A DNA stretch of 64,000 nucleotides from Anaerolineales bacterium (GTDB taxonomy: Bacteria; Chloroflexota; Anaerolineae; Anaerolineales; Villigracilaceae): positions 1,257 through 65,256 of the forward strand of contig JAGVAO010000067.1 of NCBI GenBank assembly GCA_020060235.1, read 5' to 3'. This document shows, one piece after another, positions 1 through 64,000 of the stretch. Numbering within the stretch: position 1 is the first letter of the stretch; each line of letters starts with the position of its first letter. The notes under the pieces were generated by a model, which saw only the letters and a program-made list of their open reading frames with translations, was not told where the DNA came from and ran no database searches. Both the position numbers and the translations under genes were made by a program.

Positions 1-282
1 CTCGATGCCCAGGTCATCATGCGCGGCCTGCGCGTTTTCTCCGATTTCGAGTTCGAGTTTCGCATGGCGCTGGCCAATCACCGCCTTTCACCGGATATCG
101 AAATCGTCTCCTTCATCACCCACGAGGAACATACATTCCTGTCCTCGACCACCGTGCGCGAAATTGCCACCCTCGACGGCGATATTTCCAGTATGGTTCC
201 GCCGCACGTCGAAGCGGCCCTCAAACAGCGCGTACGCGACATCGACGAGCATCACCGCCCCGCCTATGCCGCCAGGGATTAA
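1..282 (+). CDS. coaD: phosphopantetheine adenylyltransferase, C-terminal part (5' end lies outside the window)
   Basis: Frame 1 is open from base 1. It reads LDAQVIMRGLRVFSDFEFEFRMALANHRL...FLSSTTVREIA..GDIS..VPPHV, which matches the conserved C-terminal half of CoaD (E. coli [21 protein letters not shown]...FISSSLVKEVA). Confidence 0.8.
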   Translation, partial: LDAQVIMRGLRVFSDFEFEFRMALANHRLSPDIEIVSFITHEEHTFLSSTTVREIATLDGDISSMVPPHVEAALKQRVRDIDEHHRPAYAARD

Positions 283-447
283 TAAGTTGTGCCGCCGCCT
301 TTCGCGAAGCATCCCCGCAGGGGCAGGCGGTCTACCGCCTAAAGGCGGCAGTACGGATGATTAAAAATCGAACAAAAGTTTTTCTTTAATCAGTGTTTGT
401 GCTAGAATAATTAAGGTATTTGAACCGAAGACAGCGGAGCAAGCAAA

Positions 448-987
448 ATGGACATCCTGCATCTCGTAGACCGCCTCGAAGAACTCTTCAACGAAAGCCG
501 CACCGTTCCCTTTACCCGCAACGTGGTTGTGGATGAAGACCGGATGTTGGATTTAATCGACCAGATGCGCGTCACCATCCCTGAAGAAGTCAAAAAGGCC
601 CAGCAGCTGGTGGCGCAAAAAGACCGCATCCTGGCCCAGTCCCAGGAGGAAGCCAACCGCATCGTGCAGTTGGCGCGCGAAAAGGCCGAGCAGATGGTAG
701 ACCGCGAAGCCGTCGTCAAGAGCGCGCAGAACCGCGCCGACCAAATTCTGGCCCAGGCGCGCGCCGATGCCCAGGCTACCCGCCAGGACGCCGACGATTA
801 CGTCATCCAGAGTTTGCAGCATCTCGAAGTCGAAATTTCCCGGCTGCAAAACCAGGTGCATAACGGCCTGCGCAAATTGGAAGAAGACCGCCTGCGCGTT
901 CCCCAGCCCTTGCCGCAGGTGCGCGAGGCATCCGCCGCCAGGGATGAAGACCAGGAACCTGAAATCCAGGAACTTGAAGAAGAATAA
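448..987 (+). CDS. conserved coiled-coil protein (ATP-synthase-b-like heptad region), function unknown
   Basis: 179-aa ORF with GGAG about 10 nt upstream of the ATG. It has a long charged helical Q/A/E/R-rich region and is followed by a strong terminator. Confidence 0.6.
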   Translation: MDILHLVDRLEELFNESRTVPFTRNVVVDEDRMLDLIDQMRVTIPEEVKKAQQLVAQKDRILAQSQEEANRIVQLAREKAEQMVDREAVVKSAQNRADQILAQARADAQATRQDADDYVIQSLQHLEVEISRLQNQVHNGLRKLEEDRLRVPQPLPQVREASAARDEDQEPEIQELEEE

Positions 988-993
988 AAATTT

Positions 994-1018
994 AGCCCCG
1001 CAATTGCGGGGCTTTTTG
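994..1018 (+). terminator. rho-independent terminator, probably bidirectional
   Basis: 'agccccgc-aatt-gcggggct' forms an 8-bp GC-rich stem followed by TTTTT. It sits between the convergent genes ending at 987 (+) and 1023 (-). Confidence 0.75.
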
Positions 1019-1022
1019 ATGT

Positions 1023-2822
1023 TTAGGGGGTGGATGTTGGCGCGCGTGTGCTGGTCGGGACGGGCGTATTGGTCGGGACGCGGGTTGCGGGCGGTGGGGT
1101 TGCCTGGCGTAATTCCTTGATTTTTTCCTCCGCCTCGGCGCGCATCTCCTCTGTAACCGCTTCTTCGGGTAGGGCCAGCAGAGCCTCCCAGTCGCGGATG
1201 GCCTCGCGAGGAAAACCGATATTTCCCAACGAAATCGCCCGCAGGTAAAGGAAGTTGGCGCGGTCGGTATCGCTCTGGATGAGCCGCTCATACTTCAACA
1301 GTTCGATGTAGCCGTTGTTGAAATCGTCAAAGGCGTAATAATTGCGCACCAGCCCAATGCCCGCATCGAAAAAGTTCTGGTTGTTGCGCAGGGCCTGGCG
1401 GTAATCGTCACGCGCTTTTTCGTATTCTTCCAATATCATGTATATCTCGGCCCGCCAGTAATAGCCTTGCGAACTGGTATTGTCGAGCAGCAGGGCCTTA
1501 TTTAGCGAGTCGAGCGCTTTTTCATATTCGCCGCGATTGAAATACGTCGCGCCCAGGAACATGAAGGCCTCGCTGCTGTCGTCTGAATACAGGGTGTAAA
1601 TTTCCAGCATCTCGAGCGCCTTGTCCGTATCGCCGTTGGCGCGGTAGGCCATGCCCAAAACCAGGTAGGTTTCGAGCATCACCACATCCAACTCGTTGGC
1701 GCGGATGGCCGCTTCCAGCGCTTCGGGGTAGTTTTCAAGTTCCAGTTCCAGCCGTGCCAGGGCCAGGTACACCAGCGGTGAACCGGGCATCAAATCGCTT
1801 GCCCGGCGCAGGTCTGCCAGCGCGTCGGTGGTGTTATTGCGTCCCAAATGGTACAGGCCGCGTTCCAGGTAGGCCTCGCCGTAATCGGGGTCGAGGTCAA
1901 TGGCCGCATCCAGGTCTGCAATTACGACCCGGCGCGGGTTCAGGGCCAGGTTGGCGCGCGCGCGCCCCAGGTACGAAGGCGCGAAGTTGGGGTTGACCGC
2001 AATCGCTTCCTGGTAATAGTTCAGCGCGTCCTGGTAACGCCCCCTGAATCGGTGCGACTCAGCCACAAAATAAAGCGAATCAGCCGAACCGGGGTTCAGC
2101 GTCGCCACCTGCACCATCATCTCTGCAACCGTGTTCCAGTCGCCGCGCTCATAAGCCCGCACCGCGCCGCGATAAGTATCGCTGGAAAGCCCGGTGTATG
2201 GGGTGGCTGCGTAAACCGGCGTGGGTGTATAAGTGGCCGAAATCAGCCCGGCCAGCGGCCCGCGCTCCAACACTTGCAGGGTCATATCGGCTGTCGGGCT
2301 GGGCAGGGGCGTAAAGGAAGGCAACGCCCGCCGGGTGGGTTGGGGGTCGAAAGCCCCCGAAGCGGCAAAACCGCCAATCACCCCGCCGATAAGCAGGATG
2401 CCCGCAAGAATCAGCCCCACGACCCGCACCACCGGGTTGGCCACAAAAGCCTTGAATCCCTTTTCTTTGGGTTTTTCGTCGGCCAGTTGCAACTTCAATT
2501 CCCACGGGCGCGGATGATTCATCGGGAAAGGCGTCAGACCCTCCTCCGGCGGCAGTCCGCCCATCAGAGTCAGGCCGCGCCGCGCCGCCGTATTTTCGGG
2601 GTCGAGCCGCAGGGCGGTTTGCAGGCAATACAGCCGCTCTTTGGACGTCTCCATTGCCGCGCTCAACCAGACCCAGTATGTGGCGTTGTTCTGGTCGGTC
2701 TTGAGCAGGCGCGTCAGCACCTCGCGCGCCTCGGCGTTTTTGCCCTCTTCAATAAACGCTATCGCCTGGTGGAACAGCATTTCCTCTGCCGAAATTTCGG
2801 GCGTCAACATCTCGTCGTCCAT
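1023..2822 (-). CDS. tetratricopeptide-repeat (TPR) membrane protein with a Pro/Thr-rich C-terminal tail
   Basis: 599 aa. There are many TPR-like A/Y/L-patterned repeats (e.g. ...YYQEAIAVNPNFAPSYLGRARA...), one hydrophobic TM segment (VVGLILAGILLIGGVIGGF), and a tail TPPPATRVPTNTPVPTSTRAPTSTP. Confidence 0.75.
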   Translation of the reverse strand: MDDEMLTPEISAEEMLFHQAIAFIEEGKNAEAREVLTRLLKTDQNNATYWVWLSAAMETSKERLYCLQTALRLDPENTAARRGLTLMGGLPPEEGLTPFPMNHPRPWELKLQLADEKPKEKGFKAFVANPVVRVVGLILAGILLIGGVIGGFAASGAFDPQPTRRALPSFTPLPSPTADMTLQVLERGPLAGLISATYTPTPVYAATPYTGLSSDTYRGAVRAYERGDWNTVAEMMVQVATLNPGSADSLYFVAESHRFRGRYQDALNYYQEAIAVNPNFAPSYLGRARANLALNPRRVVIADLDAAIDLDPDYGEAYLERGLYHLGRNNTTDALADLRRASDLMPGSPLVYLALARLELELENYPEALEAAIRANELDVVMLETYLVLGMAYRANGDTDKALEMLEIYTLYSDDSSEAFMFLGATYFNRGEYEKALDSLNKALLLDNTSSQGYYWRAEIYMILEEYEKARDDYRQALRNNQNFFDAGIGLVRNYYAFDDFNNGYIELLKYERLIQSDTDRANFLYLRAISLGNIGFPREAIRDWEALLALPEEAVTEEMRAEAEEKIKELRQATPPPATRVPTNTPVPTSTRAPTSTP

Positions 2823-2869
2823 GCCTAAAGTGTAGCACAGCCCCGAAAGCCGGGCAAGACTCTCGCGCC

Positions 2870-3865
2870 ATGAAATACCATGCTGGGTATAATGAAGAAA
2901 TGGAATTTTTCCGCCGCCCTGTCCGCGTCCTGGTTCTCGCGCTTTTTATCCCGCTCCTGGCCTGCTCCGCGCCGGATTCGCCCTCCCCCGAGCCTGCTTC
3001 GCCGTTTCCTGAAATTTCATCTATGCCCCCGGCCAGTCCGCTCCCCTCGCCGACCAGCCCGGCCCTGCCCCTGCTGACCCCCGCTCCGCTGGCCCTCCAA
3101 CCTACGATTGTCATCCCGACCCCCACGCCGTTTGCCTACACGGTCAGGTCGGGCGACACCCTCAGCCAGATAGCCCTGCGCTACGGCCTGACGGTCGATG
3201 AACTGCTGGCCGCCAACCCCGGCGTCAGCACCATCCTGAGTATCGGGCAGGTCGTTCAAATCCCGTCCCGTCCGGCGTCGGTGGCCGAAGCCGTCCCTGC
3301 GCCCGCCGAATTGCTGGTCGGGCCGCTGCAATGCTTCCCCTCCGGTGCGGGCATGTGGTGCCTGGCCCTGGCCCAAAACCCGCACGCCGAGCCGGTAGAA
3401 AACATCACCGCCCAAATCTCCATCCTCAATCAAAACGGCGAACCGGAATCCGCCCTCGAAGCGCTGGCCCCGCTCAACATCCTGCCCGCCAGGGCCGGAT
3501 TGCCGGTAGCGGCCTTTTTCCCGTTACGCCCCTCCGGGCCTTTCGCCGCCCGTCTCGACATCCTGACCGCCTTCCTGCTTTCTCCCGGCGACCCGCGCTA
3601 CCTGCCGGTGCAGGTCAACAACCTGCTGACCCAGGTCTCGGCAGACGGGCTTTCAGCGCAGGTTAGCGGGCGGCTGGTGTTTTCCCAATCTGGCCCGCCT
3701 TCTGCTGAAATCTGGCTGGCTGGCGTGGCTTACGACGAATCCGGGCAGGTGGCCGGGTTCCGGCGCTGGCAGGCGGCCGGCGCGCCGCAGACTTTCTCGT
3801 TCGATGTTTACAGCCTGGGTCTGCCAATTGCGCGGGTCGAGGTAATTCCTGAAGCCCGGCCCTGA
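2870..3865 (+). CDS. LysM domain lipoprotein
   Basis: Contains a LysM motif (YTVRSGDTLSQIALRYGLTVDELLAANPGV) and a signal/lipobox-like LLAC|S. The true start may be the internal ATG at 2900 (MEFFRRPVRVLVLALFIPLLAC). Confidence 0.7.
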   Translation: MKYHAGYNEEMEFFRRPVRVLVLALFIPLLACSAPDSPSPEPASPFPEISSMPPASPLPSPTSPALPLLTPAPLALQPTIVIPTPTPFAYTVRSGDTLSQIALRYGLTVDELLAANPGVSTILSIGQVVQIPSRPASVAEAVPAPAELLVGPLQCFPSGAGMWCLALAQNPHAEPVENITAQISILNQNGEPESALEALAPLNILPARAGLPVAAFFPLRPSGPFAARLDILTAFLLSPGDPRYLPVQVNNLLTQVSADGLSAQVSGRLVFSQSGPPSAEIWLAGVAYDESGQVAGFRRWQAAGAPQTFSFDVYSLGLPIARVEVIPEARP

Positions 3866-3910
3866 TTTTTTGGCGTATAATCATCGCACCTTCCAGATTC
3901 TTTGCAATGT

Positions 3911-3939
3911 TTGACGCATAAATCCCTTGCATGTATAAT
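3911..3939 (+). promoter_or_regulatory. sigma70-type promoter for the 3981-18754 operon
   Basis: TTGACG (3911-3916), a 17-nt spacer, then TATAAT (3934-3939), about 42 nt upstream of the first start codon. Confidence 0.55.
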
Positions 3940-3980
3940 CAATCTATTCATTTTAATGCCCGCGTATATGGGCGCAGAGG

Positions 3981-4808
3981 ATGCTTATGGCTCTTCGGGG
4001 CAACTTGCGAGATTTTACAGTCACCCAGCTATTGAATCTGATAAACCTGGCCCATAAGACAGGCACTTTGGTTATCGAAGCCCCTAACGAAGTTGCCAAA
4101 GTCTCTTTTCGCGATGGAAAACTGTCCTACGCCCAAATCGGGCAGGACGACGGCCATCTCGCCTCCATCCTGCACAAGACCAGCCGTCTGACGACGGGGC
4201 AGTTGCGCGCCATTCAACTGCGTGCCACCCACGTTTCAGACAAAGAGCTGGGCTTGTTGCTGATAAACGCCGGGCATATGACCCAGGATGACATCCTGTC
4301 GTCCTTGCAGTCTTATTTCACCGATATGGTGCGGCGGCTGTTTACGTGGATAGAAGGCTCCTTTCGCTTCGAGAACGACATGATGCCGCCACCCGACCGC
4401 ATCACAGTGCGGCTCGATCTGGAAAACCTGATTATCGAAGGCGCGCGCCAATTGCGCGAGTTTGAGCAGTTGCAGGATGAAATTCCGAGCCTTGAGATGG
4501 CCCTGCGCTTTACCGAGCGTCCCGGCTCGAACCTGCAAAAGATGAACTTAAGCGTCGAAGAGTGGCGGGTGGTTTCTTATATCAGCCCCAAGAATACCAT
4601 CCAGCAAATCGCTTCGGCGGCCAAAATGGGCGATATGGAAATTCGCCGGATTGTTTATGGCCTTATTCAAGCGGGTCTGGTCGAAGTCGTGCGCCCGGAC
4701 GGGGCTGCGCCTGTTCAGGAAAGGGCGCGTCCAGCCATCCCGGTCCAGAACCGGGAAGAGCAGAAGTCTTTGGTCAACCGCCTGATTACGCGTATTCGCT
4801 CGATATAA
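3981..4808 (+). CDS. DUF4388 (PATAN-like) domain protein
   Basis: The N-terminus GNLRDFTVTQLLNLINLAHKTGTLVIE...VSFRDGKL is the signature of DUF4388. An alternative start at 3987 has a better GAGGA spacing. Confidence 0.7.
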   Translation: MLMALRGNLRDFTVTQLLNLINLAHKTGTLVIEAPNEVAKVSFRDGKLSYAQIGQDDGHLASILHKTSRLTTGQLRAIQLRATHVSDKELGLLLINAGHMTQDDILSSLQSYFTDMVRRLFTWIEGSFRFENDMMPPPDRITVRLDLENLIIEGARQLREFEQLQDEIPSLEMALRFTERPGSNLQKMNLSVEEWRVVSYISPKNTIQQIASAAKMGDMEIRRIVYGLIQAGLVEVVRPDGAAPVQERARPAIPVQNREEQKSLVNRLITRIRSI

Positions 4809-4830
4809 ATTTATTTGAGGATAAGTACTT

Positions 4831-5373
4831 ATGCAAACGGTCAAAATGGTCGTCACCGGCCCTTTCAGCGCTGGCAAAACGGAATTTATCCGCTCAGTGA
4901 GTGAAATTGACGTCGTCGCTACTGAACGCAAGATTTCATCTGACTCTGAAAGAGCGGTGAAACAGGCAACTACGGTGGCCATGGACTTTGGCCGTATCAC
5001 CGTGGATGAAGACCTGGTGCTCTACCTGTTTGGAACTCCCGGCCAGAAGCGTTTTGACTTCATGTGGGAAATCCTTTCCGAAGGGATGCTCGGGTTCATC
5101 GTCATGGTTGACAGCACCCGGCCAGAAACCTTCCGCGAAGCGCGCTCCATTCTCGAAACTTTCCGCGCTTACGCCCCCACGCCCTATGTCGTAGCCGCCA
5201 ACAAACAGGATGTTGATGATGCCTGGGAATTGGAAGATATGCGTCATGCCTTGCGCCTTGACGGCAAGGTAAAACTGCTTCCGTGCGTTGCCACCGATAA
5301 AGATACGGTCAAAAACGTCCTGCTCGAGTTGCTTTACAGCATCCTGGCAGAGATGGAAGGCAACGAAAAATAA
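4831..5373 (+). CDS. small Ras-like GTPase of the conservon CvnD / COG2229 type
   Basis: P-loop GPFSAGKTEF, switch II FGTPGQKRF and NKxD as AANKQD are all present. The core TTVAMDFGRI...LYLFGTPGQ is typical of CvnD-like 'ATP/GTP-binding proteins'. GAGGA RBS. Confidence 0.8.
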   Translation: MQTVKMVVTGPFSAGKTEFIRSVSEIDVVATERKISSDSERAVKQATTVAMDFGRITVDEDLVLYLFGTPGQKRFDFMWEILSEGMLGFIVMVDSTRPETFREARSILETFRAYAPTPYVVAANKQDVDDAWELEDMRHALRLDGKVKLLPCVATDKDTVKNVLLELLYSILAEMEGNEK

Positions 5374-5395
5374 ACATCGTAGATAGAATGCTGCT

Positions 5396-6196
5396 GTGTC
5401 CTCGATTACTACTGACCAGGGAATAGTTCATTATGAAGTGTATGGGCGCGGCCGCCCTGTTATTTTGCTTCACGGCTGGCTCGGCTCGTGGGGGCTGTGG
5501 CAGGATACAATGGCCTACCTGGGGCGCTCTTATCGCACCTATGCGATGGATTTTTGGGGGTTTGGCGAATCAGGCAAGAAACGTGATACCTATGCCGTAC
5601 AGGATTTTGTCAGCCTGGTGGACCAGTTTATGGACCGCCTGGGCATTACCGAAGCGCCACTGATTGGTCACAGCATGGGCGGTACGGTTAGCCTGTCGGT
5701 TGCAATCCAGTATCCCCAGCGCGTCAGCAAAGTGGTTGTGGTTGGTTCACCGATTGTCGGTTCGTCCCTGGCTTTCCCGCTCAAACTGGCGGGTTATCGC
5801 TTTATTGCGTTCATGCTTTTTAATATGATGTGGGCTTTCCGGGCTGGCATAAAAGTCGCTTCCCCGTTTATCTGCGCCGACCCGCAATTCCCGACCATGA
5901 TGGACAAGGACCTTTCAAGTACCACGCTTGAATCGTTTCTGCGCAGTATCGCCTCTCTGCGGCGCACCGACTTGCGTCCTAAACTCTCCCAGTTGCAAAT
6001 TCCGATTATGGGGATTTATGGCGGACGGGATAACATCGTCCATCCCATGCAGTGGCAGCCACTGTTGCAGGGCGCCCCGCAGACCAAGGTCGTTTATTGG
6101 GAACGTGCCCAGCACTTTGTCATGCTGGACATGGCGAAAGAGTTTACCGAAACGGTCAGAATATTTTTAGATGAAGAAGAGCAAAGCGAAGGATGA
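5396..6196 (+). CDS. alpha/beta hydrolase with an intact Ser-Asp-His triad
   Basis: HGWLGSW oxyanion region, nucleophile elbow GHSMGG, GGRDN (Asp) and AQHFVMLD (His). GTG start. It is a paralogue of 17969..18754. Confidence 0.8.
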   Translation: MSSITTDQGIVHYEVYGRGRPVILLHGWLGSWGLWQDTMAYLGRSYRTYAMDFWGFGESGKKRDTYAVQDFVSLVDQFMDRLGITEAPLIGHSMGGTVSLSVAIQYPQRVSKVVVVGSPIVGSSLAFPLKLAGYRFIAFMLFNMMWAFRAGIKVASPFICADPQFPTMMDKDLSSTTLESFLRSIASLRRTDLRPKLSQLQIPIMGIYGGRDNIVHPMQWQPLLQGAPQTKVVYWERAQHFVMLDMAKEFTETVRIFLDEEEQSEG

Positions 6197-6825
6197 ATCC
6201 TTCTACCAACATTTACCATTATCCAAACCAAATGGCGCGTATCCTGCTCTTGTCCGGCGACGAGATTTTGGGGCAGGCTGGCATGTCGGCAGTGTTGAAC
6301 GCGATTCCTGGCGGGTCTCGTTTTGTTGAAAATTATCCCCCTGCAAATACTAATCTGGAATTTCCCTTTGAACTTGTCGCCGGTTTGCAAGCCTCGCTCG
6401 AGTTGATTTATGGCCCTCACGGCGGGCGGGGGTTATCCATGCGCATGGGGCGCACATCTTTCCAGCATGGGCTATCTGAGTTCGGCCCGCTCTTTGGCCT
6501 GACAGACCTGGCGTTTCGCCTGCTGCCCCTCAAGACCAAACTGAGGGTTGGCGCAAACGCCTTTGCCGAAATTTTCAACAAACATAGCGACCAGCGCGTC
6601 CGCATCGAAGACCGGGACACACAGTTATACTGGCACATTGAGCGTTGCCCGGTTTGTTGGGGACGCAAGACCGAAGCCCCGGCCTGCCACCTGGCGGTTG
6701 GCTTGTTGCAAGAGGCTTTATATTGGGTAAGCGGTGGTAAGATGTTTAATGTAGAAGAAACGCAATGTTGCGCCGTGGGCGATTCTCAATGCAGCATTTT
6801 GATTGATAAAACTCCACTGGGGTGA
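6193..6825 (+). CDS. V4R (4-vinyl reductase-like) small-molecule-binding domain protein
   Basis: C-terminal Cys pattern ERCPVCWGRKTEAPACHLAVGLLQEALYWVSGG...QCCAVGDSQCSILI, typical of V4R domains (BchJ, XylR/DmpR N-termini). The start overlaps the previous stop (ATGA). Confidence 0.7.
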   Translation: MNPSTNIYHYPNQMARILLLSGDEILGQAGMSAVLNAIPGGSRFVENYPPANTNLEFPFELVAGLQASLELIYGPHGGRGLSMRMGRTSFQHGLSEFGPLFGLTDLAFRLLPLKTKLRVGANAFAEIFNKHSDQRVRIEDRDTQLYWHIERCPVCWGRKTEAPACHLAVGLLQEALYWVSGGKMFNVEETQCCAVGDSQCSILIDKTPLG

Positions 6826-6829
6826 ACCC

Positions 6830-8101
6830 ATGCTAAAAATAATTTTACAGGCCAAAAGACCCATCCTCCCCTTCAATGAACCTGCCCGCGATTTGCGCAT
6901 CCAGAACCAGCCGCTCTGGTTGTTGCAGCGCAATGCCCTTGCGCCTTACGTCACCCGCGAGTTGGAAATCCCATCCAATGCGCGTTTGCCGCAAATTCAG
7001 GAACCGATGCTGGTTTACCGCGACAATTTGTTCTTTGACCGGCATTTTATCGATGAGTTTATCCGCCTGGCTGTGCAGAAGAACCGTCCCGTGCGGGCGG
7101 CTTTTTCGATAGACGACCCGGCTTTTCGTGAGCACGCGCTGCCCTTGTCGGTATCCTATACGCCTGCCGGTAATTTATACCTGGCCGACATGTGGTACTA
7201 CCCTCGCGGCCCGGTAGCCGATGTAGACCCGCTGGTGATAGACATGCAGTCGCGGGAAGTGGGTTATTATCATGTGCCGTCTTACATGGCCGGGGAACGC
7301 GGCGACCTTGTCTTCCAGGTTCCGTTGCGCGCCATGCTGGCAATTGATACCTGGGTACACATCTTCATCGCCGACGTGGTCTTTGGTTTGTTCAAGCGCG
7401 GCAATCGCTTTGAAATTCGCCTGAGCAACGACCTGGCTTACAAACTGAAAATCATCAGCACCGCGATTTACGAGGGCCGCCAGATTCTGGAGTGCTCTGA
7501 ACTGGTGCAAATTGGCAAGAATTGCGTCATCGACCCACACGCTGTTATTCACGGACCGACAACGATTGGCGATAATGTCACTGTCGGCGCGGGCGCAGTC
7601 ATCGAGAACTGCATTATTGGCAACAATGTCAACGTGTCGCAGGATTGCCAGTTGATGCTCTCCGTCGTTGGGGACGGCACCTTCCTGCCGTTCAAGGCCG
7701 CCCTGTTTATGACCACCATCATGGACAACTCGATGGTTGCCCAAAATACCTGCCTGCAAATGTGTGTGGTGGGCCGAAACACATTTATTGGCGCAGGCTC
7801 TACGTTTACAGACTACAATCTCATTCCATCCACCATTCGCGCGTTGGATGGAAACGACGAACTCAAGCCATCCAACCGCCCCGTGTTGGGAGGGGCGGTT
7901 GGACACAATTGCCGCATTGGCGCAGGGATGATAGTTTACCCGGCCCGCACCATTGAGTCGGATGTCGTTCTGGCGGCGTCAAAGGAACGTCGGGTAATCG
8001 ATAAAAATATCAGATTTGAGGATAGCGACCACCATAAAATGAAAAACGCCGGCCAGCATAAAGTGCTTTACCAAAAACAACAGGATTTAGAGTCGTGGTA
8101 A
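6830..8101 (+). CDS. left-handed beta-helix (hexapeptide-repeat) protein, acyl/nucleotidyl-transferase-like
   Basis: Hexapeptide repeats IGKNCVIDPHAVIHGPTTIGDNVTVGAGAVIENCIIGNNVNVSQDC... The ATG at 6830 lies 4 nt after the upstream stop. The ORF track begins at an upstream TTG (6803). Confidence 0.65.
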   Translation: MLKIILQAKRPILPFNEPARDLRIQNQPLWLLQRNALAPYVTRELEIPSNARLPQIQEPMLVYRDNLFFDRHFIDEFIRLAVQKNRPVRAAFSIDDPAFREHALPLSVSYTPAGNLYLADMWYYPRGPVADVDPLVIDMQSREVGYYHVPSYMAGERGDLVFQVPLRAMLAIDTWVHIFIADVVFGLFKRGNRFEIRLSNDLAYKLKIISTAIYEGRQILECSELVQIGKNCVIDPHAVIHGPTTIGDNVTVGAGAVIENCIIGNNVNVSQDCQLMLSVVGDGTFLPFKAALFMTTIMDNSMVAQNTCLQMCVVGRNTFIGAGSTFTDYNLIPSTIRALDGNDELKPSNRPVLGGAVGHNCRIGAGMIVYPARTIESDVVLAASKERRVIDKNIRFEDSDHHKMKNAGQHKVLYQKQQDLESW

Positions 8102-8104
8102 AGC

Positions 8105-9196
8105 ATGGATACATTTGCATTTATCATCCATCCTATTGACCCGAAGCGCGACGTCAGTAGGAAATACCCCTTGCTTGGTAAGTATCTCAGCGAAAAACAA
8201 ATCAACTTCTTCTCCACTTTTTTCCCGCCCGTGTATCTCTCTGAAATTGAGGGCATTGTTTCACAGGCGACAGGCAAGCAAATCAAGGGCTGGTTTCTGG
8301 CCTGCCCTTTGACCCCCCGGCGGATGTTGGAATTGCCGGAAAAAATGGTGTATCATAAAATCATTCAGACCGGCCAAATGGCCGAGAATCTGGGCGCAGA
8401 TATTCTTGGTTTGGGCGCTTTCACTTCAGTGGTCGGCGATGCCGGTGTGACGGTTGCCAAGTCTCTCGATATTCCGGTTACAACTGGCGATTCTTATACG
8501 GTGGCCGTTGCGGTTGACGCAATCAAAAAAGCCGCTGAGCTGATGGACATTCGGTTGGAATCGGCTACAGCAGCGGTCGTTGGCGCGACAGGCACGATAG
8601 GAAAAGTTTGCGCAGAACTTCTCGCAGACGCCGTAGGTGAGTTATACTTAATAGGTCGCCGTGCTGATGCGTTGCAGGCTTTAAAAGAACGGCTCGAGCA
8701 GCAAGGTACAGCGCAGATTTTGACCAGCACAAGCATGGATGTACTCTCTCGCGCGCAGTTGATTTTGACTGTTACCAGCGCAATCCATGACGTCATCGAA
8801 CCGCAGTACTTGCAGCCTGGCAGCGTCGTCTGCGATGTGGCCCGCCCTCGTGATGTATCTGCAATGGTCGCGGCGGCGCGGAACGATATACTTGTGATTG
8901 ACGGCGGTATGGTGGATGTGCCGGGGCCTGTCGATTTTCACTTTAATTTCGGGTTCCCTGCGGGCAAGGCTTATGCCTGCATGGCCGAGACGATGGCCCT
9001 CGCGCTTGAAGGCCGCTTTGAGGACTACACCCTCGGGAAAGATGTTTCAAGGGCCCGCGTCGAAGAAATATCTGCAATTGCAAGCAAACATGGTTTTTAT
9101 TTGAGCGGTTTTCGCTCTTTTGAAAAAGAAGTCACTGATGAAACAATTGAGGCCATACGCCGCAAAGCAAAAACTGCCCGTCGGCGTCAAAATTGA
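8105..9196 (+). CDS. acyl-ACP reductase (AAR)-like NAD(P)-dependent oxidoreductase
   Basis: Collinear with my memory of cyanobacterial aldehyde-forming AAR. FAFIIHP matches FGLIGHL, GLGAFTSVVGD matches LGGFTSII, VAVVGATGTIGKVCAELL matches VAVVGATGDIGSAVCRWL, and YACMAETMALALEG matches FACFAEAMLLEFEG (the catalytic-Cys position is conserved). Confidence 0.55.
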   Translation: MDTFAFIIHPIDPKRDVSRKYPLLGKYLSEKQINFFSTFFPPVYLSEIEGIVSQATGKQIKGWFLACPLTPRRMLELPEKMVYHKIIQTGQMAENLGADILGLGAFTSVVGDAGVTVAKSLDIPVTTGDSYTVAVAVDAIKKAAELMDIRLESATAAVVGATGTIGKVCAELLADAVGELYLIGRRADALQALKERLEQQGTAQILTSTSMDVLSRAQLILTVTSAIHDVIEPQYLQPGSVVCDVARPRDVSAMVAAARNDILVIDGGMVDVPGPVDFHFNFGFPAGKAYACMAETMALALEGRFEDYTLGKDVSRARVEEISAIASKHGFYLSGFRSFEKEVTDETIEAIRRKAKTARRRQN

Positions 9197-9208
9197 TGGA
9201 GGCTCGTT

Positions 9209-10114
9209 ATGGGAAAAGCCCGCCTTTTAATTACCGAAGATGATGTTGACATCTCCAACATGCTCAAAATATATTTCTCTGGCTTGGGCTATGATGTGGA
9301 TGTTGCCATGCGCGGCTCTGACGCGCTGGAGAAAACGCGCCAGGTCTTGCCCCACCTTATCGTCCTCGATATCATGCTGCCCGATATTGATGGCTACGAG
9401 GTTTGCCGCAACCTGCGAATGAACACCCGCACCAGCCATATCCCGGTCATTTTCCTGACCCAGAAGGACGAGCGCAGTGACCGCTTGCAGGGCCTCGAAC
9501 TGGGCGCGGATGATTATATTACCAAGCCTTTCGACATCGAGGAACTAAAACTGCGCGTCCAGGGCGCGATTCGTCGCTCGGAGCGCGAGAGTTTGACAGA
9601 CCCCCGTTCCGGCTTACCGGCGGGACGGCTCATCGAAGAGCAGTTACGCAAGATTATCCGCGAAACGGGCTGGGCCTACCTTGATATGCGCATCAACAAC
9701 TTTGACCCGTTCAAAGACGTTTATGGCTTTGTCGCCGGGGACGATGTTTTGCGCTTTACCGGCATGTTGATTGGCGAAGTGCTCGACGAATTGGGCACCT
9801 CCTCCGATTTTGTCGGCCACGCAGGCGGGGATAACTTCATCATCATTACTACTGAAGGGGCCGCCCCTGTGATTGGTGAGCGTCTGAAAGAACGTTTTGC
9901 CGAGCAAGTTCTGACCCACTACAATTTTATGGACCGCCAGCAGGGCTATATTATGGCACCCGGCGCAGAAGGACAGAGCGAAAAATTCCCACTTATGACG
10001 CTCGCAGTGGGGACCGTGATGCCGACCAAACAGTCCTTTGCTGATATTCGTGAGATAACGGAATTGGCTGCCGAAGCGCGTCGTCAGGATGCCGCTAACG
10101 CGGTAAAAGGATAG
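9209..10114 (+). CDS. response regulator: receiver domain plus a degenerate GGDEF-like domain
   Basis: REC domain (LLITEDDVD...LIVLDIMLPDIDG...ITKPF) followed by a GGDEF fold (DMRINNFDPFKDVYGFVAGDDVL...). The signature reads HAGGDNF instead of RxGGDEF/GGEEF. Confidence 0.75.
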   Translation: MGKARLLITEDDVDISNMLKIYFSGLGYDVDVAMRGSDALEKTRQVLPHLIVLDIMLPDIDGYEVCRNLRMNTRTSHIPVIFLTQKDERSDRLQGLELGADDYITKPFDIEELKLRVQGAIRRSERESLTDPRSGLPAGRLIEEQLRKIIRETGWAYLDMRINNFDPFKDVYGFVAGDDVLRFTGMLIGEVLDELGTSSDFVGHAGGDNFIIITTEGAAPVIGERLKERFAEQVLTHYNFMDRQQGYIMAPGAEGQSEKFPLMTLAVGTVMPTKQSFADIREITELAAEARRQDAANAVKG

Positions 10115-10120
10115 CATCCA

Positions 10121-13100
10121 ATGTTTGATGGGCAATCTTTTGCCTTGGGCATGGGTTTGCTTATTATTGGGCTGGTTTTTGTTTTGGGCGTTTGGTTTGT
10201 CTTGCGGGTAGTGCCGCGCGTCAAACCCGCCGAACAACAACCGGCGCAATTTGTTGCAACCCGCCTGCAAGAGCACGAAGATGCCATCCTGATTGTGCAA
10301 ACAGGCGGGCGTATCACCTACCTGAACGAAGCTGCCAAAGAGTTGTTCGACCTGGCAGAGGGGGAAAATCCGAACCTCGACCGCATAGGCCGCCGTGTGC
10401 GGCCCGGGGAAACATTTTTAGAAATATGCGCCTCACAGGGTCAGGCGCGTTTTTCAATTAATGGCAGGTTGGTTGAGGCCAATTCTTATCCGATTCCAGG
10501 TTCAGTTCCGTCCATGATGGTTGCCATTCGGGTGCTGAAAAGCGCTCTGGCAGTTGCCAGCCAGGACGGTCTTTCTGAAAACGCCCTCAAGACAGTTACC
10601 GATTTTGGTCAGGCTGTCACTTCTGACTTAAGCCTTGAAGCCACTATTCAATCCATCCTGATTCATGTTGAGCAACTGGTTGCCTCGGACTTTTTGGAGT
10701 TGAAGGTTTGGAATGAAGCGCTGGAAAGTTTTACCTTTTACCGCATGAGCGGCGCGGAAGGAACGGTTCGCAGTGTCAGGGCAGAGTCGGAAACCCAGTT
10801 TGGGGAATATGCAAACTATATTTTTTCTGAAAAGCGCGAACTTGTTCTCGAAAATACCCGATTAAACCCCCTGGTGCGCTTTGATTCAAATGGCCGCCAG
10901 GTGCCGCCGATGGGTTCTTACATCGGCCTGCCTTTGCAGACATCCGACCAGTTTGTTGGCGTGCTGGAGGTGGGCGTAGTACAGGGTGACGGTTTCTCGA
11001 ACGATGATGTTGCCATTTTGAAAATGTTGAGCGGGCAGGCGGCGGTTGCCATCCGCAATGCCCGCCTGTATAAGTCGCAGGAGAACCTGACCACACAACT
11101 GCTCGGGTTGACGAAACTATCCCAGGCGGTTGGCTCTCTGCGCGATATTAGCGACCTTTTTACCAGCCTTGTTGACGGGCTGGTTCCCTTGTTTAATGTA
11201 AACATTCTTGGATTTTTGCTTTACGATGAGCAGCGCCGTTCGCTTGAGGGGCAATCCCCGTTCTTCGGGCTTTCCTCCCAGGTTGTTGATATTTACAAGA
11301 CCGTGATTCGGCCCGGCAGCCCGGCAGAGAAGCTTGTTTTCAGCCAGGACGTTCTTACCAGCCAGGATGCCTCCATTGACCCGGTATGGGACGAACTGGG
11401 CCTGCGCGATATGGCCCAGGCGGCCAGTATGCGCGACACCACCATGATTCCGCTTATTTCGGCGGGCCGTTTCCTGGGCTACCTGCAACTCTCGAATCAT
11501 AAATACGGCAACCTGAATTTAAGCCCGGATGAATTGCAACTGTTGAACCTGGTTGCCAACCAGGTGGCAGCCATGATTGATAACGCGCTTCTCGTGCAAC
11601 AAGCGCGTCAGAGAAACCAGCGTTCTGAAGCCATGCGTCGTTTGGCTAGTATGGTGAGTTCCAATGCGACACTGGACGAAGTGTTGACATTTGCCCTCCA
11701 GGAAGCCTCGCAACTTTTGCGCGCTGAGATGGCCGCCACTTTCCTGCTTAACGAGCGGGAGGGGGTCATGCGCGCCCATATTCCTTCAGTTTATGGTCTT
11801 GATGCTGAAAAGGTCAAACCGCTGGCGCGGATTAATGTCAAGCCCTCTGCTTTTCACCAGACGGTTGCGGGCAGCCAGCGCGCTTTTCTTTCGGGCAATC
11901 TTTCAAAAGACCGCAGGGTTTTGCCGCTTTATCGCGCTTTTGTAAGAAGGCTGAAAATTGAGTCGTGTATTGTTATCCCGCTGGTTGTGCGCGGACAGGG
12001 AATTGGCGAGTTGATGTTCGGCTCACAAAACATGGATTTGTTCAATAACCATGATTTGCAAATGGCGGCCATTATCGGCAGCCAACTGGCGATTGCGATT
12101 GAAAATTCGCGCTACTCGACCCAGTCGCAGGATAATTTGTATTTGCGCTCGGAACAAACAGGCAATGTTAGCCGTATCTCGCGTGAACTGGCCGTCACGA
12201 CTGATTTGAAGGAATTGTTGCGCGTTATCTACGACGAAAGTATGCGTATTTCCCGCGCCGATTGCGGCCTGGTCCTGTTTTTCGATGTCTCCGGCGAAGA
12301 AATGCCGGAGAATCCCGTCGTTACCATGCACCTGGGTCATTCCCCCGAAACCGAATCGTTCTGGCAGCAAACAGCCATCCTGGAAAAACAGGAACCCCTT
12401 CGTGTCGAAAAACCCGGGGAGACTGTACCGCATCCGGGCGTCAATACGGTGCTGGTTGTGCCAATGGCCTACCAGGATTTCGTGCTGGGCGTCATCGAAT
12501 TGCATTCCTTTGAAGAAGGCTTTTTCAACGAAATCCTGGTTGAAACCATTCATACCCTGGGCATCCAGGCGGCCATCGCCATTTCCAACGCGCTGCGTTT
12601 GCGGGAACAAAAACAACGCCTGGAATTGCTCCGCAGCCGCTCGGAAACCCTCTCGACCCTGTTTGAAACCTCACGCGCTTTGCGCCCCGACCAGCCGTTG
12701 CAAGACAGGCTGCAAATCATTGCCAGCGGCATTCAACGTTCGACCCCCTTTGATGTCATCCTGATTAGCCTTTACGAGGCTGAAACGACCTCGCTAAAGC
12801 GGGTTACTTCAGTTGGCGTCCCCGACGAGACCTTTGCAAAATTACAGGAACGTCAGCCGTCCTGGGAAAGCCTGGCGCAATTGCTCAGGCCCGAGTTTGA
12901 ACACGGTACCAACATCTACTTTATCCCCAATGACCGCATGCCGGTCGTTTCGCGGGATGTGCAGGTGGTGACCTTGATGGAAGACTCGAGCGATGTGCCC
13001 AACGCCTGGCATCCTGAGGACCTGTTGCTTGTCCCGGTCTTCGACGGGCAGAATAATCCCCTGGGCTTGATAAGCGTCGATTCCCCGCGCGACGGTAGGA

Positions 13101-16100
13101 GACCCGATGCCGTTGCCATGGAGGCACTTGAGATTTTTGCCTCCCAACTCCAGGTGGTCATCTCCAATGCCAGCCAGTTTGCCGAACTGGACAAAGAAAT
13201 TTCGGGCCTGTCTTTTGAAGTTCAGCGGCAAAAGAGTCTGGTCAGTTATAGCCAGCGCAACCTGCCGGTATTGCTCAACAAAGACCTTGAGCAGACCGTT
13301 GCGATTAACTATCTTAACCTGCGCGGGCGGCATATCCGCGCCGGGTTGGGCCTGACCGAGGCGATTAGCCGTCAAATCGACCTGGTATCTGCCCTCGACG
13401 CGCTGGGGCGGCAAATTTTGTTCAGTTTTGACATGACAGTTTCCATCGTGGCGAGGGAAACTGCCGAGGGGCCGCAAATTGTGCATGTGTTTGGCGGTGT
13501 GCCGCGCGGTGTCAACCCTGACGCGATGTTTGGCCAGCGCAACCCCTTGCGCCAGTGCTTGCAAACCGGCGAGGCGATAATTTCTCCCAACCTCGATGAA
13601 GACGAAACCTGGCACGATACGCCTTTCCTGACCGCGCTGAAAACCAAATCATTTATCTGTCTTCCAATGGTGGTGAACAACCTGCCTGTGGCGGCTGTCC
13701 TGGCTACCAACCCCGAACCGATGCCGATGTTGTCGAAGGATGACTGGCAGGTTTATGTTCAAATTGGCAGGCAGCTTTCGGTCATTGTCCAGAATATCGG
13801 TTTGTTGAGCGAAACCCGACAGCGCCTTGAAGAAGTCAACCTGTTGCTGGACTTTAGCCGTCGCTTAAGCGGCCTTAACCCACAGGGAATTTTGCAATCG
13901 CTGCTTGATAGCGCCTTGCGCGTTGTCTCTGCCGCCCATGCAGGTGTTGTCTTGCAGTGGGACGAAGTCGATGAAGTGCTTGTCCCGCGCGCCGCCGCCA
14001 ATTATGTAGACAATGACAGCACAATGGAAATTACCTATCGCCTGTCGGAGGGTTTGCCGGGCCGGGTGTTTGCCAGCCAGCGCGCGCAAATTGTCGATGA
14101 AATCAACTTTACGTCCGACTACAATCTTTCGGCTGAAGGCTTGTTGCGCTACCGAAAGGCCACCGGTGGACGTTTGCCTGTTTCGAGCATTGCCATTCCC
14201 ATCCAGACCAATGAACGCAATATGGGTATTCTCGTCCTCGATAACTTCAACACCACTGCTGCGTTCAGGCAGGAGGATGAGGCCATTCTTTCGTCCCTGA
14301 CCCAGCAGGTTGCCCTCTCGCTCGAAAATGTCCGCCTGGTGCAGGCAACCCAGGAGCGCGCTGCCCAACTCCAGGCGTTGAACCAGGTCGCGGGTGCGAT
14401 TAGTTCTTCGCTCAACCGTGAGGAACTGGTCGCTTCGTTGCTCGACCACCTTAGCGCGGTAATTGCCTACGATACGGCCATCCTGTGGATGCGTGACGAG
14501 CAGCAGATGGTGGTGGCCGAAGCGCGCGGCTTTAGTGATACCGAAGACCGCAAGGGTTTGACGGTTTCGGTTGAAGACAGTGTCCTGCTCAGGGAAATGA
14601 CCGGTTCGGGCCAGGCAATTTCGGTTGGCGACGTTCGCGCCGATGAGCGTTTCTCCTCGCTGGTCGAGGCTGAGTACCTTTCGTGGTTGGGCCTGCCGAT
14701 TATGGTAAAGGGCAATGTCATCGGCGTTATTGCGGTTGAGAAGACCGAATCCTATTACTATAGCATTGAGCAAATTCAACTGGCTGAAACTTTTGCCAGC
14801 CAGGCGGCGGTTGCCCTGGAAAATGCCATCCTGTTCGAGGACAGCATGAGCCGCACAGCGGAGCTGGACGAACGCTCGCAACGCCTGGCTTTGCTGAATC
14901 AGTTCTCCTCCGATTTGAGCGGCTCGCTTAATGCGGACCAGGTACTACGGCTGACAGCCAGCCAGCTTATGCGCGCAGTCGGCGCCGATTCGGCCATGAT
15001 TTTGGTGCTCGACCGTGACGAGAAGTCTTTCCTGTTGGCTGTCTTGCCGGAAGAAAACGAACGGCCCTCCATGTATCGCGCCTTGCCGGCATCTTCGATT
15101 ATTTCCGAATTGCGCGAGTCGCAAACGGTTTATGTAGTCGATGACATCACAGCGCACCGGGAACTGCAATCCTTCTCCGAATTCCTTGAGGGTTCGCGTT
15201 CCCTGCTCATCCTGCCCGTCTTTAGCAGCCAGAGCAACTATGCCATATTGGCGATGACCACCCAGCCGCACATGTTTTCTTCGACAGAGATTGAAATTGC
15301 CCGCACACTGGGCAACCAGGCTGCTATCGCGCTTGAAAATGCTGACCTGTACCAATCGACCGTGGCGACTGCCGAACGGTTGGCCATCCTGAACCAGGTA
15401 AGTTTTGAAATCGGTTCGAACCTCGACCCCGAGGAAGTTTACCGCTCGATTCACGAGGCGGTTGGCAAACTGATGCCTATCGACGCCTTTGTGATTGCCC
15501 TGCATGACGAAGAAACCAACGAAGTCGACGGTGTCTACATTGTCGACTTGGGACAGCGCATCACCGGTGTGCGCCTGCCCTATGGACAGGGATTGAGCGG
15601 CAAGGTGATTGCCTCCGGCGAACCCCTCTTGACCCTGACTCCCGCTGAAGCCGACGGCCAGGGCGCTGTAACGGTTGGGGAAAGGGGTACCCCGAACTCG
15701 ATTGTCGCCGTCCCCATGATTCAGGGAAACAAAACCATTGGCATGCTCTCGGCCCAGAGTTACCAGCATAACGCCTACTCTGAAAATGATATCCAGATGC
15801 TCAGTACCCTGGCCAACCAGGCGACTGTGGCTGTCCAAAACGGACGCCTGTTCTCTGAAACCCAACAGTTGGCGGCCACCCTTGAACAGCGCGTCATTGA
15901 ACGCACTTCCGAACTGGAACGCGAGCAACGCAACACTGAAACCCTGTTGCGCATTCTGACCGAGGTTTCGGCCAGCCTCGACCTCGACCGCGCCTTGAGC
16001 CGAACCCTGGCCTTGCTCAACGATGCCATCGGCGCCGAACAAGGTACCATCATGCTTGTCAACCCCGAAGACAACATGTTGCATTATCGGGCGGGTTATG

Positions 16101-17566
16101 GCTACCTGAGCGACACTTCTGAACAGACCGATTTGCGACCCCACCAAAGCACCTTTAAGCTAAAGGTGGGTGAAGGCCTTGCTGGTTGGGTGGTCAAGAA
16201 CCGCCAGCCGGTTATGGTGGAAGACTTGTATACCGACCCGCGCTGGGTGGTTTCGCAAGGCTCGCAAAATCATCGCAGCGCTGTGATTGCTCCGCTGATG
16301 GTTGGCGAAGACATCATTGGCGCCATCATGGTTTTCCACCGGCGGCTGGCCTATTTCACCGATGACTCTCTTGAAATGGTGCAGGCGATTGGTTCGCAGG
16401 TGGCAATTGCGATTAACAATGCCCAACTGTACGAACTTATCCGCGACCAGGCCGAGCGTCTTGGCTCCTATCTGCGCTCGCAGCAAATGGAAGCCAGCCG
16501 CCAGACAGCCATCCTCGAGGCGGTTGCCGACGGTGTCCTGGTGACCAACTCATCTAACGACATCAGTTTTGTCAACCCGTCTGCGGAAAAAATTCTTAAC
16601 ATTAGCCTGCCACAGGTTGAAGGACGTTCGCTCGAAAACTTTACCGGCCTGTTTGGCAAAAGCTCCCAGACCTGGATGCAAACCGTCCGCGAATGGTCTG
16701 AAGACTCGACCGGCCACACCGGCGAGACCTATGCCGAGCAAATCAGTCTTGATGATGGGCGGGTGGTGCTGGTTCACCTTGCGCCGGTTATCTGGCAGAG
16801 TGAGTTCCTGGGAACGGTATCCATTTTCCGCGATATTACCCATGAAGTCGAAGTCGACCGGTTAAAATCGGAATTCGTTGCCACCGTCAGCCATGAATTG
16901 CGCACGCCGATGACCTCCATTCGCGGGTATGTCGATATCCTGCTCATGGGTGCGGCTGGTGAGTTGACTGAAAGTCAGTTACACTTTTTGGACATTGTCA
17001 AAAACAACACCGAGCGCCTGAATGTCCTGGTCAACGACCTGCTCGACATTTCGCGCATCGAAACGGGGCGCGTTGTCCTCAGCCTGCAACCGATGGATTT
17101 GCGCGAGGTGGCCGAGGAAATTGTGGCTGATGTTTTGCGCCGCTCGCAGGAAGAAAACAAGCCGATGGCGGTCGTGGTGGATGCCGACCCCAAACTGCCG
17201 ATGGCGATGGTTGACCCCGACCGAATTCACCAGATTATGGGCAACCTGGTCGATAATGCATATAATTACAGCCCGCCCGACGGACACATTGCCATTCGCA
17301 TTCACACCCAGAATGGCGATGTGCAGGTGGATGTCCGTGATAGCGGGGTCGGCATTCCCCTGGAAGACCAGGACAGGGTCTTCGAGCGTTTCTTCCGCGG
17401 CGAAGACCCGCTGGTGCTGGCGACCCCCGGAACCGGCCTTGGGCTTTCGATAGTTTCACAACTGGTCGAAATGCATCATGGAAAAATTTGGATGACCAGT
17501 TCCGGCATACCCGGTGAAGGCAGCACGTTCTCCTTCACCGTGCCAGCCGAAAAGAACGAGGAGTAG
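10121..17566 (+). CDS. giant multi-GAF sensor histidine kinase (TM, PAS-like, 11 GAF, PAS, HisKA, HATPase_c)
   Basis: 2481 aa. N-terminal TM helix. Eleven recurrences of the GAF-terminal helix motif (e.g. LSGQAAVAIRNARLY, TFASQAAVALENAILF, AIGSQVAIAINNAQLY). H-box SEFVATVSHELRTPMTSI, N box MGNLVDNAYNY and G boxes DSGVGIP / GTGLGLSIV. Confidence 0.9.
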   Translation: MFDGQSFALGMGLLIIGLVFVLGVWFVLRVVPRVKPAEQQPAQFVATRLQEHEDAILIVQTGGRITYLNEAAKELFDLAEGENPNLDRIGRRVRPGETFLEICASQGQARFSINGRLVEANSYPIPGSVPSMMVAIRVLKSALAVASQDGLSENALKTVTDFGQAVTSDLSLEATIQSILIHVEQLVASDFLELKVWNEALESFTFYRMSGAEGTVRSVRAESETQFGEYANYIFSEKRELVLENTRLNPLVRFDSNGRQVPPMGSYIGLPLQTSDQFVGVLEVGVVQGDGFSNDDVAILKMLSGQAAVAIRNARLYKSQENLTTQLLGLTKLSQAVGSLRDISDLFTSLVDGLVPLFNVNILGFLLYDEQRRSLEGQSPFFGLSSQVVDIYKTVIRPGSPAEKLVFSQDVLTSQDASIDPVWDELGLRDMAQAASMRDTTMIPLISAGRFLGYLQLSNHKYGNLNLSPDELQLLNLVANQVAAMIDNALLVQQARQRNQRSEAMRRLASMVSSNATLDEVLTFALQEASQLLRAEMAATFLLNEREGVMRAHIPSVYGLDAEKVKPLARINVKPSAFHQTVAGSQRAFLSGNLSKDRRVLPLYRAFVRRLKIESCIVIPLVVRGQGIGELMFGSQNMDLFNNHDLQMAAIIGSQLAIAIENSRYSTQSQDNLYLRSEQTGNVSRISRELAVTTDLKELLRVIYDESMRISRADCGLVLFFDVSGEEMPENPVVTMHLGHSPETESFWQQTAILEKQEPLRVEKPGETVPHPGVNTVLVVPMAYQDFVLGVIELHSFEEGFFNEILVETIHTLGIQAAIAISNALRLREQKQRLELLRSRSETLSTLFETSRALRPDQPLQDRLQIIASGIQRSTPFDVILISLYEAETTSLKRVTSVGVPDETFAKLQERQPSWESLAQLLRPEFEHGTNIYFIPNDRMPVVSRDVQVVTLMEDSSDVPNAWHPEDLLLVPVFDGQNNPLGLISVDSPRDGRRPDAVAMEALEIFASQLQVVISNASQFAELDKEISGLSFEVQRQKSLVSYSQRNLPVLLNKDLEQTVAINYLNLRGRHIRAGLGLTEAISRQIDLVSALDALGRQILFSFDMTVSIVARETAEGPQIVHVFGGVPRGVNPDAMFGQRNPLRQCLQTGEAIISPNLDEDETWHDTPFLTALKTKSFICLPMVVNNLPVAAVLATNPEPMPMLSKDDWQVYVQIGRQLSVIVQNIGLLSETRQRLEEVNLLLDFSRRLSGLNPQGILQSLLDSALRVVSAAHAGVVLQWDEVDEVLVPRAAANYVDNDSTMEITYRLSEGLPGRVFASQRAQIVDEINFTSDYNLSAEGLLRYRKATGGRLPVSSIAIPIQTNERNMGILVLDNFNTTAAFRQEDEAILSSLTQQVALSLENVRLVQATQERAAQLQALNQVAGAISSSLNREELVASLLDHLSAVIAYDTAILWMRDEQQMVVAEARGFSDTEDRKGLTVSVEDSVLLREMTGSGQAISVGDVRADERFSSLVEAEYLSWLGLPIMVKGNVIGVIAVEKTESYYYSIEQIQLAETFASQAAVALENAILFEDSMSRTAELDERSQRLALLNQFSSDLSGSLNADQVLRLTASQLMRAVGADSAMILVLDRDEKSFLLAVLPEENERPSMYRALPASSIISELRESQTVYVVDDITAHRELQSFSEFLEGSRSLLILPVFSSQSNYAILAMTTQPHMFSSTEIEIARTLGNQAAIALENADLYQSTVATAERLAILNQVSFEIGSNLDPEEVYRSIHEAVGKLMPIDAFVIALHDEETNEVDGVYIVDLGQRITGVRLPYGQGLSGKVIASGEPLLTLTPAEADGQGAVTVGERGTPNSIVAVPMIQGNKTIGMLSAQSYQHNAYSENDIQMLSTLANQATVAVQNGRLFSETQQLAATLEQRVIERTSELEREQRNTETLLRILTEVSASLDLDRALSRTLALLNDAIGAEQGTIMLVNPEDNMLHYRAGYGYLSDTSEQTDLRPHQSTFKLKVGEGLAGWVVKNRQPVMVEDLYTDPRWVVSQGSQNHRSAVIAPLMVGEDIIGAIMVFHRRLAYFTDDSLEMVQAIGSQVAIAINNAQLYELIRDQAERLGSYLRSQQMEASRQTAILEAVADGVLVTNSSNDISFVNPSAEKILNISLPQVEGRSLENFTGLFGKSSQTWMQTVREWSEDSTGHTGETYAEQISLDDGRVVLVHLAPVIWQSEFLGTVSIFRDITHEVEVDRLKSEFVATVSHELRTPMTSIRGYVDILLMGAAGELTESQLHFLDIVKNNTERLNVLVNDLLDISRIETGRVVLSLQPMDLREVAEEIVADVLRRSQEENKPMAVVVDADPKLPMAMVDPDRIHQIMGNLVDNAYNYSPPDGHIAIRIHTQNGDVQVDVRDSGVGIPLEDQDRVFERFFRGEDPLVLATPGTGLGLSIVSQLVEMHHGKIWMTSSGIPGEGSTFSFTVPAEKNEE

Positions 17567-17568
17567 GA

Positions 17569-17943
17569 ATGGCAAAAATTGTAGTTGCTGAAGACGAACC
17601 TGATATTCGAGAGTTGATAGCCTTTACCCTGCGTTTTGCCGGGCACGAGGTGATTACAGGTGCCAATGGGTTGGAAGGTTTTGAACTGGCAAAAGAACAC
17701 AAGCCTGACCTGGTTATGCTGGATGTTCGTATGCCCAAAATGACGGGCTATGAAGCCTGCCAGAGCATTAAGGCCACAGCAGAAACGGCCCACATCCCGG
17801 TTGTCTTCCTTTCGGCCAAAGGCCAGGAATCGGAAATAGAACAGGGTCTCTCCGTTGGCGCGGAGCAGTACCTGCTCAAACCTTTCGCGCCCGACCAGTT
17901 GACCGAACAGGTGCGCGAAGTACTGGCGAAGTTCGGAAAATAA
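17569..17943 (+). CDS. single-domain (CheY-like) response regulator
   Basis: 124 aa with VAEDEPDIRE...DLVMLDVRMPKMTG...LLKPF. The start is 2 nt after the kinase stop. GAGGAG RBS. Confidence 0.85.
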   Translation: MAKIVVAEDEPDIRELIAFTLRFAGHEVITGANGLEGFELAKEHKPDLVMLDVRMPKMTGYEACQSIKATAETAHIPVVFLSAKGQESEIEQGLSVGAEQYLLKPFAPDQLTEQVREVLAKFGK

Positions 17944-17968
17944 ACGAAACGGATACTTTCCTGACACA

Positions 17969-18754
17969 ATGAGCGCGATTCTTCTTGACGGTGGCATTGT
18001 TCATTACGAGGTGATTGGCCGCGGGCGGCCTGTCATCTTCCTGCATGGCTGGGTTGGGTCATGGCGTTATTGGATTCCCGCCTTGCAGTCAGCCTCCACC
18101 GATTTTCGCGCCTATGCAGTCGATTTGTGGGGATTTGGCGATACGGCCCGTGAGACAGAACGTTACAGCCTCGATAAACAGGTGGCCTTGCTCGACCAGT
18201 TCTTGCAGGAACTCGGTATGGGGAAGGTTGCCCTGATTGGGCACGGATTGGGCGCAATCGTCGGCCTGCATTTCACCCTGCGCCACCCCAACACCGTTGA
18301 CCGCATCATGGCGATTAATACCCCGGTCGATATCGACGGTGTCAATGCCCGTATGCGAAACGATACCCTGGCGAACCTGGCCGACTGGCTGCTTTCAAAA
18401 AACTCCGAGTCTGAACCGGCCCGCGAGGATGGAGTCCGCGCTGACCCGTTGGCAGTCCAGGCATCTTTCAATAATCCTGAGCAATTTAATTTGACTGGTA
18501 AACTGCTGGGCATGAACAACGCCTGCCTGATGGTGTACGGGCAAAACGACCCGGCCATTACCCTGCCCATGCTTGACCCCAACCTGACCCCCTCGATGAT
18601 TCACCTGCTGCAACTCGAACAGGTCGGGCACTTCCCCATGTTGGACGATTCTGCGGGTTTCAACCGCCTGTTGATTGACTTCCTGGCCCTGCCTTCGGGC
18701 GATAGCCCGCGCAACCTGCAAATGAAGGAAGAGTGGAAGCGCCGCGTGCGCTAA
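17969..18754 (+). CDS. alpha/beta-hydrolase-fold protein lacking the nucleophile Ser (GHGLGA)
   Basis: Paralogue of 5396..6196 (GIVHYEVIGRGRPVIFLHGWVGSW vs GIVHYEVYGRGRPVILLHGWLGSW). The nucleophile elbow reads IGHGLGA (Gly in place of Ser), while the Asp (GQNDP) and His (VGHFPMLD) positions are kept. Confidence 0.8.
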   Translation: MSAILLDGGIVHYEVIGRGRPVIFLHGWVGSWRYWIPALQSASTDFRAYAVDLWGFGDTARETERYSLDKQVALLDQFLQELGMGKVALIGHGLGAIVGLHFTLRHPNTVDRIMAINTPVDIDGVNARMRNDTLANLADWLLSKNSESEPAREDGVRADPLAVQASFNNPEQFNLTGKLLGMNNACLMVYGQNDPAITLPMLDPNLTPSMIHLLQLEQVGHFPMLDDSAGFNRLLIDFLALPSGDSPRNLQMKEEWKRRVR

Positions 18755-18781
18755 CATCGGAATTTAATTCGATTTAAAGAA

Positions 18782-18806
18782 AACGCGCCGAAAGGCGTGT
18801 TTTTGT
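18782..18806 (+). terminator. rho-independent terminator ending the 11-gene operon
   Basis: 'aacgcgcc-gaaa-ggcgtgtt' stem (one G:U pair) followed by TTTTTG. Confidence 0.65.
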
Positions 18807-18884
18807 TGCGTATGGTCAGCCTGCCGCCTCGGTAACGATTACTTGACTTTCATAGGGTGGAAAACAGTTATTGGAATTTTATTC

Positions 18885-18913
18885 TTGACAAACCGATTTC
18901 TTATGGCGACAAT
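18885..18913 (+). promoter_or_regulatory. candidate promoter for the GH18 gene, giving a near-leaderless mRNA
   Basis: TTGACA (18885-18890), a 17-nt spacer, then GACAAT (18908-18913). The ATG at 18920 lies only 6 nt downstream. Confidence 0.35.
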
Positions 18914-18919
18914 GAAGCC

Positions 18920-20044
18920 ATGAATTTGACGAGCAAACGAAATATTATTCTGTCATGCGTATTTCTGACAAGTTCTTTCTTGGGAGCCTGTCAGTCAGCA
19001 GCGCTGTTTCTACCACCTACGCCTGAGCCAACCTTAACACAAATTCCAAGCGTAACCGCTAAACCACTTTCAACCATGACTGCTACACCACAGCCTACAA
19101 TAACAAATACTTCCACTGTAACAGCTACTGCTACTGTTGGAAAACAAGGCTGGTGCTCTCCGGGTTCAGATTTCCCTGAAAATTACCTGATTATCGGATA
19201 TTTGCCGGAATATCGAAAATTGGAGCCCACCTGGGGGAATTGTCTGACAGACGTCATATTTTTTTCACTCCAGCCGCTTCCTGATGGCAAACTTGACACC
19301 AGCCGCCTGAAACCCGATGTCTTAAAATCACTTCTGGACGTCAAAGAACATTATGGAATACGTATTCATATCTCGTTGGGCGGCTATAAACGTTCAGATA
19401 ATTTTGCTCCAATGGCAACGGATGCCAAAGCACGCCGGGCATTTGTTAAGAATCTGACCGATTTCTGTGTGGAAAATAATATTGATGGCGTTGATTTTGA
19501 TTGGGAATTTCCCTCCGATGTGGCTGAATCTAGCAGTTATATTGCATTACTCAAGGAGACACGCGCAGCCTTCAATCCGTATGGAAAGTTAGTGAGCGTG
19601 GCACTTTATCCGTTCCCAGATTTAAATGTTGAGCCGTATAACGTAGCAGACCGTATCCATATTATGTCTTATGATAGGGGTGCGCGTCATTCCACCCTGG
19701 AGCAGGCAATCAACGACGTCGAATTTTTTGTTTCGGCAGGTATTCCCAAAGATAAAATCTTTTTGGGTGTGCCGTTTTATGGCAGAACAATGAGCGGGCC
19801 GAGCAATTCTTTTGCCTATTTCGAAATTGTGGAGAATTACTATCCACTGCCTGAAACAAATGAAGTGAACAACATCTTTTTTAATGGTCGCAACCTGATA
19901 CGGCAAAAAGCTTGTTATGCCAGGGATGCGGGTATTGGTGGTGTGATGATATGGGAACTGGGCCAGGATAGTTTGAGTGGTTTTTCCTTGTTGCGCGCGC
20001 TTTACAATGGCGCGCGAGATGGGTGTGAAAATTTGTTTCCATGA
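18920..20044 (+). CDS. glycoside hydrolase family 18 (chitinase-like) lipoprotein
   Basis: GH18 catalytic motif DGVDFDWEFP and signal/lipobox MNLTSKRNIILSCVFLTSSFLGAC. The ORF track starts at an upstream GTG (18857). The region is AT-richer than its neighbours. Confidence 0.8.
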   Translation: MNLTSKRNIILSCVFLTSSFLGACQSAALFLPPTPEPTLTQIPSVTAKPLSTMTATPQPTITNTSTVTATATVGKQGWCSPGSDFPENYLIIGYLPEYRKLEPTWGNCLTDVIFFSLQPLPDGKLDTSRLKPDVLKSLLDVKEHYGIRIHISLGGYKRSDNFAPMATDAKARRAFVKNLTDFCVENNIDGVDFDWEFPSDVAESSSYIALLKETRAAFNPYGKLVSVALYPFPDLNVEPYNVADRIHIMSYDRGARHSTLEQAINDVEFFVSAGIPKDKIFLGVPFYGRTMSGPSNSFAYFEIVENYYPLPETNEVNNIFFNGRNLIRQKACYARDAGIGGVMIWELGQDSLSGFSLLRALYNGARDGCENLFP

Positions 20045-20047
20045 ATA

Positions 20048-20088
20048 CACAATGGAACTTTGGCCCCATTGTGCCAGCTTGATTTTTT
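20048..20088 (+). terminator. weak terminator candidate after the GH18 gene
   Basis: 'cacaatgg'/'ccattgtg' form an 8-bp stem with a 10-nt loop. The T6 run begins 9 nt after the stem. Confidence 0.3.
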
Positions 20089-20263
20089 GTTGATAGCTGG
20101 TATTTGAATCAAATCCTGGTTGCTCAAGAATCTGGTAGTACCCCATGCGCATTGACGAGCAACTGACAGTCACCGTATGCATCCTCGAAACCGAATTCAG
20201 CGAAGGCGCGTCCCAAAAAACGGATGAAATCTTCCCCGGCCCCGACGGCGAAGCCCCCGAAGC

Positions 20264-21046
20264 CTATGCCTGGTAAACCGCCTCGGCCTGCTTGAGCAAG
20301 AAGCCCTGCAATTCGGGTATCCCCTCGGCCAGGCGCGCCGCCGCCACAATCGGCAGGAAGGCGCGGTAAGTGGTCTGGTCGCCGCCAGTGGCAAAATAGG
20401 CCCGCAGGTAGTGGTCATGGAACCAGTTCACCAGCCAGCGCACCGGCGGAATCGGCACCGTCGCCGCCATTCCTTTTAGCAGGATGGTCGTCCGTGCCAC
20501 ATCCGCCAGCGGGTGGCCGAGCGAAACGTCAACCCAGTCAATCGCCAGGTCTTCCCCGGCGTTCGACAAAATATTTTCCGGATGAAAATCGCCATGACAC
20601 AGGCGGCTTTCATCCGGAATTTTTGCGTAAGCCTCCAGCAGGCGCGTTTTCAGTGCGGCAGGCAGGATGTCTGACGCCTCGATGCGCCGGGTATATTTCT
20701 CGCGCTGGTTGGGCAGGTCGGCCTCGATGCTGGGCTGGTGCATTTGCAGGTGCAAGGCCGCCATGCGTTTTGCCAGGGATGGGCTGCGCCAGGGGCCTTT
20801 AAAGACCAGTTGGGACATCGGGACGCCCTGAATGCGCTCATAGACCAGGCCGGGACGCCCCTCGAATTCGACCTGCTCATAAAAACGAGGGCAGGGTACC
20901 CCCGATTCTTGTGCCACCGTCGCGACCTTTGCCTCGTAAGCGGCGAATTCGGCGCTGAAGTCGGGAAAATACACCTTGACGACTTTATCCGTTTCCCAGG
21001 CATACACTTCGGCGGTGCGCCCGCGGGCTATCAACTGCCCGGCCAT
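20264..21046 (-). CDS. phosphotransferase-family (APH/choline-kinase-like) protein kinase-fold enzyme
   Basis: Contains CHGDFHPENIL and DWVDVSLG motifs. I chose the start ATG at 21046 (MAGQLIARGRTAEVY...), which abuts the upstream stop. The longer track ORF would overlap the DUF1330 gene. Confidence 0.75.
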   Translation of the reverse strand: MAGQLIARGRTAEVYAWETDKVVKVYFPDFSAEFAAYEAKVATVAQESGVPCPRFYEQVEFEGRPGLVYERIQGVPMSQLVFKGPWRSPSLAKRMAALHLQMHQPSIEADLPNQREKYTRRIEASDILPAALKTRLLEAYAKIPDESRLCHGDFHPENILSNAGEDLAIDWVDVSLGHPLADVARTTILLKGMAATVPIPPVRWLVNWFHDHYLRAYFATGGDQTTYRAFLPIVAAARLAEGIPELQGFLLKQAEAVYQA

Positions 21047-21048
21047 AT

Positions 21049-21336
21049 TCAGGCTCCTTCGATGACAACGGTCTGGCTTTTGGCGTACTTGTGCCGCATG
21101 GCCAGCGCCGGGGCGTACTCTGGTGAGTTGAGCCAGGCTTTGGCCTGCTCGACAGAAGAAAATTCGAGCACAACCAGCCGGGATGGCGACCAATCGCCTT
21201 CGAGGGTTTCGACCTTGCCGCCGCGCGCAACATAGCGGCCTCCATACAGGGCGACGGCGGCCGGGGCCAGTTTTTTATATTCTTCATAGCCCGCCGGGTC
21301 GGCGACTTCGATATCAAGAATAACGTATGCTGTCAT
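21049..21336 (-). CDS. DUF1330 domain protein
   Basis: 95 aa reading MTAYVILDIEVADPAGYEEYKKLAP...LVVLEFSSVEQAKAWLNSPEY, typical of DUF1330. Confidence 0.75.
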   Translation of the reverse strand: MTAYVILDIEVADPAGYEEYKKLAPAAVALYGGRYVARGGKVETLEGDWSPSRLVVLEFSSVEQAKAWLNSPEYAPALAMRHKYAKSQTVVIEGA

Positions 21337-21389
21337 TTATAAGGCTCCTTATTTGGGGTGTCTCTTTTGGCGGTTATGTAGTTTCTGCC

Positions 21390-21480
21390 TGTCATTTCGA
21401 ACCGCGTAGCGGTGAGAAATCTTTGGCACTGGGAAAGATTCTGCCATGCGGGTACGATGCCACAATCGCTGGAAATGACA
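21390..21480 (+). repeat. 91-nt element bounded by 9-bp inverted repeats, with internal hairpins (MITE-like)
   Basis: 'tgtcatttc' (21390-21398) pairs with 'gaaatgaca' (21472-21480). Inside is an interrupted hairpin atttc-ga-accgc-gta-gcggt-ga-gaaat. Confidence 0.35.
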
Positions 21481-21526
21481 AGTATTGAGTATAGAAAATA
21501 ATTGTAGTCGTAAAATTACGAAGAAC

Positions 21527-21832
21527 TTAATTGACATTTTCTAATATTTCAATGAAAACTCTTGTCAGTATAACCGGGCCTAATATTCCAACAAGCATTT
21601 TTATTAAAGGGTCTGGGATAAATTCTGCCACAAATAGCCCATAAAATATGATTAGCATTCCCCATGCTTGCAAAAAGACGGTGGCGACAGGTGTAACTTG
21701 CTGAAAATTTAGAAGCAGCAGGGACGCCCATCGGGGCCGTTTCATTGTCTCTTCGCCTCGAGCAAAGAAATTGGTTACCGTTCCGAGTAACCAAAAAAAA
21801 ATTCCAATACCAAAAAATACTTGATTCGGCAT
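21527..21832 (-). CDS. small hydrophobic membrane protein, unknown function
   Basis: 101-aa ORF with 3 predicted TM helices. It is very AT-rich compared with the rest of the window. No family was recognised. Confidence 0.45.
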   Translation of the reverse strand: MPNQVFFGIGIFFWLLGTVTNFFARGEETMKRPRWASLLLLNFQQVTPVATVFLQAWGMLIIFYGLFVAEFIPDPLIKMLVGILGPVILTRVFIEILENVN

Positions 21833-21847
21833 CTTTGTCTCAAAAAA

Positions 21848-22468
21848 CTAAAACAAAAACGGGATAAACAATTTCGACTTGCGCCTGTACTCTTCAAAAC
21901 CCGGATAGCGCGAAAGTGATTTGTCTTTTTTGTACATATTCGGGAACCAGATAACGACCAGGTAGAGCGCAATCACTGCCAGCGGAATCCAGTGCAAGGC
22001 CAGGATGCTGAAGCCGAGGTAGATGAGTAGTTCGCCGAAATAGTTGGTGTTGCGGGTGCGCGCCATGAGGCCGTCGTTAATCAACTGGCCGGGGTTGTAT
22101 TTGAGTTGCACATATTTTTGCATGTCGGCGGTGTAGTGCAGGAAAATGCCGAAGGTGTAGAGGCTGACCGAAAGCCCGAGCAGCCAGGCCGGGGCTTGCA
22201 CATTTTGGGAGGCGATAATGAAGGGCGCAATCCAGTACAGGCTCAACCCGGCCCAGATATACAGGCCGTAAAACAAGCCTTTGTCTTCTTCCCACTGTTT
22301 GTCGGGGAAAACCCGGCTTTTTAGCAGCCATAAAATTCCATACGTGCCGTGCAAGGCCAGGTAAACCCAGGCGGTCGGGTTATCCCATTGCTTGAACCAT
22401 GCCATCAGGCCGAGAATGACCAAAAAGGTCACGGCTTTGTGACTGTCGATAAAGTATTTCTGTTTCAT
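21848..22468 (-). CDS. DUF1295 / ICMT / steroid-5-alpha-reductase-like membrane protein
   Basis: Multi-TM protein with the C-terminal signature RTRNTNYFGELLIYLGF...YRRKSKLFIP. Confidence 0.65.
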   Translation of the reverse strand: MKQKYFIDSHKAVTFLVILGLMAWFKQWDNPTAWVYLALHGTYGILWLLKSRVFPDKQWEEDKGLFYGLYIWAGLSLYWIAPFIIASQNVQAPAWLLGLSVSLYTFGIFLHYTADMQKYVQLKYNPGQLINDGLMARTRNTNYFGELLIYLGFSILALHWIPLAVIALYLVVIWFPNMYKKDKSLSRYPGFEEYRRKSKLFIPFLF

Positions 22469-22480
22469 GGATGAGTTCCT

Positions 22481-24199
22481 TCACACCAATTGTACTCTCA
22501 CCCAGCCGCGGACGGCGTTAACCAGCCAGAGTTGCGTACAGCGCGACAGGTCGTCGAGGGTTAGTATCCGTTCCCGGATTTGTCCGCTTGCGAGCAGTTC
22601 GGCGCGCATCGTGCCGGGTAAAAGCCCGCAGTCGAGGGGCGGGGTGAGGCGTTCGCTGTCCAGTTCGGCGACCAGGTTGCCGATGGTGAATTCGGTTAGT
22701 TCACCGCGCTGGTTGTAGAGCAAGGTTTCGTCTGCTCCGGGGGCGGGAGGCGGATACATCTCGCGGCGGGTGGTTTTGTGGAAGAGGAAAACCTCGTCGG
22801 TGTGGACTGGCGCGGGTGCGAGTGACGCTTTCAGGCCAGTAGCGGGGGCTTGGGGTAATGGCATGGCCTGATGGTCAAGAGTCCCGGCGCGGGTGAGGAC
22901 GAGCCGCACGCGCATCGGTTCGGTAAACGATTTGGCCAGATGGTCAAGATAAGCCTCGAGGGCGGAAACGTCCAGATGAAACCCAAAATAATGCGCCGAA
23001 TCGACCAGCCGCCGGAAGTGGCGCTCGCGCAGGAAGAAGCCTTCGGAGGGCGTCCAGCGCATTGTTGTGAACAGGTCAAAGGACGGGGTGGGGCGGGTCA
23101 GGATTTGGGCTTTGAGCAGGGCTTCGTCGTATTCGCCGCTGGCGGTCGAATCCCAGACGATGCCGCCGCCCGCGCCGTATTCCGCGCTCTGGGTTTGGCG
23201 GTCGACCAGCAGGGTGCGGATAGCCACATTGAATTGCGCCTGCCTGCCGGGGGCAATGAAGCCAATGCTCCCGGTGTAGATGCGGCGCGGGGTGTTTTCG
23301 AGGGCGTGAATGATTTTCATCGTGCTGACTTTGGGCGCGCCGGTGATGGAAGCGCACGGGAAGAGTGCGCGCAGGATTTCGTGGATGGGGGCGCGTGTGC
23401 GGGCGCGGACGGTGCTGGTCATTTGCCACAGGGTCGGGTAGCGTTCGGCACTGAACAGGGCCGGGACGTGGACGCTGCCGGTTTCGGCGATGCGGCCCAG
23501 GTCGTTGCGAATCATGTCGACAATCATGACGTTTTCGGCGCGGTTTTTGGGGTCGGCAGCCAGCCAGGCGGCCTGGGCGGCGTCTTCTTCGTTGGTGCGT
23601 CCACGTTTGACGGTGCCTTTCATCGGGCGGGCGGTGATGTCCTGTCCGTCGAGGCTGAAAAAGAGTTCGGGCGAAGCCGAGCAGAGGACGAAGCGGCCAA
23701 TATCGAGGTAGGCGGCGTGGGCGTTCTGGGTTTGGGCCAGGTTGAGGAAGAAATCCCAGGCGTCGTGCGGGAATTTGGCGCGCAGGCGCAGGGTGTAGTT
23801 GACCTGGTAGGTTTCTCCGCGGGCGATGTGCGCTTTGACGGCGGCGATGCCAGCGTTGTAGGCTTTGCGCGGGATGGAGGCTTTCCAGCGCATCGGCGGC
23901 GGCGCGGCGGATGGGGCGGGCAGTTTGACCGGCTGTGGCGGCGGGTACAGTCCGAACCACAGCAGCGGGAATCCGCTCCCGTCGGGGTGGACGCCCAGGG
24001 CCGGGTCGAAGGCCGGGGCCGATTCGTAGGACAAAAATCCGGCGGCGTGCCAGCCGTTGGCCTCGACCAGGGATTCGAGTTCCCACAACAGGGGCAGGAT
24101 TTGGTCGAGCCGGTCGGTTTGTAGGATGCGCCGGGGATTCTGGTAATACAGCCAGCCGTCGGCGCGACGCAGGAGGACTTCGTTGGCCTGGGGTCGCAT
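22481..24199 (-). CDS. pabB: aminodeoxychorismate synthase component I fused to aminodeoxychorismate lyase (PabB-PabC)
   Basis: Chorismate-binding motifs (RIYTGSIGFIAPG, GAGGGIVWDS) are followed by a class-IV aminotransferase-like C-terminal domain of about 190 aa. Confidence 0.8.
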   Translation of the reverse strand: MRPQANEVLLRRADGWLYYQNPRRILQTDRLDQILPLLWELESLVEANGWHAAGFLSYESAPAFDPALGVHPDGSGFPLLWFGLYPPPQPVKLPAPSAAPPPMRWKASIPRKAYNAGIAAVKAHIARGETYQVNYTLRLRAKFPHDAWDFFLNLAQTQNAHAAYLDIGRFVLCSASPELFFSLDGQDITARPMKGTVKRGRTNEEDAAQAAWLAADPKNRAENVMIVDMIRNDLGRIAETGSVHVPALFSAERYPTLWQMTSTVRARTRAPIHEILRALFPCASITGAPKVSTMKIIHALENTPRRIYTGSIGFIAPGRQAQFNVAIRTLLVDRQTQSAEYGAGGGIVWDSTASGEYDEALLKAQILTRPTPSFDLFTTMRWTPSEGFFLRERHFRRLVDSAHYFGFHLDVSALEAYLDHLAKSFTEPMRVRLVLTRAGTLDHQAMPLPQAPATGLKASLAPAPVHTDEVFLFHKTTRREMYPPPAPGADETLLYNQRGELTEFTIGNLVAELDSERLTPPLDCGLLPGTMRAELLASGQIRERILTLDDLSRCTQLWLVNAVRGWVRVQLV

Positions 24200-24238
24200 G
24201 AGGTGGTTTTACCACAAAAATGGCTTAAAAGCGCTGGA

Positions 24239-24302
24239 CACGAATTGCACGAATTTTACGAAAAGGTCAAAGACAATTCGTATCAATTCGTGAAATTCGT
24301 GT
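24239..24302 (+). repeat. imperfect inverted array of ACGAAT(T) units in a divergent intergenic region
   Basis: 'cacgaattgcacgaattttacgaa' - 14 nt - 'ttcgtatcaattcgtgaaattcgtg'. The units recur with a 9-nt period. Confidence 0.5.
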
Positions 24303-24324
24303 TAGAAGTTCTTCGTCACATCTT

Positions 24325-24744
24325 ATGGAAGGTGTGTCGGTTAAAATAGCCGTCATGCAAACATTTCTGAAAAAACTCCCTCGCTGGCTGCCGGCTGTCC
24401 TGCTGATGGCCGCCATTTTTGTCTTTTCCTCCATTCCGTCCAGTGAAATGCCGCGCTTTGGCGTGTTCGATTTGTCGGTTAAAAAGGGCGGGCATATGCT
24501 CGGCTATGCCCTGCTGGCGCTGGCTTTCCTGCACTGGCGCAGGCCGCTCTGGGAGGCGGGAGCCGCGCCGCTGAAAACCCTGGCCCTGGCCTGGGTTCTG
24601 GCTGTCGTGTACGCGGCCACCGATGAGTTCCATCAATCCTTTGTGCCGGGACGCGGGCCAAGCCCCTTCGATGTGCTGATTGACGCAATCGGGGCCGGGC
24701 TGGGGCTGGCGGGCTTTTCTTTGCGAAAATATTTGTCAAAGTAA
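24325..24744 (+). CDS. VanZ family membrane protein
   Basis: AIFVFSSIP...GHMLGYALLA...DEFHQSFVPGRGPSPFDVLIDAIGAGLG is the VanZ-like signature. The start could instead be 24355. Confidence 0.7.
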   Translation: MEGVSVKIAVMQTFLKKLPRWLPAVLLMAAIFVFSSIPSSEMPRFGVFDLSVKKGGHMLGYALLALAFLHWRRPLWEAGAAPLKTLALAWVLAVVYAATDEFHQSFVPGRGPSPFDVLIDAIGAGLGLAGFSLRKYLSK

Positions 24745-24795
24745 TCTGCTTTTCCTCGGCTATAATGTGAAGAACAACGCAAAAGGGATAATTGA

Positions 24796-26580
24796 ATGTC
24801 TTTCACTGCCGGGCAAATGATAGGCCCTTACCGCATCATTGAGCAACTTGGGCAGGGCGGCATGGCGACGGTCTTTAAGGCCTATCATGCTTCTCTTGAC
24901 CGTTATGTTGCCATCAAAGTCTTGCACCAGGCTTTCCTGGAAGATAAAACCTTCCTGGCCCGTTTCCAGCGCGAGGCTCGCCTGGTTGCCCGCCTGGAAC
25001 ACCCGAACATTGTTCCGATTTATGATTATGCCGAGCATTCAGGCCAGCCTTACCTGGTGATGAAATACATCGAGGGGGATACGCTCAAGGCGCGCCTGCA
25101 CGCCGGGCTGCTGGGGCGGGAAGAAGTCAGCGAGATTATCGAACGGGTTGGGGCCGGGCTGGCGTATGCCCACAAGCAGGGAATCTTGCACCGTGACATC
25201 AAGCCCAGCAACGTCATCCTGGCGAACGACGGCGGGATTTACCTGGCCGACTTCGGGCTGGCGCGGATTGCCCAATCTGGCGATTCGACCCTGACCTCCG
25301 ACATGATTCTCGGTACGCCGCAATATATTTCACCGGAACAGGCGCTTGGCAAATCCGACCTCGACCAGGGCACCGATATTTATTCCTTTGGCGTCATGGT
25401 CTATGAAATGACCACCGGGCGCGTACCGTTTAGCGCCGATACGCCGTTTTCGGTTATTCACGATCATATTTATTCTCCTTTGCCGCTGCCTACCCAGGTA
25501 AACCCCAACCTTTCGATGGATATCGAGCGGGTTTTGCTCAAATCCCTGGCCAAAGACCGAGCGGACCGTTATTCCGATGTTTCGATTTTTGTCGGCGAGT
25601 TCCTGGCAGCCTGGCAGAATGAAGTCAAGCCGAATGCGCTTACCCAAACAAGGGCGGCTGCTCCTGCCGAGTTTGCCAGGGCGGCCGGGACATCTGCGAC
25701 TCACTTGCCTGAGGCGAATCAAATTGTGATGGAGGTTGTCCAGCAGAATGACAAGACTGCTCATCCCGGGCCAGCAAAACGCCGCAGGTGGTGGCCATGG
25801 ATTTTAGTGGGAAGCCTTGTTTTTCTTTGTCTGTGTTGCTTGCTGATAGGTATTTTGAATGATGAAGAAATCAAAGCCGGGAGGCAAGAAACCCCATCCG
25901 AGCCTGTTGCAACGCCCCTGGTTCAGCAAGAAGAATTGGAACAGGCGGAAGCTGTTCCGCTAAGTGCCCTGCCGGTTGAACAGGCTTCCCAGGCCGTGGA
26001 AGCTGATCCGGAATCCCCGATTGCGCATGTCGAACTGGGCCTTGCGCTGATAGGTTCAGGCAATGAGATCGAGGGCTATGCAGAAATTCGTTTGGGCGCT
26101 GAGTTGTCCCGTTCAGATCCCTCATTGTTGTTAGGGCTGGCAAAGGCGCTTGAAAAGCGCGAGCACTGGCCTGGCGCGTTGACCATGTATCTGCGCTTGC
26201 ATGAAGTTCGCCCCCGGTTACCCCAGTTGATTGAGAATTTACGCAGGGCGGCCTATTATTCGGCTTCGCACCCGCTGGCTCCAGAAATCATTGAACTGGA
26301 ATCTGTTGGCAATGTTGACCAACCGGCATTGCTGATGGCCCAGGCGCGTTATGTTATCCTGCATCGGCAAGATTTTGAAGAGGCGCGCCGGCTTTTGGCT
26401 GAAATCCGCCTGCCGGTTCGGAATTTCCCTGAGCGGGCTCTTGTAGAGGCAGAAGGGTTATATCTTGCCGGGCAACACGAAGAAGCATTGCAGGCCTTAA
26501 ACACCATCCTTGAACAGGATGAGGCTCCATCCTGGGTGCGTGACCAGGCGGAGCGGTTGCTTAAAGAATTCAGCCAATAA
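24796..26580 (+). CDS. Ser/Thr protein kinase with a TM segment and a TPR-like C-terminal domain
   Basis: Hanks kinase motifs GQGGMATVFKA, HRDIKPSNVIL, DFGLAR and GTPQYISPE. Followed by the TM segment WWPWILVGSLVFLCLCCLLIGIL. Confidence 0.9.
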   Translation: MSFTAGQMIGPYRIIEQLGQGGMATVFKAYHASLDRYVAIKVLHQAFLEDKTFLARFQREARLVARLEHPNIVPIYDYAEHSGQPYLVMKYIEGDTLKARLHAGLLGREEVSEIIERVGAGLAYAHKQGILHRDIKPSNVILANDGGIYLADFGLARIAQSGDSTLTSDMILGTPQYISPEQALGKSDLDQGTDIYSFGVMVYEMTTGRVPFSADTPFSVIHDHIYSPLPLPTQVNPNLSMDIERVLLKSLAKDRADRYSDVSIFVGEFLAAWQNEVKPNALTQTRAAAPAEFARAAGTSATHLPEANQIVMEVVQQNDKTAHPGPAKRRRWWPWILVGSLVFLCLCCLLIGILNDEEIKAGRQETPSEPVATPLVQQEELEQAEAVPLSALPVEQASQAVEADPESPIAHVELGLALIGSGNEIEGYAEIRLGAELSRSDPSLLLGLAKALEKREHWPGALTMYLRLHEVRPRLPQLIENLRRAAYYSASHPLAPEIIELESVGNVDQPALLMAQARYVILHRQDFEEARRLLAEIRLPVRNFPERALVEAEGLYLAGQHEEALQALNTILEQDEAPSWVRDQAERLLKEFSQ

Positions 26581-26612
26581 ACGAAAGACTGCCTTTCGGG
26601 GCAGTCTTTCGT
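26581..26612 (+). terminator. bidirectional hairpin terminator
   Basis: Perfect 13-bp stem 'acgaaagactgcc'-tttcgg-'ggcagtctttcgt' between the convergent genes ending at 26580 (+) and 26655 (-). Confidence 0.7.
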
Positions 26613-26654
26613 TTATTGGTCGGTTGGTACTTTGACGCAAAGATGCGCGACGGA

Positions 26655-26951
26655 TTATTCGGGCTTGAGCAAATCCTGGTATTCCGGCTTTTTCTGGATG
26701 TATCCCGCCACAAACGAGCACAGCGGGACGACGCTCAAGCCCTCGGCGCGGGCGTAATCCAGCCCGGCGCGGGCCAGTTGCCCGCCCAGGCCGCGGCCTC
26801 CCAACTCAGACGGGACACCGGTATGGGTAAAGGAAATCGTCGTATCGTCCAGCCGGTATTCGAGCACAGCCAGGTGCGAGTCGATTTCGAGTTCAAAACG
26901 ATTTTTGGCAGGGTTATGCTTTATCTCAATGGGTTCGGGGGATGTTGTCAT
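26655..26951 (-). CDS. small GNAT-family N-acetyltransferase (YjdJ-like)
   Basis: 98 aa reading ...NRFELEIDSHLAVLEYRLDDTTISFTHTGVPSELGGRGLGGQLARAGLDYARAEGLSVVPLCSF. Confidence 0.7.
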   Translation of the reverse strand: MTTSPEPIEIKHNPAKNRFELEIDSHLAVLEYRLDDTTISFTHTGVPSELGGRGLGGQLARAGLDYARAEGLSVVPLCSFVAGYIQKKPEYQDLLKPE

Positions 26952-27108
26952 GGTCTGCTCCTTTCAGGCACATTCTATCAGACCCGGCTCTCATTCCCTC
27001 TCTATTTTGCCGCCATGCCCCGATGGTCACATTTTTTGTTTTCGGGGGTCTGTAAAAGCATAATTTGCTGGCGGGGCGTGTATAATTAAACCGCTTTTGG
27101 AGGAGATT

Positions 27109-27954
27109 ATGACCGCGTCCATGCAAAACAAGACCGTTGTGGTCACCGGCGCAACGGCCGGGATTGGCCTGGTCACTGCCCGCGAACTGGCGCGCAGGGG
27201 AGCGCACCTGACCATCATCAGCCGCTCGGCGGAAAAATGCGCGCGTGTGGCCGAAGAAATCAAGGCCGACACCGGCAACCTCCAGGTCGAATACATCGCC
27301 GCCGACTTGTCCGTCAAGGAAGAAGTCCATCGTGCGGCCTATGATTTCAAAAAACGCCATCCGCGCCTCGATGTGCTGGTCAACAACGCAGGCGGGGTGT
27401 TCATGTCGCGCCTGCTTTCAAAAGACGGTATCGAAATGACCTTTGCCCTCAACCACCTGGGCTATTTCCTCCTGACCCAGTTGTTGTTGGATGTCATCAA
27501 AACCAGCGCGCCGTCACGAATTGTCAACGTGGCCTGTGATTCTCACCGTGGGGCCAAAATTAATTTCGACGATATCCAATCCACAAAAAACTACTCCGGC
27601 TACGGGGCTTACAGCCGGTCGAAAATGTGCAACCTGCTTTTCACCTATGAACTTGCCCGGCGGCTGGAAGGGGCCGGCGTGACAGTCAACGCCCTGCACC
27701 CCGGCTTTGTCGCCAGCGATTTCGGCAAAAACAACGGCGCCCTGATGCGCGTCATCTTGAAGTTGTTATCCCCGGTAGCCAGGAGCACCAACGACGGCGC
27801 CTCCACCAGCATTTACCTGGCCACCTCGCGGGAAGTGGACGGCGTCAGCGGCAAATATTTCGTCGATACCCGCGAAATTGCCTCAGACCCGAACTCGTAC
27901 GACCAGGCCGCTGCCGAAAAGTTGTGGAACTTGAGCCTGGAAATGATTCTTTAA
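27109..27954 (+). CDS. SDR-family oxidoreductase (retinol-dehydrogenase-like)
   Basis: TGATAGIG cofactor motif, NNAG, and catalytic YSRSK. The ATG at 27109 has a GGAGGAG RBS. The track ORF starts at an upstream TTG (27097). Confidence 0.85.
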   Translation: MTASMQNKTVVVTGATAGIGLVTARELARRGAHLTIISRSAEKCARVAEEIKADTGNLQVEYIAADLSVKEEVHRAAYDFKKRHPRLDVLVNNAGGVFMSRLLSKDGIEMTFALNHLGYFLLTQLLLDVIKTSAPSRIVNVACDSHRGAKINFDDIQSTKNYSGYGAYSRSKMCNLLFTYELARRLEGAGVTVNALHPGFVASDFGKNNGALMRVILKLLSPVARSTNDGASTSIYLATSREVDGVSGKYFVDTREIASDPNSYDQAAAEKLWNLSLEMIL

Positions 27955-27974
27955 AATTGATTTCCGACATCCGG

Positions 27975-28013
27975 GGCCCTAAAGGATTAACAAACCTTTA
28001 GGGCCTGTTTTTG
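27975..28013 (+). terminator. rho-independent terminator
   Basis: Perfect 11-bp stem 'ggccctaaagg'...'cctttagggcc' followed by TGTTTTTG. Confidence 0.75.
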
Positions 28014-28059
28014 TCATTTTGTGGTAAATTAGATGCTTGTCTAACACATTGGAAACCTT

Positions 28060-29820
28060 ATGACTACTATTGCCTCCCCCGCCGAATTTACCATTCAACG
28101 TCCGCAGTACAGCCGCACCAGCGCCATTCGCTGGGTGTTATCGCACGTCCTCCGACACAATTGGATTATTGTGATGGTCTTCCTCGGCGCGTTGGGCAAT
28201 GCCGCCCTGGCCGCTGTGGTTCCCATCTTGGTTGGTGATGCCTTCAACGCCATGCTGCTGCCTTCACCGGATACAGGCGTGCTCGTTCCGTTGGCGCTGA
28301 TAATCGGCGGCACCCAGGTTTTGCGCGGCGTCCTGCAATTGGGGCGCAACTTTGGCGCGGAACTGCTCGGCCAGCGCCTCGAAGCCGAAATCCGCGACGA
28401 ATTGTACATTTCCCTGCTCGGCAAGAGCATGACCTTCCACAGCCTCCAGCCGGTTGGCGATACCATGGCTCGCGCCACCAACGACGTGCGCGAAATCAAC
28501 CTGATGTTCAATCCTGGCATCAATCTGGTGATTGGCTCGTTCTTCTTCCTGGTCATGCCCATCCTGGCTGCGCCGCGTTATCACCCGGCTCTGCTCATCA
28601 CGCCCCTGCTTTTCGCGCTTGCCTATTTCGCCTCCCTGGCGCGCTACCTCAAGACCCTGGCCCCCATTTCGGACGAAGTGCGCGCCTCGTTTGGCAGCAT
28701 GAACACCCACCTGTCCGAATCGCTTGACGGCGTCGAAACCGTCAAAGGCGCGGCCCAGGAAGATTCCGAAGTCGAGCGCTTCATCCTGAACGCCAAACGG
28801 GTGCGGGATGCCTTCGTCAAGCAGGGGGATACCGAAGCGAGATTTATCGCCTTCCTCCTGTACGGGATTGCCATCGCCGCCGGACTCACCCACGCCCTGT
28901 TCCTGTTTCGGGAAGGGCTGCTCAACACCGGGCAGGTGATTGCCTATTTTGGCCTGCTGCGCATGCTCGATTTCCCGACCTTTACCTCCTCCTGGGCCTA
29001 TACCCAGGTCTCGATGGGGCTGGCCGGGGCGCGGCGCATCCTCGAACTCATCAACCGCGAGACCGACCTCGACCAGAACGCCAGCGGTTACAGCGGCGAG
29101 ATGAAAGGCGAGGTTGAATTCAAAGATGTGACTTTTGCCTACCCTGATGGCTCCGCTGTGCTTGAAAATATTTCCTTCAAGGTCAAGCCGGGGCAAACGG
29201 TCGCCGTTGTCGGCCAGACCGGGGCAGGCAAAACCTCGCTGGTCAAACTACTCAACCGCACCTACGACATCTCCTCCGGCCAGGTGCTGGTGGACGGCCT
29301 CGATGTCCGTGAGTGGAACCTGGCCTCGCTTCGTTCGCAAATCTCGATGATTGAGCAGGACATATTCCTGTTCTCGCGCTCGATTAGCGACAACCTGGCC
29401 TTTGGCAAGCCCGGCGCCGGGCAGGACGAAGTCGAATCCGCCGCCAGGGCCGCCCAGGCGCATGACTTCATCGAAACTTTCGAAAACGGCTACGAGACCG
29501 TCATCGGCGAGCGCGGCGTCACCCTCTCTGGCGGACAGCGCCAGCGCCTGGCCCTCGGACGCGCCTTCCTGACCGACCCGCGCATCCTCATCCTCGACGA
29601 TTCGACCAGCGCCATCGACTCGGCCACCGAGGACAAAATCCAGCGCGCCATTTCAGCGGCGGCCAGGGGACGTACCACCTTTATCATCACCCACCGCCTG
29701 AGCCAGATTCGCTGGGCCGACCTTATCATCGTCCTGCGCAAGGGACAGGTCGCCGCCATGGGGTCACACGACGAACTGATGCGTACTTCCGACGCCTACG
29801 CCCGTATTTTCAGGGAGTAA
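28060..29820 (+). CDS. ABC exporter half-transporter (fused permease and ATPase)
   Basis: Six-TM N-terminal domain. Walker A GQTGAGKTS, signature LSGGQRQR and Walker B ILILDD. Confidence 0.9.
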   Translation: MTTIASPAEFTIQRPQYSRTSAIRWVLSHVLRHNWIIVMVFLGALGNAALAAVVPILVGDAFNAMLLPSPDTGVLVPLALIIGGTQVLRGVLQLGRNFGAELLGQRLEAEIRDELYISLLGKSMTFHSLQPVGDTMARATNDVREINLMFNPGINLVIGSFFFLVMPILAAPRYHPALLITPLLFALAYFASLARYLKTLAPISDEVRASFGSMNTHLSESLDGVETVKGAAQEDSEVERFILNAKRVRDAFVKQGDTEARFIAFLLYGIAIAAGLTHALFLFREGLLNTGQVIAYFGLLRMLDFPTFTSSWAYTQVSMGLAGARRILELINRETDLDQNASGYSGEMKGEVEFKDVTFAYPDGSAVLENISFKVKPGQTVAVVGQTGAGKTSLVKLLNRTYDISSGQVLVDGLDVREWNLASLRSQISMIEQDIFLFSRSISDNLAFGKPGAGQDEVESAARAAQAHDFIETFENGYETVIGERGVTLSGGQRQRLALGRAFLTDPRILILDDSTSAIDSATEDKIQRAISAAARGRTTFIITHRLSQIRWADLIIVLRKGQVAAMGSHDELMRTSDAYARIFRE

Positions 29821-29897
29821 CTGCGTTTTTTCACAACCCTTTTTATGTTTTTTTGCGACTATTTTAGAAATATTCCCGCAACCCAAAGGAGATTGAA

Positions 29898-31628
29898 ATG
29901 AAAAAACGCGTCTATTTTCTCTTGACCCTGCTGTTGCTTGCCAGCCTCTTCCTGGCCTCCTGCGACATCCTGGATGATGACGAATACTATGACGATTACG
30001 AGTACGACTCCGAATCCGGTTATTCGGAAGACTATGGGGAAGAGGAAAGCACCGACGAGTACGCCGCGCAGCCAACCCGCGCCCCGGTTTCGTCTGACCT
30101 GATGGGCGGACGCCCCGGTGTAATTGTCTATGATTTCGGCTTTCGCCCAGACTCGCACGGGTTCAGTTTCGAAAACTATGGCGACGACATCGAAGTCACC
30201 AACCTGACTGCCGATGAAATGCGCCGCCTGTTCGGCGATGACGTTTGTTCGCGCATCAGCGGCGACCAATGCACCCTGACCCCGCCCGCCAAGCAGTGGA
30301 TGAAGCAAGTTAACGACGCCATGGCCGGCGGTCACTGCGAGGGCATGGCTGTCCTGAGTCTGATGATGTACACCGGCCAAATCTCGCCCGCCGATTTTGG
30401 CGGTAACTACGCCAGCGAACTGGATATTAACGACGAAGCCTTGCAGCGCGAAATCGCCTACTGGTGGGCCACCCAGGCCACCGAGCCGGCCGCCGACAGC
30501 GTCATTCGCGGCACGCCGATGGAAATCCTGGCAAAAATCGAGGAAATGGACGCGCGCGGCGAAACCTACACCATTGGCATCTACAAGGAGGATTTCAGCG
30601 GCGGGCACGCCATCACGCCCTTCGGCATCAAGAGCGTCGAGGACGGCCTGTACACCATCCTGGTGTATGACAACAATTATCCCGGCGAGGTGCGCGAACT
30701 TCTCATAGACGAGCGCGACAATTCCTGGGCTTACGAGGCCGCCATTAACCCGCAGGTCGAATCGGAAATTTATGCAGGGAACGCCGCCACGGAAACCCTC
30801 GACCTGACCCCCACCTCGGCGCGCCTGGTGACGCAGCAATGCACCTTCTGCGCGGATGGCTACGGTTCCCTGACCGGGGCCAAACTGGCCGCCCCGGCCC
30901 GTGGTCACAACCAGATTTTCCTTGACGGCAAGGGGCGCATCCTGATTACCGATGAGCAGGGCAATCGCCTCGGCTATGTAAACGGGAAAATTGTCAACGA
31001 AATTCCCGGCGCGTTTTTCAACGCCTACCGCATGGGATTTGTGCAGGAAGCACCCGACCCGATTTATTCCATCCCTGCCGGGCTGAATGTGACCGTCACG
31101 ATTGATGGCAGCAGCCTGGATGCCGATTCCGAAACCGACCTGGTGCTGATTGGCCCCGGCTTCACCATCGGTGTCGAGGAAATCATTCTCGAACCCGGCC
31201 AGGTCGATACGGTCCAGTTTTTTCCTGACGACCAGATGATTGTTTACCAGACCGATGCCGACGAATCGCCTTTTATTGTGGTCGGTGTCGAAGACCAGGA
31301 CGGCGCAGATTACTACTTTGAAGTGCAGGGTATGGACATGCTCGGCGGCGGCGAAATTACCGTCTGGCTTGACACTGAAGAGGGCGACCTGCTTATCAGC
31401 ACCGAAAAACTCAAAGGCGAAGGCGATTTTGCCCTTTACCTGCTTCGCATCACCGATGAAGATGATGAAGAGTTCTACGCCGAGGGCATCATGCTGCGGG
31501 CTGGCGCGACCATCTACATCAACTATGCCGAGTGGACCTCTGACGACCCCGAAGGCTTGTACATCGACGTCGACCTGGACGGCGATGGCGAAATCGACGA
31601 TGTCTATGACATCCATGATTCGGAATAA
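29898..31628 (+). CDS. secreted acidic lipoprotein, putative papain-fold cysteine peptidase with a Ca-binding-like C-terminus
   Basis: Lipobox LFLASC and an Asp/Glu/Tyr-rich linker. Candidate catalytic motifs GGHCEGMA, GGHAITPFG and YDNNYPG. C-terminal DVDLDGDGEIDD (DxDxDGxxD). AAGGAG RBS. Confidence 0.5.
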   Translation: MKKRVYFLLTLLLLASLFLASCDILDDDEYYDDYEYDSESGYSEDYGEEESTDEYAAQPTRAPVSSDLMGGRPGVIVYDFGFRPDSHGFSFENYGDDIEVTNLTADEMRRLFGDDVCSRISGDQCTLTPPAKQWMKQVNDAMAGGHCEGMAVLSLMMYTGQISPADFGGNYASELDINDEALQREIAYWWATQATEPAADSVIRGTPMEILAKIEEMDARGETYTIGIYKEDFSGGHAITPFGIKSVEDGLYTILVYDNNYPGEVRELLIDERDNSWAYEAAINPQVESEIYAGNAATETLDLTPTSARLVTQQCTFCADGYGSLTGAKLAAPARGHNQIFLDGKGRILITDEQGNRLGYVNGKIVNEIPGAFFNAYRMGFVQEAPDPIYSIPAGLNVTVTIDGSSLDADSETDLVLIGPGFTIGVEEIILEPGQVDTVQFFPDDQMIVYQTDADESPFIVVGVEDQDGADYYFEVQGMDMLGGGEITVWLDTEEGDLLISTEKLKGEGDFALYLLRITDEDDEEFYAEGIMLRAGATIYINYAEWTSDDPEGLYIDVDLDGDGEIDDVYDIHDSE

Positions 31629-31668
31629 CGAGAAGAAAAAAAGATGGAATAGTGGATGAGCAACTCCA

Positions 31669-31693
31669 CTGAAAACTGAAAACTGGAAACTGA
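31669..31693 (+). repeat. tandem heptamer CTGAAAA x3 (the third copy is CTGGAAA)
   Basis: 'ctgaaaactgaaaactggaaactga' ends 3 nt before the ATG at 31697. Confidence 0.6.
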
Positions 31694-31696
31694 CCT

Positions 31697-33514
31697 ATGG
31701 GATTCTTTGCCGGACTAAACGAAGAAAAATACGACCGCCAGTATAAAGACAGCGACCTTGCAAAACGCATGATTGCCTATTTTGCCCATCAAAAAGGGCG
31801 CATGGCGTTCATTGTGGGGTTGATGTTCCTCATGGCTGGTTTGGGCGCGGCCCTGCCGATTATTGTCAGCGCCATTATGGATTTGCTCGAGGAACGCCCG
31901 ACCATCGAAGCCATCCTGCTGGTGGGCGGCGGCATGACCCTGATTGCCTTCCTGAACTACGGTCTCAACTGGCTGCGCCGAGCCCTGACCGTCCGCACCG
32001 TTGGCGACGTGGTGCTGGATATTCGCGCCCGCGCCTTCCGCGCCGCCGCCGAGCACGACCTATCGTTCTACGACCAGTTTTCCAGCGGGCGCATCGTCAG
32101 CCGCATCACCAGCGACACCAACGATTTCGGTCAATTGGTAGTCATCGTTACCGATGTCGGCTCACAATTGGGTATGACCATCATCCTCGGTATCGTATTG
32201 TTCAACACCGAGTGGCGGCTGTTTACAGTCATGCTGGCTTTCATTCCGGTAATTTTGGCGATTGCGCTCGGCTTCCGCAAACTGGCGCGGATTGTCACCA
32301 AGCGCGGGATGCAGGCCATGGCCGATGTCAACGCGACCATCAAGGAAACCGTCAGCGGTATTGCAGTTGCCAAGAACTTCCGTCAGGAAGGCAGCATTTT
32401 CGACACCTTTGAAGTTGCCAACCAGCAGGCCTACCGCGTTAATGTCCGGCGCGGGTTTGTGCTCTCGCTCGTTTTCCCCGTACTGAACGCCACGACCGGT
32501 ATTTTTGTCGGCATTCTCGTGTATGCGGGCGGTTTGAGCGCGGCGGCGGGAATTGTCACCATTGGGGCCTGGTTCCTGTTTGTCAATTCGCTCGATTACT
32601 TCATGTTTCCCCTGCTCAACCTGACCTCGTTCTGGGCGCAGATTCAGTCCGGCCTGTCGGCGGCGGAACGGGCTTTCGCGCTCATCGACGCCGACCCGAA
32701 CGTCAACCAGGTGGACAGGCGGGACGTGCCGCCGCTAAAAGGCGAGATTCGCTTCGAGAATTTCGATTTCCGCTACACCGACAACGAACCCATCCTGACC
32801 GGCTTCGACCTGGCCATCAAACCCGGTGAAAACCTTGCGCTGGTGGGCCATACCGGGGCGGGGAAATCCTCGATTGCCAAACTGATAGCCCGCTTTTACG
32901 AGTTTCAGGGCGGGCGGCTGCTTATCGATGGTCAGGACATCCGCACTTTTGATTTGCAGCAGTACCGCCGCCAGTTGGGAATTGTCTCACAGGTTCCTTT
33001 CCTGTTTTCGGGCACGGTCGAGCAAAACATCCGCTATGCCTGCCCGGACTGCACAGGCCGCGAAGAAATCATCGAAATGGCGCGCCGAATCGGTGACGGC
33101 GAATGGCTGGAGACCCTGCCCAATGGCCTGGATACAGAAGTCGGGGAGCGCGGCGGGCGATTAAGCATGGGCCAGCGACAACTTGTCGCGCTGATGCGCG
33201 TCCTCGTGCAGAAACCGGCCATCTTCATCCTGGACGAGGCCACCGCCAGCATCGACCCGTTTACCGAGTGGCAAATCCAGCAGGCGCTTAATCTCATTCT
33301 GCAAAATTCGACCAGCATCCTGATTGCCCACCGCCTTTCGACCGTCAAAGCCGCCGACCGGATTGTGGTCATGAAACAGGGTGCGATTATCGAACAGGGC
33401 AGCCACGAGGCCCTGCTGGCCCAGGCCGGGCACTATGCCGAGCTGTACAACACCTACTTCCGGCACCAGAGCCTGGCCTATGTCGAGCAGATGAAAGACT
33501 TGGTCACGAGTTAG
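31697..33514 (+). CDS. ABC exporter half-transporter (fused permease and ATPase), likely partner of 28060..29820
   Basis: Walker A GHTGAGKSS, signature LSMGQRQL and Walker B IFILDEAT. Confidence 0.9.
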   Translation: MGFFAGLNEEKYDRQYKDSDLAKRMIAYFAHQKGRMAFIVGLMFLMAGLGAALPIIVSAIMDLLEERPTIEAILLVGGGMTLIAFLNYGLNWLRRALTVRTVGDVVLDIRARAFRAAAEHDLSFYDQFSSGRIVSRITSDTNDFGQLVVIVTDVGSQLGMTIILGIVLFNTEWRLFTVMLAFIPVILAIALGFRKLARIVTKRGMQAMADVNATIKETVSGIAVAKNFRQEGSIFDTFEVANQQAYRVNVRRGFVLSLVFPVLNATTGIFVGILVYAGGLSAAAGIVTIGAWFLFVNSLDYFMFPLLNLTSFWAQIQSGLSAAERAFALIDADPNVNQVDRRDVPPLKGEIRFENFDFRYTDNEPILTGFDLAIKPGENLALVGHTGAGKSSIAKLIARFYEFQGGRLLIDGQDIRTFDLQQYRRQLGIVSQVPFLFSGTVEQNIRYACPDCTGREEIIEMARRIGDGEWLETLPNGLDTEVGERGGRLSMGQRQLVALMRVLVQKPAIFILDEATASIDPFTEWQIQQALNLILQNSTSILIAHRLSTVKAADRIVVMKQGAIIEQGSHEALLAQAGHYAELYNTYFRHQSLAYVEQMKDLVTS

Positions 33515-33538
33515 CGGCCGTCGAATATTTTCAAATCG

Positions 33539-33580
33539 GGCAAAACCGCTGCATCAGGGGCGGTTTTGCCTTTTGTTTTG
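33539..33580 (+). terminator. rho-independent terminator
   Basis: Perfect 11-bp stem 'ggcaaaaccgc'...'gcggttttgcc' followed by TTTTGTTTT. Confidence 0.8.
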
Positions 33581-33760
33581 GCGCAGGATGACATTTGTAA
33601 CTTGAATTGACCCGCCGCCGGATGTAAAATAAAGAGAACATTGCAGATTAACAACTTGTCCAGTCCCAGCATTGGTTCGGCGGTCGCCCGGGGTCAAACC
33701 CGGCGGCGTGAGCGAGGCTCTCGAAAAGTGCCGCCGCCCGTCCCACAAGGAGCCGACCCT
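33581..33760 (+). promoter_or_regulatory. long GC-rich structured 5' leader, candidate cis-regulatory RNA
   Basis: About 180 nt lie between the terminator and the ATG at 33761. 'ggctct' (33716-33721) can pair with 'ggagcc' (33749-33754), which covers the AAGGAG RBS. 'ccgccg' (33731-33736) can pair alternatively with 'cggcgg' at 33678 or 33701. Confidence 0.25.
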
Positions 33761-34630
33761 ATGAGTCTCTGGAAAGAATATCTTCACCCCAAAACCGTAC
33801 AAGAAGCCGTCGAGGCCCTGGCCTCCTCCCCCGCTCCCGCGATTCCCATCGCGGGCGGTACCGATTTAATGCTCGACCTGCAACAGGGCAACCATACCCC
33901 GGTGCATACGCTGGTCGACCTGACCGGCATCCTTGAACTGCACGCCCTCGAAATTCGCGGCGAGAAGCTGTTTATCGGGGCGGGCGTGCCGCACAACCGC
34001 ATTGTTGAATCAGCGCTGGTGCGCGAACATGCCACATCGCTGGTCGAATCGTGCGGGCTGATTGGCGGGCCGCAGGTGCGCAACTCTGCCACGCTGGGAG
34101 GAAATGTTGCCCACGCCCTGCCCGCTGCCGACGGGACGATTGGACTTTTGGCGCTGGACGCGGAAGCCGAAGTCGCTTCGCCCTCAAGCCGCCGCCTGCT
34201 CCCGTTACATGAACTTTTTGCCGGCCCTGGCAAATCGACCCTCGCGGCGGACGAAATCCTGGTCGGCTTTTACGTTCCGCTGCGCAAGCCGCGCCAGGCC
34301 TCGGCTTTTTGCCGCGTCATGCGCGCCCAGGGAATCGCCCTGCCGATTCTCAACCTGGCTGCCTGGGTCGAGCGCGATGACGAGGTCATCCGCGCCACGC
34401 GGATTGCTGTCGGCCCGGCTGGCCCAACCCCCTTCCGCGCCCTCGAAACCGGAAAATTCCTGACCGGAAAAGCCTTCAGCGAAGAAACCATCGCCGGGGC
34501 GCAGGAAGTTTTGCTCTCCGAGGCCAAATTTCGCACCAGCCCGGCCCGCGCCACTGCCGAATACCGCCGCGAGTTGGTGGTTGTCCTGTTGAAAAATGCC
34601 TTCTCCGCCGCCTGGGAAAGGGCGAAATAG
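33761..34630 (+). CDS. xanthine dehydrogenase / CO dehydrogenase family, FAD-binding (medium) subunit
   Basis: MSLWKEYLHPKTVQEAVEAL...PIAGGTDLMLDL is typical of CoxM/XdhB-type subunits. The ATG at 33761 has AAGGAG 9 nt upstream. The track ORF starts earlier, at a TTG (33641). Confidence 0.8.
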   Translation: MSLWKEYLHPKTVQEAVEALASSPAPAIPIAGGTDLMLDLQQGNHTPVHTLVDLTGILELHALEIRGEKLFIGAGVPHNRIVESALVREHATSLVESCGLIGGPQVRNSATLGGNVAHALPAADGTIGLLALDAEAEVASPSSRRLLPLHELFAGPGKSTLAADEILVGFYVPLRKPRQASAFCRVMRAQGIALPILNLAAWVERDDEVIRATRIAVGPAGPTPFRALETGKFLTGKAFSEETIAGAQEVLLSEAKFRTSPARATAEYRRELVVVLLKNAFSAAWERAK

Positions 34631-34633
34631 CCC

Positions 34634-34687
34634 GGAGTCCAGCGTCTCCTGACGTTGGATATCGAAAATCGGGAGATTTTCGACTCC
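34634..34687 (+). repeat. palindromic element, family B copy 1 (intergenic)
   Basis: Hairpin 'tcgaaaatc'-ggga-'gattttcga' (34662-34683), with outer arms 'ggagtc' (34634) and 'gactcc' (34682-34687). Confidence 0.7.
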
Positions 34688-34701
34688 AAAAGGATTATCT
34701 C

Positions 34702-37557
34702 ATGAAAAAAACACAACTTTCCTTAACCGTAAACGGCAACACCCACACCCTGGCCTCCATCCCCGGCGAAACGCTGGCGGATTTGTTGCGTAAACGCCTG
34801 CACCTGACCGGCACAAAAATCGGCTGCAACGAAGCCGAGTGCGGCGCGTGCACCGTCATCATGGACGGCGAACCGGTCTTGTCCTGCTCCACCCCGGCGG
34901 AACGCGCCGACGGCAAGACAATTTTGACGATTGAGGGGCTGGCAAAGACCCCCCTCGCCCCTGCGGGGCACTCCCCCCATTTTCAAGGAAAATGGGAGGA
35001 GACGGAGGGGGGCCTGCATCCTCTGCAGGAAGCCTTCGTCTCCCACGGCGCAGTCCAGTGCGGGTTCTGCATCCCCGGCCAGATTATGACATCGTATGCC
35101 CTGCTCGAAAAGAACCCCAACCCGACCTCCGACGACATCCGCCACGCGCTCAAGGATACCATCTGCCGCTGTGCTGGATACCCGACGATTGAGAACGCGA
35201 TTTTAGCCGCCGCCGAATCGCTCCGCACTGGGCAGCCGGTTGAAGGGCCGGACATCCCGGATTCTGCGCTGGAGGGACAAACCGTCGGCAAGTTGAAAGT
35301 CCGCCCGGACGGGGTCGAGAAAGTCACCGGCCACGCGATTTACACCGATGACCTGATTTTCGATAACATGCTCTTCGCGGCGGTCAAGCGCGCGGGCGTG
35401 CCTCACGCTTTTGTCCGCAAAATTGACGTGGAAAAAGCCCGCAGCGCCCCCGGCGTCGTCTCCGTGCTGACCGCCGAAGATGTCCCCGGCGAAAACATTC
35501 ACGGACTGGTGACGCTCGACTGGCCGGTCATGGTCGGTATCGACGAACGCGTCCGCTATGTCGGTGACGCGATAGCGATTGTAGCCGCCGAAAGCCAGGA
35601 AGCGGCTAAAGCGGCGGTTGAACTTATCGAAGTTGAATTCGACCTCCAGCCGGTTGTTGGCAACGCAGTCCAGGCGCGGGAGGAGGGCCAGCCGCAAATC
35701 CACGAAAAGGGCAACCTGCTCAAGCACATCAAAGTCCGCAAGGGCGACCCGGAAATCGGGTTTGCCGAAGCAGACATCGTGCTGGAACACACCTTCCACA
35801 CCCCGGCCCATGACCACCTGTTCATCGAACCGGAATGTAGCATCGCCGTTCCCGAGGGCGAACGCATGTTAATTTACGTCGGCTCGCAAATTCCGTACCA
35901 GGATAGAACGCAAGTCGCCCGCGCCCTGGGCTGGGACGAGGGCCGGGTGCGTATCCTCGGCCAGTTGATGGGCGGCGGCTTCGGCGGCAAGGAAGACATC
36001 GCCGGGCAAATACACGCCGCGCTGCTGGCAAATGCCACCGGGCGGCCCGTCAAATTGCTCTTTGACCGCCACGAGAGCCTGCTGGTGCATCCCAAGCGCC
36101 ACGCTACCCAAATCAAGGTCAAGATTGGCGCGAAGAAGGACGGTACCCTGGTCGCTGCCAAAACCGAACTATACGGCGACACCGGCGCGTATGCCTCGCT
36201 GGGCGAGAAAGTGCTGACCCGCGCCACGACCCACTCGGCTGGCCCGTACATCATCCCGCACGTCCACGCCGACTGCTACGCCATGTACACCAACAATCCC
36301 CCGGCGGGCGCGTTTCGTGGGTTTGGCGTGCTGCAATCGGCCTTTGCGATTGAAACCGTGCTGGACATGTTGGCCGAAAAACTCGGCCTCGACCGCATCG
36401 AACTGCGCCGCAAGAACGCTCTGCGCGTCGGCACCGAAACCAGCACCGGGCAGGTGATGCGCGAGAGCGTCGGGCTGGTGGAGTGTATTGACAAGGTGTC
36501 AGGTACCATGTGTCAGGTGTCAGGTTTGTCGAGAGACGAATTGTTCCAGGCACGGCGGGTTCCCGACGCTGAACACCTCGTCCGCGCCTGGGGTTTTGCT
36601 TCCGGCTTCAAGAACACTGGTCTGGGCGGCGGCGCGGACGATTGCGCCGGGGCCGAAGTCGAACTCTATGAGGATGGCCTGTTCGAGGTGCGCTCCTCCT
36701 CCGCTGAACTCGGCCAGGGTCTCGTCACCGTCATGCGCATGATTGTGGCCGAGGAACTGTCCGTCCCGGCGGAGCAGGTCAAAGTCCTGGTGATGGACAC
36801 CGACCTGACCCCCAACGGCGGCCCGACCACCGCCTCGCGCCAGACCTACGTTACCGGCAATGCTTCAAGATTGGCGGCCAAGACCCTGCGCGAAGCCATC
36901 ACAGCGACCCTGGCCGAAAAATACGACCAGGCTCCCGATAAAATCCGCTTCGAGGACGGCAACGTGCGCGTCAATGGGCATAGCCTGACCATGCAGGAAG
37001 TCTACAGCGAGATGAAAGCCGCCGGGAAAGACCCGCGCGTCTTGTACGATTACCACGCCCCGGCCACGACCCCGCTCGGCACGCCCGGGGATATGCACGT
37101 CGCTTTCTCGTTCGCCTCGCAGGCCGCCGAGGTGGAAGTCAACACCCTGACCGGCGAAGTAAAAGTCCTGCGCGTCATCGCTGCCAATGATGTTGGCCAC
37201 GCCATCAACCCGCTCGGCTTGCGCGGACAAATCGAAGGCGGCGTCGTCATGGGCGTCGGCCATGCCCTGCTCGAAAACTTCATCACCAAAGACGGCATGG
37301 TCGTCACCGACCGCATGTCGCGCTACCGCGTCCCGTCCATCGTCCACACGCCCGAAATCATCCCGATTGTGGTCGAAGACCCGGCGTCAGACGGACCTTA
37401 CGGCGCGAAGGGCGTCGGCGAAATCGTCCTGATTCCGACCCCGCCCGCCATCACCAACGCCATCTACAATGCGGTCGGCGTACGATTCGACACCCTGCCG
37501 GTCGACCAGGAGAAATTGCTCTGGGCGATGCGGAATTCATCAGGCAGCGCAGGATAA
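34702..37557 (+). CDS. xanthine dehydrogenase / aldehyde oxidase family protein: [2Fe-2S] small subunit fused to the molybdopterin-binding large subunit
   Basis: N-terminal ferredoxin motifs GCNEAECGACTV and QCGFCIPG...CRCAGY, followed by an approximately 780-aa MoCo domain (GGGFGGKE, ...GPYGAKGVGE). Confidence 0.85.
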   Translation: MKKTQLSLTVNGNTHTLASIPGETLADLLRKRLHLTGTKIGCNEAECGACTVIMDGEPVLSCSTPAERADGKTILTIEGLAKTPLAPAGHSPHFQGKWEETEGGLHPLQEAFVSHGAVQCGFCIPGQIMTSYALLEKNPNPTSDDIRHALKDTICRCAGYPTIENAILAAAESLRTGQPVEGPDIPDSALEGQTVGKLKVRPDGVEKVTGHAIYTDDLIFDNMLFAAVKRAGVPHAFVRKIDVEKARSAPGVVSVLTAEDVPGENIHGLVTLDWPVMVGIDERVRYVGDAIAIVAAESQEAAKAAVELIEVEFDLQPVVGNAVQAREEGQPQIHEKGNLLKHIKVRKGDPEIGFAEADIVLEHTFHTPAHDHLFIEPECSIAVPEGERMLIYVGSQIPYQDRTQVARALGWDEGRVRILGQLMGGGFGGKEDIAGQIHAALLANATGRPVKLLFDRHESLLVHPKRHATQIKVKIGAKKDGTLVAAKTELYGDTGAYASLGEKVLTRATTHSAGPYIIPHVHADCYAMYTNNPPAGAFRGFGVLQSAFAIETVLDMLAEKLGLDRIELRRKNALRVGTETSTGQVMRESVGLVECIDKVSGTMCQVSGLSRDELFQARRVPDAEHLVRAWGFASGFKNTGLGGGADDCAGAEVELYEDGLFEVRSSSAELGQGLVTVMRMIVAEELSVPAEQVKVLVMDTDLTPNGGPTTASRQTYVTGNASRLAAKTLREAITATLAEKYDQAPDKIRFEDGNVRVNGHSLTMQEVYSEMKAAGKDPRVLYDYHAPATTPLGTPGDMHVAFSFASQAAEVEVNTLTGEVKVLRVIAANDVGHAINPLGLRGQIEGGVVMGVGHALLENFITKDGMVVTDRMSRYRVPSIVHTPEIIPIVVEDPASDGPYGAKGVGEIVLIPTPPAITNAIYNAVGVRFDTLPVDQEKLLWAMRNSSGSAG
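34949..35012 (+). repeat. nested-palindrome segment inside the 2Fe-2S domain coding sequence
   Basis: Outer arms 'cccccctc'/'gagggggg' enclose two inner hairpins, 'gcccc-tgc-ggggc' and 'cccattttc-aag-gaaaatggg'. The segment encodes an extra TPLAPAGHSPHFQGKWEETEGG between IEGL and LHPLQ. Confidence 0.55.
36496..36524 (+). repeat. TGTCAGG-repeat element, family A copy 1 (in-frame in the MoCo subunit)
   Basis: 'gtgtcaggtaccatgtgtcaggtgtcagg' is 27/29 identical to 45731-45759. It encodes VSGTMCQVSG. Confidence 0.8.
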
Positions 37558-37572
37558 TATTTTGCGTCAAAA

Positions 37573-37602
37573 ACTCCGCCCAGCAACGGGCGGAGTTTTT
37601 TT
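37573..37602 (+). terminator. rho-independent terminator
   Basis: 8-bp stem 'actccgcc'...'ggcggagt' followed by a T7 run. Confidence 0.8.
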
Positions 37603-37760
37603 ATGCAGCCGCTAAATTAAACCGGCGTATGCTAAAATGACGCAGAGTGGGATGTTGAAACTTTTTCCCGTAATTTACGAATATCTGTATAAACAACCGC
37701 CCAAACACCGGTCAAAACGGCTATTGCCTGGCGGTGACATTTTCCAGAAAAGGAGCAACG

Positions 37761-40025
37761 ATGGACAACAAACAAAGGAATGATGCCCCACAGGTTGAGC
37801 AGTCCTCCCGCCGCCGGTCGGAACAGCAGTTGGAGGAATTCAACACCAGCGTTTCTGCCCTGCGCACCCAGGCCGACCGCACCCGCAACGTGTTTGGCTT
37901 TGGGCGCCGGATTATCGTCCCGCCCGATGAAATTCACGTTGTCGTCGGGGACGGCCTGCATATTGCGGCCATGTCCAACGACCGCAAGGTGTTCGGGCAA
38001 AGCGCCTCGCGCCCTTCCCGTTATTGGTTGAACCCGCTGACCCAGGTCATTAAACTCAAGACCATCAGTTTCACCGTCCCGATTCGCGGCAACAACGACG
38101 AGGGCGTCGAAGCACTCGACAACAGCAAGGTCAGTTTCAGGCTGTGGGCGCACGCGGTTGCCAAACTCAACCCCGAAAAAGCGGATGTCGCTGCCCAGCG
38201 CGTCGGCCTCGATACCGGCGGTCTTATCAACACCATCACCGAGGTTGGCACGGCGGAACTGATTGCCGCCGCCGCATCGATGGGCCTGAACGACATCATT
38301 GCCAATCGCCAAAAACTGGCCGAGATTGCCTTCCCCAAGGTCAATAATATTCTCTCTGAACTGGGCTACGACCTGGCGCTGCTGACCGTCACCCAACTGG
38401 AGGGCATGGCCTATCACAAACTGGTCGAGCAGGCTGAATCGCGCATCTCGAAAGAGACCAGTATTGCCACCAACAAGGAACAGGTTCAGGAGTTGCAGGA
38501 CGACCAGGTACGCGAGCGCACCGAGGCCGAAATCCGCGCCCTGACCGAGAAGAAACTGGCCTCCGAACGGTTGGATGCCGAGCGCGAAGTCGAGACGGCT
38601 ACCCTCTCGCAGCAGGAAGCCCTGGCCATCCGCCGTCACGAACTGGAAGTCAAGCAACTCGAACTGGCAAAATCTGCCGCGACCGCCTCGCACGAGACCG
38701 ATATTGCCAAAGTGCAACTGGGCCAGACCCTCGGCCAGGCCGAAGCGGAGAAGGAAGCCACGCTGGCGCGCATCAAAAAGGAACGCGATGCCGAACTGCG
38801 CGCCCTCGAACAGCAGAAAAATGCGGCCATTAAACTGGCTGAAACCAAAGCCGAAGCCGAACGCATGGCGATGGAGCAGGTGCGCCAGATTGAACGCGCC
38901 GCCGAGCGTACCCAGGCCGAGGCCGAGCGCTTGCGCGCCGAGGAACTGGCCGCTGCCGAGCGCGCCAAGGAAATTGCGCTGGTTGACGCCAACAAACTGG
39001 GCGAATCGATGAAAGTCGAGGCCGAAGCCGAAGCCCGCGCTTTACAGATGCGCACCGAAGCCCAGACCAAGGCCGAACTGGTCAAGGCCGAAGCTGAAGC
39101 GACAGCCACCGAAAAACGCGCCAAGGCGGCCAAAATCCGCGCCGAGGCCACTCGCGCCGAATCGGCGGCCCAGGGTTTGGCCGAAGCCGAAGTCGAAGCC
39201 GCCCGCGTGCAGGTGGCCGAAAAGCAGGTGGTTGTCAACCGCGCCGAAGGCCTGGCCCAGGCCGAAATCGCCCGCGCCCAGGCGGAAGTCGAGGCCGAGC
39301 GCATCCAGCGGTTGAAAGATGTCGAAATCACCGCCCAGCAAAAACTGGTCGACCTGTACGAAAAGGCCCCGGTGCTGGTCGAAATCGAAAAGATGAAACT
39401 TGAACACGCTCATCGCGAACGCCTGGCCACCCTGCAAGTCGAAGCCTACAAGGAAGCCTTCATGGCAATGGCCCCCGGAGTCAAGGTTCACATTTACGGC
39501 AATGGCGGGCAGACCGGCAAAATCATCACCGACCTGATGAGTTTCTCGCAGGGCATCAACCTGCTGGGCGAGGAAGTGCCGCTCATTGGGCGCATCATCA
39601 ACGCCAGCGGGGTTACTCCTGCCGAAGTAGACGAGGCCGAAAGCACCACCATCAACTGGGTGCGCGACAACCTGGACGGCTTCCGGCCCTACATCCAGCA
39701 GGTCATGTCCGATGTCAACCCGCGGGTTTTCTCCAGCCTGAAAGTCGCCGACCTGGTAGAACGCCTCGTGCCGGTTATCTCCGGCAAGGAAGACCTGACC
39801 ACCAGCCTCGACCAACTGCGCCAGGACGCCAACTTCCGCGTGGTCGGCGACCTGCCAATTGTGCCCATCCTGAAACTGTTCGGCATCGACCTGGGCAGCG
39901 GCAAGAAAAAGGGCAAAGCCTCCCTGCCGGAAGTGGACGAAGCCCTCGCGCCGGTTGCGCTCGCCGCCAGCGCGCCTGCCGAGCCAGAGGAAACTGACCA
40001 GGTGGATGACGGCAGAAAAACCTGA
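37761..40025 (+). CDS. flotillin-like SPFH/Band-7 domain protein with a long Ala/Glu-rich coiled coil
   Basis: SPFH-like N-terminal domain (IVPPDEIHVVVGDG...VIKLKTISFTV...RLWAHAVAKL), then about 300 aa of AEAE/KAEA heptads. The ATG at 37761 has an AAAGGAG RBS. Confidence 0.7.
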   Translation: MDNKQRNDAPQVEQSSRRRSEQQLEEFNTSVSALRTQADRTRNVFGFGRRIIVPPDEIHVVVGDGLHIAAMSNDRKVFGQSASRPSRYWLNPLTQVIKLKTISFTVPIRGNNDEGVEALDNSKVSFRLWAHAVAKLNPEKADVAAQRVGLDTGGLINTITEVGTAELIAAAASMGLNDIIANRQKLAEIAFPKVNNILSELGYDLALLTVTQLEGMAYHKLVEQAESRISKETSIATNKEQVQELQDDQVRERTEAEIRALTEKKLASERLDAEREVETATLSQQEALAIRRHELEVKQLELAKSAATASHETDIAKVQLGQTLGQAEAEKEATLARIKKERDAELRALEQQKNAAIKLAETKAEAERMAMEQVRQIERAAERTQAEAERLRAEELAAAERAKEIALVDANKLGESMKVEAEAEARALQMRTEAQTKAELVKAEAEATATEKRAKAAKIRAEATRAESAAQGLAEAEVEAARVQVAEKQVVVNRAEGLAQAEIARAQAEVEAERIQRLKDVEITAQQKLVDLYEKAPVLVEIEKMKLEHAHRERLATLQVEAYKEAFMAMAPGVKVHIYGNGGQTGKIITDLMSFSQGINLLGEEVPLIGRIINASGVTPAEVDEAESTTINWVRDNLDGFRPYIQQVMSDVNPRVFSSLKVADLVERLVPVISGKEDLTTSLDQLRQDANFRVVGDLPIVPILKLFGIDLGSGKKKGKASLPEVDEALAPVALAASAPAEPEETDQVDDGRKT

Positions 40026-40043
40026 ACCGGAAATCAATGAACG

Positions 40044-40076
40044 AAATGCCCCGCGGCGACGTGGGGCATTTTTTCG
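40044..40076 (+). terminator. rho-independent terminator
   Basis: 'aaatgcccc'...'ggggcattt' stem followed by a T-run. Confidence 0.7.
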
Positions 40077-40139
40077 TATTCCTGAACGGCAAGGGTATAA
40101 TACCCCTTCAATAATGGACATTACCAGGATGCCTGCCTT

Positions 40140-41420
40140 ATGAACAAATTTGCTGGTTATCGCTGTTCCCTGTGCAACACAGAATACATGCCCGGGCAGG
40201 TGACGTATACCTGTCCCTGTGGCGGCAACCTCGACGTGGTGCTCGATTTCGACGTCATCAAGAAAAAATATCAGGCGGATGATTTCCTGAGCAGGGATAA
40301 TGCCGGTCTCTGGCGTTATCTGCCGCTGATACCGGTCGCTTTTCCGAAGGGCGCGGAACAAACTCCCCTCAGCCTGGCTGGCGGGACCCCGGTCGTTTCC
40401 CTGCCCCGGCTGGCGAAAAAACTCGGCCTCGAGCATTTGTGGCTCAAAGACGAATCGCGCAACCCAACGGCCTCGTTCAAAGACCGCGCTTCGGCGGTGG
40501 TGGTGGCCCGGGCGCAGGAAATCGCCGCTGAGGTGGTTGTGACTGCTTCGACGGGCAATGCCGGGGCCGCGCTGGCTGGTATGGCGGCGGCAGTCGGCCA
40601 GAAGGCGGTCATCTTTGCCCCCAAGACGGCCCCGCCCGCCAAGGTGGCGCAGTTGCTGGTCTTTGGCGCGAAAGTCTTGCTGGTCGATGGCACCTATGAC
40701 GACGCTTTTGATTTGACCGTCAAAGCCGCTGACGAATTTGGCTGGTATTGCCGCAACACCGGGTACAACCCGTTTACGCTGGAAGGCAAAAAGACCGCTG
40801 CTTTTGAAATTTGGGAATTTATGCACCGCGAGCTGGGCCTGGTCAGCCGACGGGCAACCGGCGATTTGACTGTTCCGCTCAACCAGCCGCGCCTGACGAT
40901 TTTCGTTTCGGTTGGCGATGGCAATATCATTTCCGGCATTCATAAGGGATTCAAGGATTTGCATGACCTCGGCTGGCTGGAGCGCATTCCGCGCATTATT
41001 GGTGTGCAGGCCGAGGGGTCGGCGGCGATTGCCAATGCCTTTCATGCGGGGGGCGAGGAAATAGTCCCGGTTAAAGCGACCACCCTGGCCGACAGCATCA
41101 GCGTCGATTTGCCGCGCGACGGGGTGCGGGCGGTGCGGGCGGCGCGCGAAACCGGCGGGACGTATATCACCGTTTCAGACGCCGAGATTTTGGCCGCCAT
41201 AGCGGAACTGGGCGGGGTGGGGGTCTTTGCCGAACCCGCCGGGGCGGCGGCCTACGCCGGTTTGACGGCGGCCCAGGCCCGGGGGATTCTCGAACCGGGC
41301 GCGCCCGTTTTGGTGGTCAATACCGGCAGCGGCCTCAAAGATGTCCGCGCGGCAATGCAATCGGTGCAGGCCGCGCCTGTTATCCAACCTGACCTGGAGT
41401 CTGTCAAGAAGCATCTATGA
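40140..41420 (+). CDS. thrC: threonine synthase (PLP-dependent, N-terminal zinc ribbon)
   Basis: CSLCNTEYMPGQVTYTCPCGG zinc ribbon, PLP-lysine motif NPTASFKDRAS, and GNAGAALA. Confidence 0.8.
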   Translation: MNKFAGYRCSLCNTEYMPGQVTYTCPCGGNLDVVLDFDVIKKKYQADDFLSRDNAGLWRYLPLIPVAFPKGAEQTPLSLAGGTPVVSLPRLAKKLGLEHLWLKDESRNPTASFKDRASAVVVARAQEIAAEVVVTASTGNAGAALAGMAAAVGQKAVIFAPKTAPPAKVAQLLVFGAKVLLVDGTYDDAFDLTVKAADEFGWYCRNTGYNPFTLEGKKTAAFEIWEFMHRELGLVSRRATGDLTVPLNQPRLTIFVSVGDGNIISGIHKGFKDLHDLGWLERIPRIIGVQAEGSAAIANAFHAGGEEIVPVKATTLADSISVDLPRDGVRAVRAARETGGTYITVSDAEILAAIAELGGVGVFAEPAGAAAYAGLTAAQARGILEPGAPVLVVNTGSGLKDVRAAMQSVQAAPVIQPDLESVKKHL

Positions 41421-42574
41421 ACGAGTGGCGTCCATCTTTTCGATATATGATTGGGCTGCTGTTGCTGGCCGCGCTGGCGGGCTTTGTGTATTATGCGCGC
41501 GAGGCCATTCAGCCGCTGGTGATTTCGGCTTTCATTGCCTACCTGTTTAACCCGGCTGCGGTTATCCTGGCTGAAAAGACCCGCCTTTCGCGCCGCGCCG
41601 CAGTGGCGATTGTGTATTTTACGGCCCTGGTGCTTTTGTTTGCCGTCCCGGCGACGGTGACGCCCTTTTTCCTTGATGAACTGGCCGGGGTGGGGCGCGA
41701 TTTGTTCAACCTGCTGGGCGAGTTTCAGGCGATGCTGGCCGAGCCGCTTTTTTTTATGGGCATGAGCTTCGACTTGAGCGAGGTCGGCCAATCGTTGGGC
41801 GGTTTGCAGTCGTTTTTAATTACGCCCCTGCCCGAAGATGCCTTCTGGATTTTGGAATCGACCTCGCGGGGGACGATTTGGTTCCTGGTGATTGTCGTAA
41901 CGGTGTACCTCTTCCTGGCCTATTGGCCGGATATGCGCGATTGGCTGCTCGACCTGGCGCCGCCCGCGGCGCGCGAGGAGGCGCAAATTCTTTACAGGCA
42001 GGTTCGCGCAGTCTGGATGGCTTACCTGCGCGGCCAGATTTTGCTGATGTTTCTTGTGGGCGTCATTTTTACGATTGCCTGGTACATTTTGGGTATTCCC
42101 GGCGCGTTTGTGCTGGGAGTGATTGCCGGCCTGTTCACCCTGGTGCCCGACCTGGGGCCGATTCTGGCTGTTGCGCTGGCGATGGGTGTTGCCCTGCTGG
42201 AAGGCTCGACCTGGATTCCGCTCTCGAACGCCTGGGTGACGGTGATTGTATTTATCGTCTATTTTGTGTTGATAAACTTGAAAAATATGTGGCTCAGGCC
42301 GGTCATTATGGGCCGCAGTGTTCACATGAACGAGGGCCTGATTTTTGTGGTCATCCTGGTTGCCACGATTTTGAATGGCATTCTCGGCGCGCTGCTGGTT
42401 GTGCCGGTGCTGGCTTCGAGTATCATTGTTTTCAATTACCTGGTTCGCAAGGTGCTCGGCAGGCCGCCTTTCGAGAAGGAAATTCCTTTTGTCAAGCGTT
42501 TCCGTCCCAGCGATGAGCGTCTCCCCGCGAGGCATTTGCGCCGCCGCACAATCAAAAAACTGAACAGGAATTAA
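41417..42574 (+). CDS. AI-2E family transporter (PerM/UPF0118)
   Basis: Membrane protein of about 8 TM helices with the typical ...VPDLGPILA... segment. The start overlaps the thrC stop. Confidence 0.75.
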   Translation: MNEWRPSFRYMIGLLLLAALAGFVYYAREAIQPLVISAFIAYLFNPAAVILAEKTRLSRRAAVAIVYFTALVLLFAVPATVTPFFLDELAGVGRDLFNLLGEFQAMLAEPLFFMGMSFDLSEVGQSLGGLQSFLITPLPEDAFWILESTSRGTIWFLVIVVTVYLFLAYWPDMRDWLLDLAPPAAREEAQILYRQVRAVWMAYLRGQILLMFLVGVIFTIAWYILGIPGAFVLGVIAGLFTLVPDLGPILAVALAMGVALLEGSTWIPLSNAWVTVIVFIVYFVLINLKNMWLRPVIMGRSVHMNEGLIFVVILVATILNGILGALLVVPVLASSIIVFNYLVRKVLGRPPFEKEIPFVKRFRPSDERLPARHLRRRTIKKLNRN

Positions 42575-42577
42575 CCC

Positions 42578-43519
42578 ATGTCCATCACGTATTCAATCAT
42601 TGCCCCGATATATAACGAATTCGAGAATATTCCCGCGCTCTGGCAGCGTGTGAGCCAGGTGATGGATTCGACCGGCGAGAATTGGGAACTCATCCTGGTT
42701 GATGACGGTTCGAGCGATGGCTCGACGGAGCGCATCCGTGAACTGGCGGCTGGCGAGCCGCGCGTGCGACCCGTGATTTTTGCGCGCAATTTCGGTCACC
42801 AGATTGCCGTCACCGCCGGGCTGGATTATGCGCGCGGCAAGGCAATTGTGGTCATCGATGCTGACCTGCAAGACCCGCCGGAGGTCATTCTCGAACTGGC
42901 TGAAAAGTGGAAGGAAGGCTACGAGGTGGTTTATGCGGTGCGTTCGGAGCGCGAGGGGGAGAGTTGGTTTAAACTGTTTACGGCTTCGATGTTTTACCGC
43001 CTGATTTACCGTATTACGGATGTCAAAATTCCGCTCGATACCGGGGATTTCCGCCTGATTGACCGCAAGGTGGTCGATGTGATGAATTCGATGCGCGAGC
43101 GTCACCGCTTCCTGCGCGGCATGTCGGCCTGGATTGGTTTTAAGCAGGTTGGGGTGGAATATAAACGCGCGGCGCGGGTGGCCGGGGTGACAAAATACCC
43201 GTTCAAAAAGATGCTGCGCCTGGCGCTGAATGCCATTACCGGTTTTTCATATTTCCCCTTGCAGGTGGCAACTTATTTTGGCTTCATCGCCGCCGGGTTG
43301 GCAATTCTGGCCATCCCTGTTGTGACAGTGCTGCGCCTGGTGGGTTCGCATTTCTTCGAGGGGCAGACGACGACCCTGATTTCGGTCTTGTTCCTGGGTG
43401 GTGTGCAGTTGATTTCGCTCGGCATACTGGGCGAGTACATCGGGCGGATTTATGATGAGGTCAAGGGCCGCCCGCTGTATGTGGTCAGTGAAGCGCCAGA
43501 TTCGATGGGCGGTGAGTAG
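42578..43519 (+). CDS. family 2 glycosyltransferase (polyprenyl-phosphate sugar transferase, GtrB/DPM1-like)
   Basis: IIAPIYNE...[12 protein letters not shown]...[12 protein letters not shown] plus two C-terminal TM helices. Confidence 0.85.
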
Positions 43520-43520
43520 T

Positions 43521-43597
43521 AATCGTTAATTCGGAGAGAAGTTTGGGAATACCCGAATTCGATACTCGATTTTCGAATACTCGAATAACGAATAGCG
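43521..43597 (+). repeat. CGAAT-unit repeat block, family D copy 1 (intergenic)
   Basis: 'aatcgttaattcgg...cccgaattcgatactcgattttcgaatactcgaataacgaatagcg' lies between convergent genes. Confidence 0.55.
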
Positions 43598-43600
43598 CTC

Positions 43601-44395
43601 TTACGGCAATCCCTTAAATCCCTGTTCGCGCCAGGTGCTGAAACGCTGCCAGCCGATGTCCGAGAGCATCAGGGTCATACCAAAGCCAATTAGAACGCAG
43701 GTGATGAAGAAAAAGGCCACTTCTTCGATGGGCAGGATGCCGAAGAAGTTGATGCCCAGCGTCTGGTCTTTGGAGATGTTCCAGGTGGTGGCGCTCAGGG
43801 CGACGATGTCGGTTAGCGAGAGATACAGTCCGGGGATAAAGATGGACGTAAAAACCACTTTGCGGTAATGCCACAAAATATCTGCCCCGAACAGGAATTG
43901 GGGAATGATGGGTGGCAGCGCCCAGAAGAAGATGATGCCCAGGTAGTTCCACTCATCACCGGCGAAGAAAAATTGGAAGGTAAAGAAGACCCAGGCGGCA
44001 ATGAGTATTCCGGTTGACAAGTAAACCAGTTTTGGGCTGCGCTGGAAGGTTTCAGGAGCGGGCAGTCTCAGCCGCCGAGCCAGGAACCACCACCACAAAC
44101 CAACCAAGATGGTTTCGACGATAAAGAACGTGTATTCTTCAATCGGAACATAGCCAATCGTAATGCCGGTGACCAGGTCCGGGTTGTAGTACCAGACGCC
44201 GGTGGCGACCAGGTAGTTGTCCCAGGGGGTGGTGTAAACCAACGCGATGAGAACATGCACGGCGATAATTAGCGGCACTTTTTTTGCGTCGAAACCGGGA
44301 GTGGGGCGTCCGGCGCGCTTGTCCAGCCAGGTGATGACCAGCAGGACAAGAATCGGGATGATGACGAAGTAAGCGAGAAAGGCGAAGTAGGTCAT
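43601..44395 (-). CDS. lycopene cyclase, fused CrtYc/CrtYd-type (two lycopene-cyclase domains)
   Basis: A duplicated membrane domain, each half carrying the PxEE motif (VPIEEYTFF and LPIEEVAFF). Confidence 0.75.
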   Translation of the reverse strand: MTYFAFLAYFVIIPILVLLVITWLDKRAGRPTPGFDAKKVPLIIAVHVLIALVYTTPWDNYLVATGVWYYNPDLVTGITIGYVPIEEYTFFIVETILVGLWWWFLARRLRLPAPETFQRSPKLVYLSTGILIAAWVFFTFQFFFAGDEWNYLGIIFFWALPPIIPQFLFGADILWHYRKVVFTSIFIPGLYLSLTDIVALSATTWNISKDQTLGINFFGILPIEEVAFFFITCVLIGFGMTLMLSDIGWQRFSTWREQGFKGLP

Positions 44396-45744
44396 GAGGA
44401 TTTTAGATTGGATGATAGGCGGCGGGTAATTTTCATCAACACACCCGGGCGCGGTTCAAGGGTTGCGCCCATATGCGGGTGGATGTTTTCTGTCAAAAGT
44501 TGAAAATCGAAAGTCCTTAAAAGCTGGCTGACCACAATCCGCGCTTCGGCCTGGCCAAAGGCGGCCCCGATGCAGGCGCGCGGCCCGCCGCCGAAGGGGA
44601 TGAAGCTCATCGGGGGCGTTGCTTGCCTCGTGCTTTTTTGCGAGGTGCGGGCTTGCGAGAATCGTTCAGGCTGGAACTGGTCTGGGTTTTCCCAGATGGT
44701 CGGGTCACGCTGGGTCAGGTAAATCGAGTAGAACATGCGCGAACCGGCCGGGATGGTTTTACCCTCGCCAAAAGCCACATCCTGCGCCGCGATGCGGTTG
44801 CCGATGTGGATGGGCGGATATAGGCGCAAGGTTTCCTTGATGACCTGGTCGAGCAGGGGCGGGGTCTGGCCGGGTTCGCTCGCGTCCAGTTCGCGGACGA
44901 GGCGGGCGTGGATGTCCGGGTGCTGGCCGAGCAGGGCGAAAACCCAGGCCAGCAGCGCGGTGGAAGTGTCGTGCCCGGCAATCAGCATGGTCAGCATTTG
45001 GTCACGAATGATTTTGTCGGTCAGGTTGGCGTCGATGAGGTGTTGAAGCAAATCGTTATTCGGGGCTTCGGTATTCGATGAATCGGCGTCCGAATATCGA
45101 ACATCGAATATCGCTTTTCGCCGTTCTGCAATGATTTCATACAGGTAGTCATCGAGGGCTTTCAGGCGTTTTTTATAACCAGGGCGCGGGATGCGCCGCC
45201 ATAAAATCCATGCGCCGGGGGAGATGTAGTCGATGGCTTTCAAGATGGGCGTCCAGATGCGCGGGATGTCGTCCCAGGCATCGCGGCTGAAGAGGGCCTG
45301 GATGATAATCAGCAGGGCGATTTTGCGGCCTTCGACGAGCATATCCACTACCTGCCCATCCTGCCAGGTTGCGCTGACCCGTTTGGTTTGCTGGCGCATC
45401 ATTTCGGCGTAGCCGGGCAACTTGCCTGGGTGCAGCGACGGTTCCATGAGTTTGCGGTAATGGTCGTGTTCCTCTCCATCGGTGACGAGCACGCCGCGGT
45501 CGAGCAGGTCTGTGACCGGGTCGTTGTTGCGCCACTGGAACTTGTCACGCTCGGTGACGAGTACCTTGCGGGCGGCTTCGGGGCCAAAGACGATGTAGGG
45601 CTTGAATCCCGGCAGAGGCACCTGGAAGAAGCGCCCGACCCGCTCGGCCATAACGCGCAGCGGCCCGAGCGGGGGTTTTTCTGCGAGAAAGGATTTCAGG
45701 ACGGCGAGGCCGAGTTGGGGGTCGGAGGATGTGTCAGGTTTCAT
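44392..45744 (-). CDS. cytochrome P450, probable carotenoid-modifying monooxygenase by context
   Basis: I-helix [14 protein letters not shown] (ExxR) and heme loop [10 protein letters not shown]. The stop overlaps the lycopene cyclase start. Confidence 0.85.
45051..45113 (+). repeat. CGAAT-unit repeat block, family D copy 2 (in-frame inside the P450 gene)
   Basis: 'aatcgttattcgg...ggtattcgatgaatcggcgtccgaatatcgaacatcgaatatcg' encodes ...[20 protein letters not shown].... Confidence 0.5.
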
Positions 45745-45759
45745 GTGTCAGGTGTCAGG
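45731..45759 (+). repeat. TGTCAGG-repeat element, family A copy 2 (spans the GNAT stop and the P450 start)
   Basis: 'gtgtcaggtttcatgtgtcaggtgtcagg'. On the minus strand it supplies the TGA of the GNAT gene, the 10-nt spacer, and ATG AAA CCT GAC AC of the P450. Confidence 0.8.
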
Positions 45760-46276
45760 CGAGGGTTTTGGTCAGGTAAAGCACCAGGTCGTCATCGACG
45801 GGGATGGATTGGCCGTACTGAACGGGCTGGCCGCGCGAGAACAGTCCGCGCCCGTCGGGGATGTAACCGCGTTTGGCGTACATGCGCTGGGCCGAGCCGT
45901 AGTCGGCGGTCATGCCGACGCCCAGGCCAACCACTGCGCTTCGGGCGGCAACCCGTTTTTCGGCTTCGTCCATCAGGGACTCGCCGATGCCCTGGCGGCG
46001 GAATTTGGGCAGGACGTTGAAATCGACAATTTCAGGGATGTTTTGCTCGCGGAAAGGCGGGTAGTGCGACTGCCAGCAGATGGTGACGTAACCAGCGAAG
46101 TCCAAAATCGGGAGATTTTGGACTCCAGAATGAGCGACCAGGACGACCCGCTGGCCTGCTTCCTGCTCCGCGAGATATTTCTCATACTGCGAGGCGGGTT
46201 TATCCCAGCCCAGTTCAGAAAAAGCAGCAGCGATGGAGTTAATGTCGGTGGGTTCGATGAGGCGAATGGTAGGCAT
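45755..46276 (-). CDS. GNAT-family N-acetyltransferase
   Basis: 173 aa with the acetyl-CoA motif FRRQGIGESLMDEAEKRV. Confidence 0.8.
   Translation of the reverse strand: MPTIRLIEPTDINSIAAAFSELGWDKPASQYEKYLAEQEAGQRVVLVAHSGVQNLPILDFAGYVTICWQSHYPPFREQNIPEIVDFNVLPKFRRQGIGESLMDEAEKRVAARSAVVGLGVGMTADYGSAQRMYAKRGYIPDGRGLFSRGQPVQYGQSIPVDDDLVLYLTKTLA
46097..46126 (+). repeat. palindromic element, family B copy 2 (in-frame inside the GNAT gene)
   Basis: 'gaagtccaaaatc'-ggga-'gattttggactcc' pairs at 12 of 13 positions. It encodes GVQNLPILDF. Confidence 0.75.
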
Positions 46277-46295
46277 GTCTTTTAAGGGTTGAAGG

Positions 46296-47747
46296 TCATT
46301 CGGGTTTTTGGCTTGTGGCTTTTGATGAATTGTAGGCTTTCAGCGTTCGTTCCCGCGCCTCGGCGCGGTCAACGATGGGTTGGGCCGGGTAGCCAGGGAC
46401 GCGGATGCCCTTTTCCCAGCAGGGGGCGTGGATTTCGGGGGTGGAGAGATGGGCGAGTTCGGGAACCCATTTGCGGATGTAGGCGCCGTCCGGGTCGAAT
46501 TTGGCCGATTGCAGCACCGGGTTGAAGATACGGAAGTAGGGCGCGGCATCGGTTCCGGTTCCAGCTGTCCACTGCCAGCCGCCGTTGTTGGCGGCCGGGT
46601 CGCCGTCGAGCAGGTTGTCCATAAACCAACGTTCGCCCCATTGCCAGTTAATCAGCAAATCCTTGACGAGAAAGGAGGCGACAATCATGCGCGCCCGGTT
46701 GTGCATCCAGCCGGTTTCGCGCAGTTGGCGCATGGCTGCGTCCACGACCGGGACGCCGGTGCGGCCTTCCTTCCAGGCGGCAAAATCGGCTTCATCGTCC
46801 CGCCAGGGGATGTTTTGCAGGGCCGGGTTGAATGCGCGCCTGGCAACGTGCGGGAAGTGGTAGAGGATAGATATGTAGAATTCGCGCCAGATGAGTTCGT
46901 TCAACCATCTTTGCGAGCCTTTTTCGTTGAACGTGTTCAACGCGGTTTCAGCCGCCTGGCGCATGGAAACCATGCCGAAGCGGATATAGGGCGAGAGGGC
47001 GGAAGTGCCGTCGAGGTCGAGGCGGTTGCGGGTTTCGTGGTAACTGGTAATTGGTGATTGAGCAAATTGAGCTAGGCGGCGTTGGGCTTCGGCTTCACCG
47101 GGAGGAAAATGGTCAACGGATGACAGCGGATGCGCGGAGTTGTCAACGGATAGGAACGGATGCACGGATTTTGCCAGCGGATGAAGGGGCGGATACTTCG
47201 GCAGGCTCGGTGCAAGTTGCGCGGATATCTCAACGGATGGGGGCAGGTTGATGGGGGGGAAATGTTCCGGAGCTGGGAGCGGGTTTAGGCTCGATGGGAG
47301 CAGGGATTTCCAGGTTTTCGCAAAAGGCGTGAAAACGGTGTACGGCTTGCCGTCTGGTTTGCGAACGGCTTCCGGGTGATGAACGGTCTGCCCGTGGACA
47401 AGGGTCAGCGGTAGGGATTGAATCAGTTGTTCGTCGCGGGCGCGGGCGTAGGGGGTGTAATCTTGCTCGGCAAAAATGGCCTGCGCGCCAGTTTCGATGA
47501 GCAGGTTGAGCAATTCAATCTCCGGTTTGCCGCGTCGAATGACCAGAGAAGAGCCGCGTTTTTGCAATTCCTGGTCGAGTTCGTCCAGGCCGCCAAAGAG
47601 GAAGGCTTGCCGCCGGGCGGGAGTGCGTTCGAGCAGGTGCGGGTCGAGGATAAAGACGGGGACCACCGCTCCCTGCTTGAGAGCGGCGCGCAAGGCCGGG
47701 TTATCCGAAAGGCGAAGGTCGCGGCGAATCCACCACAGGGAGGTCAT
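46296..47747 (-). CDS. phr: deoxyribodipyrimidine photolyase (cryptochrome/photolyase family)
   Basis: LWWIRRDLRLSDNPAL, WREFY, GWMHNRARMIVASFL, and W..G..D-type FAD-domain motifs. Confidence 0.9.
   Translation of the reverse strand: MTSLWWIRRDLRLSDNPALRAALKQGAVVPVFILDPHLLERTPARRQAFLFGGLDELDQELQKRGSSLVIRRGKPEIELLNLLIETGAQAIFAEQDYTPYARARDEQLIQSLPLTLVHGQTVHHPEAVRKPDGKPYTVFTPFAKTWKSLLPSSLNPLPAPEHFPPINLPPSVEISAQLAPSLPKYPPLHPLAKSVHPFLSVDNSAHPLSSVDHFPPGEAEAQRRLAQFAQSPITSYHETRNRLDLDGTSALSPYIRFGMVSMRQAAETALNTFNEKGSQRWLNELIWREFYISILYHFPHVARRAFNPALQNIPWRDDEADFAAWKEGRTGVPVVDAAMRQLRETGWMHNRARMIVASFLVKDLLINWQWGERWFMDNLLDGDPAANNGGWQWTAGTGTDAAPYFRIFNPVLQSAKFDPDGAYIRKWVPELAHLSTPEIHAPCWEKGIRVPGYPAQPIVDRAEARERTLKAYNSSKATSQKPE
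47112..47243 (+). repeat. 'caacggatg / gcggatgcgcgga' repeat block, family C copy 1 (in-frame in the photolyase inter-domain linker)
   Basis: 'gtcaacggatgacagcggatgcgcggagttgtcaacggataggaacggatgcacgg...' encodes ...HPLAKSVHPFLSVDNSAHPLSSVDH. Confidence 0.8.
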
Positions 47748-47767
47748 ATCTAAAAAGAAACCTCCCT

Positions 47768-48343
47768 TTATTCCAGTAGTTCCGGCAGGGTCGGTTCTGC
47801 AACCTGTTCAGGAAAGAGTTTGTGCATCACTGTAATCACTTTGTAGGCAAAGTTGGGGTCGAAGGTGTAAAAGCCCTCATACATGCGTGGTTCGTTGGGC
47901 AGGCGGTTTTCGGCGTTGATTTCTTCAGCCAGCAGGGTCATGTGAATGCCCGGCCCGTAGGCAATGACAAACCAGTAATGTTCGAGCGGCGTGCCAGAAG
48001 TGTCGATGGCCTGGGTGCGGACGAAATCAGGCAGGGGTACGTCAGGCACGCCATACATCCACAAACTTGTGGAGGCCTGGGCGACCCCTACGTAACGCTC
48101 TTGCTGTGCGGCAACCCGCGAGAAATACTGGAAGGAAACGTGGGTTTCCGATGCGCCCGGGCTGGCAATAATGGCGTCCTCTATCATGTGGCTGATTTCT
48201 ATCATGCCGTTCACGGTGAAGATGTAGCGAAAATTGACCCGTTGCAGGTCTTCGCGCGTGGCGCTTTTCAGGAAAGCCTCGGTGCGCGGCGGAAACAGCG
48301 GCATCAGTTTGCCAAAAAAGTTGTGCAGAATATCTTTTTCCAT
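47768..48343 (-). CDS. stand-alone DICT-domain protein
   Basis: 191 aa collinear with the N-terminal domain of the neighbouring cyclase (...HVSFQYFSRVAAQQERY...WMYGVPD...HYWFVIAYGPGIHMTLLAEEI). Confidence 0.55.
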   Translation of the reverse strand: MEKDILHNFFGKLMPLFPPRTEAFLKSATREDLQRVNFRYIFTVNGMIEISHMIEDAIIASPGASETHVSFQYFSRVAAQQERYVGVAQASTSLWMYGVPDVPLPDFVRTQAIDTSGTPLEHYWFVIAYGPGIHMTLLAEEINAENRLPNEPRMYEGFYTFDPNFAYKVITVMHKLFPEQVAEPTLPELLE

Positions 48344-48348
48344 TTGTC

Positions 48349-49707
48349 TTACTCCTTGGTCGCTGGTATTGCCGGCGCTTTTGCGCGGCTTTCGTTTTCC
48401 CCGCCGATGAAGTCTTCAAGGGCTTCGAACTCGGCGCTGTACATTCGCTGGTAGCCTTTGCCTTTGACCTGCACGTCGCGGCCCAGGCAGCGGATGGGGC
48501 GGTTGAGGGCGCGGTAGGTGGCTTCATCAATACCCAGCCCATTGGACGGGGCCAGGGCCTGCAAGCGGCTGGCCATGTTGACCGCGTCGCCAATAATGGT
48601 GATTTCGCGGCGCGAAGCCGAGCCAAGGCGGGTAATGATGCACTCGCCGCTGGCAATGCCGATGCGGGTGTTGAACTGCAGGCCCAGGTGGGCGATTTGC
48701 TGATTATTGAAGCGCGACAGGCGGCGCTGCATTTCGGCGGCAGCGCTGACTGCATCGTTTGAACTGTTGAAGAATGCCATCAGGCCATCACCCAGGAATT
48801 TGTCGATGTCGCCATTGTGTTCGTAGATGACCGTCGTCAGCAGGTTGAAGTAACGATTGAGCGTTTTGGTCAATTCGAGCGAATCGCCGCGCTCGAAAAG
48901 CGGGGTAAAGTTTTCAATATCGGTAAACAGGATGGTCAGTTTACGGCGTTCCGGTTGGAAAGGCTCTTCAGGCGGGCTGTCGAGCATTTGCTGGCTGTCG
49001 TCCCAGGCGCGGCGTGAGACCATCGTGCGCACAATTTCTTCCATGCGCTCCAGCGCGTTGGTGCGTTCGGCCAGGTTGTTGTAAAGAGCCGATAACTGGC
49101 TTTGGGTGCGGTCCATATAACCGGCGAATTGGTTCAGGTAAGTGTTGACAGGTTGAACCGGGTCGAGCGGGGCGGGGACAAAAGGCGGTTCGGGCAGGCC
49201 AATCGCCTGGTGCAGCAAGCGCGCCGCAGGCTGGACGATGTGGTCTTCGAGCGTGACCATGCCCTGGTAGAGCCGTCCGCGCCCAAAGCGGCTTTCGCGC
49301 AACGAGGCAGCCGAGGCACCGATTTCACGCGTCAGTAAGGCGACGCCAAAGCGCGGGTGGGCAAAGACAATAAACCATTCCTGTGTCAAGGGCGCGTCAG
49401 GGGCCAGGGACACATATTCCAGGTTGGGAATTTCCGGCACGGCGCTGTCGGCTTTGCCAAAGATATAGACTTTTTTACAGCGTGCCGCCAACTGGCGAAA
49501 ACGGTTGGCCTGCGGCAGGAAGGCCGAAAAACGCTGGAATCCGGCGAAGAAAATCGAATCCATGCCATGCCGCAAGACGGTTTCTTCGATGCTGTGGCTG
49601 ACGGCCAGCAAAGACGCCACAGACGAGGTGCGCGCGGCGTTTGCCCCTGCGGCGGCCTGGGTGGCATTAAGTGTATAGAGCGAGATGGCCTGGATATCTG
49701 GTTTCAC
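48349..49707 (-). CDS. class III adenylate/guanylate cyclase with an N-terminal DICT sensory domain
   Basis: Cyclase core LTILFTDIENFTPLFE...KFLGDGLMAFF...IGIASGECI...IGDAVNMASRLQ. N-terminal DICT-like region FFAGFQRFSAFLPQANRF...EWFIVFAHPRFGVALLTREI. Confidence 0.85.
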   Translation of the reverse strand: MKPDIQAISLYTLNATQAAAGANAARTSSVASLLAVSHSIEETVLRHGMDSIFFAGFQRFSAFLPQANRFRQLAARCKKVYIFGKADSAVPEIPNLEYVSLAPDAPLTQEWFIVFAHPRFGVALLTREIGASAASLRESRFGRGRLYQGMVTLEDHIVQPAARLLHQAIGLPEPPFVPAPLDPVQPVNTYLNQFAGYMDRTQSQLSALYNNLAERTNALERMEEIVRTMVSRRAWDDSQQMLDSPPEEPFQPERRKLTILFTDIENFTPLFERGDSLELTKTLNRYFNLLTTVIYEHNGDIDKFLGDGLMAFFNSSNDAVSAAAEMQRRLSRFNNQQIAHLGLQFNTRIGIASGECIITRLGSASRREITIIGDAVNMASRLQALAPSNGLGIDEATYRALNRPIRCLGRDVQVKGKGYQRMYSAEFEALEDFIGGENESRAKAPAIPATKE

Positions 49708-49718
49708 GGGACAGGTTC

Positions 49719-50930
49719 TCAGGATGCTGCGGCCATTGATTTGGCGCGGATTTCAGCCGCAATCGGGTTGCCGTAGATGACGCGCCAGACATACACGCTC
49801 AAGGCAACCAATAGGATACCGCTGAACAGGCCGGGGGCCCAGGTTCCGAGGCTGCCGAGCAGGGCGCCGCCCAGGGTGGGGGCGATGACCCGCGTCAGGC
49901 TTTCGATGGAGGCTGAAAGCCCCAAAATCCCGCCGACTTCCTGGGTCTGGACGGCCTTGGTCAGGGTGCTGGCGAGGACGGTGTTCAGGATTCCGCCCGC
50001 GATGGCGGTCGGCGTCAGGATGACCATCAGCCAAAAGACCGAGGGGACAATTGCCCAACCCAGCAGGGCTGCGGCCATGATGACAATCGAGACGGCAATC
50101 AGCAGGTCTTCACGGAAGCGTTGGGTCAGGCGGCCAATTAAGAATCCCTGCACAAAGACCGAGAGAACGCCAACGTAGGTGAGAATAAATCCTGTATTGC
50201 GGGCGTCGAGCTGGAATTTTTTCAGGGCGTATAAGGCGAAAATAGTCTGAAAAATAGCAAAGGCCAGGCCAAAGAAGAAACGGGTTATCAGCAGCGAGCC
50301 GCTGAATGGACGTTTGAGCGCTGCGCCGAGGGCCGAAAAGGTGAAACCAGGGCGTTTTTCGGGCATCGCGGCGCGCTTTTCTTCGGACAGCGATTCGGGA
50401 AGCCAGGCGGCCACCAAAATCAGGTTGATGGCCGACAGCCCGGCGGCGGCAAAGGAGGGCACATCGTAGCCCCACTGACTCAAAAACCCGCCAGTGACAG
50501 GGCCGATGATAAATCCCAGGCCGAAGGCGGCCCCGACCAGCCCCAGGCCTTTGGAGCGATTCTTCTCGTCGGTTACATCGGCGATGTAGGCCTGGGCCAC
50601 GCTCAGGTTGCCGCCCATGAAGCCGGAGAGCATGCGGCTGGCGAAGAGCATCCACAGGGCGTTGGCAAAGCCGAGCAGGAGAAAGCCGAGGAATGCGCCA
50701 AAAATGCTGATGAGCAGCATCGGGCGGCGGCCATAGCGGTCGGAAAGCCGCCCCAGCATTGGCGCGCCGATGAGCTGCATGGCGGCGTAGGATGCCACCA
50801 GCAGGCCGGTGGTGAACTCGTCTGCGCCAAAGGTATCCGCATAATAGGGCAGCAGTGGCAGAATCAGGCTGAAGCCGAGCAAGTCAACGAAGACGACGAA
50901 GATGACAGAGAACAGGCGTTTTTTATCCAT
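49719..50930 (-). CDS. MFS transporter (TetA-like drug:H+ antiporter family)
   Basis: 12-TM profile with motif A GRLSDRYGRRPML. Confidence 0.85.
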   Translation of the reverse strand: MDKKRLFSVIFVVFVDLLGFSLILPLLPYYADTFGADEFTTGLLVASYAAMQLIGAPMLGRLSDRYGRRPMLLISIFGAFLGFLLLGFANALWMLFASRMLSGFMGGNLSVAQAYIADVTDEKNRSKGLGLVGAAFGLGFIIGPVTGGFLSQWGYDVPSFAAAGLSAINLILVAAWLPESLSEEKRAAMPEKRPGFTFSALGAALKRPFSGSLLITRFFFGLAFAIFQTIFALYALKKFQLDARNTGFILTYVGVLSVFVQGFLIGRLTQRFREDLLIAVSIVIMAAALLGWAIVPSVFWLMVILTPTAIAGGILNTVLASTLTKAVQTQEVGGILGLSASIESLTRVIAPTLGGALLGSLGTWAPGLFSGILLVALSVYVWRVIYGNPIAAEIRAKSMAAAS

Positions 50931-51405
50931 GAAGTTTTTCTTGATTGAATTCTCTTAAAACAGCCAGGATTTCATCGTTGGCGGGAATGTCAGATGCATC
51001 GTGTCCATAATGCACGAAGCGTACAATGCCCTGTTTGTCAATCGTCACCTGGGCGGGCATGCGCCCGAATTTGAAAATCTTGACTTGCTGACCGTACAGT
51101 TTTAAGACCGTATGTTCAGGGTCAGGCAGGCCGATGAAAGGCAGGTCGTGCTTTTGCCAGTATTCTGCAAAGGCTTTGGCGTCTTCGGGACCAAGCACCA
51201 GCACGACGGTGTCTTCGGCGATAAATTTTTCAGAGTCCTGGCGCAACTGCGCCAAATGCCGTTGGCAAAATGGTCAGAAAAGGCCGCGGTTGAAAACGAG
51301 CAGGACGTTGTTCCGGTCTTTGAAATCAGACAGGTTGATTTTCTGACCGTTGAAATCGGGCAGGCTGAAATCGGGCGCGGGTTGGTTGAGTTCTACGCGG
51401 CTCAT
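50923..51405 (-). CDS. peroxiredoxin-like (AhpC/TSA, PRX_like2) thiol oxidoreductase with in-frame TGA: probable selenoprotein (UxxC)
   Basis: ORFs 51274..51489 and 50923..51255 share one frame and are separated only by TGA 51274-51276. Read-through gives LVFNRGLF-U-PFCQRHLAQLRQD, which places Sec at the first Cys of the family's CxxC. A hairpin follows (see the next feature). Confidence 0.6.
51238..51255 (-). promoter_or_regulatory. candidate bacterial SECIS hairpin
   Basis: In the mRNA, 5'-UUGGCGC-AGUU-GCGCCAG-3' forms a 7-bp stem with a GU-containing tetraloop. The stem begins 18 nt after the UGA and the loop is about 25 nt from it. Confidence 0.45.
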
Positions 51406-51406
51406 C

Positions 51407-51733
51407 TCAGGCCCTGTTGCCCATGAAGAATTTTTGCGGATTGCCCTGGCTGGCGCGCAAGGCCAGGAAGGCGTACAGGCTGATGGCAAATGCGCCCAGA
51501 GTCATGACGGCGAGAATCCACAAGGCCGTTACCGGGATGGATTTTTCACGGTAGACAATCCAGGCCGAGAACAGGGTGAATCCGACGTACAGGTCCACAA
51601 GCGAGACGATTCCCCAGGGCAGGGAGGTAAGGATTGCGCCCTCGGCGGCGAAATCGCCCGCGATGAAGGCATAGCCGATGACGGCGGTCATCGCCAGCAC
51701 GCCCAAAATGGTGAGAATTTTTGCAACGTTCAT
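51407..51733 (-). CDS. small integral membrane protein (DUF1475-like)
   Basis: 108 aa with 3-4 TM helices and the motif LPWGIVSLVDLYVGFTLFSAWIVYRE. Its stop lies 1 nt before the next start codon. Confidence 0.55.
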   Translation of the reverse strand: MNVAKILTILGVLAMTAVIGYAFIAGDFAAEGAILTSLPWGIVSLVDLYVGFTLFSAWIVYREKSIPVTALWILAVMTLGAFAISLYAFLALRASQGNPQKFFMGNRA

Positions 51734-51742
51734 TGTGTATTC

Positions 51743-52579
51743 CTATTTCTTGCTGATACAGGCAAACCCCAGGGCGCCGACGCCAAGATGCGCGCCCAGC
51801 ACCGGGGTAATTTGCAGGACGGGTACATCGTTTCCCGGCCAATAAGCGCGGACGCTTTCGCGCAGGGCTTCGGCTTCTTCTTGAATCCCAGCGTGCAGGA
51901 TGGCGAGTTGCTCGAACGGCGCGTATTGTTCCAACCATTCCATCAGCAGGGCGGTGGCGTTTTTCTGGGTGCGCGTGCGATGAACAACCGGCTTGCCCTG
52001 GTTCATGTGCAGGACGGGTTTGATTTTGAGAAATTCGCCGATATGCGCTACGGCGGAGTGCATTCGTCCGCTGCGGCGCAGGTATTCGAGGGTTTTTAGC
52101 GAGGCAAAGACATAACTGCGCTCCATCTGCTCCTTGAGCGCGGATAAAATCTCTTCGATGGATTGACCGGCGGTCGCCAGTTGGGCGGCTTTTTCGACCA
52201 GGTAGCCCGTCCCCAGGCTGAGTTGCGTCGAATCCAGCACGGTCACCGGGATGCGGGCAAATTGTTGGGCGGCGATTCGCGCCTCGTTGACGGTGGCGCT
52301 CAGGCTCTCGGAGATGTGAATCGAGAGAATGGCCTTTGCCCCCTGGTCGGCCAGACGCTGGTAGAGTTGCTCAAAACCGCCCGGGCCGGGAGATGCCGTT
52401 TTCGGGAAGGGGTTCAGCACAGGCAACTGGCGGTAGAACTCCTCGCGGCTGATGTCGATGCCGTCCTTGTAGGCTTGCTCGCCGACGTGGATGTTAAGCG
52501 GCAGGACGGTGATACCCAGTTTGCGAACGGTCTCTTCGGGCAGGTCGCAGGTGCTGTCGGTAACGATGTGGATGCTCAT
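51743..52579 (-). CDS. DegV family fatty-acid-binding protein
   Basis: MSIHIVTDSTCDLPEE... with a DegV-type fold signature throughout. Confidence 0.85.
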   Translation of the reverse strand: MSIHIVTDSTCDLPEETVRKLGITVLPLNIHVGEQAYKDGIDISREEFYRQLPVLNPFPKTASPGPGGFEQLYQRLADQGAKAILSIHISESLSATVNEARIAAQQFARIPVTVLDSTQLSLGTGYLVEKAAQLATAGQSIEEILSALKEQMERSYVFASLKTLEYLRRSGRMHSAVAHIGEFLKIKPVLHMNQGKPVVHRTRTQKNATALLMEWLEQYAPFEQLAILHAGIQEEAEALRESVRAYWPGNDVPVLQITPVLGAHLGVGALGFACISKK

Positions 52580-52609
52580 GGGTGTCCCTCTCTTATATGG
52601 ATGGCAAAA

Positions 52610-53932
52610 TCAGGATGTGAATTTGCCAGCAGATGCCTGTTCAAGCCAGTTGCTTATCAGACGGCCATGTTCTGGCATGTGGTGTTCCACTGCGTCGGCG
52701 TAAACTTTCAGGTAGCCTGCGACAGCCTCGGGCGGGATGTGGTGAACTTTGATGAGCGTTTCGAGCCAATCCAACTCGGTGTCGATGAAGTTCAGGTCGC
52801 CCAACTGCAGGGCGGCGGCAATATTGTCGCCCAGGAAGATGTTGGCGCTGGCGAAATGTTCGGGTTTGATGCCGAAGGGCTGTAATCCCTCATTGACGCT
52901 ATTCTCTACCAGAGGGCGTTTAACGATAAACGCCTTCAGAGTTTCCAAATGTTTATTTGACGGCAACCCAGGCCGGGGGGCGTCTGCCCGCGTGACCAGC
53001 AGCGATTCGATACGTTCGATGCCGTCTTCCAGCGAGTCTCCCAGGTAATGACCGGGAATGCTTTCCTTTAAGCCCGGCTGGATGCTGAATATTCGTCCGC
53101 CGTAAACGACTGTTGCGCCGTGCGCCGAGAGCAGGCTGGCTGTTTGCTGAAGGTTGGCAGCGGTTCTGAGTTGCTGCGAAATTAGAACCACCAGGGTCGG
53201 TTGGATTGCCGTCAGGGTTTCCTCGAATCGGTCATGCGGCACGTTGGCACCCAGGTAAATTACATTCAATCCGCGGCGGCGCAAGAAGAGGGTCAGCAGC
53301 AGGCCGCCAAAGGTGTGCCACTCGTTTGGCGGACAGCCCACCAACAGGGTATGCGGACGGGTGGGGGTCGGCGCGGCGGCAATCAGGGCATCGAGGCGGC
53401 GCATGGCCAGTCCCGAAGCAAAGTGTTCCTGCTGCACGCTGGCGCGGTTTTCATACCAGAGCGTTCCAATTTCGGTCAGCCCGCGGGCCAGCAGTTCTGA
53501 GCAAACCACCTCGACCGGGTAAAGGCTAAAGGCCTGGTTGAGGGTTTGTTCGGCTGCGATTTCGTTGAAGTTCAGGCAGGCAGCCAGCCATTGCGAGCGC
53601 AGGGAATCGATGCCGGTTTCGGGCGGCAGGTATATGGCCTGCGGAATGCCGGGCGGGCGCACACCGGGCATGCTTTCGAGCGGGTCTTTGCCGTTGGCGC
53701 TTTGCTCGCGCCACATTTCGACAGCCCGTGAAATCGACAGCCCTTCGTTTTGGCGGGCCACGAGCCATTTAATCAGGGCAATGTCATGCTCCGAGTAAAG
53801 CCGGTGCCCGCCCGCTGTGCGCTGTGGCGACGGTATCCCGTAGCGGCGTTCCCAGGCGCGCAGGGTGTCGGCGTTCAGGCCGGTTTCTTTCAGCACCGCT
53901 TTCAGGTTGTAGACAGGGTTGGTATTTGGCAT
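52610..53932 (-). CDS. carH: MerR-family, B12-binding light-responsive regulator (CarH/LitR-like) with an extra C-terminal domain
   Basis: MerR HTH (YNLKAVLKETGLNADTLRAWERRYG), Wx9EH motif (LWYENRASVQQEHF), and B12 lower-ligand motif ExHxxG (NEWHTFG). About 135 additional C-terminal residues are of unknown family. Confidence 0.75.
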   Translation of the reverse strand: MPNTNPVYNLKAVLKETGLNADTLRAWERRYGIPSPQRTAGGHRLYSEHDIALIKWLVARQNEGLSISRAVEMWREQSANGKDPLESMPGVRPPGIPQAIYLPPETGIDSLRSQWLAACLNFNEIAAEQTLNQAFSLYPVEVVCSELLARGLTEIGTLWYENRASVQQEHFASGLAMRRLDALIAAAPTPTRPHTLLVGCPPNEWHTFGGLLLTLFLRRRGLNVIYLGANVPHDRFEETLTAIQPTLVVLISQQLRTAANLQQTASLLSAHGATVVYGGRIFSIQPGLKESIPGHYLGDSLEDGIERIESLLVTRADAPRPGLPSNKHLETLKAFIVKRPLVENSVNEGLQPFGIKPEHFASANIFLGDNIAAALQLGDLNFIDTELDWLETLIKVHHIPPEAVAGYLKVYADAVEHHMPEHGRLISNWLEQASAGKFTS

Positions 53933-54043
53933 GGCAGTAAGAACTTCTTTCCGAATTGGTTAGGCAGGCAACACGCGGTTTGCCGCAAGGCTGGCACTGC
54001 CGACTTGATGTTAATTAAAGCACGCAATGCTCAAATTGCCAAA

Positions 54044-55576
54044 TCAATCGCCAGCAGCCGGCGAAAGTTTCAGGTTGGCCACCTTGGCCGGGGGCATCTC
54101 TTTCAGGATGCGCTGGGCAGTCAGTTTGGCTGAGAGCAGCACAATCGGCAGGCCGGTGCCAGGGTGGGTCGAAGCCCCCGCAAAATACAGGTTTTTGAAC
54201 TGCGCGTGGCGGTTCTGCGGGCGCAGGAAACCAACCTGCCAGAAGTTGTGGCTCAGGCCAAATGCCGCGCCTTTTTCGAGATTGAACTGCTGTTTCCACT
54301 CTTTTGGTGTGTAGGCAATCTCGAATTTTATGTGCTCTTTCAGGTCGCTAATGCCCATTTCTTTTTCGAGCCGGGCAAAAACCGTTTCGCGGGCGCGGTT
54401 GACCATCGCGTCCCAATCTTGCTGGTTGCTTTCGTCCATGTGGCCAACCGGCACGAGCACATACAGGGTTTCCTGCCCTTCGGGGGCCGCCGCCGGGTCG
54501 GTGCGCGCCGGCGCGTGAACGTAAAACGAAGGCTGTTCGGGTAGGCTGTGGTCGTTGAAAATCTGGTCGAACGAAGCCTTGTAATCGCCGCCCAAAAACA
54601 CATTGTGGTGGGCTATCTCGGGGTAGGACTTGTCCACGCCCCAGTAGAACATAATCGTCGAGCAGGTGTACAACTTCTTGTCCAGTTTTTCCGCTTCGGC
54701 ATTTTTGGGCAGCAGTTCTTTGTAGATGTACGGCAGGTCGGCGTTGCCCACGAAAAGGTCGGCCTCGTAGCGCAGGCCGTCTTCCGTTTCGACGCTCTGG
54801 ACGCGACTCCCCTCAGCCTGGATAGCCTTTACCGGGGCATTGTACACAAACCGGACGCCCAGTTTTTCGGCCACCCCGGTCAAGGCTTCGATGCCCGCAT
54901 ACATCCCGCCGATTGGATACCAGACCCCCTCGGCCAGTTCGGTGTACTGGAGCAGGGAGTAGGTGGCCGGGGCGTCGTAGGGGCTGAGTCCCAGGTACAT
55001 ATTCTGGAAGGTGAACGCCGCCTTGAGCCTTTCATCCTTAAAGAAGCGGCTGGTGTTGCGATAGTGCTTGTCGAGCGCCTTGAGCTGGAAGATGAGCGGC
55101 AGGTTGCTCAGGCTGAAATACTCGAAGATGTTGTAGAAATTGCGCCCGACGAACTTCTCAACCGAAATCTTGTAATGCTTTGCGCCTTCTGCAATATAAC
55201 CCAGGAAACCCGTAAAAGCAGTTTTCTCCACTTTTTCGAGTTGCTTCTGCATTTTCCCAATGTCCGAAGTCAGTTCGATTTGCAGCCCGTCATCAAAGTG
55301 GACTTTGTACGTCGGGTCGATGCGCCGCAGGTCAAGGTGGTCGCTCATCTTCTCGCCCAGCGAGGCGAAAGTTTCCTCCCAAATTTCAGGCATCAGGAAC
55401 AGGGTCGGGCCAATGTCGAAGCGGTGACCGTCGCGGACGATTTGATTGCAGCGTCCGCCGGGTTTGTCATTCTTTTCGAGCACGGTGACATCGAATCCGT
55501 TTTTTGCCAGGCGGGCGGCGGTGGCAATTCCGCCGATGCCGGCGCCGATAACGATTGCGGCAGGTTTAGTAGACAC
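54044..55576 (-). CDS. crtI: phytoene desaturase
   Basis: FAD motif AAIVIGAGIGGIATAARLAKNGFDVTVLEKNDKPGGR and C-terminal FAGASTHPGTGLP. The GTG start at 55576 has AAGGAG 8 nt upstream. The track ORF extends to 55660. Confidence 0.9.
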   Translation of the reverse strand: MSTKPAAIVIGAGIGGIATAARLAKNGFDVTVLEKNDKPGGRCNQIVRDGHRFDIGPTLFLMPEIWEETFASLGEKMSDHLDLRRIDPTYKVHFDDGLQIELTSDIGKMQKQLEKVEKTAFTGFLGYIAEGAKHYKISVEKFVGRNFYNIFEYFSLSNLPLIFQLKALDKHYRNTSRFFKDERLKAAFTFQNMYLGLSPYDAPATYSLLQYTELAEGVWYPIGGMYAGIEALTGVAEKLGVRFVYNAPVKAIQAEGSRVQSVETEDGLRYEADLFVGNADLPYIYKELLPKNAEAEKLDKKLYTCSTIMFYWGVDKSYPEIAHHNVFLGGDYKASFDQIFNDHSLPEQPSFYVHAPARTDPAAAPEGQETLYVLVPVGHMDESNQQDWDAMVNRARETVFARLEKEMGISDLKEHIKFEIAYTPKEWKQQFNLEKGAAFGLSHNFWQVGFLRPQNRHAQFKNLYFAGASTHPGTGLPIVLLSAKLTAQRILKEMPPAKVANLKLSPAAGD

Positions 55577-55642
55577 GGGATGAACTCCTTGGTGAGAATT
55601 TACTTGGGTGAATGGTGGCGTTTTTTTGCTAACGATGCCCGT

Positions 55643-55670
55643 AGTATAACACTTGTCCATGTTTTGTCAA
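55643..55670 (-). promoter_or_regulatory. promoter of the crtI-led minus-strand array
   Basis: On the minus strand: TTGACA (55670-55665), a 16-nt spacer, then TATACT (55648-55643). Confidence 0.55.
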
Positions 55671-55688
55671 GCAATTTTGCGAAAAACC

Positions 55689-55716
55689 TTGACAAAAATT
55701 GAACAATCCGTAAAAT
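55689..55716 (+). promoter_or_regulatory. crtB promoter
   Basis: TTGACA (55689-55694), a 16-nt spacer, then TAAAAT (55711-55716). Confidence 0.55.
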
Positions 55717-55761
55717 ACGGATATTCGACTATCCACTACGATAGAAGACAGGAGAGAAATC

Positions 55762-56709
55762 ATGCACGCACACTGGGAACGCAATCTGCTCAACCTGGCC
55801 GGGAACATCCCGCACCCGTCCACACGCCCCATTTTCTCGTACTGGGCTGGCGACGCCTCGCTCGAAGACGCTTACCAGCTCTGCGCCCGAATTGCCGCCG
55901 AACACTCGAAATCTTTTTATATGGCATCGGGCCTGTTGCCCGAAGAAAAGCGCTCTGCCGCCCGCGCGTTGTATGCCTTTTGTCGTGTTGTAGATGATAT
56001 TGTGGATGAAGGTTCTGTGGTGGGGCGGGAAGTCGAACTTGACTACTGGCGCGGCGTTGTGCAGGGGCTTATCCACCCTCGCGCCGACGACCTGGTAGCC
56101 CAGGCCTGGGCCGATACCCGCTCCCGTTATCATATTCCCCCGCGTTATGCCCTGCAACTGATTGACGGCGTTTCGCGCGACCTGACCCAGACCCGTTATA
56201 AAACCTTCGACGACCTGGCGACCTATTGTTATGGCGTTGCCTCGACCGTCGGGTTGATGAGCATGTATATTGTCGGCTTCAAATCCAACGAGGCGCTGCC
56301 GTATGCCATTAAGTTGGGCGTAGCCCTGCAAATGACCAACATCCTGCGCGATGTCGGCGAAGATTTCCGCAATGGCCGCATTTATCTGCCGAAAGATGAG
56401 TTGAAAGCCTTTGGCATCAGCGAAGCCGACCTGGCGCGCGGCATTGTCAACGACGCCTGGCGCAATTTCATGCGCTTCCAAATCGACCGCACGCGTAAAC
56501 TCTATGCCGAAGCCGAGAAGGGCATTGCCTTCCTCGAGCGCGACGGCCAGATGGCAATTGGGGCCTCGTCCAATTTTTATCAGGGCATCCTGGATGTCAT
56601 CGAGGCCAGCGATTACGATGTGTTTTCCAAACGTGCCAGTCTCACCGCCTGGGGCAAGGTTAGCCGCATCCCTGCGTTGTGGTTCAAACTTGCCACGCTG
56701 TCTCAATAG
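55762..56709 (+). CDS. crtB: phytoene synthase
   Basis: SKSFYMASGLLPEEKRSAARALYAFCRVVDDIVD, YCYGVASTVGLM and NILRDVGED. Confidence 0.9.
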   Translation: MHAHWERNLLNLAGNIPHPSTRPIFSYWAGDASLEDAYQLCARIAAEHSKSFYMASGLLPEEKRSAARALYAFCRVVDDIVDEGSVVGREVELDYWRGVVQGLIHPRADDLVAQAWADTRSRYHIPPRYALQLIDGVSRDLTQTRYKTFDDLATYCYGVASTVGLMSMYIVGFKSNEALPYAIKLGVALQMTNILRDVGEDFRNGRIYLPKDELKAFGISEADLARGIVNDAWRNFMRFQIDRTRKLYAEAEKGIAFLERDGQMAIGASSNFYQGILDVIEASDYDVFSKRASLTAWGKVSRIPALWFKLATLSQ

Positions 56710-56763
56710 TTCGAGTCTGCGTACAGGTGATTCTCCTTTGGGTGAAGGGTGCAAGCCCTTCAG

Positions 56764-56801
56764 CAAGCCCCCCGTCGGGCAACGGGGGGCTTGTCTTTTT
56801 T
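56764..56801 (+). terminator. rho-independent terminator after crtB
   Basis: 'aagcccccc'-gtcgggcaac-'ggggggctt' stem followed by GTCTTTTTT. Confidence 0.75.
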
Positions 56802-57537
56802 ATGTTTGCTGTGCCGGAGCTGGCTTTTTGAGCCAATCCTTGATAATAAAGGGCAGGTAAAGCAGCAGGAAAGTGACCAGCCCGATACCCTGCACGACCA
56901 GCAGGTACCAGGGCCATTCGGGCATGATGTCGAACAGGCTGGCGGTGTCGGGTTTGCGCAGAGTGTACAGGTAATTGCTGCCAATCAGCCAGTTGATGCC
57001 GGTCACAATTGCCATGTAAATATTGCCGCCGACAATGACCCGCAGAAGCGACTTCCAGGTCGGGCGAAAACCCTCGACGGTGGTCATGTAAATCGCGGCG
57101 GTCACAATCAATCCGTGCGAAATAAACGTTTGGAAAAAACGATAGTGGGGATAGCCGTAAATGCCCAGGTCGGGGGTGATAACGGCCTGCAACGCCCCGC
57201 CGATGCCTAAAAAGTACATGTATTCGTAAATGACGTAATTCCTTTTGACCAGCATCCAGCCGCCCAGCCAGACCAGGATACTGCAAACGTGAAACGGGAG
57301 CATGGTCTGGATGTTCCACTGGCCGACCGCGGCGTTCCACAAATGCCAGCCGATTTCATTGCCCCACAGCACCAGGGCCATCGCCAGGGCGGCCCTGGCG
57401 CGCGCTTCCGGGCTGGCTGCTCGAAACCGCAAAAGCAGAAAGTTGAGAATCAAGAGTACCGCCATGGCGGTCATGTGTTCGGGGCCGAGGAAGACAAATT
57501 CCGGGCCGATGAAGTCTTTGGCGAAGAAATTTTCCAT
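56800..57537 (-). CDS. TIGR02206 (YwaF-like) family integral membrane protein
   Basis: Protein of about 7 TM helices with the characteristic MLPFHVCSILVW and YPHYRFFQTFISHG motifs. Confidence 0.65.
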   Translation of the reverse strand: MENFFAKDFIGPEFVFLGPEHMTAMAVLLILNFLLLRFRAASPEARARAALAMALVLWGNEIGWHLWNAAVGQWNIQTMLPFHVCSILVWLGGWMLVKRNYVIYEYMYFLGIGGALQAVITPDLGIYGYPHYRFFQTFISHGLIVTAAIYMTTVEGFRPTWKSLLRVIVGGNIYMAIVTGINWLIGSNYLYTLRKPDTASLFDIMPEWPWYLLVVQGIGLVTFLLLYLPFIIKDWLKKPAPAQQT

Positions 57538-57577
57538 GCGCTATCCCTCCAATTTTTTATGGATAAATTATACCGTT

Positions 57578-58408
57578 TTATGCCCCCGCCAGCCGGCCCC
57601 ATTCTTCAATCGAGAGTGTTTCGGCGCGGCGCATTGGGTCGATGCCTGCCGCAGTGAGCAGGTTGGCCGCTTCAGGGGCCGGGATTGCCAGCCCGGCCGA
57701 CAGACTGTTGCGCAGGGTTTTACGTTTTTGCGAAAAACCGGCCTTTGCCAGCCGGAAGAAAGCCTCCAGCCTGCCCGGCGGGATGAGCGGCTCAGGGTAC
57801 AAATCGACGCGGATAACCGCCGAATCGACTTTGGGCGCGGGGTAAAAAGCCCCAGCCGGGATTTTCGCGGCGATGGATGGCTTGCCGTAAACCTGAACGC
57901 TGAGGGCCAGCAGGCTCATTTCACCGGGGGCGGCGCAAATTCGCTCGGCGACTTCTTTTTGAATGGTGAGCGCAATTCGGCGCGGGCGGGGTGCTTTGTC
58001 GAGCAGATGGCGGAAAACTGCCGAGGTGATGTAATAAGGAATATTGGCGGCCACCAGGTAGTCGCCGCCGGGCATCAGTTCGGCGGGCGCAAAGTTCAGG
58101 ATGTCGCCCTGGATGACGCGCACATTGCCAAAGGGTTTGAGTACCTCGCCCAAAACGGGAATCAGGCTCCCGTCCAGTTCGACCGCTGTCACCGACCGGG
58201 CGGAAAGGGCCAGGTGGCGGGTCAGGCTTCCCAGGCCGGGGCCGATTTCGAGCACATTATCATCCGCCGTAACCCCTGCGGCATGGACGATTTTTGCCAG
58301 CACCTCGTCATCTTGCAGGAAGTTTTGTCCCAGGCCTTTGCTGGCGTGAAGGCCGTGAGCGCGCAGCAGGGCCGGGATGTTGAGCGGCGGCAGGTTTTCT
58401 AGGGGCAT
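57578..58408 (-). CDS. rsmA: 16S rRNA (adenine1518/1519-N6)-dimethyltransferase
   Basis: KGLGQNFL, VLEIGPGLGSLT and NIPYYITS. I chose the start ATG at 58408 (MPLENLPPL...), which overlaps the upstream stop by 10 nt. Confidence 0.85.
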   Translation of the reverse strand: MPLENLPPLNIPALLRAHGLHASKGLGQNFLQDDEVLAKIVHAAGVTADDNVLEIGPGLGSLTRHLALSARSVTAVELDGSLIPVLGEVLKPFGNVRVIQGDILNFAPAELMPGGDYLVAANIPYYITSAVFRHLLDKAPRPRRIALTIQKEVAERICAAPGEMSLLALSVQVYGKPSIAAKIPAGAFYPAPKVDSAVIRVDLYPEPLIPPGRLEAFFRLAKAGFSQKRKTLRNSLSAGLAIPAPEAANLLTAAGIDPMRRAETLSIEEWGRLAGA

Positions 58409-59622
58409 GAGAACGGTTCTCCGGGGCTGGCGGCAGGCGCGGCAGGGGTCAGGGGGGTGGGCAGCGGCTCGGCTGGGGCTATGGCAGAAGGCGGCGTGGG
58501 CCAATCGCCGCTTTGAAAGGCCGCGACATACAGGCGCATCCGGTCGAAATCGGCTTTGTAGATGAAGACCTGTTTTTTGAAGATGGGGTCGTAAATGCGC
58601 GAGGCGGTCAGCAGGTCTTCGGGAAAGGAGACAAAGCGGATGTTTTGCGGCGGGATTTGCGGCGCAAGGCAGGTCAGCGCGCTGATTTCACGCGGCGAAA
58701 GGTCGGTCTGAACCGCGCCCTCGAAAGCCTGGATGACGTCGGGCAGGCGGCCAATATTGGACGGTTTTAGCGCGGCATCGCGCAGGGCGCAGGCAATCAG
58801 GCTCTGGTGGGCGCTGCGGTCGGCGTTACTGCCGATGCGCATGCGCGCCAGGGTCAGGGCTTGTTCTCCCTTCAATCGCTGCGGCCCGGGCTTGAAGTAC
58901 AAATCGTCGCGGGTTTGCTGGTCAGACATGCGTCCATCTACAGCGTAAGGCAGGTTGATTTCGACGCCGCCATAGGCATCGACCAGGCGCACAAAGGTTT
59001 GCATGTTGATGGCCAGGTAGTGGTCGGGACGCGCGCCGAAGTTCAGGTCGAGGGTGCGCGCCAGCAGGCCGGGGCCAAGGCCGGGGCCGTCGTAATAGCC
59101 AAAGCCGGGATTGCCGTACAGGTAAGACTGGTTGAGTTTTTCGTGGGTAATGCCGTGATGGTCCGAAATATCTGGAATTTCGACCCACAGGTCGCGCGGA
59201 AATTCGAGCACCGTCACGCCGGGGTTGGCAAAATCGACCCGCACCAGGCGGATGACATCAGCCAGCCCGTACAGGTAGCCGCTGCCGCGCGTATCCGACC
59301 CGATGGCGAGGATGAGCATCCGCTCTGGCCCGCCGCAGCGCGCCCGCGACGGATGTGCCGGCGGGGTGCGGGTCGGGAAGACGGGCAGGGTCGCTTCATA
59401 GGGCAGGCCGATTAAATTGCTGCCGGGTGTTTCAAAAGGGGTGGCTGTTGCCTGGTTTCCATTGCTTGTCGGGGCGGGTGTGCGAGGCGCAAGAGTTGGC
59501 CAACCGAGGGCCGGGCCGAGCGGCCGGTTCCAGCGCTCAACCAATTCGAACCCAATCCCAAACCAGACCAGGCCCAACAACCCCAGCGCTACCACAAATG
59601 CGACTTTTGCCCAGGTGCTCAT
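58399..59622 (-). CDS. LCP (LytR-CpsA-Psr) family cell-envelope phosphotransferase
   Basis: N-terminal TM helix and LCP core LILAIGSDTRGSG...LADVIRLVRVD...FPRDLWVEIP. Confidence 0.8.
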   Translation of the reverse strand: MSTWAKVAFVVALGLLGLVWFGIGFELVERWNRPLGPALGWPTLAPRTPAPTSNGNQATATPFETPGSNLIGLPYEATLPVFPTRTPPAHPSRARCGGPERMLILAIGSDTRGSGYLYGLADVIRLVRVDFANPGVTVLEFPRDLWVEIPDISDHHGITHEKLNQSYLYGNPGFGYYDGPGLGPGLLARTLDLNFGARPDHYLAINMQTFVRLVDAYGGVEINLPYAVDGRMSDQQTRDDLYFKPGPQRLKGEQALTLARMRIGSNADRSAHQSLIACALRDAALKPSNIGRLPDVIQAFEGAVQTDLSPREISALTCLAPQIPPQNIRFVSFPEDLLTASRIYDPIFKKQVFIYKADFDRMRLYVAAFQSGDWPTPPSAIAPAEPLPTPLTPAAPAASPGEPFSCP

Positions 59623-59631
59623 CTCACCCCA

Positions 59632-60675
59632 TTATTTCAGGAAGTATGGAATCTCTTGCGGCGCGGGCGCAAGGAAATAAACGGTTATCCAGCCGCTCCA
59701 GGTTTCGAAGTCGTCATCTGAAAATCCCAGGTCAATCCACGGGCGGCCGTCAGGGAAGCCGCCGCCGACATCCGAAACCACTGCCACGCCGTAGCCGGGA
59801 ATATAGACCTGCGTACCGCGCAATTGGTTAAACCACAGGCGCGTCATGGCGACCACCCCGCGCTGCACGGGCAGGCCGCCGGCTGTGCCGTAGAAACAGC
59901 GGTCAGGCACGCCTGACCGGCAAGGCGAGTAGGATGTGGCATACATCGAAATGGCGCGCCAGTACTGCAATTGTGTTCCCGGCACGGTTTGCAGGCTAAT
60001 CTTTGTCCCGCGCCCGCTCAGGCGGTCTTGGGGTGGCTGGACGACCGCCTCGGCTTCCTCGAAGCGCGCGGTTTCCTGCCCGTCTTCGTAGCGGATGCGT
60101 GTGCGCGTTATCAGCACGCCCGGCTTGCCGGGCGAAAGAATTTCCTCGATACCCAGCGGCACTTCGGGCGCATCGACATACTGGGTTTGGAAAGGAATGG
60201 ATTTTTGCGCCAGCGAGAGCGTTTCGCGCACGCGGACGATTTGGATGGCCCCTTCGACCGGCGCCGGGGCGGATTCATCCGGGAGGCTGTAATCCAGCCC
60301 GACGAGCGCAATCCCGGCTGAAGCCAATACCTGCCCAACCGTCTCACCGCTGGCTTTTACCGTTATCTCCTGCCCATCCACGCGGACGGTAATCTGGCGC
60401 GCCGGGTGGTATTCGACCGTCATATCGGCATCCAGCGGCGTCTGGAGCGGCGGCCAAACCAGGTCGCGCTCGTCGGGGGCAAATCCCGCCTCGCGCAGGG
60501 CTTCGCCGACAGTCCCGGCCCGGGTGTCGAAAGCTGTCTCGCCCGCCGGGGTCAGCAGGGTGATTTGCCGGGTTTGCGGCGCTGAGGTTTCGGCGGCGGG
60601 TTGCTGCGGCGCGTCGGCGGGCTGGCAGGCTGCCAGCAGCAGGAGGACCAGCAGAAGTAAACAGCGAATTCGCAT
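59632..60675 (-). CDS. DUF348-G5-3D domain cell-wall protein (YabE/RpfB-like)
   Basis: Lipoprotein-like signal MRIRCLLLLVLLLLAAC, DUF348 repeats, a G5 region (LSPGKPGVLITRTRIRYEDGQE), and a C-terminal 3D/RlpA-like domain (GVVAMTR...VYIPGYGVAVVSDVGGG). Confidence 0.75.
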   Translation of the reverse strand: MRIRCLLLLVLLLLAACQPADAPQQPAAETSAPQTRQITLLTPAGETAFDTRAGTVGEALREAGFAPDERDLVWPPLQTPLDADMTVEYHPARQITVRVDGQEITVKASGETVGQVLASAGIALVGLDYSLPDESAPAPVEGAIQIVRVRETLSLAQKSIPFQTQYVDAPEVPLGIEEILSPGKPGVLITRTRIRYEDGQETARFEEAEAVVQPPQDRLSGRGTKISLQTVPGTQLQYWRAISMYATSYSPCRSGVPDRCFYGTAGGLPVQRGVVAMTRLWFNQLRGTQVYIPGYGVAVVSDVGGGFPDGRPWIDLGFSDDDFETWSGWITVYFLAPAPQEIPYFLK

Positions 60676-60680
60676 TTCGA

Positions 60681-61160
60681 TTATTTCAATCTCTCCAGCC
60701 AACCCTGGCAGGAGCGTTCGACCATCTGGTAAACCGTTTCAAAGTCGTTCAGGTCGCCGTAATAGGGGTCGGGAACTTCGAGATTGCCCCTGGCTTGTGG
60801 GTCGGCCTCGCGCAGCAGGTGAATTTTTTCGCGGGCCGGTCCGTTGCCCGCCATGCGCAGCAAACCGTGATAGATGTCCTCGTCGAGGGCCAGGATGAGG
60901 TCGAAACGCTCAAGGTCGCGGGCGCGGAACTGCTGGGCCGTGCTGTCGAGGCTGATTCCATGCTGACGGGCGACAATTTGCGAACGGCTGTCGGGAGTCT
61001 CGCCGACATGCCATCCGCCCAGCCCCGCCGATTCGATGTGGAATTCCTCCTCGCGCCCGGCTTCTTTAACGAGTTTTTTGAAAATGCCTTCCCCCAGCGG
61101 ACTGCGGCAAATGTTGCCCAGGCAGACAAAGGTGACGGCATAAGGTTTGGTAGTAGTCAT
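60681..61160 (-). CDS. low-molecular-weight protein-tyrosine phosphatase
   Basis: Active site VCLGNICRSPLGEG (CX5R-S) and a DP motif near the C-terminus (VPDPYYG). Confidence 0.9.
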   Translation of the reverse strand: MTTTKPYAVTFVCLGNICRSPLGEGIFKKLVKEAGREEEFHIESAGLGGWHVGETPDSRSQIVARQHGISLDSTAQQFRARDLERFDLILALDEDIYHGLLRMAGNGPAREKIHLLREADPQARGNLEVPDPYYGDLNDFETVYQMVERSCQGWLERLK

Positions 61161-61198
61161 GGGGAGAGCCTTGTTTTAAGTGTGGATTTCAGTATACC

Positions 61199-63250
61199 TT
61201 AACCCGGGTTGCAGCCCAACTCCTCCAGCCATTCGGCGGGCAGGGGTTGCCGCTGGCTGGCGCGCTCCCAGGCGGCGCAAAACGTTTTTCGCAGGAAGGG
61301 ACGTTCAGAGACGGCCTGCTTCGTGCGCATAGCCGCTTTTTGTGTGTCGCCGTTTGTTGCGCCCGCTTCAACGAAGGGCAGCCATTCGAGCGGGTCGGAT
61401 GGAGAATAGCCGAATGCGGCAGCCTCGGTATCGAGACGGGCGATTTCGTCCCATTGTTGGAATTGGCGGGCCAGCTCGGCGCGAGCATAGTAGTAGCACC
61501 ATCCGCGCGAGGGTTCGGGGCCGAAAACGGACTCGGCAACGGACTCTGTCACGGAATCACGGATGGAAGCAGACTTGGTAATTAAATCCAGGCTTGAGAG
61601 GGCAATGGCCTGACGCATGCGCTCGGACAGGTTGGGGTAGGCGTCTTCGTCGCCGGGGGAGAGGATGCGCACGCAGCCACGCAGGGGGGCCAGGAAGGCG
61701 ATGGATTGGGATGTGTTGCCGCTGAAATGGGCCGGGCGGTAGGGAAATTCGATGGGGGTATCCGGGTCGAGGGCCAGGCGGCGGGGGCGCATGTCGACGC
61801 CGAAGACGAGGTAGGGAATTTGATGCGAATCCAGGTCGGGGGCATACATCCAGTTCAGCGGGGCGGTCAGGATGTAGTCGGTTTCGTAGTCGATTTCGAC
61901 GGTGTCAGTAAACAGGACGGTCCCCGGTTGGATGGCGGGCATGCGCCAGGTGAATTGCCAGTAAATGTCGCGCTGGCGGTCCCAGTCGCGGCGAAAGATG
62001 TTGGCGTTGTAGAACTGCTGTCCGACGCCGAGGGCGACGATGAGGCTGGCGAGTATCAACCGCCAGCGTCCGTTTCGGGCGACCAGTTCGATTATCCCAA
62101 CGGCGAACAGGCTGGCGGCCAGCATCAGCGAGACGTTGAATCGGTCGTTGCTGGATTGCAGGGTGAGCGGCAGGCCGGCGGCCCAGGAGGGGATGCGTCC
62201 GAGGATGATGCCGATGATGCCGATGAGGAGTAGGTCAACGGATGGGGGAGCGGATGCGCGGAGGTTATCAACGGATGGAATCGGATGCGCGGATGGGGGG
62301 GCGGACTCTGTAAAAGTTGGCAGGCGGCTGAGGTAGAAGGTCAGGGCGGCGAAGGTGACGGCGATGAGCGCGAGGGTGAGCAAGCCCGAGGGGGTGGGGA
62401 GGGCTTCGGTAACGAGAGACAGGATTTGGGCGTAGGCAACGAATCCCGCTTTGTAGACGGCTTCGGCGGCGGTGGCGAAAAAGCCATTTAAAAGGTTGGA
62501 GGCCGGGGCTTCGACATCCAGCGCAACGTCATAATTTGCGTACAGGCCGGAGCGGTAGTAGAAAAACAGCCAGGCGGCGTTGAGCGACCAGACCAGGATG
62601 TAAGGAATCCACAGTTTAAGGGCCTGCCATGCGCGGGGCAGGAGGGGCTGCGCGGCCAGCATGGAGAACAGAAATAGGAAGCGCAGGGGTTCGATGGTCA
62701 GGAAGTATTCGGTCGGGAAGACACCCAGAACGAGAAGCAGCAGCGCAATGACGGTGCGCGGACGAAAACGGGCCGGGCTATGGAAGGCCCAGCCGGTTGC
62801 GCCAAAGGACAGGATGTAGAACAGCAGGGGAATGAGTTCCTGGTTGATGTGGGTGAAGGCGACCCAATGTTGCGAGTAGCCGGGATAGACCAGAAAGATG
62901 AGCGCGGCGGTCAGGGTCTGGCGCGGGCGGTCAGGCCAAATGCTGCGCAAGGCCCACCAGACCGAAAGGGTGAGCGCGAAGCGGATGAAAAGGGCGAAGG
63001 TTTGCCAGGCGAGCGGGGTTTCGGGCAGCAGGCTGGTGGTGAATTGGAAAATGGGGCCAAGGAAGGGACGCACGCGCAGGAAGGAACGCAGGAAACTCTC
63101 AGGGCCGAAAAAGTGCGCGCCCCAGGCGAAGGGCCAGTCGTCCCAGTAGAAGCCGGTACGGGTGAGTAGCAGTCCGTAGCCGAGAACGACCAGGACGGCA
63201 AAGGCAAGCGGAATTGTTTTGGGCGAGAATTGGAATCGGTTTTGCGGCAT
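61199..63250 (-). CDS. large polytopic membrane protein, possible GT-C-fold glycosyltransferase
   Basis: 683 aa with about 12 TM helices, an acidic first-loop motif (FYWDDWPFAW), and a soluble C-terminal domain. The family assignment is tentative. Confidence 0.4.
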   Translation of the reverse strand: MPQNRFQFSPKTIPLAFAVLVVLGYGLLLTRTGFYWDDWPFAWGAHFFGPESFLRSFLRVRPFLGPIFQFTTSLLPETPLAWQTFALFIRFALTLSVWWALRSIWPDRPRQTLTAALIFLVYPGYSQHWVAFTHINQELIPLLFYILSFGATGWAFHSPARFRPRTVIALLLLVLGVFPTEYFLTIEPLRFLFLFSMLAAQPLLPRAWQALKLWIPYILVWSLNAAWLFFYYRSGLYANYDVALDVEAPASNLLNGFFATAAEAVYKAGFVAYAQILSLVTEALPTPSGLLTLALIAVTFAALTFYLSRLPTFTESAPPSAHPIPSVDNLRASAPPSVDLLLIGIIGIILGRIPSWAAGLPLTLQSSNDRFNVSLMLAASLFAVGIIELVARNGRWRLILASLIVALGVGQQFYNANIFRRDWDRQRDIYWQFTWRMPAIQPGTVLFTDTVEIDYETDYILTAPLNWMYAPDLDSHQIPYLVFGVDMRPRRLALDPDTPIEFPYRPAHFSGNTSQSIAFLAPLRGCVRILSPGDEDAYPNLSERMRQAIALSSLDLITKSASIRDSVTESVAESVFGPEPSRGWCYYYARAELARQFQQWDEIARLDTEAAAFGYSPSDPLEWLPFVEAGATNGDTQKAAMRTKQAVSERPFLRKTFCAAWERASQRQPLPAEWLEELGCNPG
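62234..62308 (+). repeat. 'caacggatg / gcggatgcgcgga' repeat block, family C copy 2 (in-frame in the membrane protein)
   Basis: 'gtcaacggatgggggagcggatgcgcggaggttatcaacggatggaatcggatgcgcggatggggg' encodes PPSAHPIPSVDNLRASAPPSVD. Confidence 0.8.
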
Positions 63251-63253
63251 GGG

Positions 63254-64000
63254 TTATTCGACCGGGTAGTAGCACAACCCGGCGGTTCCCGGCCCGGTAT
63301 GGACAGCCAGGGCGGGTGAGAGTTCGGCGATGAAGGATTCGACGACTTCGACTTTTTCTTCGACCAGTTGGCGGATTTTTTGGGCTTCGTCCTGTGCCCC
63401 GGCGTGGACATAGGCGACTTTGGCGCGTCCCTGGCCGACAACATCGGAGACCATGTCGGCCATTTGCTGGTAAGCACCCAGGCGCGAGCGCGCTTGTCCG
63501 AGTGCAACGATGACGCCGTCTTTCATGCCGATGAGCGGTTTGATGTTGAGCAGGCCGCCGACCAGTCGTTTGGCGAGTCCGATGCGCCCGCCCATGTAGA
63601 GATATTTGAGCGTATCGGCGGTTTGCACCATGCGGGTGACGGGAATCATGGCGGCAACCTGGCTGCGGATGGATTCCAGGTTTGCCCCGTCAAGGGCGGC
63701 GCGGGCGGCTTCCAGGGCTATCCAGCCCTGGCAAAGGGAAACGTTTTGGGTATCGACGACCTCGATTTTGATTTCGGGGTTGCTATCTGCCAGCATGGAT
63801 TGGGCAACAGTGGCTGCCTGGTATGCCCCGCTGCCGCGCGAGGTCATGTGAACGCTGATGATTTCGCGAACTCCTTTTTCGACCAGGCTGCGGTACATCT
63901 CGAAGTAATCGCCGGGGCCGGGGCTGGCCGTTGTCGGCAGGCTGGTGGCGGTCGGCAGCCAGGAGATGAATTCGTCGCGCTTGATGGTGACCAGGTCGCG
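63254..64000 (-). CDS. DegV family protein (N-terminus lies outside the window)
   Basis: DegV-like sequence ...IISVHMTSRGSGAYQAA...YLYMGGRIG.... The reading frame stays open upstream of the track's start through to base 64000. Confidence 0.8.
   Translation of the reverse strand, partial: RDLVTIKRDEFISWLPTATSLPTTASPGPGDYFEMYRSLVEKGVREIISVHMTSRGSGAYQAATVAQSMLADSNPEIKIEVVDTQNVSLCQGWIALEAARAALDGANLESIRSQVAAMIPVTRMVQTADTLKYLYMGGRIGLAKRLVGGLLNIKPLIGMKDGVIVALGQARSRLGAYQQMADMVSDVVGQGRAKVAYVHAGAQDEAQKIRQLVEEKVEVVESFIAELSPALAVHTGPGTAGLCYYPVE

Follow-up and report, generated by a model that had tools for sequence, protein, structure and literature searches.

A conserved ten-gene operon of Anaerolineales encoding a GAF-array histidine kinase, an MglA-family GTPase, and a set of enzymes and pseudo-enzymes

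The window analysed here is a stretch of 64,000 nucleotides from a contig of an Anaerolineales bacterium. Genes for a very large histidine kinase, a small GTPase, and several enzyme-like proteins follow each other closely on one strand of it. Do these genes form one system, and what would such a system do? A preliminary description had proposed an operon that both makes and senses a signal, and we have followed up that proposal.

Layout of the operon and its products

There are ten open reading frames, all on the + strand, between positions 3981 and 18754, with consecutive spacings of 22, 22, −4, 4, 3, 12, 6, 2, and 25 nt. The preliminary description gave the same compact same-strand cluster, with spacings of −4 to 25 nt. 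It counted eleven genes, but its own list, like ours, names ten. The features are:

3911–3939, + strand: sigma-70-like promoter candidate, TTGACG-17-TATAAT, matching the consensus at 11 of 12 positions
3981–4808, + strand: PATAN (DUF4388/PatA_N) protein with a C-terminal winged-helix-like domain (Pfam PF14332, E = 4e-25)
4831–5373, + strand: MglA-family small GTPase of the group 2–5 catalytic type (Pfam ATP_bind_1/Ras/Arf)
5396–6196, + strand: ABH1, α/β-fold serine hydrolase, predicted active (Abhydrolase_1, E = 5e-29)
6193–6825, + strand: stand-alone V4R protein, accessory gene (Pfam V4R, 40.5 bits, cut-off 31)
6830–8101, + strand: LbH, GlmU/ST0452-like two-domain protein (Hexapep, E = 2.5e-16)
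8105–9196, + strand: AAR/PigE-N-type NAD(P)H-dependent acyl-thioester reductase, predicted active, accessory gene
9209–10114, + strand: response regulator with a receiver (REC) and a degenerate GGDEF-like domain (Response_reg, E = 7e-27; GGDEF, E = 1.4e-8, partial)
10121–17566, + strand: histidine kinase, 2481 aa (Pfam GAF in 11 stretches, PAS_9, HisKA, HATPase_c)
17569–17943, + strand: single-domain CheY-like receiver (Response_reg, E = 6.5e-29)
17969–18754, + strand: ABH2, pseudo-hydrolase, an α/β-hydrolase paralogue without the Ser nucleophile (elbow GHGLGA)
18779–18808, + strand: intrinsic-terminator-like hairpin with U-tract, from the fold energy

The promoter candidate is located 42 nt 5′ of the first gene and is the top-scoring site in the region. 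The terminator-like hairpin has 11 bp (−16.1 kcal/mol, z = −3.4) and is followed by UUUUUGUUG; a pattern scan made no call for it. One promoter and one terminator had been proposed before, and both predicted ends stand, together with a second promoter-like site, also 11 of 12, at 9246–9275 within the seventh gene. We infer that the ten genes are co-transcribed. Pfam and other domain searches confirmed every domain identity given earlier, and the search of the operon products agrees that Roadblock and DUF742 domains are missing. The nine proteins other than the kinase lack transmembrane segments, and neither the operon nor the window's annotated part contains pilus, motility, or division genes.

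The true start of the PATAN protein is probably the ATG at 3987; most orthologues have a length of 273 aa, and their sequence is invariant starting at M3. An AF2 model (pLDDT 77) places a winged helix at residues 174–237, and weak wHTH Pfam matches are seen in 15–20 of 36 orthologues. The adjacent GTPase has Thermus MglA (3t12) as its best PDB match, with motifs G1 GPFSAGKT, G2 TT, G3 GTPGQ, and G4 NKQD, a pattern that agrees with MglA groups 2–5 (PMC4316618). G3 and G4 do not vary among the 77 orthologues, and the GTPase is the most highly conserved product of the operon (median identity 90%). No MglB/Roadblock gene was found in or near the operon at any inspected locus.

The GHSMGG motif of ABH1 is present in 78 of 78 sequences, with the triad Asp and His also conserved. 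No NCBIfam model reaches its cut-off for this protein, and the best PDB matches of the hydrolase are arylesterases, perhydrolases, epoxide hydrolases, and meta-cleavage-product hydrolases. ABH2 is 43% identical to ABH1 over residues 1–120 and has diverged from it in the cap region. Of 80 metagenomic relatives of ABH2, 76 have Gly at the nucleophile position, 3 have Asp, and 1 has Ser; the triad Asp and His are retained. The reductase matches the NCBIfam models for the PigE N-terminal part (E = 1e-66) and AAR (E = 1e-32), both far below their cut-offs, and the PDB entries 4ppm (3e-41) and 6jzq (1e-25). It carries a GATGTIG motif, and the Cys of its catalytic motif, [YF][AG]C[MV]AE, is kept in 74 of 74 sequences. 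The V4R protein, a homologue of TRAPPC3 (PMC2253512, PMC10933270), has conserved cysteines in the pattern CxxC...C...C..C and is among the fastest-evolving products, with a median identity of 56%.

The mechanical ORF of the LbH gene opens at TTG 6803, but homologues of 423–425 aa align from the ATG at 6830. The AF2 model (pLDDT 92.9) is that of a nucleotidyltransferase-like N-domain followed by a left-handed β-helix, with ST0452, GMPPA/B, GlmU, and eIF2B γ/ε as top Foldseek matches (E down to 1.9e-15). At the position expected for GxGTR the protein has PFNEPAR, while RDNLFF is retained; the LbH part shows no conserved His base, and the protein is far below every equivalog cut-off. The preliminary description had called it acyltransferase-like, a label that gives way to a GlmU/ST0452-like two-domain protein with a degenerate nucleotidyltransferase signature. 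Since the hydrolases and LbH match no characterised equivalog, the acyl or lipid assignment is a family-level analogy.

The kinase has one N-terminal transmembrane helix (about residues 7–30), a PAS-like region, 11 GAF domains, PAS, HisKA, and HATPase_c, with no HAMP domain and no C-terminal LPxR; relatives range from 845 to 2940 aa. In the CheY-like receiver the phospho-acceptor Asp motif DVRM is found in 57 of 57 sequences. The receiver Asp of the REC-GGDEF protein is conserved as well (median identity 81%). In 62 of 77 sequences its GGDEF-like motif reads GGDNF; GG[DE]EF occurs in none, and the RxxD I-site is lacking.

Conservation of the operon

We compared loci from 80 species-representative Anaerolineales genomes, chosen by the presence of the LbH gene. 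The order PATAN-GTPase-hydrolase-V4R-LbH-reductase-REC/GGDEF-GAF kinase is intact in 56 of the 80, and the others are mostly interrupted by contig ends. At assessable loci, PATAN is present in 67 of 70, the GTPase in 70 of 73, ABH1 in 73 of 76, V4R in 73 of 78, the reductase in 70 of 77, REC-GGDEF in 72 of 74, and the kinase in 66 of 67. The CheY-like receiver and, directly after it, the Ser-less hydrolase lie 3′ of the kinase on 63 of 64 assessable metagenome contigs. The flanks vary by genome, with ccm genes at locus L001 and LysM/TPR genes in the window. The catalytic residues of ABH1 and the reductase do not vary. Those of ABH2, the GGDEF domain, and the nucleotidyltransferase-like half of LbH are degenerate in a consistent way.

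V4R and/or the reductase are missing from divergent versions of the operon. A recurrent gene set persists in L085, L086, L088, and L090, where LbH is 44–57% identical to that of the window. V4R is kept in L088 and missing from the other three; the reductase is missing from L085, as it is from 7 of the 77 assessable close genomes. Both genes are thus dispensable, which makes the ligand branch variable in its composition. The recurrent set consists of PATAN, the GTPase, the active hydrolase, LbH, REC-pseudoGGDEF, the GAF kinase, CheY, and the dead hydrolase. LbH is the sole gene common to every variant examined and to the 80 genome loci, for which it was the selection criterion. Locus L064 has the GTPase half, LbH, and ABH2 without the kinase half, and L069, L076, and L089 have LbH and the regulator/kinase half without the GTPase half. 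The two halves can occur apart, with LbH staying with each.

The genes are co-conserved over many genomes; the preliminary description would have been refuted had they been confined to this one. Recurrence in dozens of species puts the arrangement far beyond chance. The operon is presumably inherited vertically and has so far been seen only in Chloroflexota, mainly in Anaerolineales. No description of this gene composition was found in the searchable literature, in line with the earlier statement that no such system had been described. An operon kept nearly unchanged across many Anaerolineales species is therefore a real, undescribed signalling system.

Comparison with known systems

The locus resembles the Streptomyces conservon (CvnA–CvnD) in having a sensor histidine kinase and an MglA-family GTPase (G3 GTPGQ) in one operon, and the GTPase probably contributes to the signalling output in both. 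The GTPase had been described as conservon-type and CvnD-like, which holds at the level of the MglA family only. The operon has no Roadblock (CvnB) or DUF742 (CvnC) protein, G4 is NKQD rather than NxFD, and the kinase combines one transmembrane helix with PAS and 11 GAF domains, without HAMP and C-terminal LPxR. Furthermore, it has two receivers, where conservons have none, and five added enzyme or pseudo-enzyme genes. We considered the locus as a conservon, and it failed every conservon-specific test.

The adjacency of PATAN and MglA-family GTPase genes has been noted before (PMC4316618). Both this adjacency and a response-regulator link are shared with the PATAN-MglA/MglB neighbourhoods (Makarova 2006; Wuichet and Søgaard-Andersen 2014) and the Myxococcus MglA/MglB polarity switch. 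However, there is no MglB here, and the GTPase (G2 TT) lacks the intrinsic Arg finger of group 1. The PATAN-MglA neighbourhoods of groups 1 and 5 are reported as variable, whereas this operon is fixed and far larger. In the cyanobacterial PatA-type regulators (PixG, PixE, and PatA), PATAN also works together with CheY-like receivers, as an output domain binding PilB1/PilC. PATAN domains of Synechocystis bind the PilB/PilC pilus motor (bioRxiv 10.1101/2021.06.11.447907), and Anaerolineae carry and transcribe Tad-type pili (PMC4877987). Unlike in those regulators, PATAN and the receivers are separate proteins here, PATAN is fused to a winged-helix-like domain, and chemosensory (CheA/MCP) genes are absent.

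The reductase belongs to the same fold family as cyanobacterial AAR and the PigE N-terminal thioester-reductase domain, with which it also has the catalytic Cys and the GxTGxIG NAD(P)H motif in common. It differs in its scores far below both NCBIfam cut-offs, in having neither an ADO partner in the operon nor an aminotransferase domain, and in its place within a signalling operon, where some lineages dispense with it. LbH has the two-domain architecture of GlmU, ST0452, GMPPA-GMPPB, and eIF2B γ-ε, in a confident model (Foldseek E = 1.9e-15), and its RDNLFF resembles the GDNIF of RmlA. Unlike these proteins, it has PFNEPAR for GxGTR and is below every equivalog cut-off; by this loss it is nearer to the regulatory paralogues GMPPA and eIF2B than to the enzymes.

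RsbQ-RsbP and D14/KAI2 are α/β-hydrolase receptor systems, with PAS-PP2C and F-box partners, respectively. By analogy, the α/β hydrolase of this signalling operon may be a ligand processor or receptor, and its non-catalytic paralogue could be a pure receptor. However, the hydrolases here have no specific sequence relationship to RsbQ or D14/KAI2, and no PAS-PP2C or F-box partner is present.

Possible functions of the operon

The reading that we favor, tentatively and by inference, is a signalling operon coupling a two-component pathway, an MglA-type switch, and an acyl/lipid-metabolite branch. An unlikely alternative is the closed loop of the preliminary description, in which the reductase, LbH, and the hydrolase make a hydrophobic signal of aldehyde or lipid origin, its sensing falls to V4R, the dead hydrolase, and/or the GAF array, and the GTPase and receivers give the output. 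The conserved catalytic residues of ABH1 and the reductase, the conservation of a dead ABH1 paralogue with a diverged cap, and the co-conservation of all these genes within one operon point this way, as does the binding of hydrophobic ligands by V4R and TRAPPC3 proteins (PMC10933270). However, the proposed producer, the reductase, and the proposed sensor, the fast-evolving V4R, are each missing from loci where other genes persist. Furthermore, LbH has neither the nucleotidyltransferase signature nor a visible His base, and the operon lacks an export or uptake component.

We also doubt that the enzymes are themselves the output, as a lipid- or envelope-modifying pathway of esterase, acyl-thioester reductase, and LbH transferase whose activity or localisation is controlled by the kinase, receivers, and GTPase. 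The AAR, PigE, BioH, and LpxA/D families share acyl thioesters as substrates (acyl-ACP for BioH, LpxA/D, and AAR). The PigE N-terminal domain reduces a thioester (PMC8341465). More distant LbH homologues do occur in purely metabolic contexts, with B12-radical SAM, prenyltransferase/cyclase-like, and cupin proteins (L083, L091) or beside an adenosylhomocysteinase-like NAD protein (L084, L087). Against this, the five enzyme-like proteins include three conserved pseudo-enzymes, the reductase is dispensable, the non-kinase proteins have no transmembrane segments, and glycosyltransferase, flippase, and lipid carrier genes are lacking in the operon.

It is still less probable that PATAN with its winged helix, LbH, and V4R would form a GAP, GEF, or scaffold platform for the GTPase, replacing MglB/Roadblock, with small molecules only as allosteric cues. 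The eukaryotic analogues would be NPRL2/3, eIF2B γ/ε, and TRAPP: the PATAN model has NPRL2/NPRL3-type subunits of GATOR1/SEAC as its ten best Foldseek matches, those of the LbH model include the regulatory paralogues GMPPA and eIF2B γ/ε along with true enzymes, and V4R is homologous to TRAPPC3. The absence of MglB/Roadblock genes and the high conservation of the GTPase also favor this platform. However, the PATAN model, of pLDDT 77, gives weak fold matches (best E = 1.4e-3, TM 0.25), hhalign of PATAN with MglB gives a probability of 0.2%, LbH is also found without the GTPase half, and V4R is accessory.

That the genes are independent units, neighbours by chance with no common function, is scarcely credible: the internal promoter-like site and the few genomes with separate halves (L064, L069, and L076) would fit, but this reading is already contradicted by the synteny data, with order and strand kept in 56 of 80 species genomes and most others on cut contigs, order kept even at 44–57% LbH identity amid varying flanks, and spacings of at most 25 nt.

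In the coupled signalling operon that we favor, the kinase would be anchored in the membrane with all of its sensory domains (PAS and 11 GAF) in the cytoplasm. Its phosphotransfer partners would be the CheY-like receiver and the receiver fused to the non-catalytic GGDEF-like domain. A second switch would be the MglA-family GTPase, encoded beside its putative PATAN/winged-helix partner. Elsewhere in bacteria, GTPase/PATAN pairs serve to position envelope machines, type IV pili for example, or to regulate them; because of the winged helix on the PATAN protein, the cellular output could equally be transcriptional. Other points against this reading are the lack of pilus, motility, and division genes in the operon and the window's annotated part, the loss of the reductase and V4R from some lineages, and the metabolic settings of divergent LbH relatives. 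A small-molecule branch would be joined to both switches. Its predicted active enzymes, with acyl-thioester/ester chemistry, are the serine hydrolase and, in most lineages, the AAR/PigE-type reductase, and its three conserved modules, pseudo-enzymes or binders, are LbH, the Ser-less hydrolase, and, in most lineages, V4R. These proteins would convert or bind a ligand, presumably an acyl- or lipid-derived metabolite. The operon may thus bring metabolic information into a GTPase/phosphorelay decision, with LbH as the hinge that would join its two halves.

A conserved block of ten genes

ORF calling in the window found ten ORFs on the + strand between 3981 and 18754, rather than the eleven genes counted in the preliminary description. 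The intergenic gaps are, in order, 22, 22, −4, 4, 3, 12, 6, 2, and 25 nt. The kinase is the one product of the ten with a TM segment.

Table. Features of the operon (position in the window; strand; description).
3911–3939; +; promoter-like site, TTGACG-17-TATAAT, 11/12 consensus positions, 42 nt 5′ of the first gene
First gene, 3981–4808; +; PATAN protein (PatA_N/DUF4388, PF14332), E = 4e-25, 88.6 bits vs. a cut-off of 25, residues 6–160
Second gene; +; small GTPase, 180 aa, best PDB match Thermus MglA (3t12)
Third gene, 5396–6196; +; ABH1, alpha/beta hydrolase with a GHSMGG elbow
Fourth gene; +; V4R protein, 210 aa (PF02830, 40.5 bits vs. a cut-off of 31)
Fifth gene, 6830–8101; +; LbH protein, 423 aa, hexapeptide repeats in the LbH part
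Sixth gene, 8105–9196; +; reductase, 363 aa, matching the N-terminal part of PigE (1e-66) and acyl-ACP reductase (1e-32)
Seventh gene, 9209–10114; +; REC-GGDEF regulator, receiver and partial GGDEF (model positions 3–112 of 161)
9246–9275; +; second promoter-like site, TTGACA-18-TATATT, 11/12, just inside the seventh gene
Eighth gene; +; histidine kinase, 2481 aa, one N-terminal TM, PAS-like region, 11 GAF stretches, PAS, HisKA, HATPase_c
Ninth gene; +; CheY-like protein, single receiver
Tenth gene, 17969–18754; +; ABH2, ABH1 paralogue, 43% identical over residues 1–120, elbow GHGLGA
3′ of the last gene; +; terminator-like hairpin, 11 bp, then UUUUUGUUG; −16.1 kcal/mol, z = −3.4

One promoter and one terminator had been proposed to bracket the genes, and candidates for both are present; the hairpin was found by folding and was not reported by a terminator pattern scan of the window. 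However, the second promoter-like site lies within the REC-GGDEF gene, and internal initiation is therefore possible. This site coincides with the point at which the GTPase/enzyme half is split from the regulator/kinase half in some genomes. An Rfam search of 3000–20000 matched no family, including any riboswitch or leader RNA.

A genome scan with a 12-sequence LbH alignment, using one genome per GTDB species, gave at least 582 matching stretches. The synteny counts cover the best 80 of these loci, all from Anaerolineales/Chloroflexota MAGs, at 73–92% identity. When the ten window proteins were compared with the 80 loci by tblastn, order and strand were the same almost everywhere, and the first eight genes were complete at 56 loci. 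In a metagenome scan with the Ser-less hydrolase, ABH2, the CheY gene was directly 5′ of ABH2 in 63 of the 64 assessable contigs out of 80. Thus, the grouping noticed in the preliminary description holds in other genomes, where the genes are co-conserved in the same order and on the same strand.

Table. Presence (loci with the gene/loci with enough flanking sequence to be assessed) and median identity.
PATAN; 67/70; 71%
GTPase; 70/73; 90%
ABH1; 73/76; 75%
V4R; 73/78; 56%
LbH; query of the scan; 75%
Reductase; 70/77; 76%
REC-GGDEF; 72/74; 81%
Kinase; 66/67; 53%
CheY; see text; 68%

The window operon is flanked upstream by TPR and LysM proteins and downstream by a GH18 hydrolase and an APH-type kinase, all unrelated to it. 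Unlike the window, locus L001 in another genome has cytochrome c maturation genes upstream. Since the flanks differ between genomes, the gene block behaves as a unit.

Further downstream in the window, the genes at 22481–24199 (−), 24796–26580 (+), 28060–33514 (+), and 33641–37557 (+) are not obviously tied to the operon. They include a PabB-PabC-like chorismate-binding/aminotransferase-IV fusion, a Ser/Thr protein kinase, two ABC exporter half-transporter-type genes, and a xanthine-dehydrogenase-type molybdoenzyme pair. Pfam searches (E up to 1e-8) were negative for ORFs of 576–763 aa at 29898–31628 (+)/29859–31616 (−), where long ORFs occupy both strands, and at 37734–40025 (+). The G+C content falls to 0.45–0.48 at 19001–20000, which spans the GH18 gene, and at 21001–22000; the operon has about 0.53–0.56, and other parts reach 0.65. 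The genes just 3′ of the operon may be of foreign origin.

Distant LbH homologues, 44–57% identical to the window protein, led to divergent versions of the operon, and some of the close relatives are also incomplete.

Table. Variant loci in other genomes.
L085; PATAN-GTPase-ABH-LbH-REC-GAF kinase (2940 aa)-CheY, lacking V4R and the reductase
L086; no V4R, a short kinase (845 aa), ABH2 at the end
L088; full set and an Rce1-like (CPBP) protease
L089; LbH followed by REC-GGDEF, no PATAN/GTPase upstream
L090; lacks V4R, same Rce1-like protease as L088, extra HATPase_c_2 protein
L064 (close relative); PATAN-GTPase-ABH1-V4R-LbH-ABH2, lacking the reductase and the kinase half
L069, L076 (close relatives); lack the GTPase half

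From these contents, the recurrent set is PATAN, GTPase, ABH1, LbH, REC-pseudoGGDEF, GAF kinase, CheY, and ABH2, with V4R and the reductase as accessory members. All variants, which are loci reached through LbH, have just one gene in common, LbH itself. The Rce1-like membrane protein (CPBP/CAAX-protease family) is encoded between the REC-GGDEF and GAF genes (L088:13532–14425 and L090:12611–13495). In L090, the GAF array and the kinase core are separated, and the small HATPase_c_2 gene, for an anti-sigma-type kinase, lies at L090:19865–20293. A 4.2-kb contig binned as "Candidatus Nitrotoga sp." (L008, CAZPUT010000081.1) carries hydrolase-V4R-LbH-reductase at 79–84% identity (V4R 60%); the most likely explanation of this label is a binning error, not transfer to a betaproteobacterium.

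The GTPase, the PATAN protein, and the kinase

What kind of GTPase does the operon encode? The preliminary description called it conservon-type and CvnD-like. Its motifs are G1 GPFSAGKT (a P-loop), G2 TT (in ATTVAMD), G3 GTPGQ, an Asp-free (T/G)xPGQ sequence, and G4 NKQD, an NKxD sequence. G3 and G4 are invariant, with NKQD in 77/77 orthologues, and the protein is 86–98% identical across species. In MglA groups 2–5, GTPGQ is found together with a Thr that replaces the Arg finger of group 1, and the conservon GTPase CvnD belongs to group 2 with G4 NxFD (PMC4316618, Wuichet and Sogaard-Andersen). The motifs therefore place the protein in the MglA family, but not with the CvnD type. Group 1 features are also missing: G2 is TT rather than the Arg finger, G3 is GTPGQ rather than TVPGQ, and Pfam found no cognate MglB GAP among the ten operon products. 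Direct lipidation of the GTPase is without sequence support because both an N-terminal Gly and a terminal Cys are absent.

The other conservon-specific features of cvnA-D are likewise lacking. Conservon operons include CvnB Roadblock/LC7 and CvnC DUF742, whereas Pfam scans of all ten products contain neither family, as had been noted previously, and neither is found among the neighbors at L001, L085, L086, L088, and L090. The CvnA kinase has TM helices, HAMP, and a C-terminal LPxR (PMC4316618), whereas the window kinase has one TM, PAS, and 11 GAF stretches, no HAMP match in Pfam, and a sole LPxR at residue 1312, which is not C-terminal.

The phospho-acceptor Asp is retained in both receivers among the orthologues. 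By contrast, the GGDEF domain of the regulator does not have the sequence of a diguanylate cyclase, with GGDNF in 62 of 77 sequences and GG[DE]EF in none, and at the I-site TSSD is found upstream, not RxxD.

PF14332 is matched by all 36 PATAN orthologues. The start of orthologues corresponds to ATG 3987. The 275-aa protein is not a PatA-type response regulator, as it has no Response_reg match, and its C-terminus is a predicted winged helix in the AF2 model (pLDDT 77), backed by weak yet recurrent wHTH Pfam matches in the orthologues. The PATAN-GTPase pair is a known association, since group 1 and 5 MglA genes occasionally adjoin PATAN genes (PMC4316618). The ten best Foldseek matches of the PATAN and winged-helix model (3981–4808) are all NPRL2/NPRL3-type subunits of GATOR1/SEAC, though with weak scores (best E = 1.4e-3, TM 0.25). 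NPRL2 and NPRL3 are longin and winged-helix subunits of this complex, which is a GAP for Rag GTPases. We regard the modeled resemblance, a weak fold likeness, as a lead only. A relationship of PATAN to Roadblock/MglB was rejected, as hhalign of the PATAN alignment with M. xanthus MglB (query 100% identical to 6h5b_B) put the probability at 0.2%; in Pfam searches at E up to 10, PATAN showed no Roadblock or longin signal.

A pilus or envelope target of the operon is plausible by analogy, because the PATAN domain of Synechocystis is an output module binding PilB1/PilC (bioRxiv 10.1101/2021.06.11.447907) and Tad-type pilus genes are present and transcribed in Anaerolineae (PMC4877987).

Enzymes and pseudo-enzymes

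The Ser-Asp-His triad of ABH1 is complete, with GHSMGG in 78/78 sequences and Asp and His retained in the orthologues. Of the 60 PDB matches listed for it, the best are to arylesterases, perhydrolases, epoxide hydrolases, and meta-cleavage-product hydrolases. No receptor hydrolase of the RsbQ/D14/KAI2 type is named among the 60, and this assignment was rejected. In ABH2, the cap region has diverged from that of ABH1, and the GxSxG nucleophile is lost: of 80 relatives, 76 have Gly at this position, 3 have Asp, and 1 has Ser, with the Asp and His of the triad retained.

The reductase has a GATGTIG motif and a catalytic Cys in 74/74 sequences, and it matches PigE (4ppm, 3e-41) and cyanobacterial acyl-ACP reductase (6jzq, 1e-25) in the PDB. 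It falls far below the cut-off for the long-chain acyl-ACP reductase family TIGR04058 (113.6 bits vs. 449.7), and no ADO-like gene, the partner of AAR, was found among the ten operon products. The PigE score is 225.9 bits vs. 850, with only model positions 2–360 of 837 matched, and the class-III aminotransferase domain of PigE is not present according to Pfam. The V4R protein gave no significant match to PDB sequences; its orthologues conserve CxxC and three further Cys positions, a candidate Cys/Zn cluster.

The first ~220 residues of the LbH protein have no Pfam match. An AF2 model from a 37-sequence alignment (pLDDT 92.9, pTM 0.92) gave whole-chain Foldseek matches to archaeal ST0452 (E = 1.9e-15), GMPPA/GMPPB, VTC1, GlmU, and eIF2B gamma/epsilon. 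ST0452 is an archaeal sugar-1-phosphate nucleotidyltransferase/acetyltransferase. The LbH protein is therefore a nucleotidyltransferase-like domain joined to a left-handed beta-helix. It has the fold of the GlmU/ST0452-type enzymes, but scores only 40 bits against the glmU cut-off of 367 and has PFNEPAR in place of the N-terminal GxGTR signature, with the Arg not conserved. The retained RDNLFF motif resembles GDNIF of RmlA, and at its invariant positions the N-domain has hydrophobic residues. We infer that this domain is non-catalytic or re-purposed, like GMPPA and eIF2B.

The LbH family comprises at least 120 database clusters at ≥78% identity, and the named members, also for divergent LbH, are all Chloroflexota (including the label Chloroflexi). 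Public records call it "multidrug transporter" (often), "DapH/DapD/GlmU-related", or "UDP-N-acetylglucosamine diphosphorylase". These names are unsupported, since there is neither a TM segment nor a nucleotidyltransferase signature; in practice, the protein is widely mis-annotated under the first of them.

More distant LbH homologues, at 22–37% identity, sit in metabolic contexts. At L087:691–3083 and L084:8889–11302, homologues of 27–31% identity lie beside an adenosylhomocysteinase-like NAD-binding protein of ~355 aa. One of these contigs is cyanobacterial-looking (DUF4335, DUF3038), the other is myxobacterial-looking (DUF2379), and the two partners are 41% identical; this pair is a separate conserved two-gene module. 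The partners have no similarity to the reductase, and an LbH and reductase module spanning phyla was rejected. At L083:3385–7873 and L091:6294–11243, homologues of 35–37% identity lie by a B12-binding radical SAM enzyme, a prenyltransferase/squalene-hopene-cyclase-like protein, and a cupin; this recurrence on two unrelated contigs is suggestive of a metabolic cluster of terpenoid or lipid type.

Conserved enzymes beside conserved pseudo-enzymes favor a role in small-molecule binding or processing over simple decay.

Proposed function and meaning

Of the readings considered, the one with the most support, to which we give slightly less than an even chance, takes the locus as a composite signaling operon that combines a multi-GAF kinase and two receivers, a GTPase/PATAN switch, and a metabolite enzyme/binder set. 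The kinase would sense the cytoplasm and work through the two receivers, and this pathway would be coupled to the MglA-type GTPase/PATAN switch. A metabolite cue would be supplied or read by the acyl-thioester/ester-type enzyme and binder set, and the LbH protein would be the hinge of the system.

Other readings assign the parts differently. The enzymes may be the regulated output of the operon, or the pseudo-enzymes may be protein regulators of the GTPase. The closed make-and-sense loop of the preliminary description would be a special case of the composite signaling operon, and the dispensability of both its proposed producer, the reductase, and its proposed sensor, V4R, weakens it.

A more specific joint reading, which we consider improbable, is a small-GTPase switch regulated by pseudo-enzymes and lipid-binding proteins, with a PATAN platform, LbH/V4R regulators, and an acyl cue. 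Here PATAN and its winged helix would be a longin/NPRL-like platform, and the GMPPA/eIF2B-like LbH and TRAPPC3-like V4R proteins would act as GEF, GAP, or scaffold. An acyl-derived cue, perhaps even a reversible acylation, would be set and read out by the active and dead hydrolases together with the thioester reductase. The Rce1-like protease of L088 and L090 would fit this arrangement, which, if true, would mirror in bacteria the eukaryotic coupling of Rag/Rab/Ras-type GTPases to metabolite or lipid status. Chance juxtaposition of the genes is excluded by the synteny.

Beyond the PATAN-MglA association, literature searches turned up no report of the gene combination. The suggestion that a system of such composition is undescribed thus stands, in the literature searched, for the rest of the operon but not for the PATAN-GTPase pair. 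The locus is real and strongly conserved, and it is made of known families in an undescribed arrangement, a form of small-GTPase/two-component signaling rather than a categorically new system.

In sludge, sediments, and digesters, the filamentous Anaerolineales are abundant, and to our knowledge almost nothing is known of their cell biology. The operon is among their best-conserved multi-gene signaling units, and its fixed arrangement joins an MglA-type GTPase without a known GAP or GEF to a classical phosphorelay and to active and dead enzymes. We know of no catalytic mechanism for the MglA GTPases of groups 2–5. The phylogenetic breadth, the unexplained regulation of these GTPases, and the conserved set of pseudo-enzymes are the main grounds for attention. 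Should the couplings prove real, the operon would offer a tractable entry to the regulation of group 2–5 MglA GTPases and would show pseudo-enzymes serving as sensors in bacteria, and it could show whether V4R, longin-like, and eIF2B-like GTPase partners predate eukaryotes.

Follow-up and report, generated by a model that had tools for sequence, protein, structure and literature searches.

A dispersed family of short, tagged hairpin repeats in Anaerolineales, with units in a dehydrogenase operon spacer and in an acetyltransferase gene

A 64,000-nt stretch of Anaerolineales DNA (contig JAGVAO010000067.1; the window, hereafter, is this whole stretch) carries the same small palindrome at two unrelated places, once between two subunit genes of a dehydrogenase operon and once inside the reading frame of a GNAT acetyltransferase gene, which raises the question of whether the hairpin serves these two loci or has come to them as a copy of something more widespread. 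The 16-mer AAAATCGGGAGATTTT matches the + strand at 34665-34680 and 46104-46119 and nowhere else in the window at up to 2 mismatches, which makes two exact matches where shuffled sequence gives 0.07 (0 of 100 shuffles reach 2), and the likeness of the two copies spans 33 nt at 88% (repeat family D19). The original prediction had reported these two copies and a stem difference between them, and the difference is indeed complementary (G34664/C34681 versus C46103/G46120); likewise, the first copy does lie in the 71-nt spacer between the FAD and Fe-S/MoCo subunit genes. The GGAGTC at 34634-34639, by contrast, had been misread as a left outer arm standing ~22 nt from the core. These letters are instead the 5' tag of another complete unit, which lies on the + strand and has the loop TCCT, so the spacer element consists of two hairpins in opposite orientation. 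The features concerned are these:

33761-34630, + strand: gene for a xanthine-dehydrogenase-family FAD-binding subunit (Pfam FAD_binding_5 and CO_deh_flav_C; ATG at 33761), upstream of the doublet
34633-34659, + strand: unit H1, CGGAG-TCCAGCGTC-TCCT-GACGTTGGA (covariance model 42.5 bits, E 5e-10)
34662-34688, - strand: unit H2, copy 1 of the original prediction, TGGAG-TCGAAAATC-TCCC-GATTTTCGA (covariance model 44.3 bits, E 1.5e-10)
34633-34688, both strands: convergent doublet H1 + H2, with tags facing outward, 2 nt between the units and GATATC at the centre
34702-37557, + strand: gene for a fused 2Fe-2S/molybdopterin-binding subunit (Pfam Fer2, Fer2_2, Ald_Xan_dh_C, MoCoBD_1 and MoCoBD_2), downstream of the doublet
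45755-46276, - strand: GNAT acetyltransferase gene of 173 aa (Pfam Acetyltransf_1/7/10), which carries C2
46101-46127, - strand: unit C2, copy 2 of the original prediction, TGGAG-TCCAAAATC-TCCC-GATTTTGGA (covariance model 46.8 bits, E 3e-11)

H1 carries the Y-GGAG tag and a TCCT loop on a 9-bp stem that includes one G.T pair, and it folds as a hairpin of its own; the RNA fold of the doublet (-28.7 kcal/mol, z -3.4) consists of two separate hairpins, and the GGAGTC and GACTCC ends can close a Y-shaped fold. C2 reads GVQNLPILD in frame, and its perfect stem extends to 11 bp (46099-46124). Both window regions fold better than shuffles (z -2.3 to -4.0). A covariance model built from the units of other genomes only recovers exactly three units in the window, at 42.5-46.8 bits and E ~1e-10, the next match in the window scoring below 8 bits, and a search of Rfam over 34400-34900 matched no family (best 10-13 bits, E above 4, far under the gathering scores). 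The FAD subunit has orthologues of 289 aa. Two readings of the hairpins as expression signals were rejected: an intrinsic terminator, because the stems are A/T-rich and no T run comes after them, the sequence that follows being CTCCAAAAGG in the spacer and coding sequence in the GNAT gene; and sequestration of the Shine-Dalgarno sequence by the doublet, because in the centroid fold the AAGGA that precedes the ATG remains free.

The wider search that had been suggested together with the original prediction turned up many other copies. A scan of 185,579 species-representative genomes with GGAGTCNANNNTCTCCNGANNNTNGA, in which 17 bases are fixed and four stem pairs are free, gave at least 119 stretches; among the matches listed (at least 121), 96 are from Chloroflexota (records whose titles name Anaerolineales, Anaerolineae, Chloroflexi or Chloroflexota, together with two MAGs that are probably mis-binned or unnamed), and 25 are from other taxa, mostly from one conserved actinobacterial gene. 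All four free stem pairs are complementary in 80 of these 96 Chloroflexota matches and in 0 of the 25 others, against a chance of 1/256 per match, and again among the matches listed the repeat occurs several times per genome, in unrelated contexts, in dozens of MAGs. Viral contigs yielded two matches with poorly pairing stems, which we take as chance or decayed copies. The three window hairpins belong to a family of short repeats, tagged and self-complementary, that is dispersed in Anaerolineales and related Chloroflexota. A full-text literature search with 13-mers of the repeat and for palindromic repeats in Anaerolineae returned no description of the family, which is apparently undescribed.

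The family unit is 27 nt long, 5'-Y-GGAG-TC-VAAMR-TC-(TCCH loop)-GA-YKTTB-GA, and comprises a single-ended 5' tag (Y-GGA-G/C), a 9-bp stem (TC-VAAMR-TC with GA-YKTTB-GA) and a 4-nt loop (TCCH); it can be searched for with covariance model R1 or, alternatively, with the pattern YGGASTCVAAMRTCTCCHGA. Across 137 units from a loop-anchored search, mostly from tag-constrained pattern matches, position -5 is a pyrimidine in 117, and the following positions are G (133/137), G (134/137), A (135/137) and then G (109/137) or C (22/137). These 137 units share a sharp left boundary, and base composition is random ahead of Y-GGAG and beyond the right arm. At the fourth loop position T, C and A occur, with G in just 3 of 146 units, and when 9-bp hairpins with 4-nt loops are counted in the fetched loci, TCCN/NGGA loops number 148 and every other loop 5 or fewer. 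Readings of the unit as a restriction or methylation site (GANTC, GTCTC) were also considered; such sites occur in some alleles but not in all.

Covariation analysis of 87 distinct units showed that stem variation is compensatory and not random: the named structure pairs 98.1% of cells as opposed to 87.5% in shuffles, none of 500 shuffles reaches the observed value, and sliding the partner by one column lowers pairing to 41-53%. Three stem pairs show two to three Watson-Crick types each, namely pair 7-24 (CG 52, AU 18, GC 13), pair 10-21 (AU 61, CG 21) and pair 11-20 (GC 69, AU 10), while the left arm is A-rich and the right arm T-rich throughout. Units occur singly or as convergent doublets with tags outward, neighbouring units being convergent in 30 of 34 close pairs and divergent in none, and the two partners never carry the same stem (0 of 29 convergent doublets, 14.8% expected, P about 0.01).

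Larger arrangements of the doublet were also seen. A composite of ~115 nt, in which arms resembling terminal inverted repeats (GTGTGCAGGCAAAACATGTCAGG ... CTGACAACCTTTGCTTGCAC) surround a fixed family doublet, occurs in several genomes with unrelated flanks (loci L053, L054, L084, L105, L130 and L131; e.g., around L054:2560-2700), one copy having a compensated G..C to A..T change and another a mismatch intermediate. The junction of CATGTCAGGCAC with GGAGTC, considered as an orthologous site, belongs instead to such a larger composite repeat with unrelated flanks. At L126:1190-1320, a ~91-nt unit consisting of a hairpin doublet and spacer is tandemly duplicated, with two identical GGAGTCCAACGTCTCCTGACGTTGGAAATGGCTTGCAAGC stretches.

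REP elements and their doublets (REPINs/BIMEs), which are mobilised by RAYT Y1 transposases (PMC3733652, PMC3116915, PMC2817692), offer the first comparison. REPs are 20-40-bp palindromes tagged GTAG or CGTC that form inverted dimers and have occasional in-gene copies, and GTAG repeats occur in Chloroflexi (PMC3733652); in REPINs, two inverted REPs pair to form a single long hairpin, with compensatory changes (PMC3116915). Like REPs, the units described here are short palindromes tagged at a single end, dispersed and apparently mostly extragenic, with inverted doublets, compensatory changes and occasional in-frame copies (PMC3733652, PMC3116915), and the 27-nt unit with its 9-bp stem and 4-nt loop falls within the size and stem-loop range of REPs. 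Unlike REPs, they are tagged Y-GGAG rather than GTAG or CGTC, every unit forms a full, perfect hairpin by itself, and a genic fraction of ~10% and combinatorial stem alleles are unusual; unlike REPINs, their doublet partners differ in stem (29/29), so no single long hairpin forms. The REP survey of PMC3733652 contains no GGAG-tagged family, and the term GGAG is absent from it.

Other small repeats share single traits with the family. Rickettsia palindromic elements (RPEs) stand in frame in genes that remain functional (background of PMC3733652). In this they resemble the present units as palindromic repeats in frame in working genes, but the units of this family are 27 nt long, belong to Chloroflexota and are unrelated in sequence. 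RPEs are ~100-150 nt long and are known only from Rickettsia. The cyanobacterial small dispersed repeats (SDRs; Elhai et al. 2008, cited in PMC3116915) are likewise very small (about 21-27 nt), palindromic and dispersed, but they belong to another phylum and have another sequence. Elhai et al. 2008 reportedly found them nested and inside genes as well. MITEs (Correia/NEMIS, RUP, ERIC, Nezha) are similarly non-autonomous and hairpin-forming and lie beside or inside genes, but they measure 70-300 bp against 27 nt here, where the unit has no terminal inverted repeats beyond its own stem, no target duplication was seen and the flanks are random; only the ~115-nt composite is MITE-like.

We consider it probable, at roughly 0.7, that the family is a REP-like, non-autonomous mobile hairpin repeat whose folded single strand and tag are recognised by an enzyme acting in trans, and that the window copies are landed insertions. 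The units are taken as mobile DNA because of their REP-type anatomy (tag, hairpin, inverted doublets), their dispersion, the filled and empty sites among relatives and the decay of old copies. Mobility would proceed through a single-strand hairpin intermediate, the trans-acting enzyme being of the HUH type or another, with near-neutral effects on the host. Such an enzyme would recognise the hairpin together with its 5' tag and copy only those units whose arms still pair; since pairing would be needed for copying, young copies would be perfectly complementary despite their varying stem letters, and old, site-bound copies would decay. In the window, one doublet would have landed in a hypervariable spacer of the dehydrogenase operon and one unit in the GNAT gene.

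Candidates for the enzyme were sought among all ORFs in the 1.46 Mb around units. Searches with phmmer, using E. coli RayT and the RAYT of locus L178 as queries, matched only L178/L179, and no Y1 or RAYT gene in this DNA adjoins or is flanked by GGAG-tagged units, in which respect the family may depart from REP/RAYT systems. ORFs bracketed by two units in the manner of a REPtron are ordinary genes only. A regular expression for HUH...Y..NP transposases found nothing, being a poor test that missed the real RAYT of L178 too. That locus (JAKLPV010000226.1, an Anaerolineae MAG that holds an orthologue of the window's dehydrogenase locus) contains a RAYT-like ORF of 164 aa at 6413-6907, with E 3e-6 to E. 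coli RayT and a Pfam Y1_Tnp score of 21.5 bits, just under the cut-off. Positions 5700-7000 of L178 form a classical REPtron, in which arrays of GTAG-tagged repeats (GTAGGGGCACGGCGG...CCGCCGTGCCCCTAC) lie on both sides of the ORF and one GTAG doublet stands in frame inside it (6597-6657); neither the window nor any other locus fetched has this GTAG repeat. Classical REPtrons thus exist in Anaerolineae, and it is GTAG repeats, not GGAG-tagged units, that flank the one seen.

Presence and absence of units at orthologous sites differ among relatives. Between the amino-oxidase and MerR genes, L170 and L174 have a doublet in decay, L173 has a single unit and L169 a rearranged remnant, while the spacer of L172 is empty; the C-terminal tail of a P450 carries a ~70-nt doublet in L175 only, among the relatives compared. 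Old copies at orthologous sites decay, as the GNAT and amino-oxidase/MerR comparisons show. No clean pair of filled and empty sites that would fix exact insertion boundaries or a target duplication was found, the L175/L171 P450 case being a replacement and not an addition.

At the GNAT site, alignment of orthologues with and without the insert identifies C2 as a 6-codon in-frame insertion. Orthologues of at least 77% identity have 12 residues there (e.g., HSGVQNLPILDF) and many more distant ones have six (FLNGEF, FLDGEF, LVDDVF), so that the peptide is not shared by the more distant orthologues (FLNGEF instead of xxGVQNLPILDF). The original prediction that C2 is translated from the minus strand as GVQNLPILDF at a short loop of the acetyltransferase agrees with the AlphaFold2 model (mean pLDDT 93.6), which places VQNLPI in loop 51-56 between strands 42-50 and 57-66. 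Judged by this model, C2 adds six residues to, and so lengthens, the tip of a beta-hairpin.

The DNA of eleven GNAT orthologues, for which the metagenome scan supplied only three close ones, was compared at this site. The allele CAAAATC/GATTTTG, encoding VQN..ILD, is found in the window, L174, L175 and L012, and the allele CAACGTC/GACGTTG, encoding LQR..TLE, in L168, L169, L170 and, with one mismatch, L002; arm-swapped or broken stems occur in L001 (CAAAATC/GACGCTG), L173 (CAACGTC/GATTTTG) and L171 (CAAAATC/GACTTGG), so that the hairpin is not intact in every orthologue. The window and its closest GNAT relative, L168 (0.112 divergence outside the hairpin), differ at 10 of 30 hairpin positions, and L001 and L170 (0.085 divergence) at 9 of 30, while L171, at 0.23 divergence, differs from the window at just 4. 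The site of L172 is empty (TTC TTA AAT GGC GAA TTT) although L172 is nested among filled relatives by distance over ~2.2 kb, and in a protein tree of low resolution the filled and empty states and both alleles are interleaved. Because alleles are independent of gene relatedness and L172 is empty, the site evidently turns over, through conversion, recombination or excision and re-insertion.

This turnover bears on a variant account, in which the family is kept up by a process that re-creates perfect hairpins and shuffles stem alleles rather than by ordinary master-copy transposition, or in which a mobilising enzyme other than a RAYT is at work. The variable stem pairs are in linkage equilibrium (chi-square 7.5, 14 df), doublets never bear the same stem twice, and GNAT alleles and arm-swapped chimeras appear regardless of relatedness, all of which fits such re-creation. 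Linkage equilibrium and allele switching at the GNAT site fit a simple master-copy transposon poorly and suggest that short-tract conversion or recurrent compensation operates too. The process may be very short-tract conversion between dispersed copies or fold-back re-templating of one arm from the other. We regard this account as rather unlikely to replace the REP-like mobile repeat as the explanation of the family; if true, re-creation of hairpins within genes would give them an inherent source of palindromic peptide variants (VQNLPILD versus LQRLQTLE), placed in protein loops.

A host-selected RNA element, which would lend stability to the mRNA upstream of it, adjust how the following cistron is translated or be bound by a regulator, e.g., of the CsrA type, is an account that the spacer doublet invites by its position (beginning 2 nt past the stop codon of the FAD subunit and ending 13 nt short of the ATG of the MoCo subunit) and its stable fold within an operon. 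In part of the literature, REP elements of other bacteria are reported as 3' mRNA elements. Every doublet transcript shows an NGGA loop, and GGA in a hairpin loop resembles CsrA sites; the GGA of the tag and that loop might both be recognised by a protein of the CsrA type. The orthologous FAD-MoCo spacers of L176, L178 and L180, however (FAD subunit 91, 83 and 80% identical), contain no unit, and at 89-112 nt, as opposed to 71 nt in the window, they are unrelated in sequence; the suggestion that the spacer copy acts in translational coupling or mRNA processing of the dehydrogenase operon accordingly finds no support. The spacer of the 91%-identical relative (L176:10873-10963) repeats a small tandem motif, ATCGAAYAT, and has no hairpin doublet; the FAD-MoCo spacer apparently collects short insertions of various kinds.

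Gene context across the family also speaks against an RNA element. It was judged by ORF proxies, which are crude: by these, 34 of 106 sites lie inside an ORF, most of them at ORF ends, and the 61 intergenic sites comprise 42 in tandem, 12 in divergent and 7 in convergent spacers, approximately the share of intergenic bases in each class, so that divergent spacers are not avoided. There is no clear strand bias relative to transcription in tandem contexts (tag strand the same in 11, opposite in 16), copies within genes use both orientations and all frames, and the mismatches of imperfect units show no G.T (G.U) enrichment on either strand. Together with the decay of copies at orthologous sites and the lack of an Rfam match, these observations make a host-selected RNA element quite unlikely. 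Because orthologous spacers are empty, strand bias is not clear, divergent spacers are not avoided and old copies decay, the pairing constraint looks like a property of the family and its propagation and not like a local host function. The selection on the hairpin that had been proposed from the first two copies is thus upheld family-wide, as compensatory stems, but not for this operon or this enzyme, and neither window copy needs a locus-specific function.

Units within genes appear instead to be tolerated insertions. Counting Pfam-supported cases only, ~10% of the ~106 sites are verified as in frame within real genes; calls of genic copies from stop-free stretches or greedy ORFs were rejected as overcalls, since the units are themselves stop-free and many such calls are N-terminal ORF extensions. 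Verified copies stand in QueA, where the domain match spans the insert, inside the domain in ADH_N, in the beta-propeller part of an S9 peptidase, between the two domains of CobB, as doublets in FemAB and before the C-terminal domain of ABC-F, in a DnaB intein and in a conserved membrane protein of two genomes; a GH4 hydrolase, a lysine aminomutase and an ABC ATPase carry further in-frame units in their C-terminal tails. Of 87 units, 42 (48%) are open in all six frames, compared with 6% of shuffles and 24% of random hairpins of equal arm composition. With no stop in any frame of the commonest alleles, in-frame insertions in tolerant loops, linkers and tails survive.

Two observations were made alongside. 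At L093:7945-7989, the reading frame of this DnaB helicase contains a doublet at the intein splicing domain or immediately beyond it (Pfam Intein_splicing at residues 399-490, doublet at 489-503), and the locus ends soon after. A second short repeat, GCATCCG-N4-8-ATCCGTTGA, occurs in the window at 47113-47163 and 62235-62288 (both - strand), with four exact matches where 0 are expected; two are in a photolyase gene, in the linker between two Pfam domains, and two in a 683-aa ORF (61199-63250), and the photolyase orthologues of L001 and L170 have it as well. This, too, appears to be a small repeat that is tolerated within coding sequence.

A host-selected DNA element would consist of hairpins or cruciforms bound or cleaved by a chromosomal protein (gyrase, a nucleoid protein, or a methylase or restriction partner), spread by recombination and kept for genome structure. 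The fixed polarity of the arms, A-rich on the left and T-rich on the right, and the two to three pair types per position indicate recognition that seems sequence-specific as well as structural; G is nearly barred from the fourth loop position, and E. coli REP/BIME elements are described, in part of the REP literature, as binding host proteins. Yet an operator bound as duplex would conserve letters, not complementarity, and a structural role for the genome is difficult to reconcile with sites that are not conserved between close relatives, with the ~10% of sites inside genes and with a low density, related DNA of ~280 kb holding ~10 sites (roughly one every 28 kb). We judge this account improbable.

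Coincidence, or an ancestral functional loop of the GNAT protein that the spacer merely resembles, has next to no probability: the window does hold just two matches to the 16-mer, but 0.07 are expected, about a hundred related copies exist in other Chloroflexota genomes among the matches listed, and the insert is missing from GNAT orthologues of 79% identity and below as well as from one close relative.

Most knowledge of small palindromic repeats (REP, REPIN, RPE, SDR) comes from Proteobacteria, Cyanobacteria and Rickettsia, and the present family adds a clean and easily modelled one in Anaerolineales, which are mostly uncultured and are abundant in sludge and groundwater. It stretches the REP picture by its other tag, its self-contained hairpins with combinatorial stems, its doublets that do not pair with each other and the notable proportion of its copies that are translated in real enzymes. 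For the annotation of Chloroflexota MAGs, the units will cause spurious "conserved peptides" and ORF extensions. They also provide a natural data set on how repeats keep their stems and on how proteins tolerate palindromic insertions of 6-20 residues.

Follow-up and report, generated by a model that had tools for sequence, protein, structure and literature searches.

Tandem heptamer array at a cytochrome P450 start codon in Anaerolineales, and a probable look-alike in a molybdopterin-binding subunit gene

Two similar 29-mers in one window

The window, by which we mean the whole 64-kb stretch of Anaerolineales (Chloroflexota) DNA that was analyzed, holds two 29-nt sequences that closely resemble each other (Table 1). 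Copy 1 (GTGTCAGGTACCATGTGTCAGGTGTCAGG) lies inside a gene for a xanthine dehydrogenase (XDH)-family molybdoenzyme (MoCo) subunit, and copy 2 (GTGTCAGGTTTCATGTGTCAGGTGTCAGG) spans the junction between a GNAT acetyltransferase gene and a cytochrome P450 gene. An initial annotation had described the two as 27/29 identical and built from the heptamer TGTCAGG. Direct comparison confirmed the 27 shared bases, and TRF resolved both copies into the same four slots, namely TGTCAGG, a degenerate unit, TGTCAGG and TGTCAGG, giving three exact units and one degenerate unit in each. The flanks of the two 29-mers are unrelated.

Table 1. Genes, signals and heptamer arrays at the loci discussed (window coordinates).
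Feature	Position	Strand	Description
Second start-proximal array	31668..31693	+	ACTGAAA ACTGAAA ACTGGAA ACTGACC; followed after 3 nt by the ATG (31697) of an ABC transporter gene
Fused 2Fe-2S / molybdopterin-binding subunit, XDH family (MoCo subunit)	34702..37557	+	951 aa; Pfam PF00111, PF01799, PF01315, PF02738, PF20256
Copy 1	36496..36524	+	Encodes V599-G608 (VSGTMCQVSG), linker between MoCoBD_1 and MoCoBD_2
Cytochrome P450 gene	44392..45744	-	450 aa; Pfam PF00067, E = 6e-64
Copy 2, tandem heptamer array at P450 start	45731..45759	-	Reads CCTGACA CCTGACA CATGAAA CCTGACA C
P450 start codon ATG	45742..45744	-	In degenerate third unit of the array
GNAT TGA stop	45755..45757	-	Within first CCTGACA unit
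GNAT acetyltransferase gene	45755..46276	-	173 aa; Pfam PF00583 and orthologue alignment

The 27/29 match is statistically unusual. No occurrence of this specific 29-mer pattern is expected in shuffled sequence, and when all 29-mers of the window were compared with one another, the pair ranked first among dispersed pairs. As a cross-genome control for chance, the window was compared with 320 kb of unrelated bacterial DNA with both copies masked (4.1e10 position pairs). This yielded 185 pairs with at least 23 matches, 16 with at least 24 and none with at least 25; extrapolating from it, pairs with at least 27 matches would be expected about 0.001 times per window. The runner-up in the window (26/29, position 5000 vs 45773) joins a small GTPase gene to the C-terminus of GNAT, two unrelated conserved proteins, and demonstrably arose by chance from their conserved peptides. 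Good matches within one genome are therefore made commoner by shared codon usage. TGTCAGG itself is not enriched beyond the two copies, with three others in the 64 kb (nine in total vs 5.8 expected). There are no further copies of the 29-mer pattern in the window, and among the 145 retrieved loci it was found solely in orthologous P450 leaders. A search against Rfam gave no matches at the gathering threshold anywhere in the window.

Copy 1 within the MoCo subunit gene

Copy 1 is translated in frame on the plus strand as VSGTMCQVSG, as had been annotated. Some 100 of 120 MoCo orthologues (71-93% identity) retain the peptide KVSxxMCQVSG with no gap at this position, and the segment also aligns without gaps to the solved nicotinate dehydrogenase 3hrd_A. 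Against these orthologues and 3hrd_A, copy 1 shows neither presence/absence polymorphism nor extra length, and on the ungapped orthologue and PDB alignments a repeat inserted into the MoCo gene was rejected. The suggestion that orthologous subunits might lack these ten residues thus fails for the roughly 100 of 120 that retain them. At the DNA level, four orthologues differ from the window at 3-6 of the 29 positions, and most of these differences are synonymous or exchange Ser, Gly and Asp. This corresponds to ordinary synonymous and near-synonymous drift with no extra constraint at synonymous positions, and every state of the window's 29-mer also occurs in some orthologue. From these alignments, copy 1 is best read as ancestral, ordinary coding DNA, a look-alike rather than a repeat element.

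Only one retrieved contig (L010) carries both genes (P0018/P0130); in most relatives the MoCo gene is followed by the trp operon. Its P450 array is present and its MoCo peptide differs, P0018 reading KVEAEMKRLAGSD... at the copy 1 site. Arrays within the open reading frame adjoin this site as insertions in P0017, P0018 and P0031-33, and we read the inserted residues (SNIEYSN...) as probable translations of CGAATAT-type repeats.

A minus-strand ORF of 77 aa that begins at the copy 1 CATG was considered as an antisense gene and rejected. No stop interrupts it in the window or in the three orthologues examined (four sequences), the sense protein contains in this region no Tyr or His codons able to yield antisense stops in that frame, and the antisense peptide is less conserved than the sense peptide.

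The P450 start and period-7 arrays in relatives

On the minus strand, the GNAT ORF is closed by the TGA of copy 2, followed by a 10-nt spacer (CACCTGACAC) and by the ATG and first codons (MKPDT) of the P450, and all of these elements agree with the initial annotation. The ATG falls within the degenerate unit CATGAAA, a 5/7 match to CCTGACA. The second CCTGACA unit stops 1 nt short of it, and the unit that follows it encodes P450 residues 3-5 (P-D-T). Read toward the gene, each CC-TGA-CA unit has a TGA, and since 7 is not divisible by 3 the frame shifts from one unit to the next, so that a run of three units closes every frame; one in-frame TGA lies within the array upstream of the P450 ATG. 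In the opposite orientation the array is open and reads C-Q-V-S-G-V-R. Positions -20 to -4 of the P450 gene contain no GGAG, GAGG or AGGA, and the initiation region is predicted to be unstructured (MFE -3.1 kcal/mol over 76 nt). The proposal that the element is coding in one direction and supplies stop and start signals in the other therefore suits copy 2, a genuine array, and does not extend to copy 1, where the DNA is ordinary coding sequence.

Whether orthologous P450s use another N-terminus had also been raised. MKPDT is found in 12 of the 20 closest orthologues, so the start residues of the window's P450 are shared by these. An MK start is common to orthologues without the array as well (for example MKSPGSDP in L143), and the P450 ATGAAA predates the array. 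Three relatives (L008, L010 and L012) retain two CCTGAMAC units, ATGAAA and CCTGACAC, with the GNAT stop at a distance of 89, 166 or 10 nt. The number of units is lower in L142 and L144, and both L143 and P450 orthologues of 66-67% identity have none. The layout of the array relative to the ATG is the same in L008, L010, L012 and L142, and at the P450 start the array persists in a leader that otherwise diverges.

Across relatives, the GNAT-to-P450 spacer measures 10, 40, 53, 89, 121 or 166 nt. In L142 and L144, GNAT ends on its own (G/A)CCTGA, which precedes the P450 ATG by 53 and 40 nt, respectively, and we infer that the 10-nt spacer of the window is an L142-like state minus 43 nt between two CCTGA. 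The translated unit shifts by in-frame steps (12 nt in L142), and the P450 N-terminus of L142 (MK-SDPQ) differs from that of the window. With respect to phase variation at simple-sequence contingency loci, unit number varies between the relatives compared (these being relatives rather than strains), with the array placed upstream of or around the ATG. From this pattern, gain and loss of units moves gene boundaries among relatives. The earlier idea of reshaped gene boundaries can thus be kept for copy 2, though not in the form of an element common to both loci. Judging by the orthologous leaders, copy 2 itself is ancestral and independent of copy 1.

A second start-proximal array, before the ABC transporter gene, brings the number in the window to two. 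It has no Shine-Dalgarno (SD) sequence, and its AAACTGA-like units match TAACTGA at 6/7 positions. In relatives, 24 of 103 called gene starts (~23%) have a low-G period-7 array at most 45 nt upstream, vs 2.8% for the null, and 18 of these 24 lack an SD 4-mer. Period-7 arrays occur in the relatives at 0.26 per kb, compared with 0-0.015 per kb for periods 5, 8, 10 and 11. Beyond the lineage, we considered 120 (CCTGACA)n loci from many phyla, which are the matches listed from a true total of at least 120. Among them, 27 have an ATG-initiated ORF of at least 120 aa that starts no more than 30 nt from where the array ends in the CCTGACA sense, vs 5 in the opposite sense. Again among the matches listed, the CCTGACA unit occurs upstream of housekeeping genes in many phyla.

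The Anaerolineales lineage employs many units, including AATCTAA, AACCTTC, CAATTAC, CGAATAT and ACTGAAA, and AACCTTC, CAATTAC and CGAATAT hold no stop codon, so closure of all frames is not a general property. The idea that the arrays generally serve to stop translation in three frames was therefore rejected, even though CCTGACA fits it. Among variant units, CC(T) is the best conserved part, more so than TGA, and the stop is kept in 103 of 197. Promoter repeats with a -35-like CTGACA are disfavored by the P450 array ending 1 nt before the ATG, which leaves no room for a -10 element, and by the many arrays situated between trp operon cistrons.

The closest known counterparts are the TAACTGA repeats of marine Beggiatoaceae, with further examples in some Cyanobacteria and Bacteroidetes (MacGregor, 2015; PMC4679880). 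These occur as sets of 2-6 tandem 7-nt units, sometimes "split" by a related heptamer, and are mostly intergenic and oriented toward a start codon, ending a few nt (mostly ~1 nt) upstream of it and usually without an RBS (PMC4679880). In the forward direction they contain stops in all frames so that overlap with an upstream ORF is limited to its extreme 3' end; in reverse they are translatable and occasionally lie inside ORFs, and a role in translation has been proposed, with S1, Csp or CsrA-like proteins as potential binders (PMC4679880). Copy 2 likewise comprises head-to-tail 7-nt units split by a related heptamer, is aimed at a start codon with no canonical RBS, has stops in all forward frames (GNAT ending on the TGA of its first unit) and is translatable in reverse. 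It differs in its unit (CCTGACA), in its host phylum and in having one unit downstream of the ATG that is translated. Moreover, the Anaerolineales lineage has many unit families side by side, most without a stop codon, and the window holds just two arrays in 64 kb. On these sequence features, copy 2 appears to be of the same kind as the TAACTGA-type start-proximal repeats, with a different unit.

Contiguous heptamers of the STRR type in Nostoc PCC 7120 lie near start codons or promoters, four of them overlapping starts, and their deletion alters reporter output, so that a regulatory or translational role is suspected (Pradhan et al., 10.1101/2022.06.06.494920). Copy 2 resembles them in its contiguous units close to and overlapping a start codon. 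The Nostoc units are, however, TTTTGAA/TTCAAAA, they belong to another phylum and some of their effects are at the promoter level. For the tandem heptanucleotide repeats of Geobacter metallireducens (consensus MTYCTGA; GGACCGG), annotation goes no further than putative sites for a global regulator or RNA elements (PMC2700814). As described there, they share with our arrays the four to five tandem heptamers, the many loci and the presence of some within genes, and the CTGA core of one family resembles CACCTGA.

Another related system is translational coupling, in which termination is followed by reinitiation across a short intergenic distance (PMC6728339, PMC10666635). The GNAT TGA, 10 nt before the P450 ATG and with no SD sequence between them, is like such coupled genes, and in L143 the upstream stop and the P450 ATG share bases (ATGA). 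The array does not depend on coupling, since L008 and L010 keep it with the upstream stop 89-166 nt away.

The heptamer array at the P450 start is of a kind whose descriptions are confined to Beggiatoaceae, cyanobacteria and a small number of Bacteroidetes. Here such arrays appear in Chloroflexota, with many unit families and before about one quarter of the sampled starts in relatives. This bears on the translation of genes without Shine-Dalgarno sequences, on gene-start annotation in metagenome-assembled genomes, and on simple repeats as a source of new protein termini and loop insertions.

Origin of the resemblance

A shared 29-nt element that is coding in one gene and provides stop and start signals in another would be remarkable if true; the evidence points to a look-alike. 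The hypothesis of one element in two contexts was not upheld, as orthologues have the same residues at both loci. We favor, with a probability of roughly 0.65, the reading that copy 2 is a start-proximal heptamer array, that copy 1 is ancestral MoCo coding DNA and that their resemblance is coincidental. Copy 2 (low in G, without SD sequence or predicted structure) would then act as the leader of the P450 gene, as one of the period-7 arrays that this lineage has at start codons, CCTGACA arrays being found upstream of ATGs elsewhere too. The array would likely keep the initiation region single-stranded, permitting ribosomes to start without an SD sequence, and ribosomes terminating at the GNAT TGA would likely restart at the P450 ATG with its help. 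Slippage and deletion within the array would have shifted the gene boundaries: one unit would have ended up after the ancestral ATGAAA, where it encodes P-D-T, and a deletion between two CCTGA would have left just 10 nt separating the stop of GNAT and the ATG of the P450 gene. The copy 1 codons (GTG TCA GGT ... ATG TGT CAG GTG TCA GG) would by chance spell the reverse complement of the array. Compared consensus to consensus, the two sites were already ~25-26/29 alike, and the lineage of the window would have reached 27/29 by ordinary variation at wobble sites and at one Ser/Gly site.

Besides the low cross-genome expectation for a 27/29 pair, two observations count against coincidence. One 400-bp GNAT region is involved in each of the top three dispersed near-repeats in the window, and one of them, a 26/29 match between positions 34662-34690 (MoCo leader) and 46101-46129 (GNAT), is a second link between the MoCo and GNAT-P450 loci. 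The MoCo-leader side of this match looks lineage-specific in the leaders compared, and the match leaves a small doubt over coincidence.

We also entertain, as a speculative extension, a reading in which low-G heptamer arrays are general, unrecognized SD-independent initiation leaders and intercistronic spacers in Anaerolineales and, with CCTGACA and similar units, in at least eight other phyla. Their slippage would remodel gene N- and C-termini and seed low-complexity loop inserts, the P450 array would be one instance, and the MoCo look-alike and the leader/GNAT match might reflect occasional short-patch copying. As a whole we consider this rather unlikely.

Short-patch copying between the loci in either direction, by template switching or short gene conversion, could by itself have raised the MoCo site to 27/29 and given the MoCo leader its version of the GNAT hairpin. 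Of the top three dispersed near-repeats, two join the MoCo and GNAT-P450 loci, both as direct repeats, and pairs with at least 26/29 matches are in excess over the cross-genome control. In addition, AAAATCGGGAGATTTT occurs exactly twice in the window vs 0.21 expected, and the hairpin match is ancestral on its GNAT side but absent from the MoCo leaders of L001, L002, L003 and L145. Against copying, each state of the MoCo 29-mer is present in some orthologue, and both mismatches lie mid-tract (the ancestral ATGAAA and an ACC codon), where a single conversion tract would overwrite them. RecA-type recombination usually needs more homology than 25/29, and the L010 genome has the array without the MoCo motif. 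We therefore regard such copying as unlikely. A dispersed hairpin family of the form AAAATC-N4-GATTTT was also considered and set aside; it has just two copies in the window and, among the retrieved loci, is present only in GNAT orthologues.

Alternatively, one sequence-specific protein could bind TGTCAGG/CCUGACA at both loci, on DNA or RNA, and co-regulate the genes. Such a protein would suit an array that is held at the P450 start amid a diverging leader, the occurrence of CCTGACA upstream of ATGs in many phyla (among the matches listed) and the strong conservation of CC(T) in variant units, and S1, Csp or CsrA-like binders have been proposed for TAACTGA repeats (PMC4679880). Against it, arrays of the same lineage use many different units, which favors a general property over one specific binder. 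The MoCo site is free of extra synonymous constraint and is missing in P0018-type orthologues that have the array, and we consider a common binder quite improbable.

Pairing in trans between the MoCo mRNA (plus strand) and the GNAT-P450 mRNA (minus strand) at two ~29-nt sites, one over the P450 start and one in the MoCo leader, with reciprocal translational control, is very unlikely. The predicted 29-mer duplex is strong (-56.6 kcal/mol) and a second complementary site (26/29) lies 12-40 nt upstream of the MoCo ATG, but the complementarity is not conserved, L010 lacking the MoCo site and the MoCo leaders of four relatives lacking the hairpin match, and protein conservation explains both coding-side sequences.

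Least probable of all, and almost certainly wrong, is the original view of a mobile or dispersed 29-nt TGTCAGG element inserted in frame in the MoCo gene and between GNAT and P450: 27/29 identity between unrelated flanks would suit it, but the MoCo site is free of indels in ~100/120 orthologues and relative to the PDB homologue, neither 28 nor 29 nt is a multiple of 3, the window holds no more copies and the 145 loci only those in orthologous P450 leaders, and the central ATGAAA of copy 2 is ancestral P450 sequence. The 29-mers resemble REP and MITE elements in being short and in having unrelated flanks; they differ from them in lacking terminal inverted repeats, in the absence of insertion polymorphism at the MoCo site and in having just these two copies in 64 kb.

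The two 29-mers and the coding history of copy 1

Direct sequence comparison gave the same positions for both 29-mers and the same 27/29 identity as first described, and their flanks are unrelated. Both are built of four heptamer slots, of which the second is a degenerate unit and the other three are TGTCAGG. Shuffles of the sequence lead one to expect no instance of the specific 29-mer pattern, and TGTCAGG is not enriched outside the two copies, with three other occurrences in 64 kb. Their placement was also correctly described, copy 1 lying in frame in the MoCo ORF and copy 2 comprising the GNAT TGA, a 10-nt spacer and the P450 ATG.

Features of the window discussed in the text (strand in parentheses)
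Feature	Position	Sequence or detail
Copy 1	36496-36524	GTGTCAGGTACCATGTGTCAGGTGTCAGG
Copy 2	45731-45759	GTGTCAGGTTTCATGTGTCAGGTGTCAGG
MoCo ORF	34702-37557 (+)	951 aa
GNAT stop TGA	45757-45755 (-)	followed by 10 nt, CACCTGACAC
P450 ATG	45744-45742 (-)
Array at ABC transporter gene	31668-31693 (+)	ACTGAAA ACTGAAA ACTGGAA ACTGACC, 3 nt before ATG 31697
Second-best pair, GTPase member	5000-5028 (+)	TVDEDLVLYL
Second-best pair, GNAT member	45773-45801 (-)	PVDDDLVLYL
Third near-repeat, MoCo member	34662-34690	12-40 nt upstream of MoCo ATG
Third near-repeat, GNAT member	46101-46129	hairpin CCAAAATC-TCCC-GATTTTGG
Antisense ORF	36276-36509 (-)	77 aa, leader CCTGACACCTGACAC
Self-complementary stretch, MoCo gene	34971-34999 (+)	CTCCCCCCATTTTCAAGGAAAATGGGAGG, 24/29, peptide SPHFQGKWEE
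P450 3' end	44392-44440	AATCTAA-type heptamer sequence
Tandem repeat in photolyase ORF	47112-47184	30-nt unit GTCAACGGATGACAACGGATGCACGGATGTT, 2.4 copies
24/29 relative	~62265 (62264-62293)	CAACGGATG... motif
Tandem repeat in short gap between convergent GT2 and lycopene-cyclase-like genes	43547-43587	8/15-nt, GAATACTC...

The ORF carrying copy 1 encodes an enzyme subunit of the xanthine-dehydrogenase (XDH) family in which 2Fe-2S and molybdopterin parts are fused. Copy 1 is translated as V599-SGTMCQVS-G608, in the linker between Pfam domains MoCoBD_1 (end at residue 573) and MoCoBD_2. Searching with the MoCo protein gave 120 close orthologues, 71-93% identical to it, in metagenome-assembled genomes of Anaerolineales/Chloroflexota. 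The initial annotation had proposed checking whether orthologous subunits lack these 10 residues; instead, about 100 of the 120 keep KVS[SGDE][AT]MCQVSGLS or a close substitution variant, with no gap at the site among them. At the DNA level the site has drifted in an ordinary way in four orthologues, with no extra constraint seen on synonymous positions in these four, and the alignment with the large subunit of Eubacterium barkeri nicotinate dehydrogenase (3hrd_A) is gap-free (KVSGTMCQVSG vs KAREKAVEVMG). Taken together, these three lines of evidence mean that nothing was inserted at this site. Copy 1 is ancestral coding DNA, and the window's perfect heptamers are one state of a variable Ser/Gly codon plus two wobble positions.

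The MoCo gene has some further features. Directly past the copy 1 site, in the interdomain linker, orthologues P0017, P0018 and P0031-P0033 carry a translated low-complexity insert (SNIEYSN...-type) that seems to read as translated CGAATAT-type repeats; other orthologues have unrelated inserts a few residues downstream. An antisense ORF of equal length in three orthologues begins at the CATG of copy 1. It was rejected as a gene, being open because the conserved sense stretch lacks Tyr and His codons. Hairpins similar to the self-complementary stretch in the 2Fe-2S region occur at 27975, 40043, 53304 and 56764 and look like intergenic terminators.

A heptamer array at the P450 start

Read in register on the minus strand, copy 2 is CCTGACA CCTGACA CATGAAA CCTGACA, and the P450 begins MKPDT.... 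MKPDT recurs in 12 of the 20 closest orthologues, and the protein at one related locus (L142) starts MKSDPQ. The number of array units varies among relatives, and the P450 N-terminus and the spacer vary along with it. Since ATGAAA (MK) is common to orthologues without the array, it is older than the array. These comparisons show copy 2 to be a heptamer array at the P450 start that is conserved yet variable in unit number.

Corresponding sites in related loci
Locus	Sequence	Detail
MoCo, copy 1 site
L001	GTGACAGATACCATGTGCCAGGTGTCAGG
L002	GTGTCAAGTGCCATGTGTCAGGTCTCAGG
L003	GTGTCAAGTACCATGTGCCAGGTGTCAGG
L145	GTGTCAGGGGCCATGTGCGAGGCGTCAGG
P450 leader
Window, L006	gCCTGACACCTGACAC ATGAAA CCTGACACATCC	10-nt spacer
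L008	gCCTGACACCCGACAC ATGAAA CCTGACACC	GNAT stop 89 nt upstream
L010	aCCTGACACCTGAAAC ATGAAA CCTGACACC	GNAT stop 166 nt upstream; long AACCTTC/AACCTTCT array between
L012	aCCTGAAACCTGACAC ATGAAA CCTGACACC	10-nt spacer
L142	(AACCTTC)n CCTGACACCTGACAC ATGAAA TCC	no unit after ATG
L144		single CCTGACA unit only
L143 and six P450 orthologues at 66-70% identity		no array

The L142 GNAT gene has a GCCTGA of its own at its end, 53 nt before the P450 ATG. Removing the 43 nt between the GNAT CCTGA and the first array unit yields the window's junction exactly, and we infer that this junction probably arose by deletion between direct repeats.

The array abuts and surrounds the P450 start codon, with the GNAT stop in its first unit. 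No SD motif was found there, and over 76 nt around the start almost no structure is predicted (MFE -3.1 kcal/mol), as is also the case for shuffles of the same low-G composition. The array may act as an SD-independent, single-stranded initiation region for the P450, and in this genome ribosomes terminating at the GNAT stop could reinitiate on the P450 via the array. Because every CCTGACA unit contains TGA, three units close all frames. The proposed repeat, open when read one way and providing stop and start context when read the other way, does describe copy 2 and its class.

At the other end of the P450 gene, the C-terminal SSNLKSS and stop are encoded by heptamer sequence with equivalents in L006, L010 and L142. 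The same sequence also serves as leader to the following gene, which has its ATG overlapping the P450 stop codon. Orthologous P450s are 413 to 533 aa long. Translated low-complexity inserts made of heptamer arrays, one of (CAATTAC)n and one of CGAATAT type, lie inside the P450 gene (window 45091-45113; L142 2117-2171).

Start-proximal arrays in relatives and other phyla

TAACTGA repeats, known from marine Beggiatoaceae, are mostly oriented toward a start codon, the largest class ending 1 nt upstream, and mostly lack an RBS. A related heptamer interrupts some of them, and a few lie inside ORFs. Read forward they contain stops in all frames, whereas the reverse reading can be translated; a role in translation has been put forward for them as a hypothesis (PMC4679880). 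In Nostoc, contiguous heptamers near or over start codons affect reporter output (10.1101/2022.06.06.494920), and the genome paper on Geobacter metallireducens lists families of tandem heptanucleotides, among them one whose consensus is MTYCTGA (PMC2700814). Copy 2 differs from the TAACTGA type in its unit but shares every positional and structural feature, and for that reason we file it as a start-proximal heptamer repeat of this kind, in a phylum (Chloroflexota) for which our literature search found no report of such repeats. The window holds a second array, at an ABC transporter gene; its unit matches TAACTGA at 6/7 positions, and no SD motif was found at ATG 31697.

Among 103 called starts in ten Anaerolineales loci (L001, L002, L003, L008, L010, L012, L142-L145), 24 have a period-7 array at -45 to -1 (random-window null 2.8%). 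Every one of these arrays is poor in G on the sense strand, and 18 of the 24 starts lack an SD 4-mer. Units among the relatives' arrays include AATCTAA, AACCTTC, CAATTAC/CAATCAC, CGAATAT and ATTCTGC, and many start-proximal arrays sit between trp operon cistrons. In these ten loci, period-7 arrays reach 0.26 per kb and are at least 17-fold commoner than those of periods 5, 8, 10 or 11 (0-0.015 per kb).

A multi-phylum scan (one genome per species; three TGTCAGG units with short gaps) returned at least 120 loci (L013-L132). The matches listed include (CCTGACA)n arrays in Acidobacteriota, Planctomycetota, Desulfobacterales, Gemmatimonadota, Chloroflexota, Bacteroidota, Verrucomicrobiota and others, with CCTGAAA, CCTGATA, CCCGACA and CCTAAAA as variant units; other heptamer arrays occur in the loci listed at 0.15 per kb. 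In a test that treats both senses alike, at most 30 nt separate the array end from the start of an ATG-initiated ORF of at least 120 aa in 27 of the 120 matches listed when read in the CCTGACA sense, vs 5 of 120 in the opposite sense. Judging by N-termini that resemble those of pdhB, ilvN, cmk, purH, ruvA, gltX and hisH, the genes downstream appear to be ordinary housekeeping genes. Among variants of the CCTGACA unit, CC(T) is more strongly conserved than TGA, and other units of the Anaerolineales lineage contain no stop; the all-frame stop is therefore local to CCTGACA and not the general purpose of the arrays.

Origin of the resemblance between the copies

The consensus of the MoCo site and that of the P450 leader already agreed at ~25-26 of 29 positions, and the window's lineage stands at 27. 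Its two differing positions coincide exactly with the P450's ancestral ATGAAA and the MoCo ACC codon, a pattern that speaks against a single copying event. The L010 contig has both genes, and there the P450 array is present while the MoCo protein (P0018) reads KVEAEMKRLAGSD... at the copy 1 site; the array thus exists without the MoCo motif, and the two copies are independent. The proposal of one element with two uses is not supported.

At a threshold of at least 27/29, an independent-base model predicts ~5e-5 pairs per window. A masked cross-genome control of 4.1e10 position pairs (185 pairs at 23 or more, 16 at 24 or more, none at 25 or more) extrapolates to ~1e-3. The 27/29 match is unusual, though it was selected after the fact by a reader seeking oddities. 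The second-best pair in the window (26/29, sense-sense) joins a small Ras-like GTPase (PF03029), at the strand before the DxxGQ motif, to the GNAT C-terminus, and each peptide is conserved in its own family. This pair is a coincidence and calibrates chance plus shared codon usage. Overall, we assign a probability of about 0.65 to the reading in which the copies resemble each other by coincidence and copy 2 is a start-proximal array.

Some doubt comes from the window's three best dispersed near-repeats, all of which touch a 400-bp GNAT region. The third (direct, 26/29) again joins the MoCo locus to the GNAT gene, as short-patch copying between the MoCo and GNAT-P450 loci might. Its members share a hairpin core, AAAATC-GGGA-GATTTT, with longer arms. 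The L142 GNAT keeps the hairpin by compensatory changes (CCAACGTC-TCCA-GACGTTGG) with a different peptide; four relatives have no such match in their MoCo leaders, and the hairpin was not found as a dispersed family in the window and fetched loci. Lacking support from conservation in relatives, short-patch copying is in our view improbable. Pairing of the MoCo and GNAT-P450 mRNAs (convergent strands) at two sites, one over the start region of each partner, has a predicted duplex of -56.6 kcal/mol and would gain its second site, at the MoCo leader, from the third near-repeat, but it too is unsupported by conservation in relatives and is highly implausible. Just upstream of the hairpin near-repeat, GTCTCCTGACGTTGGA matches the L142-type hairpin at 15/16 positions.
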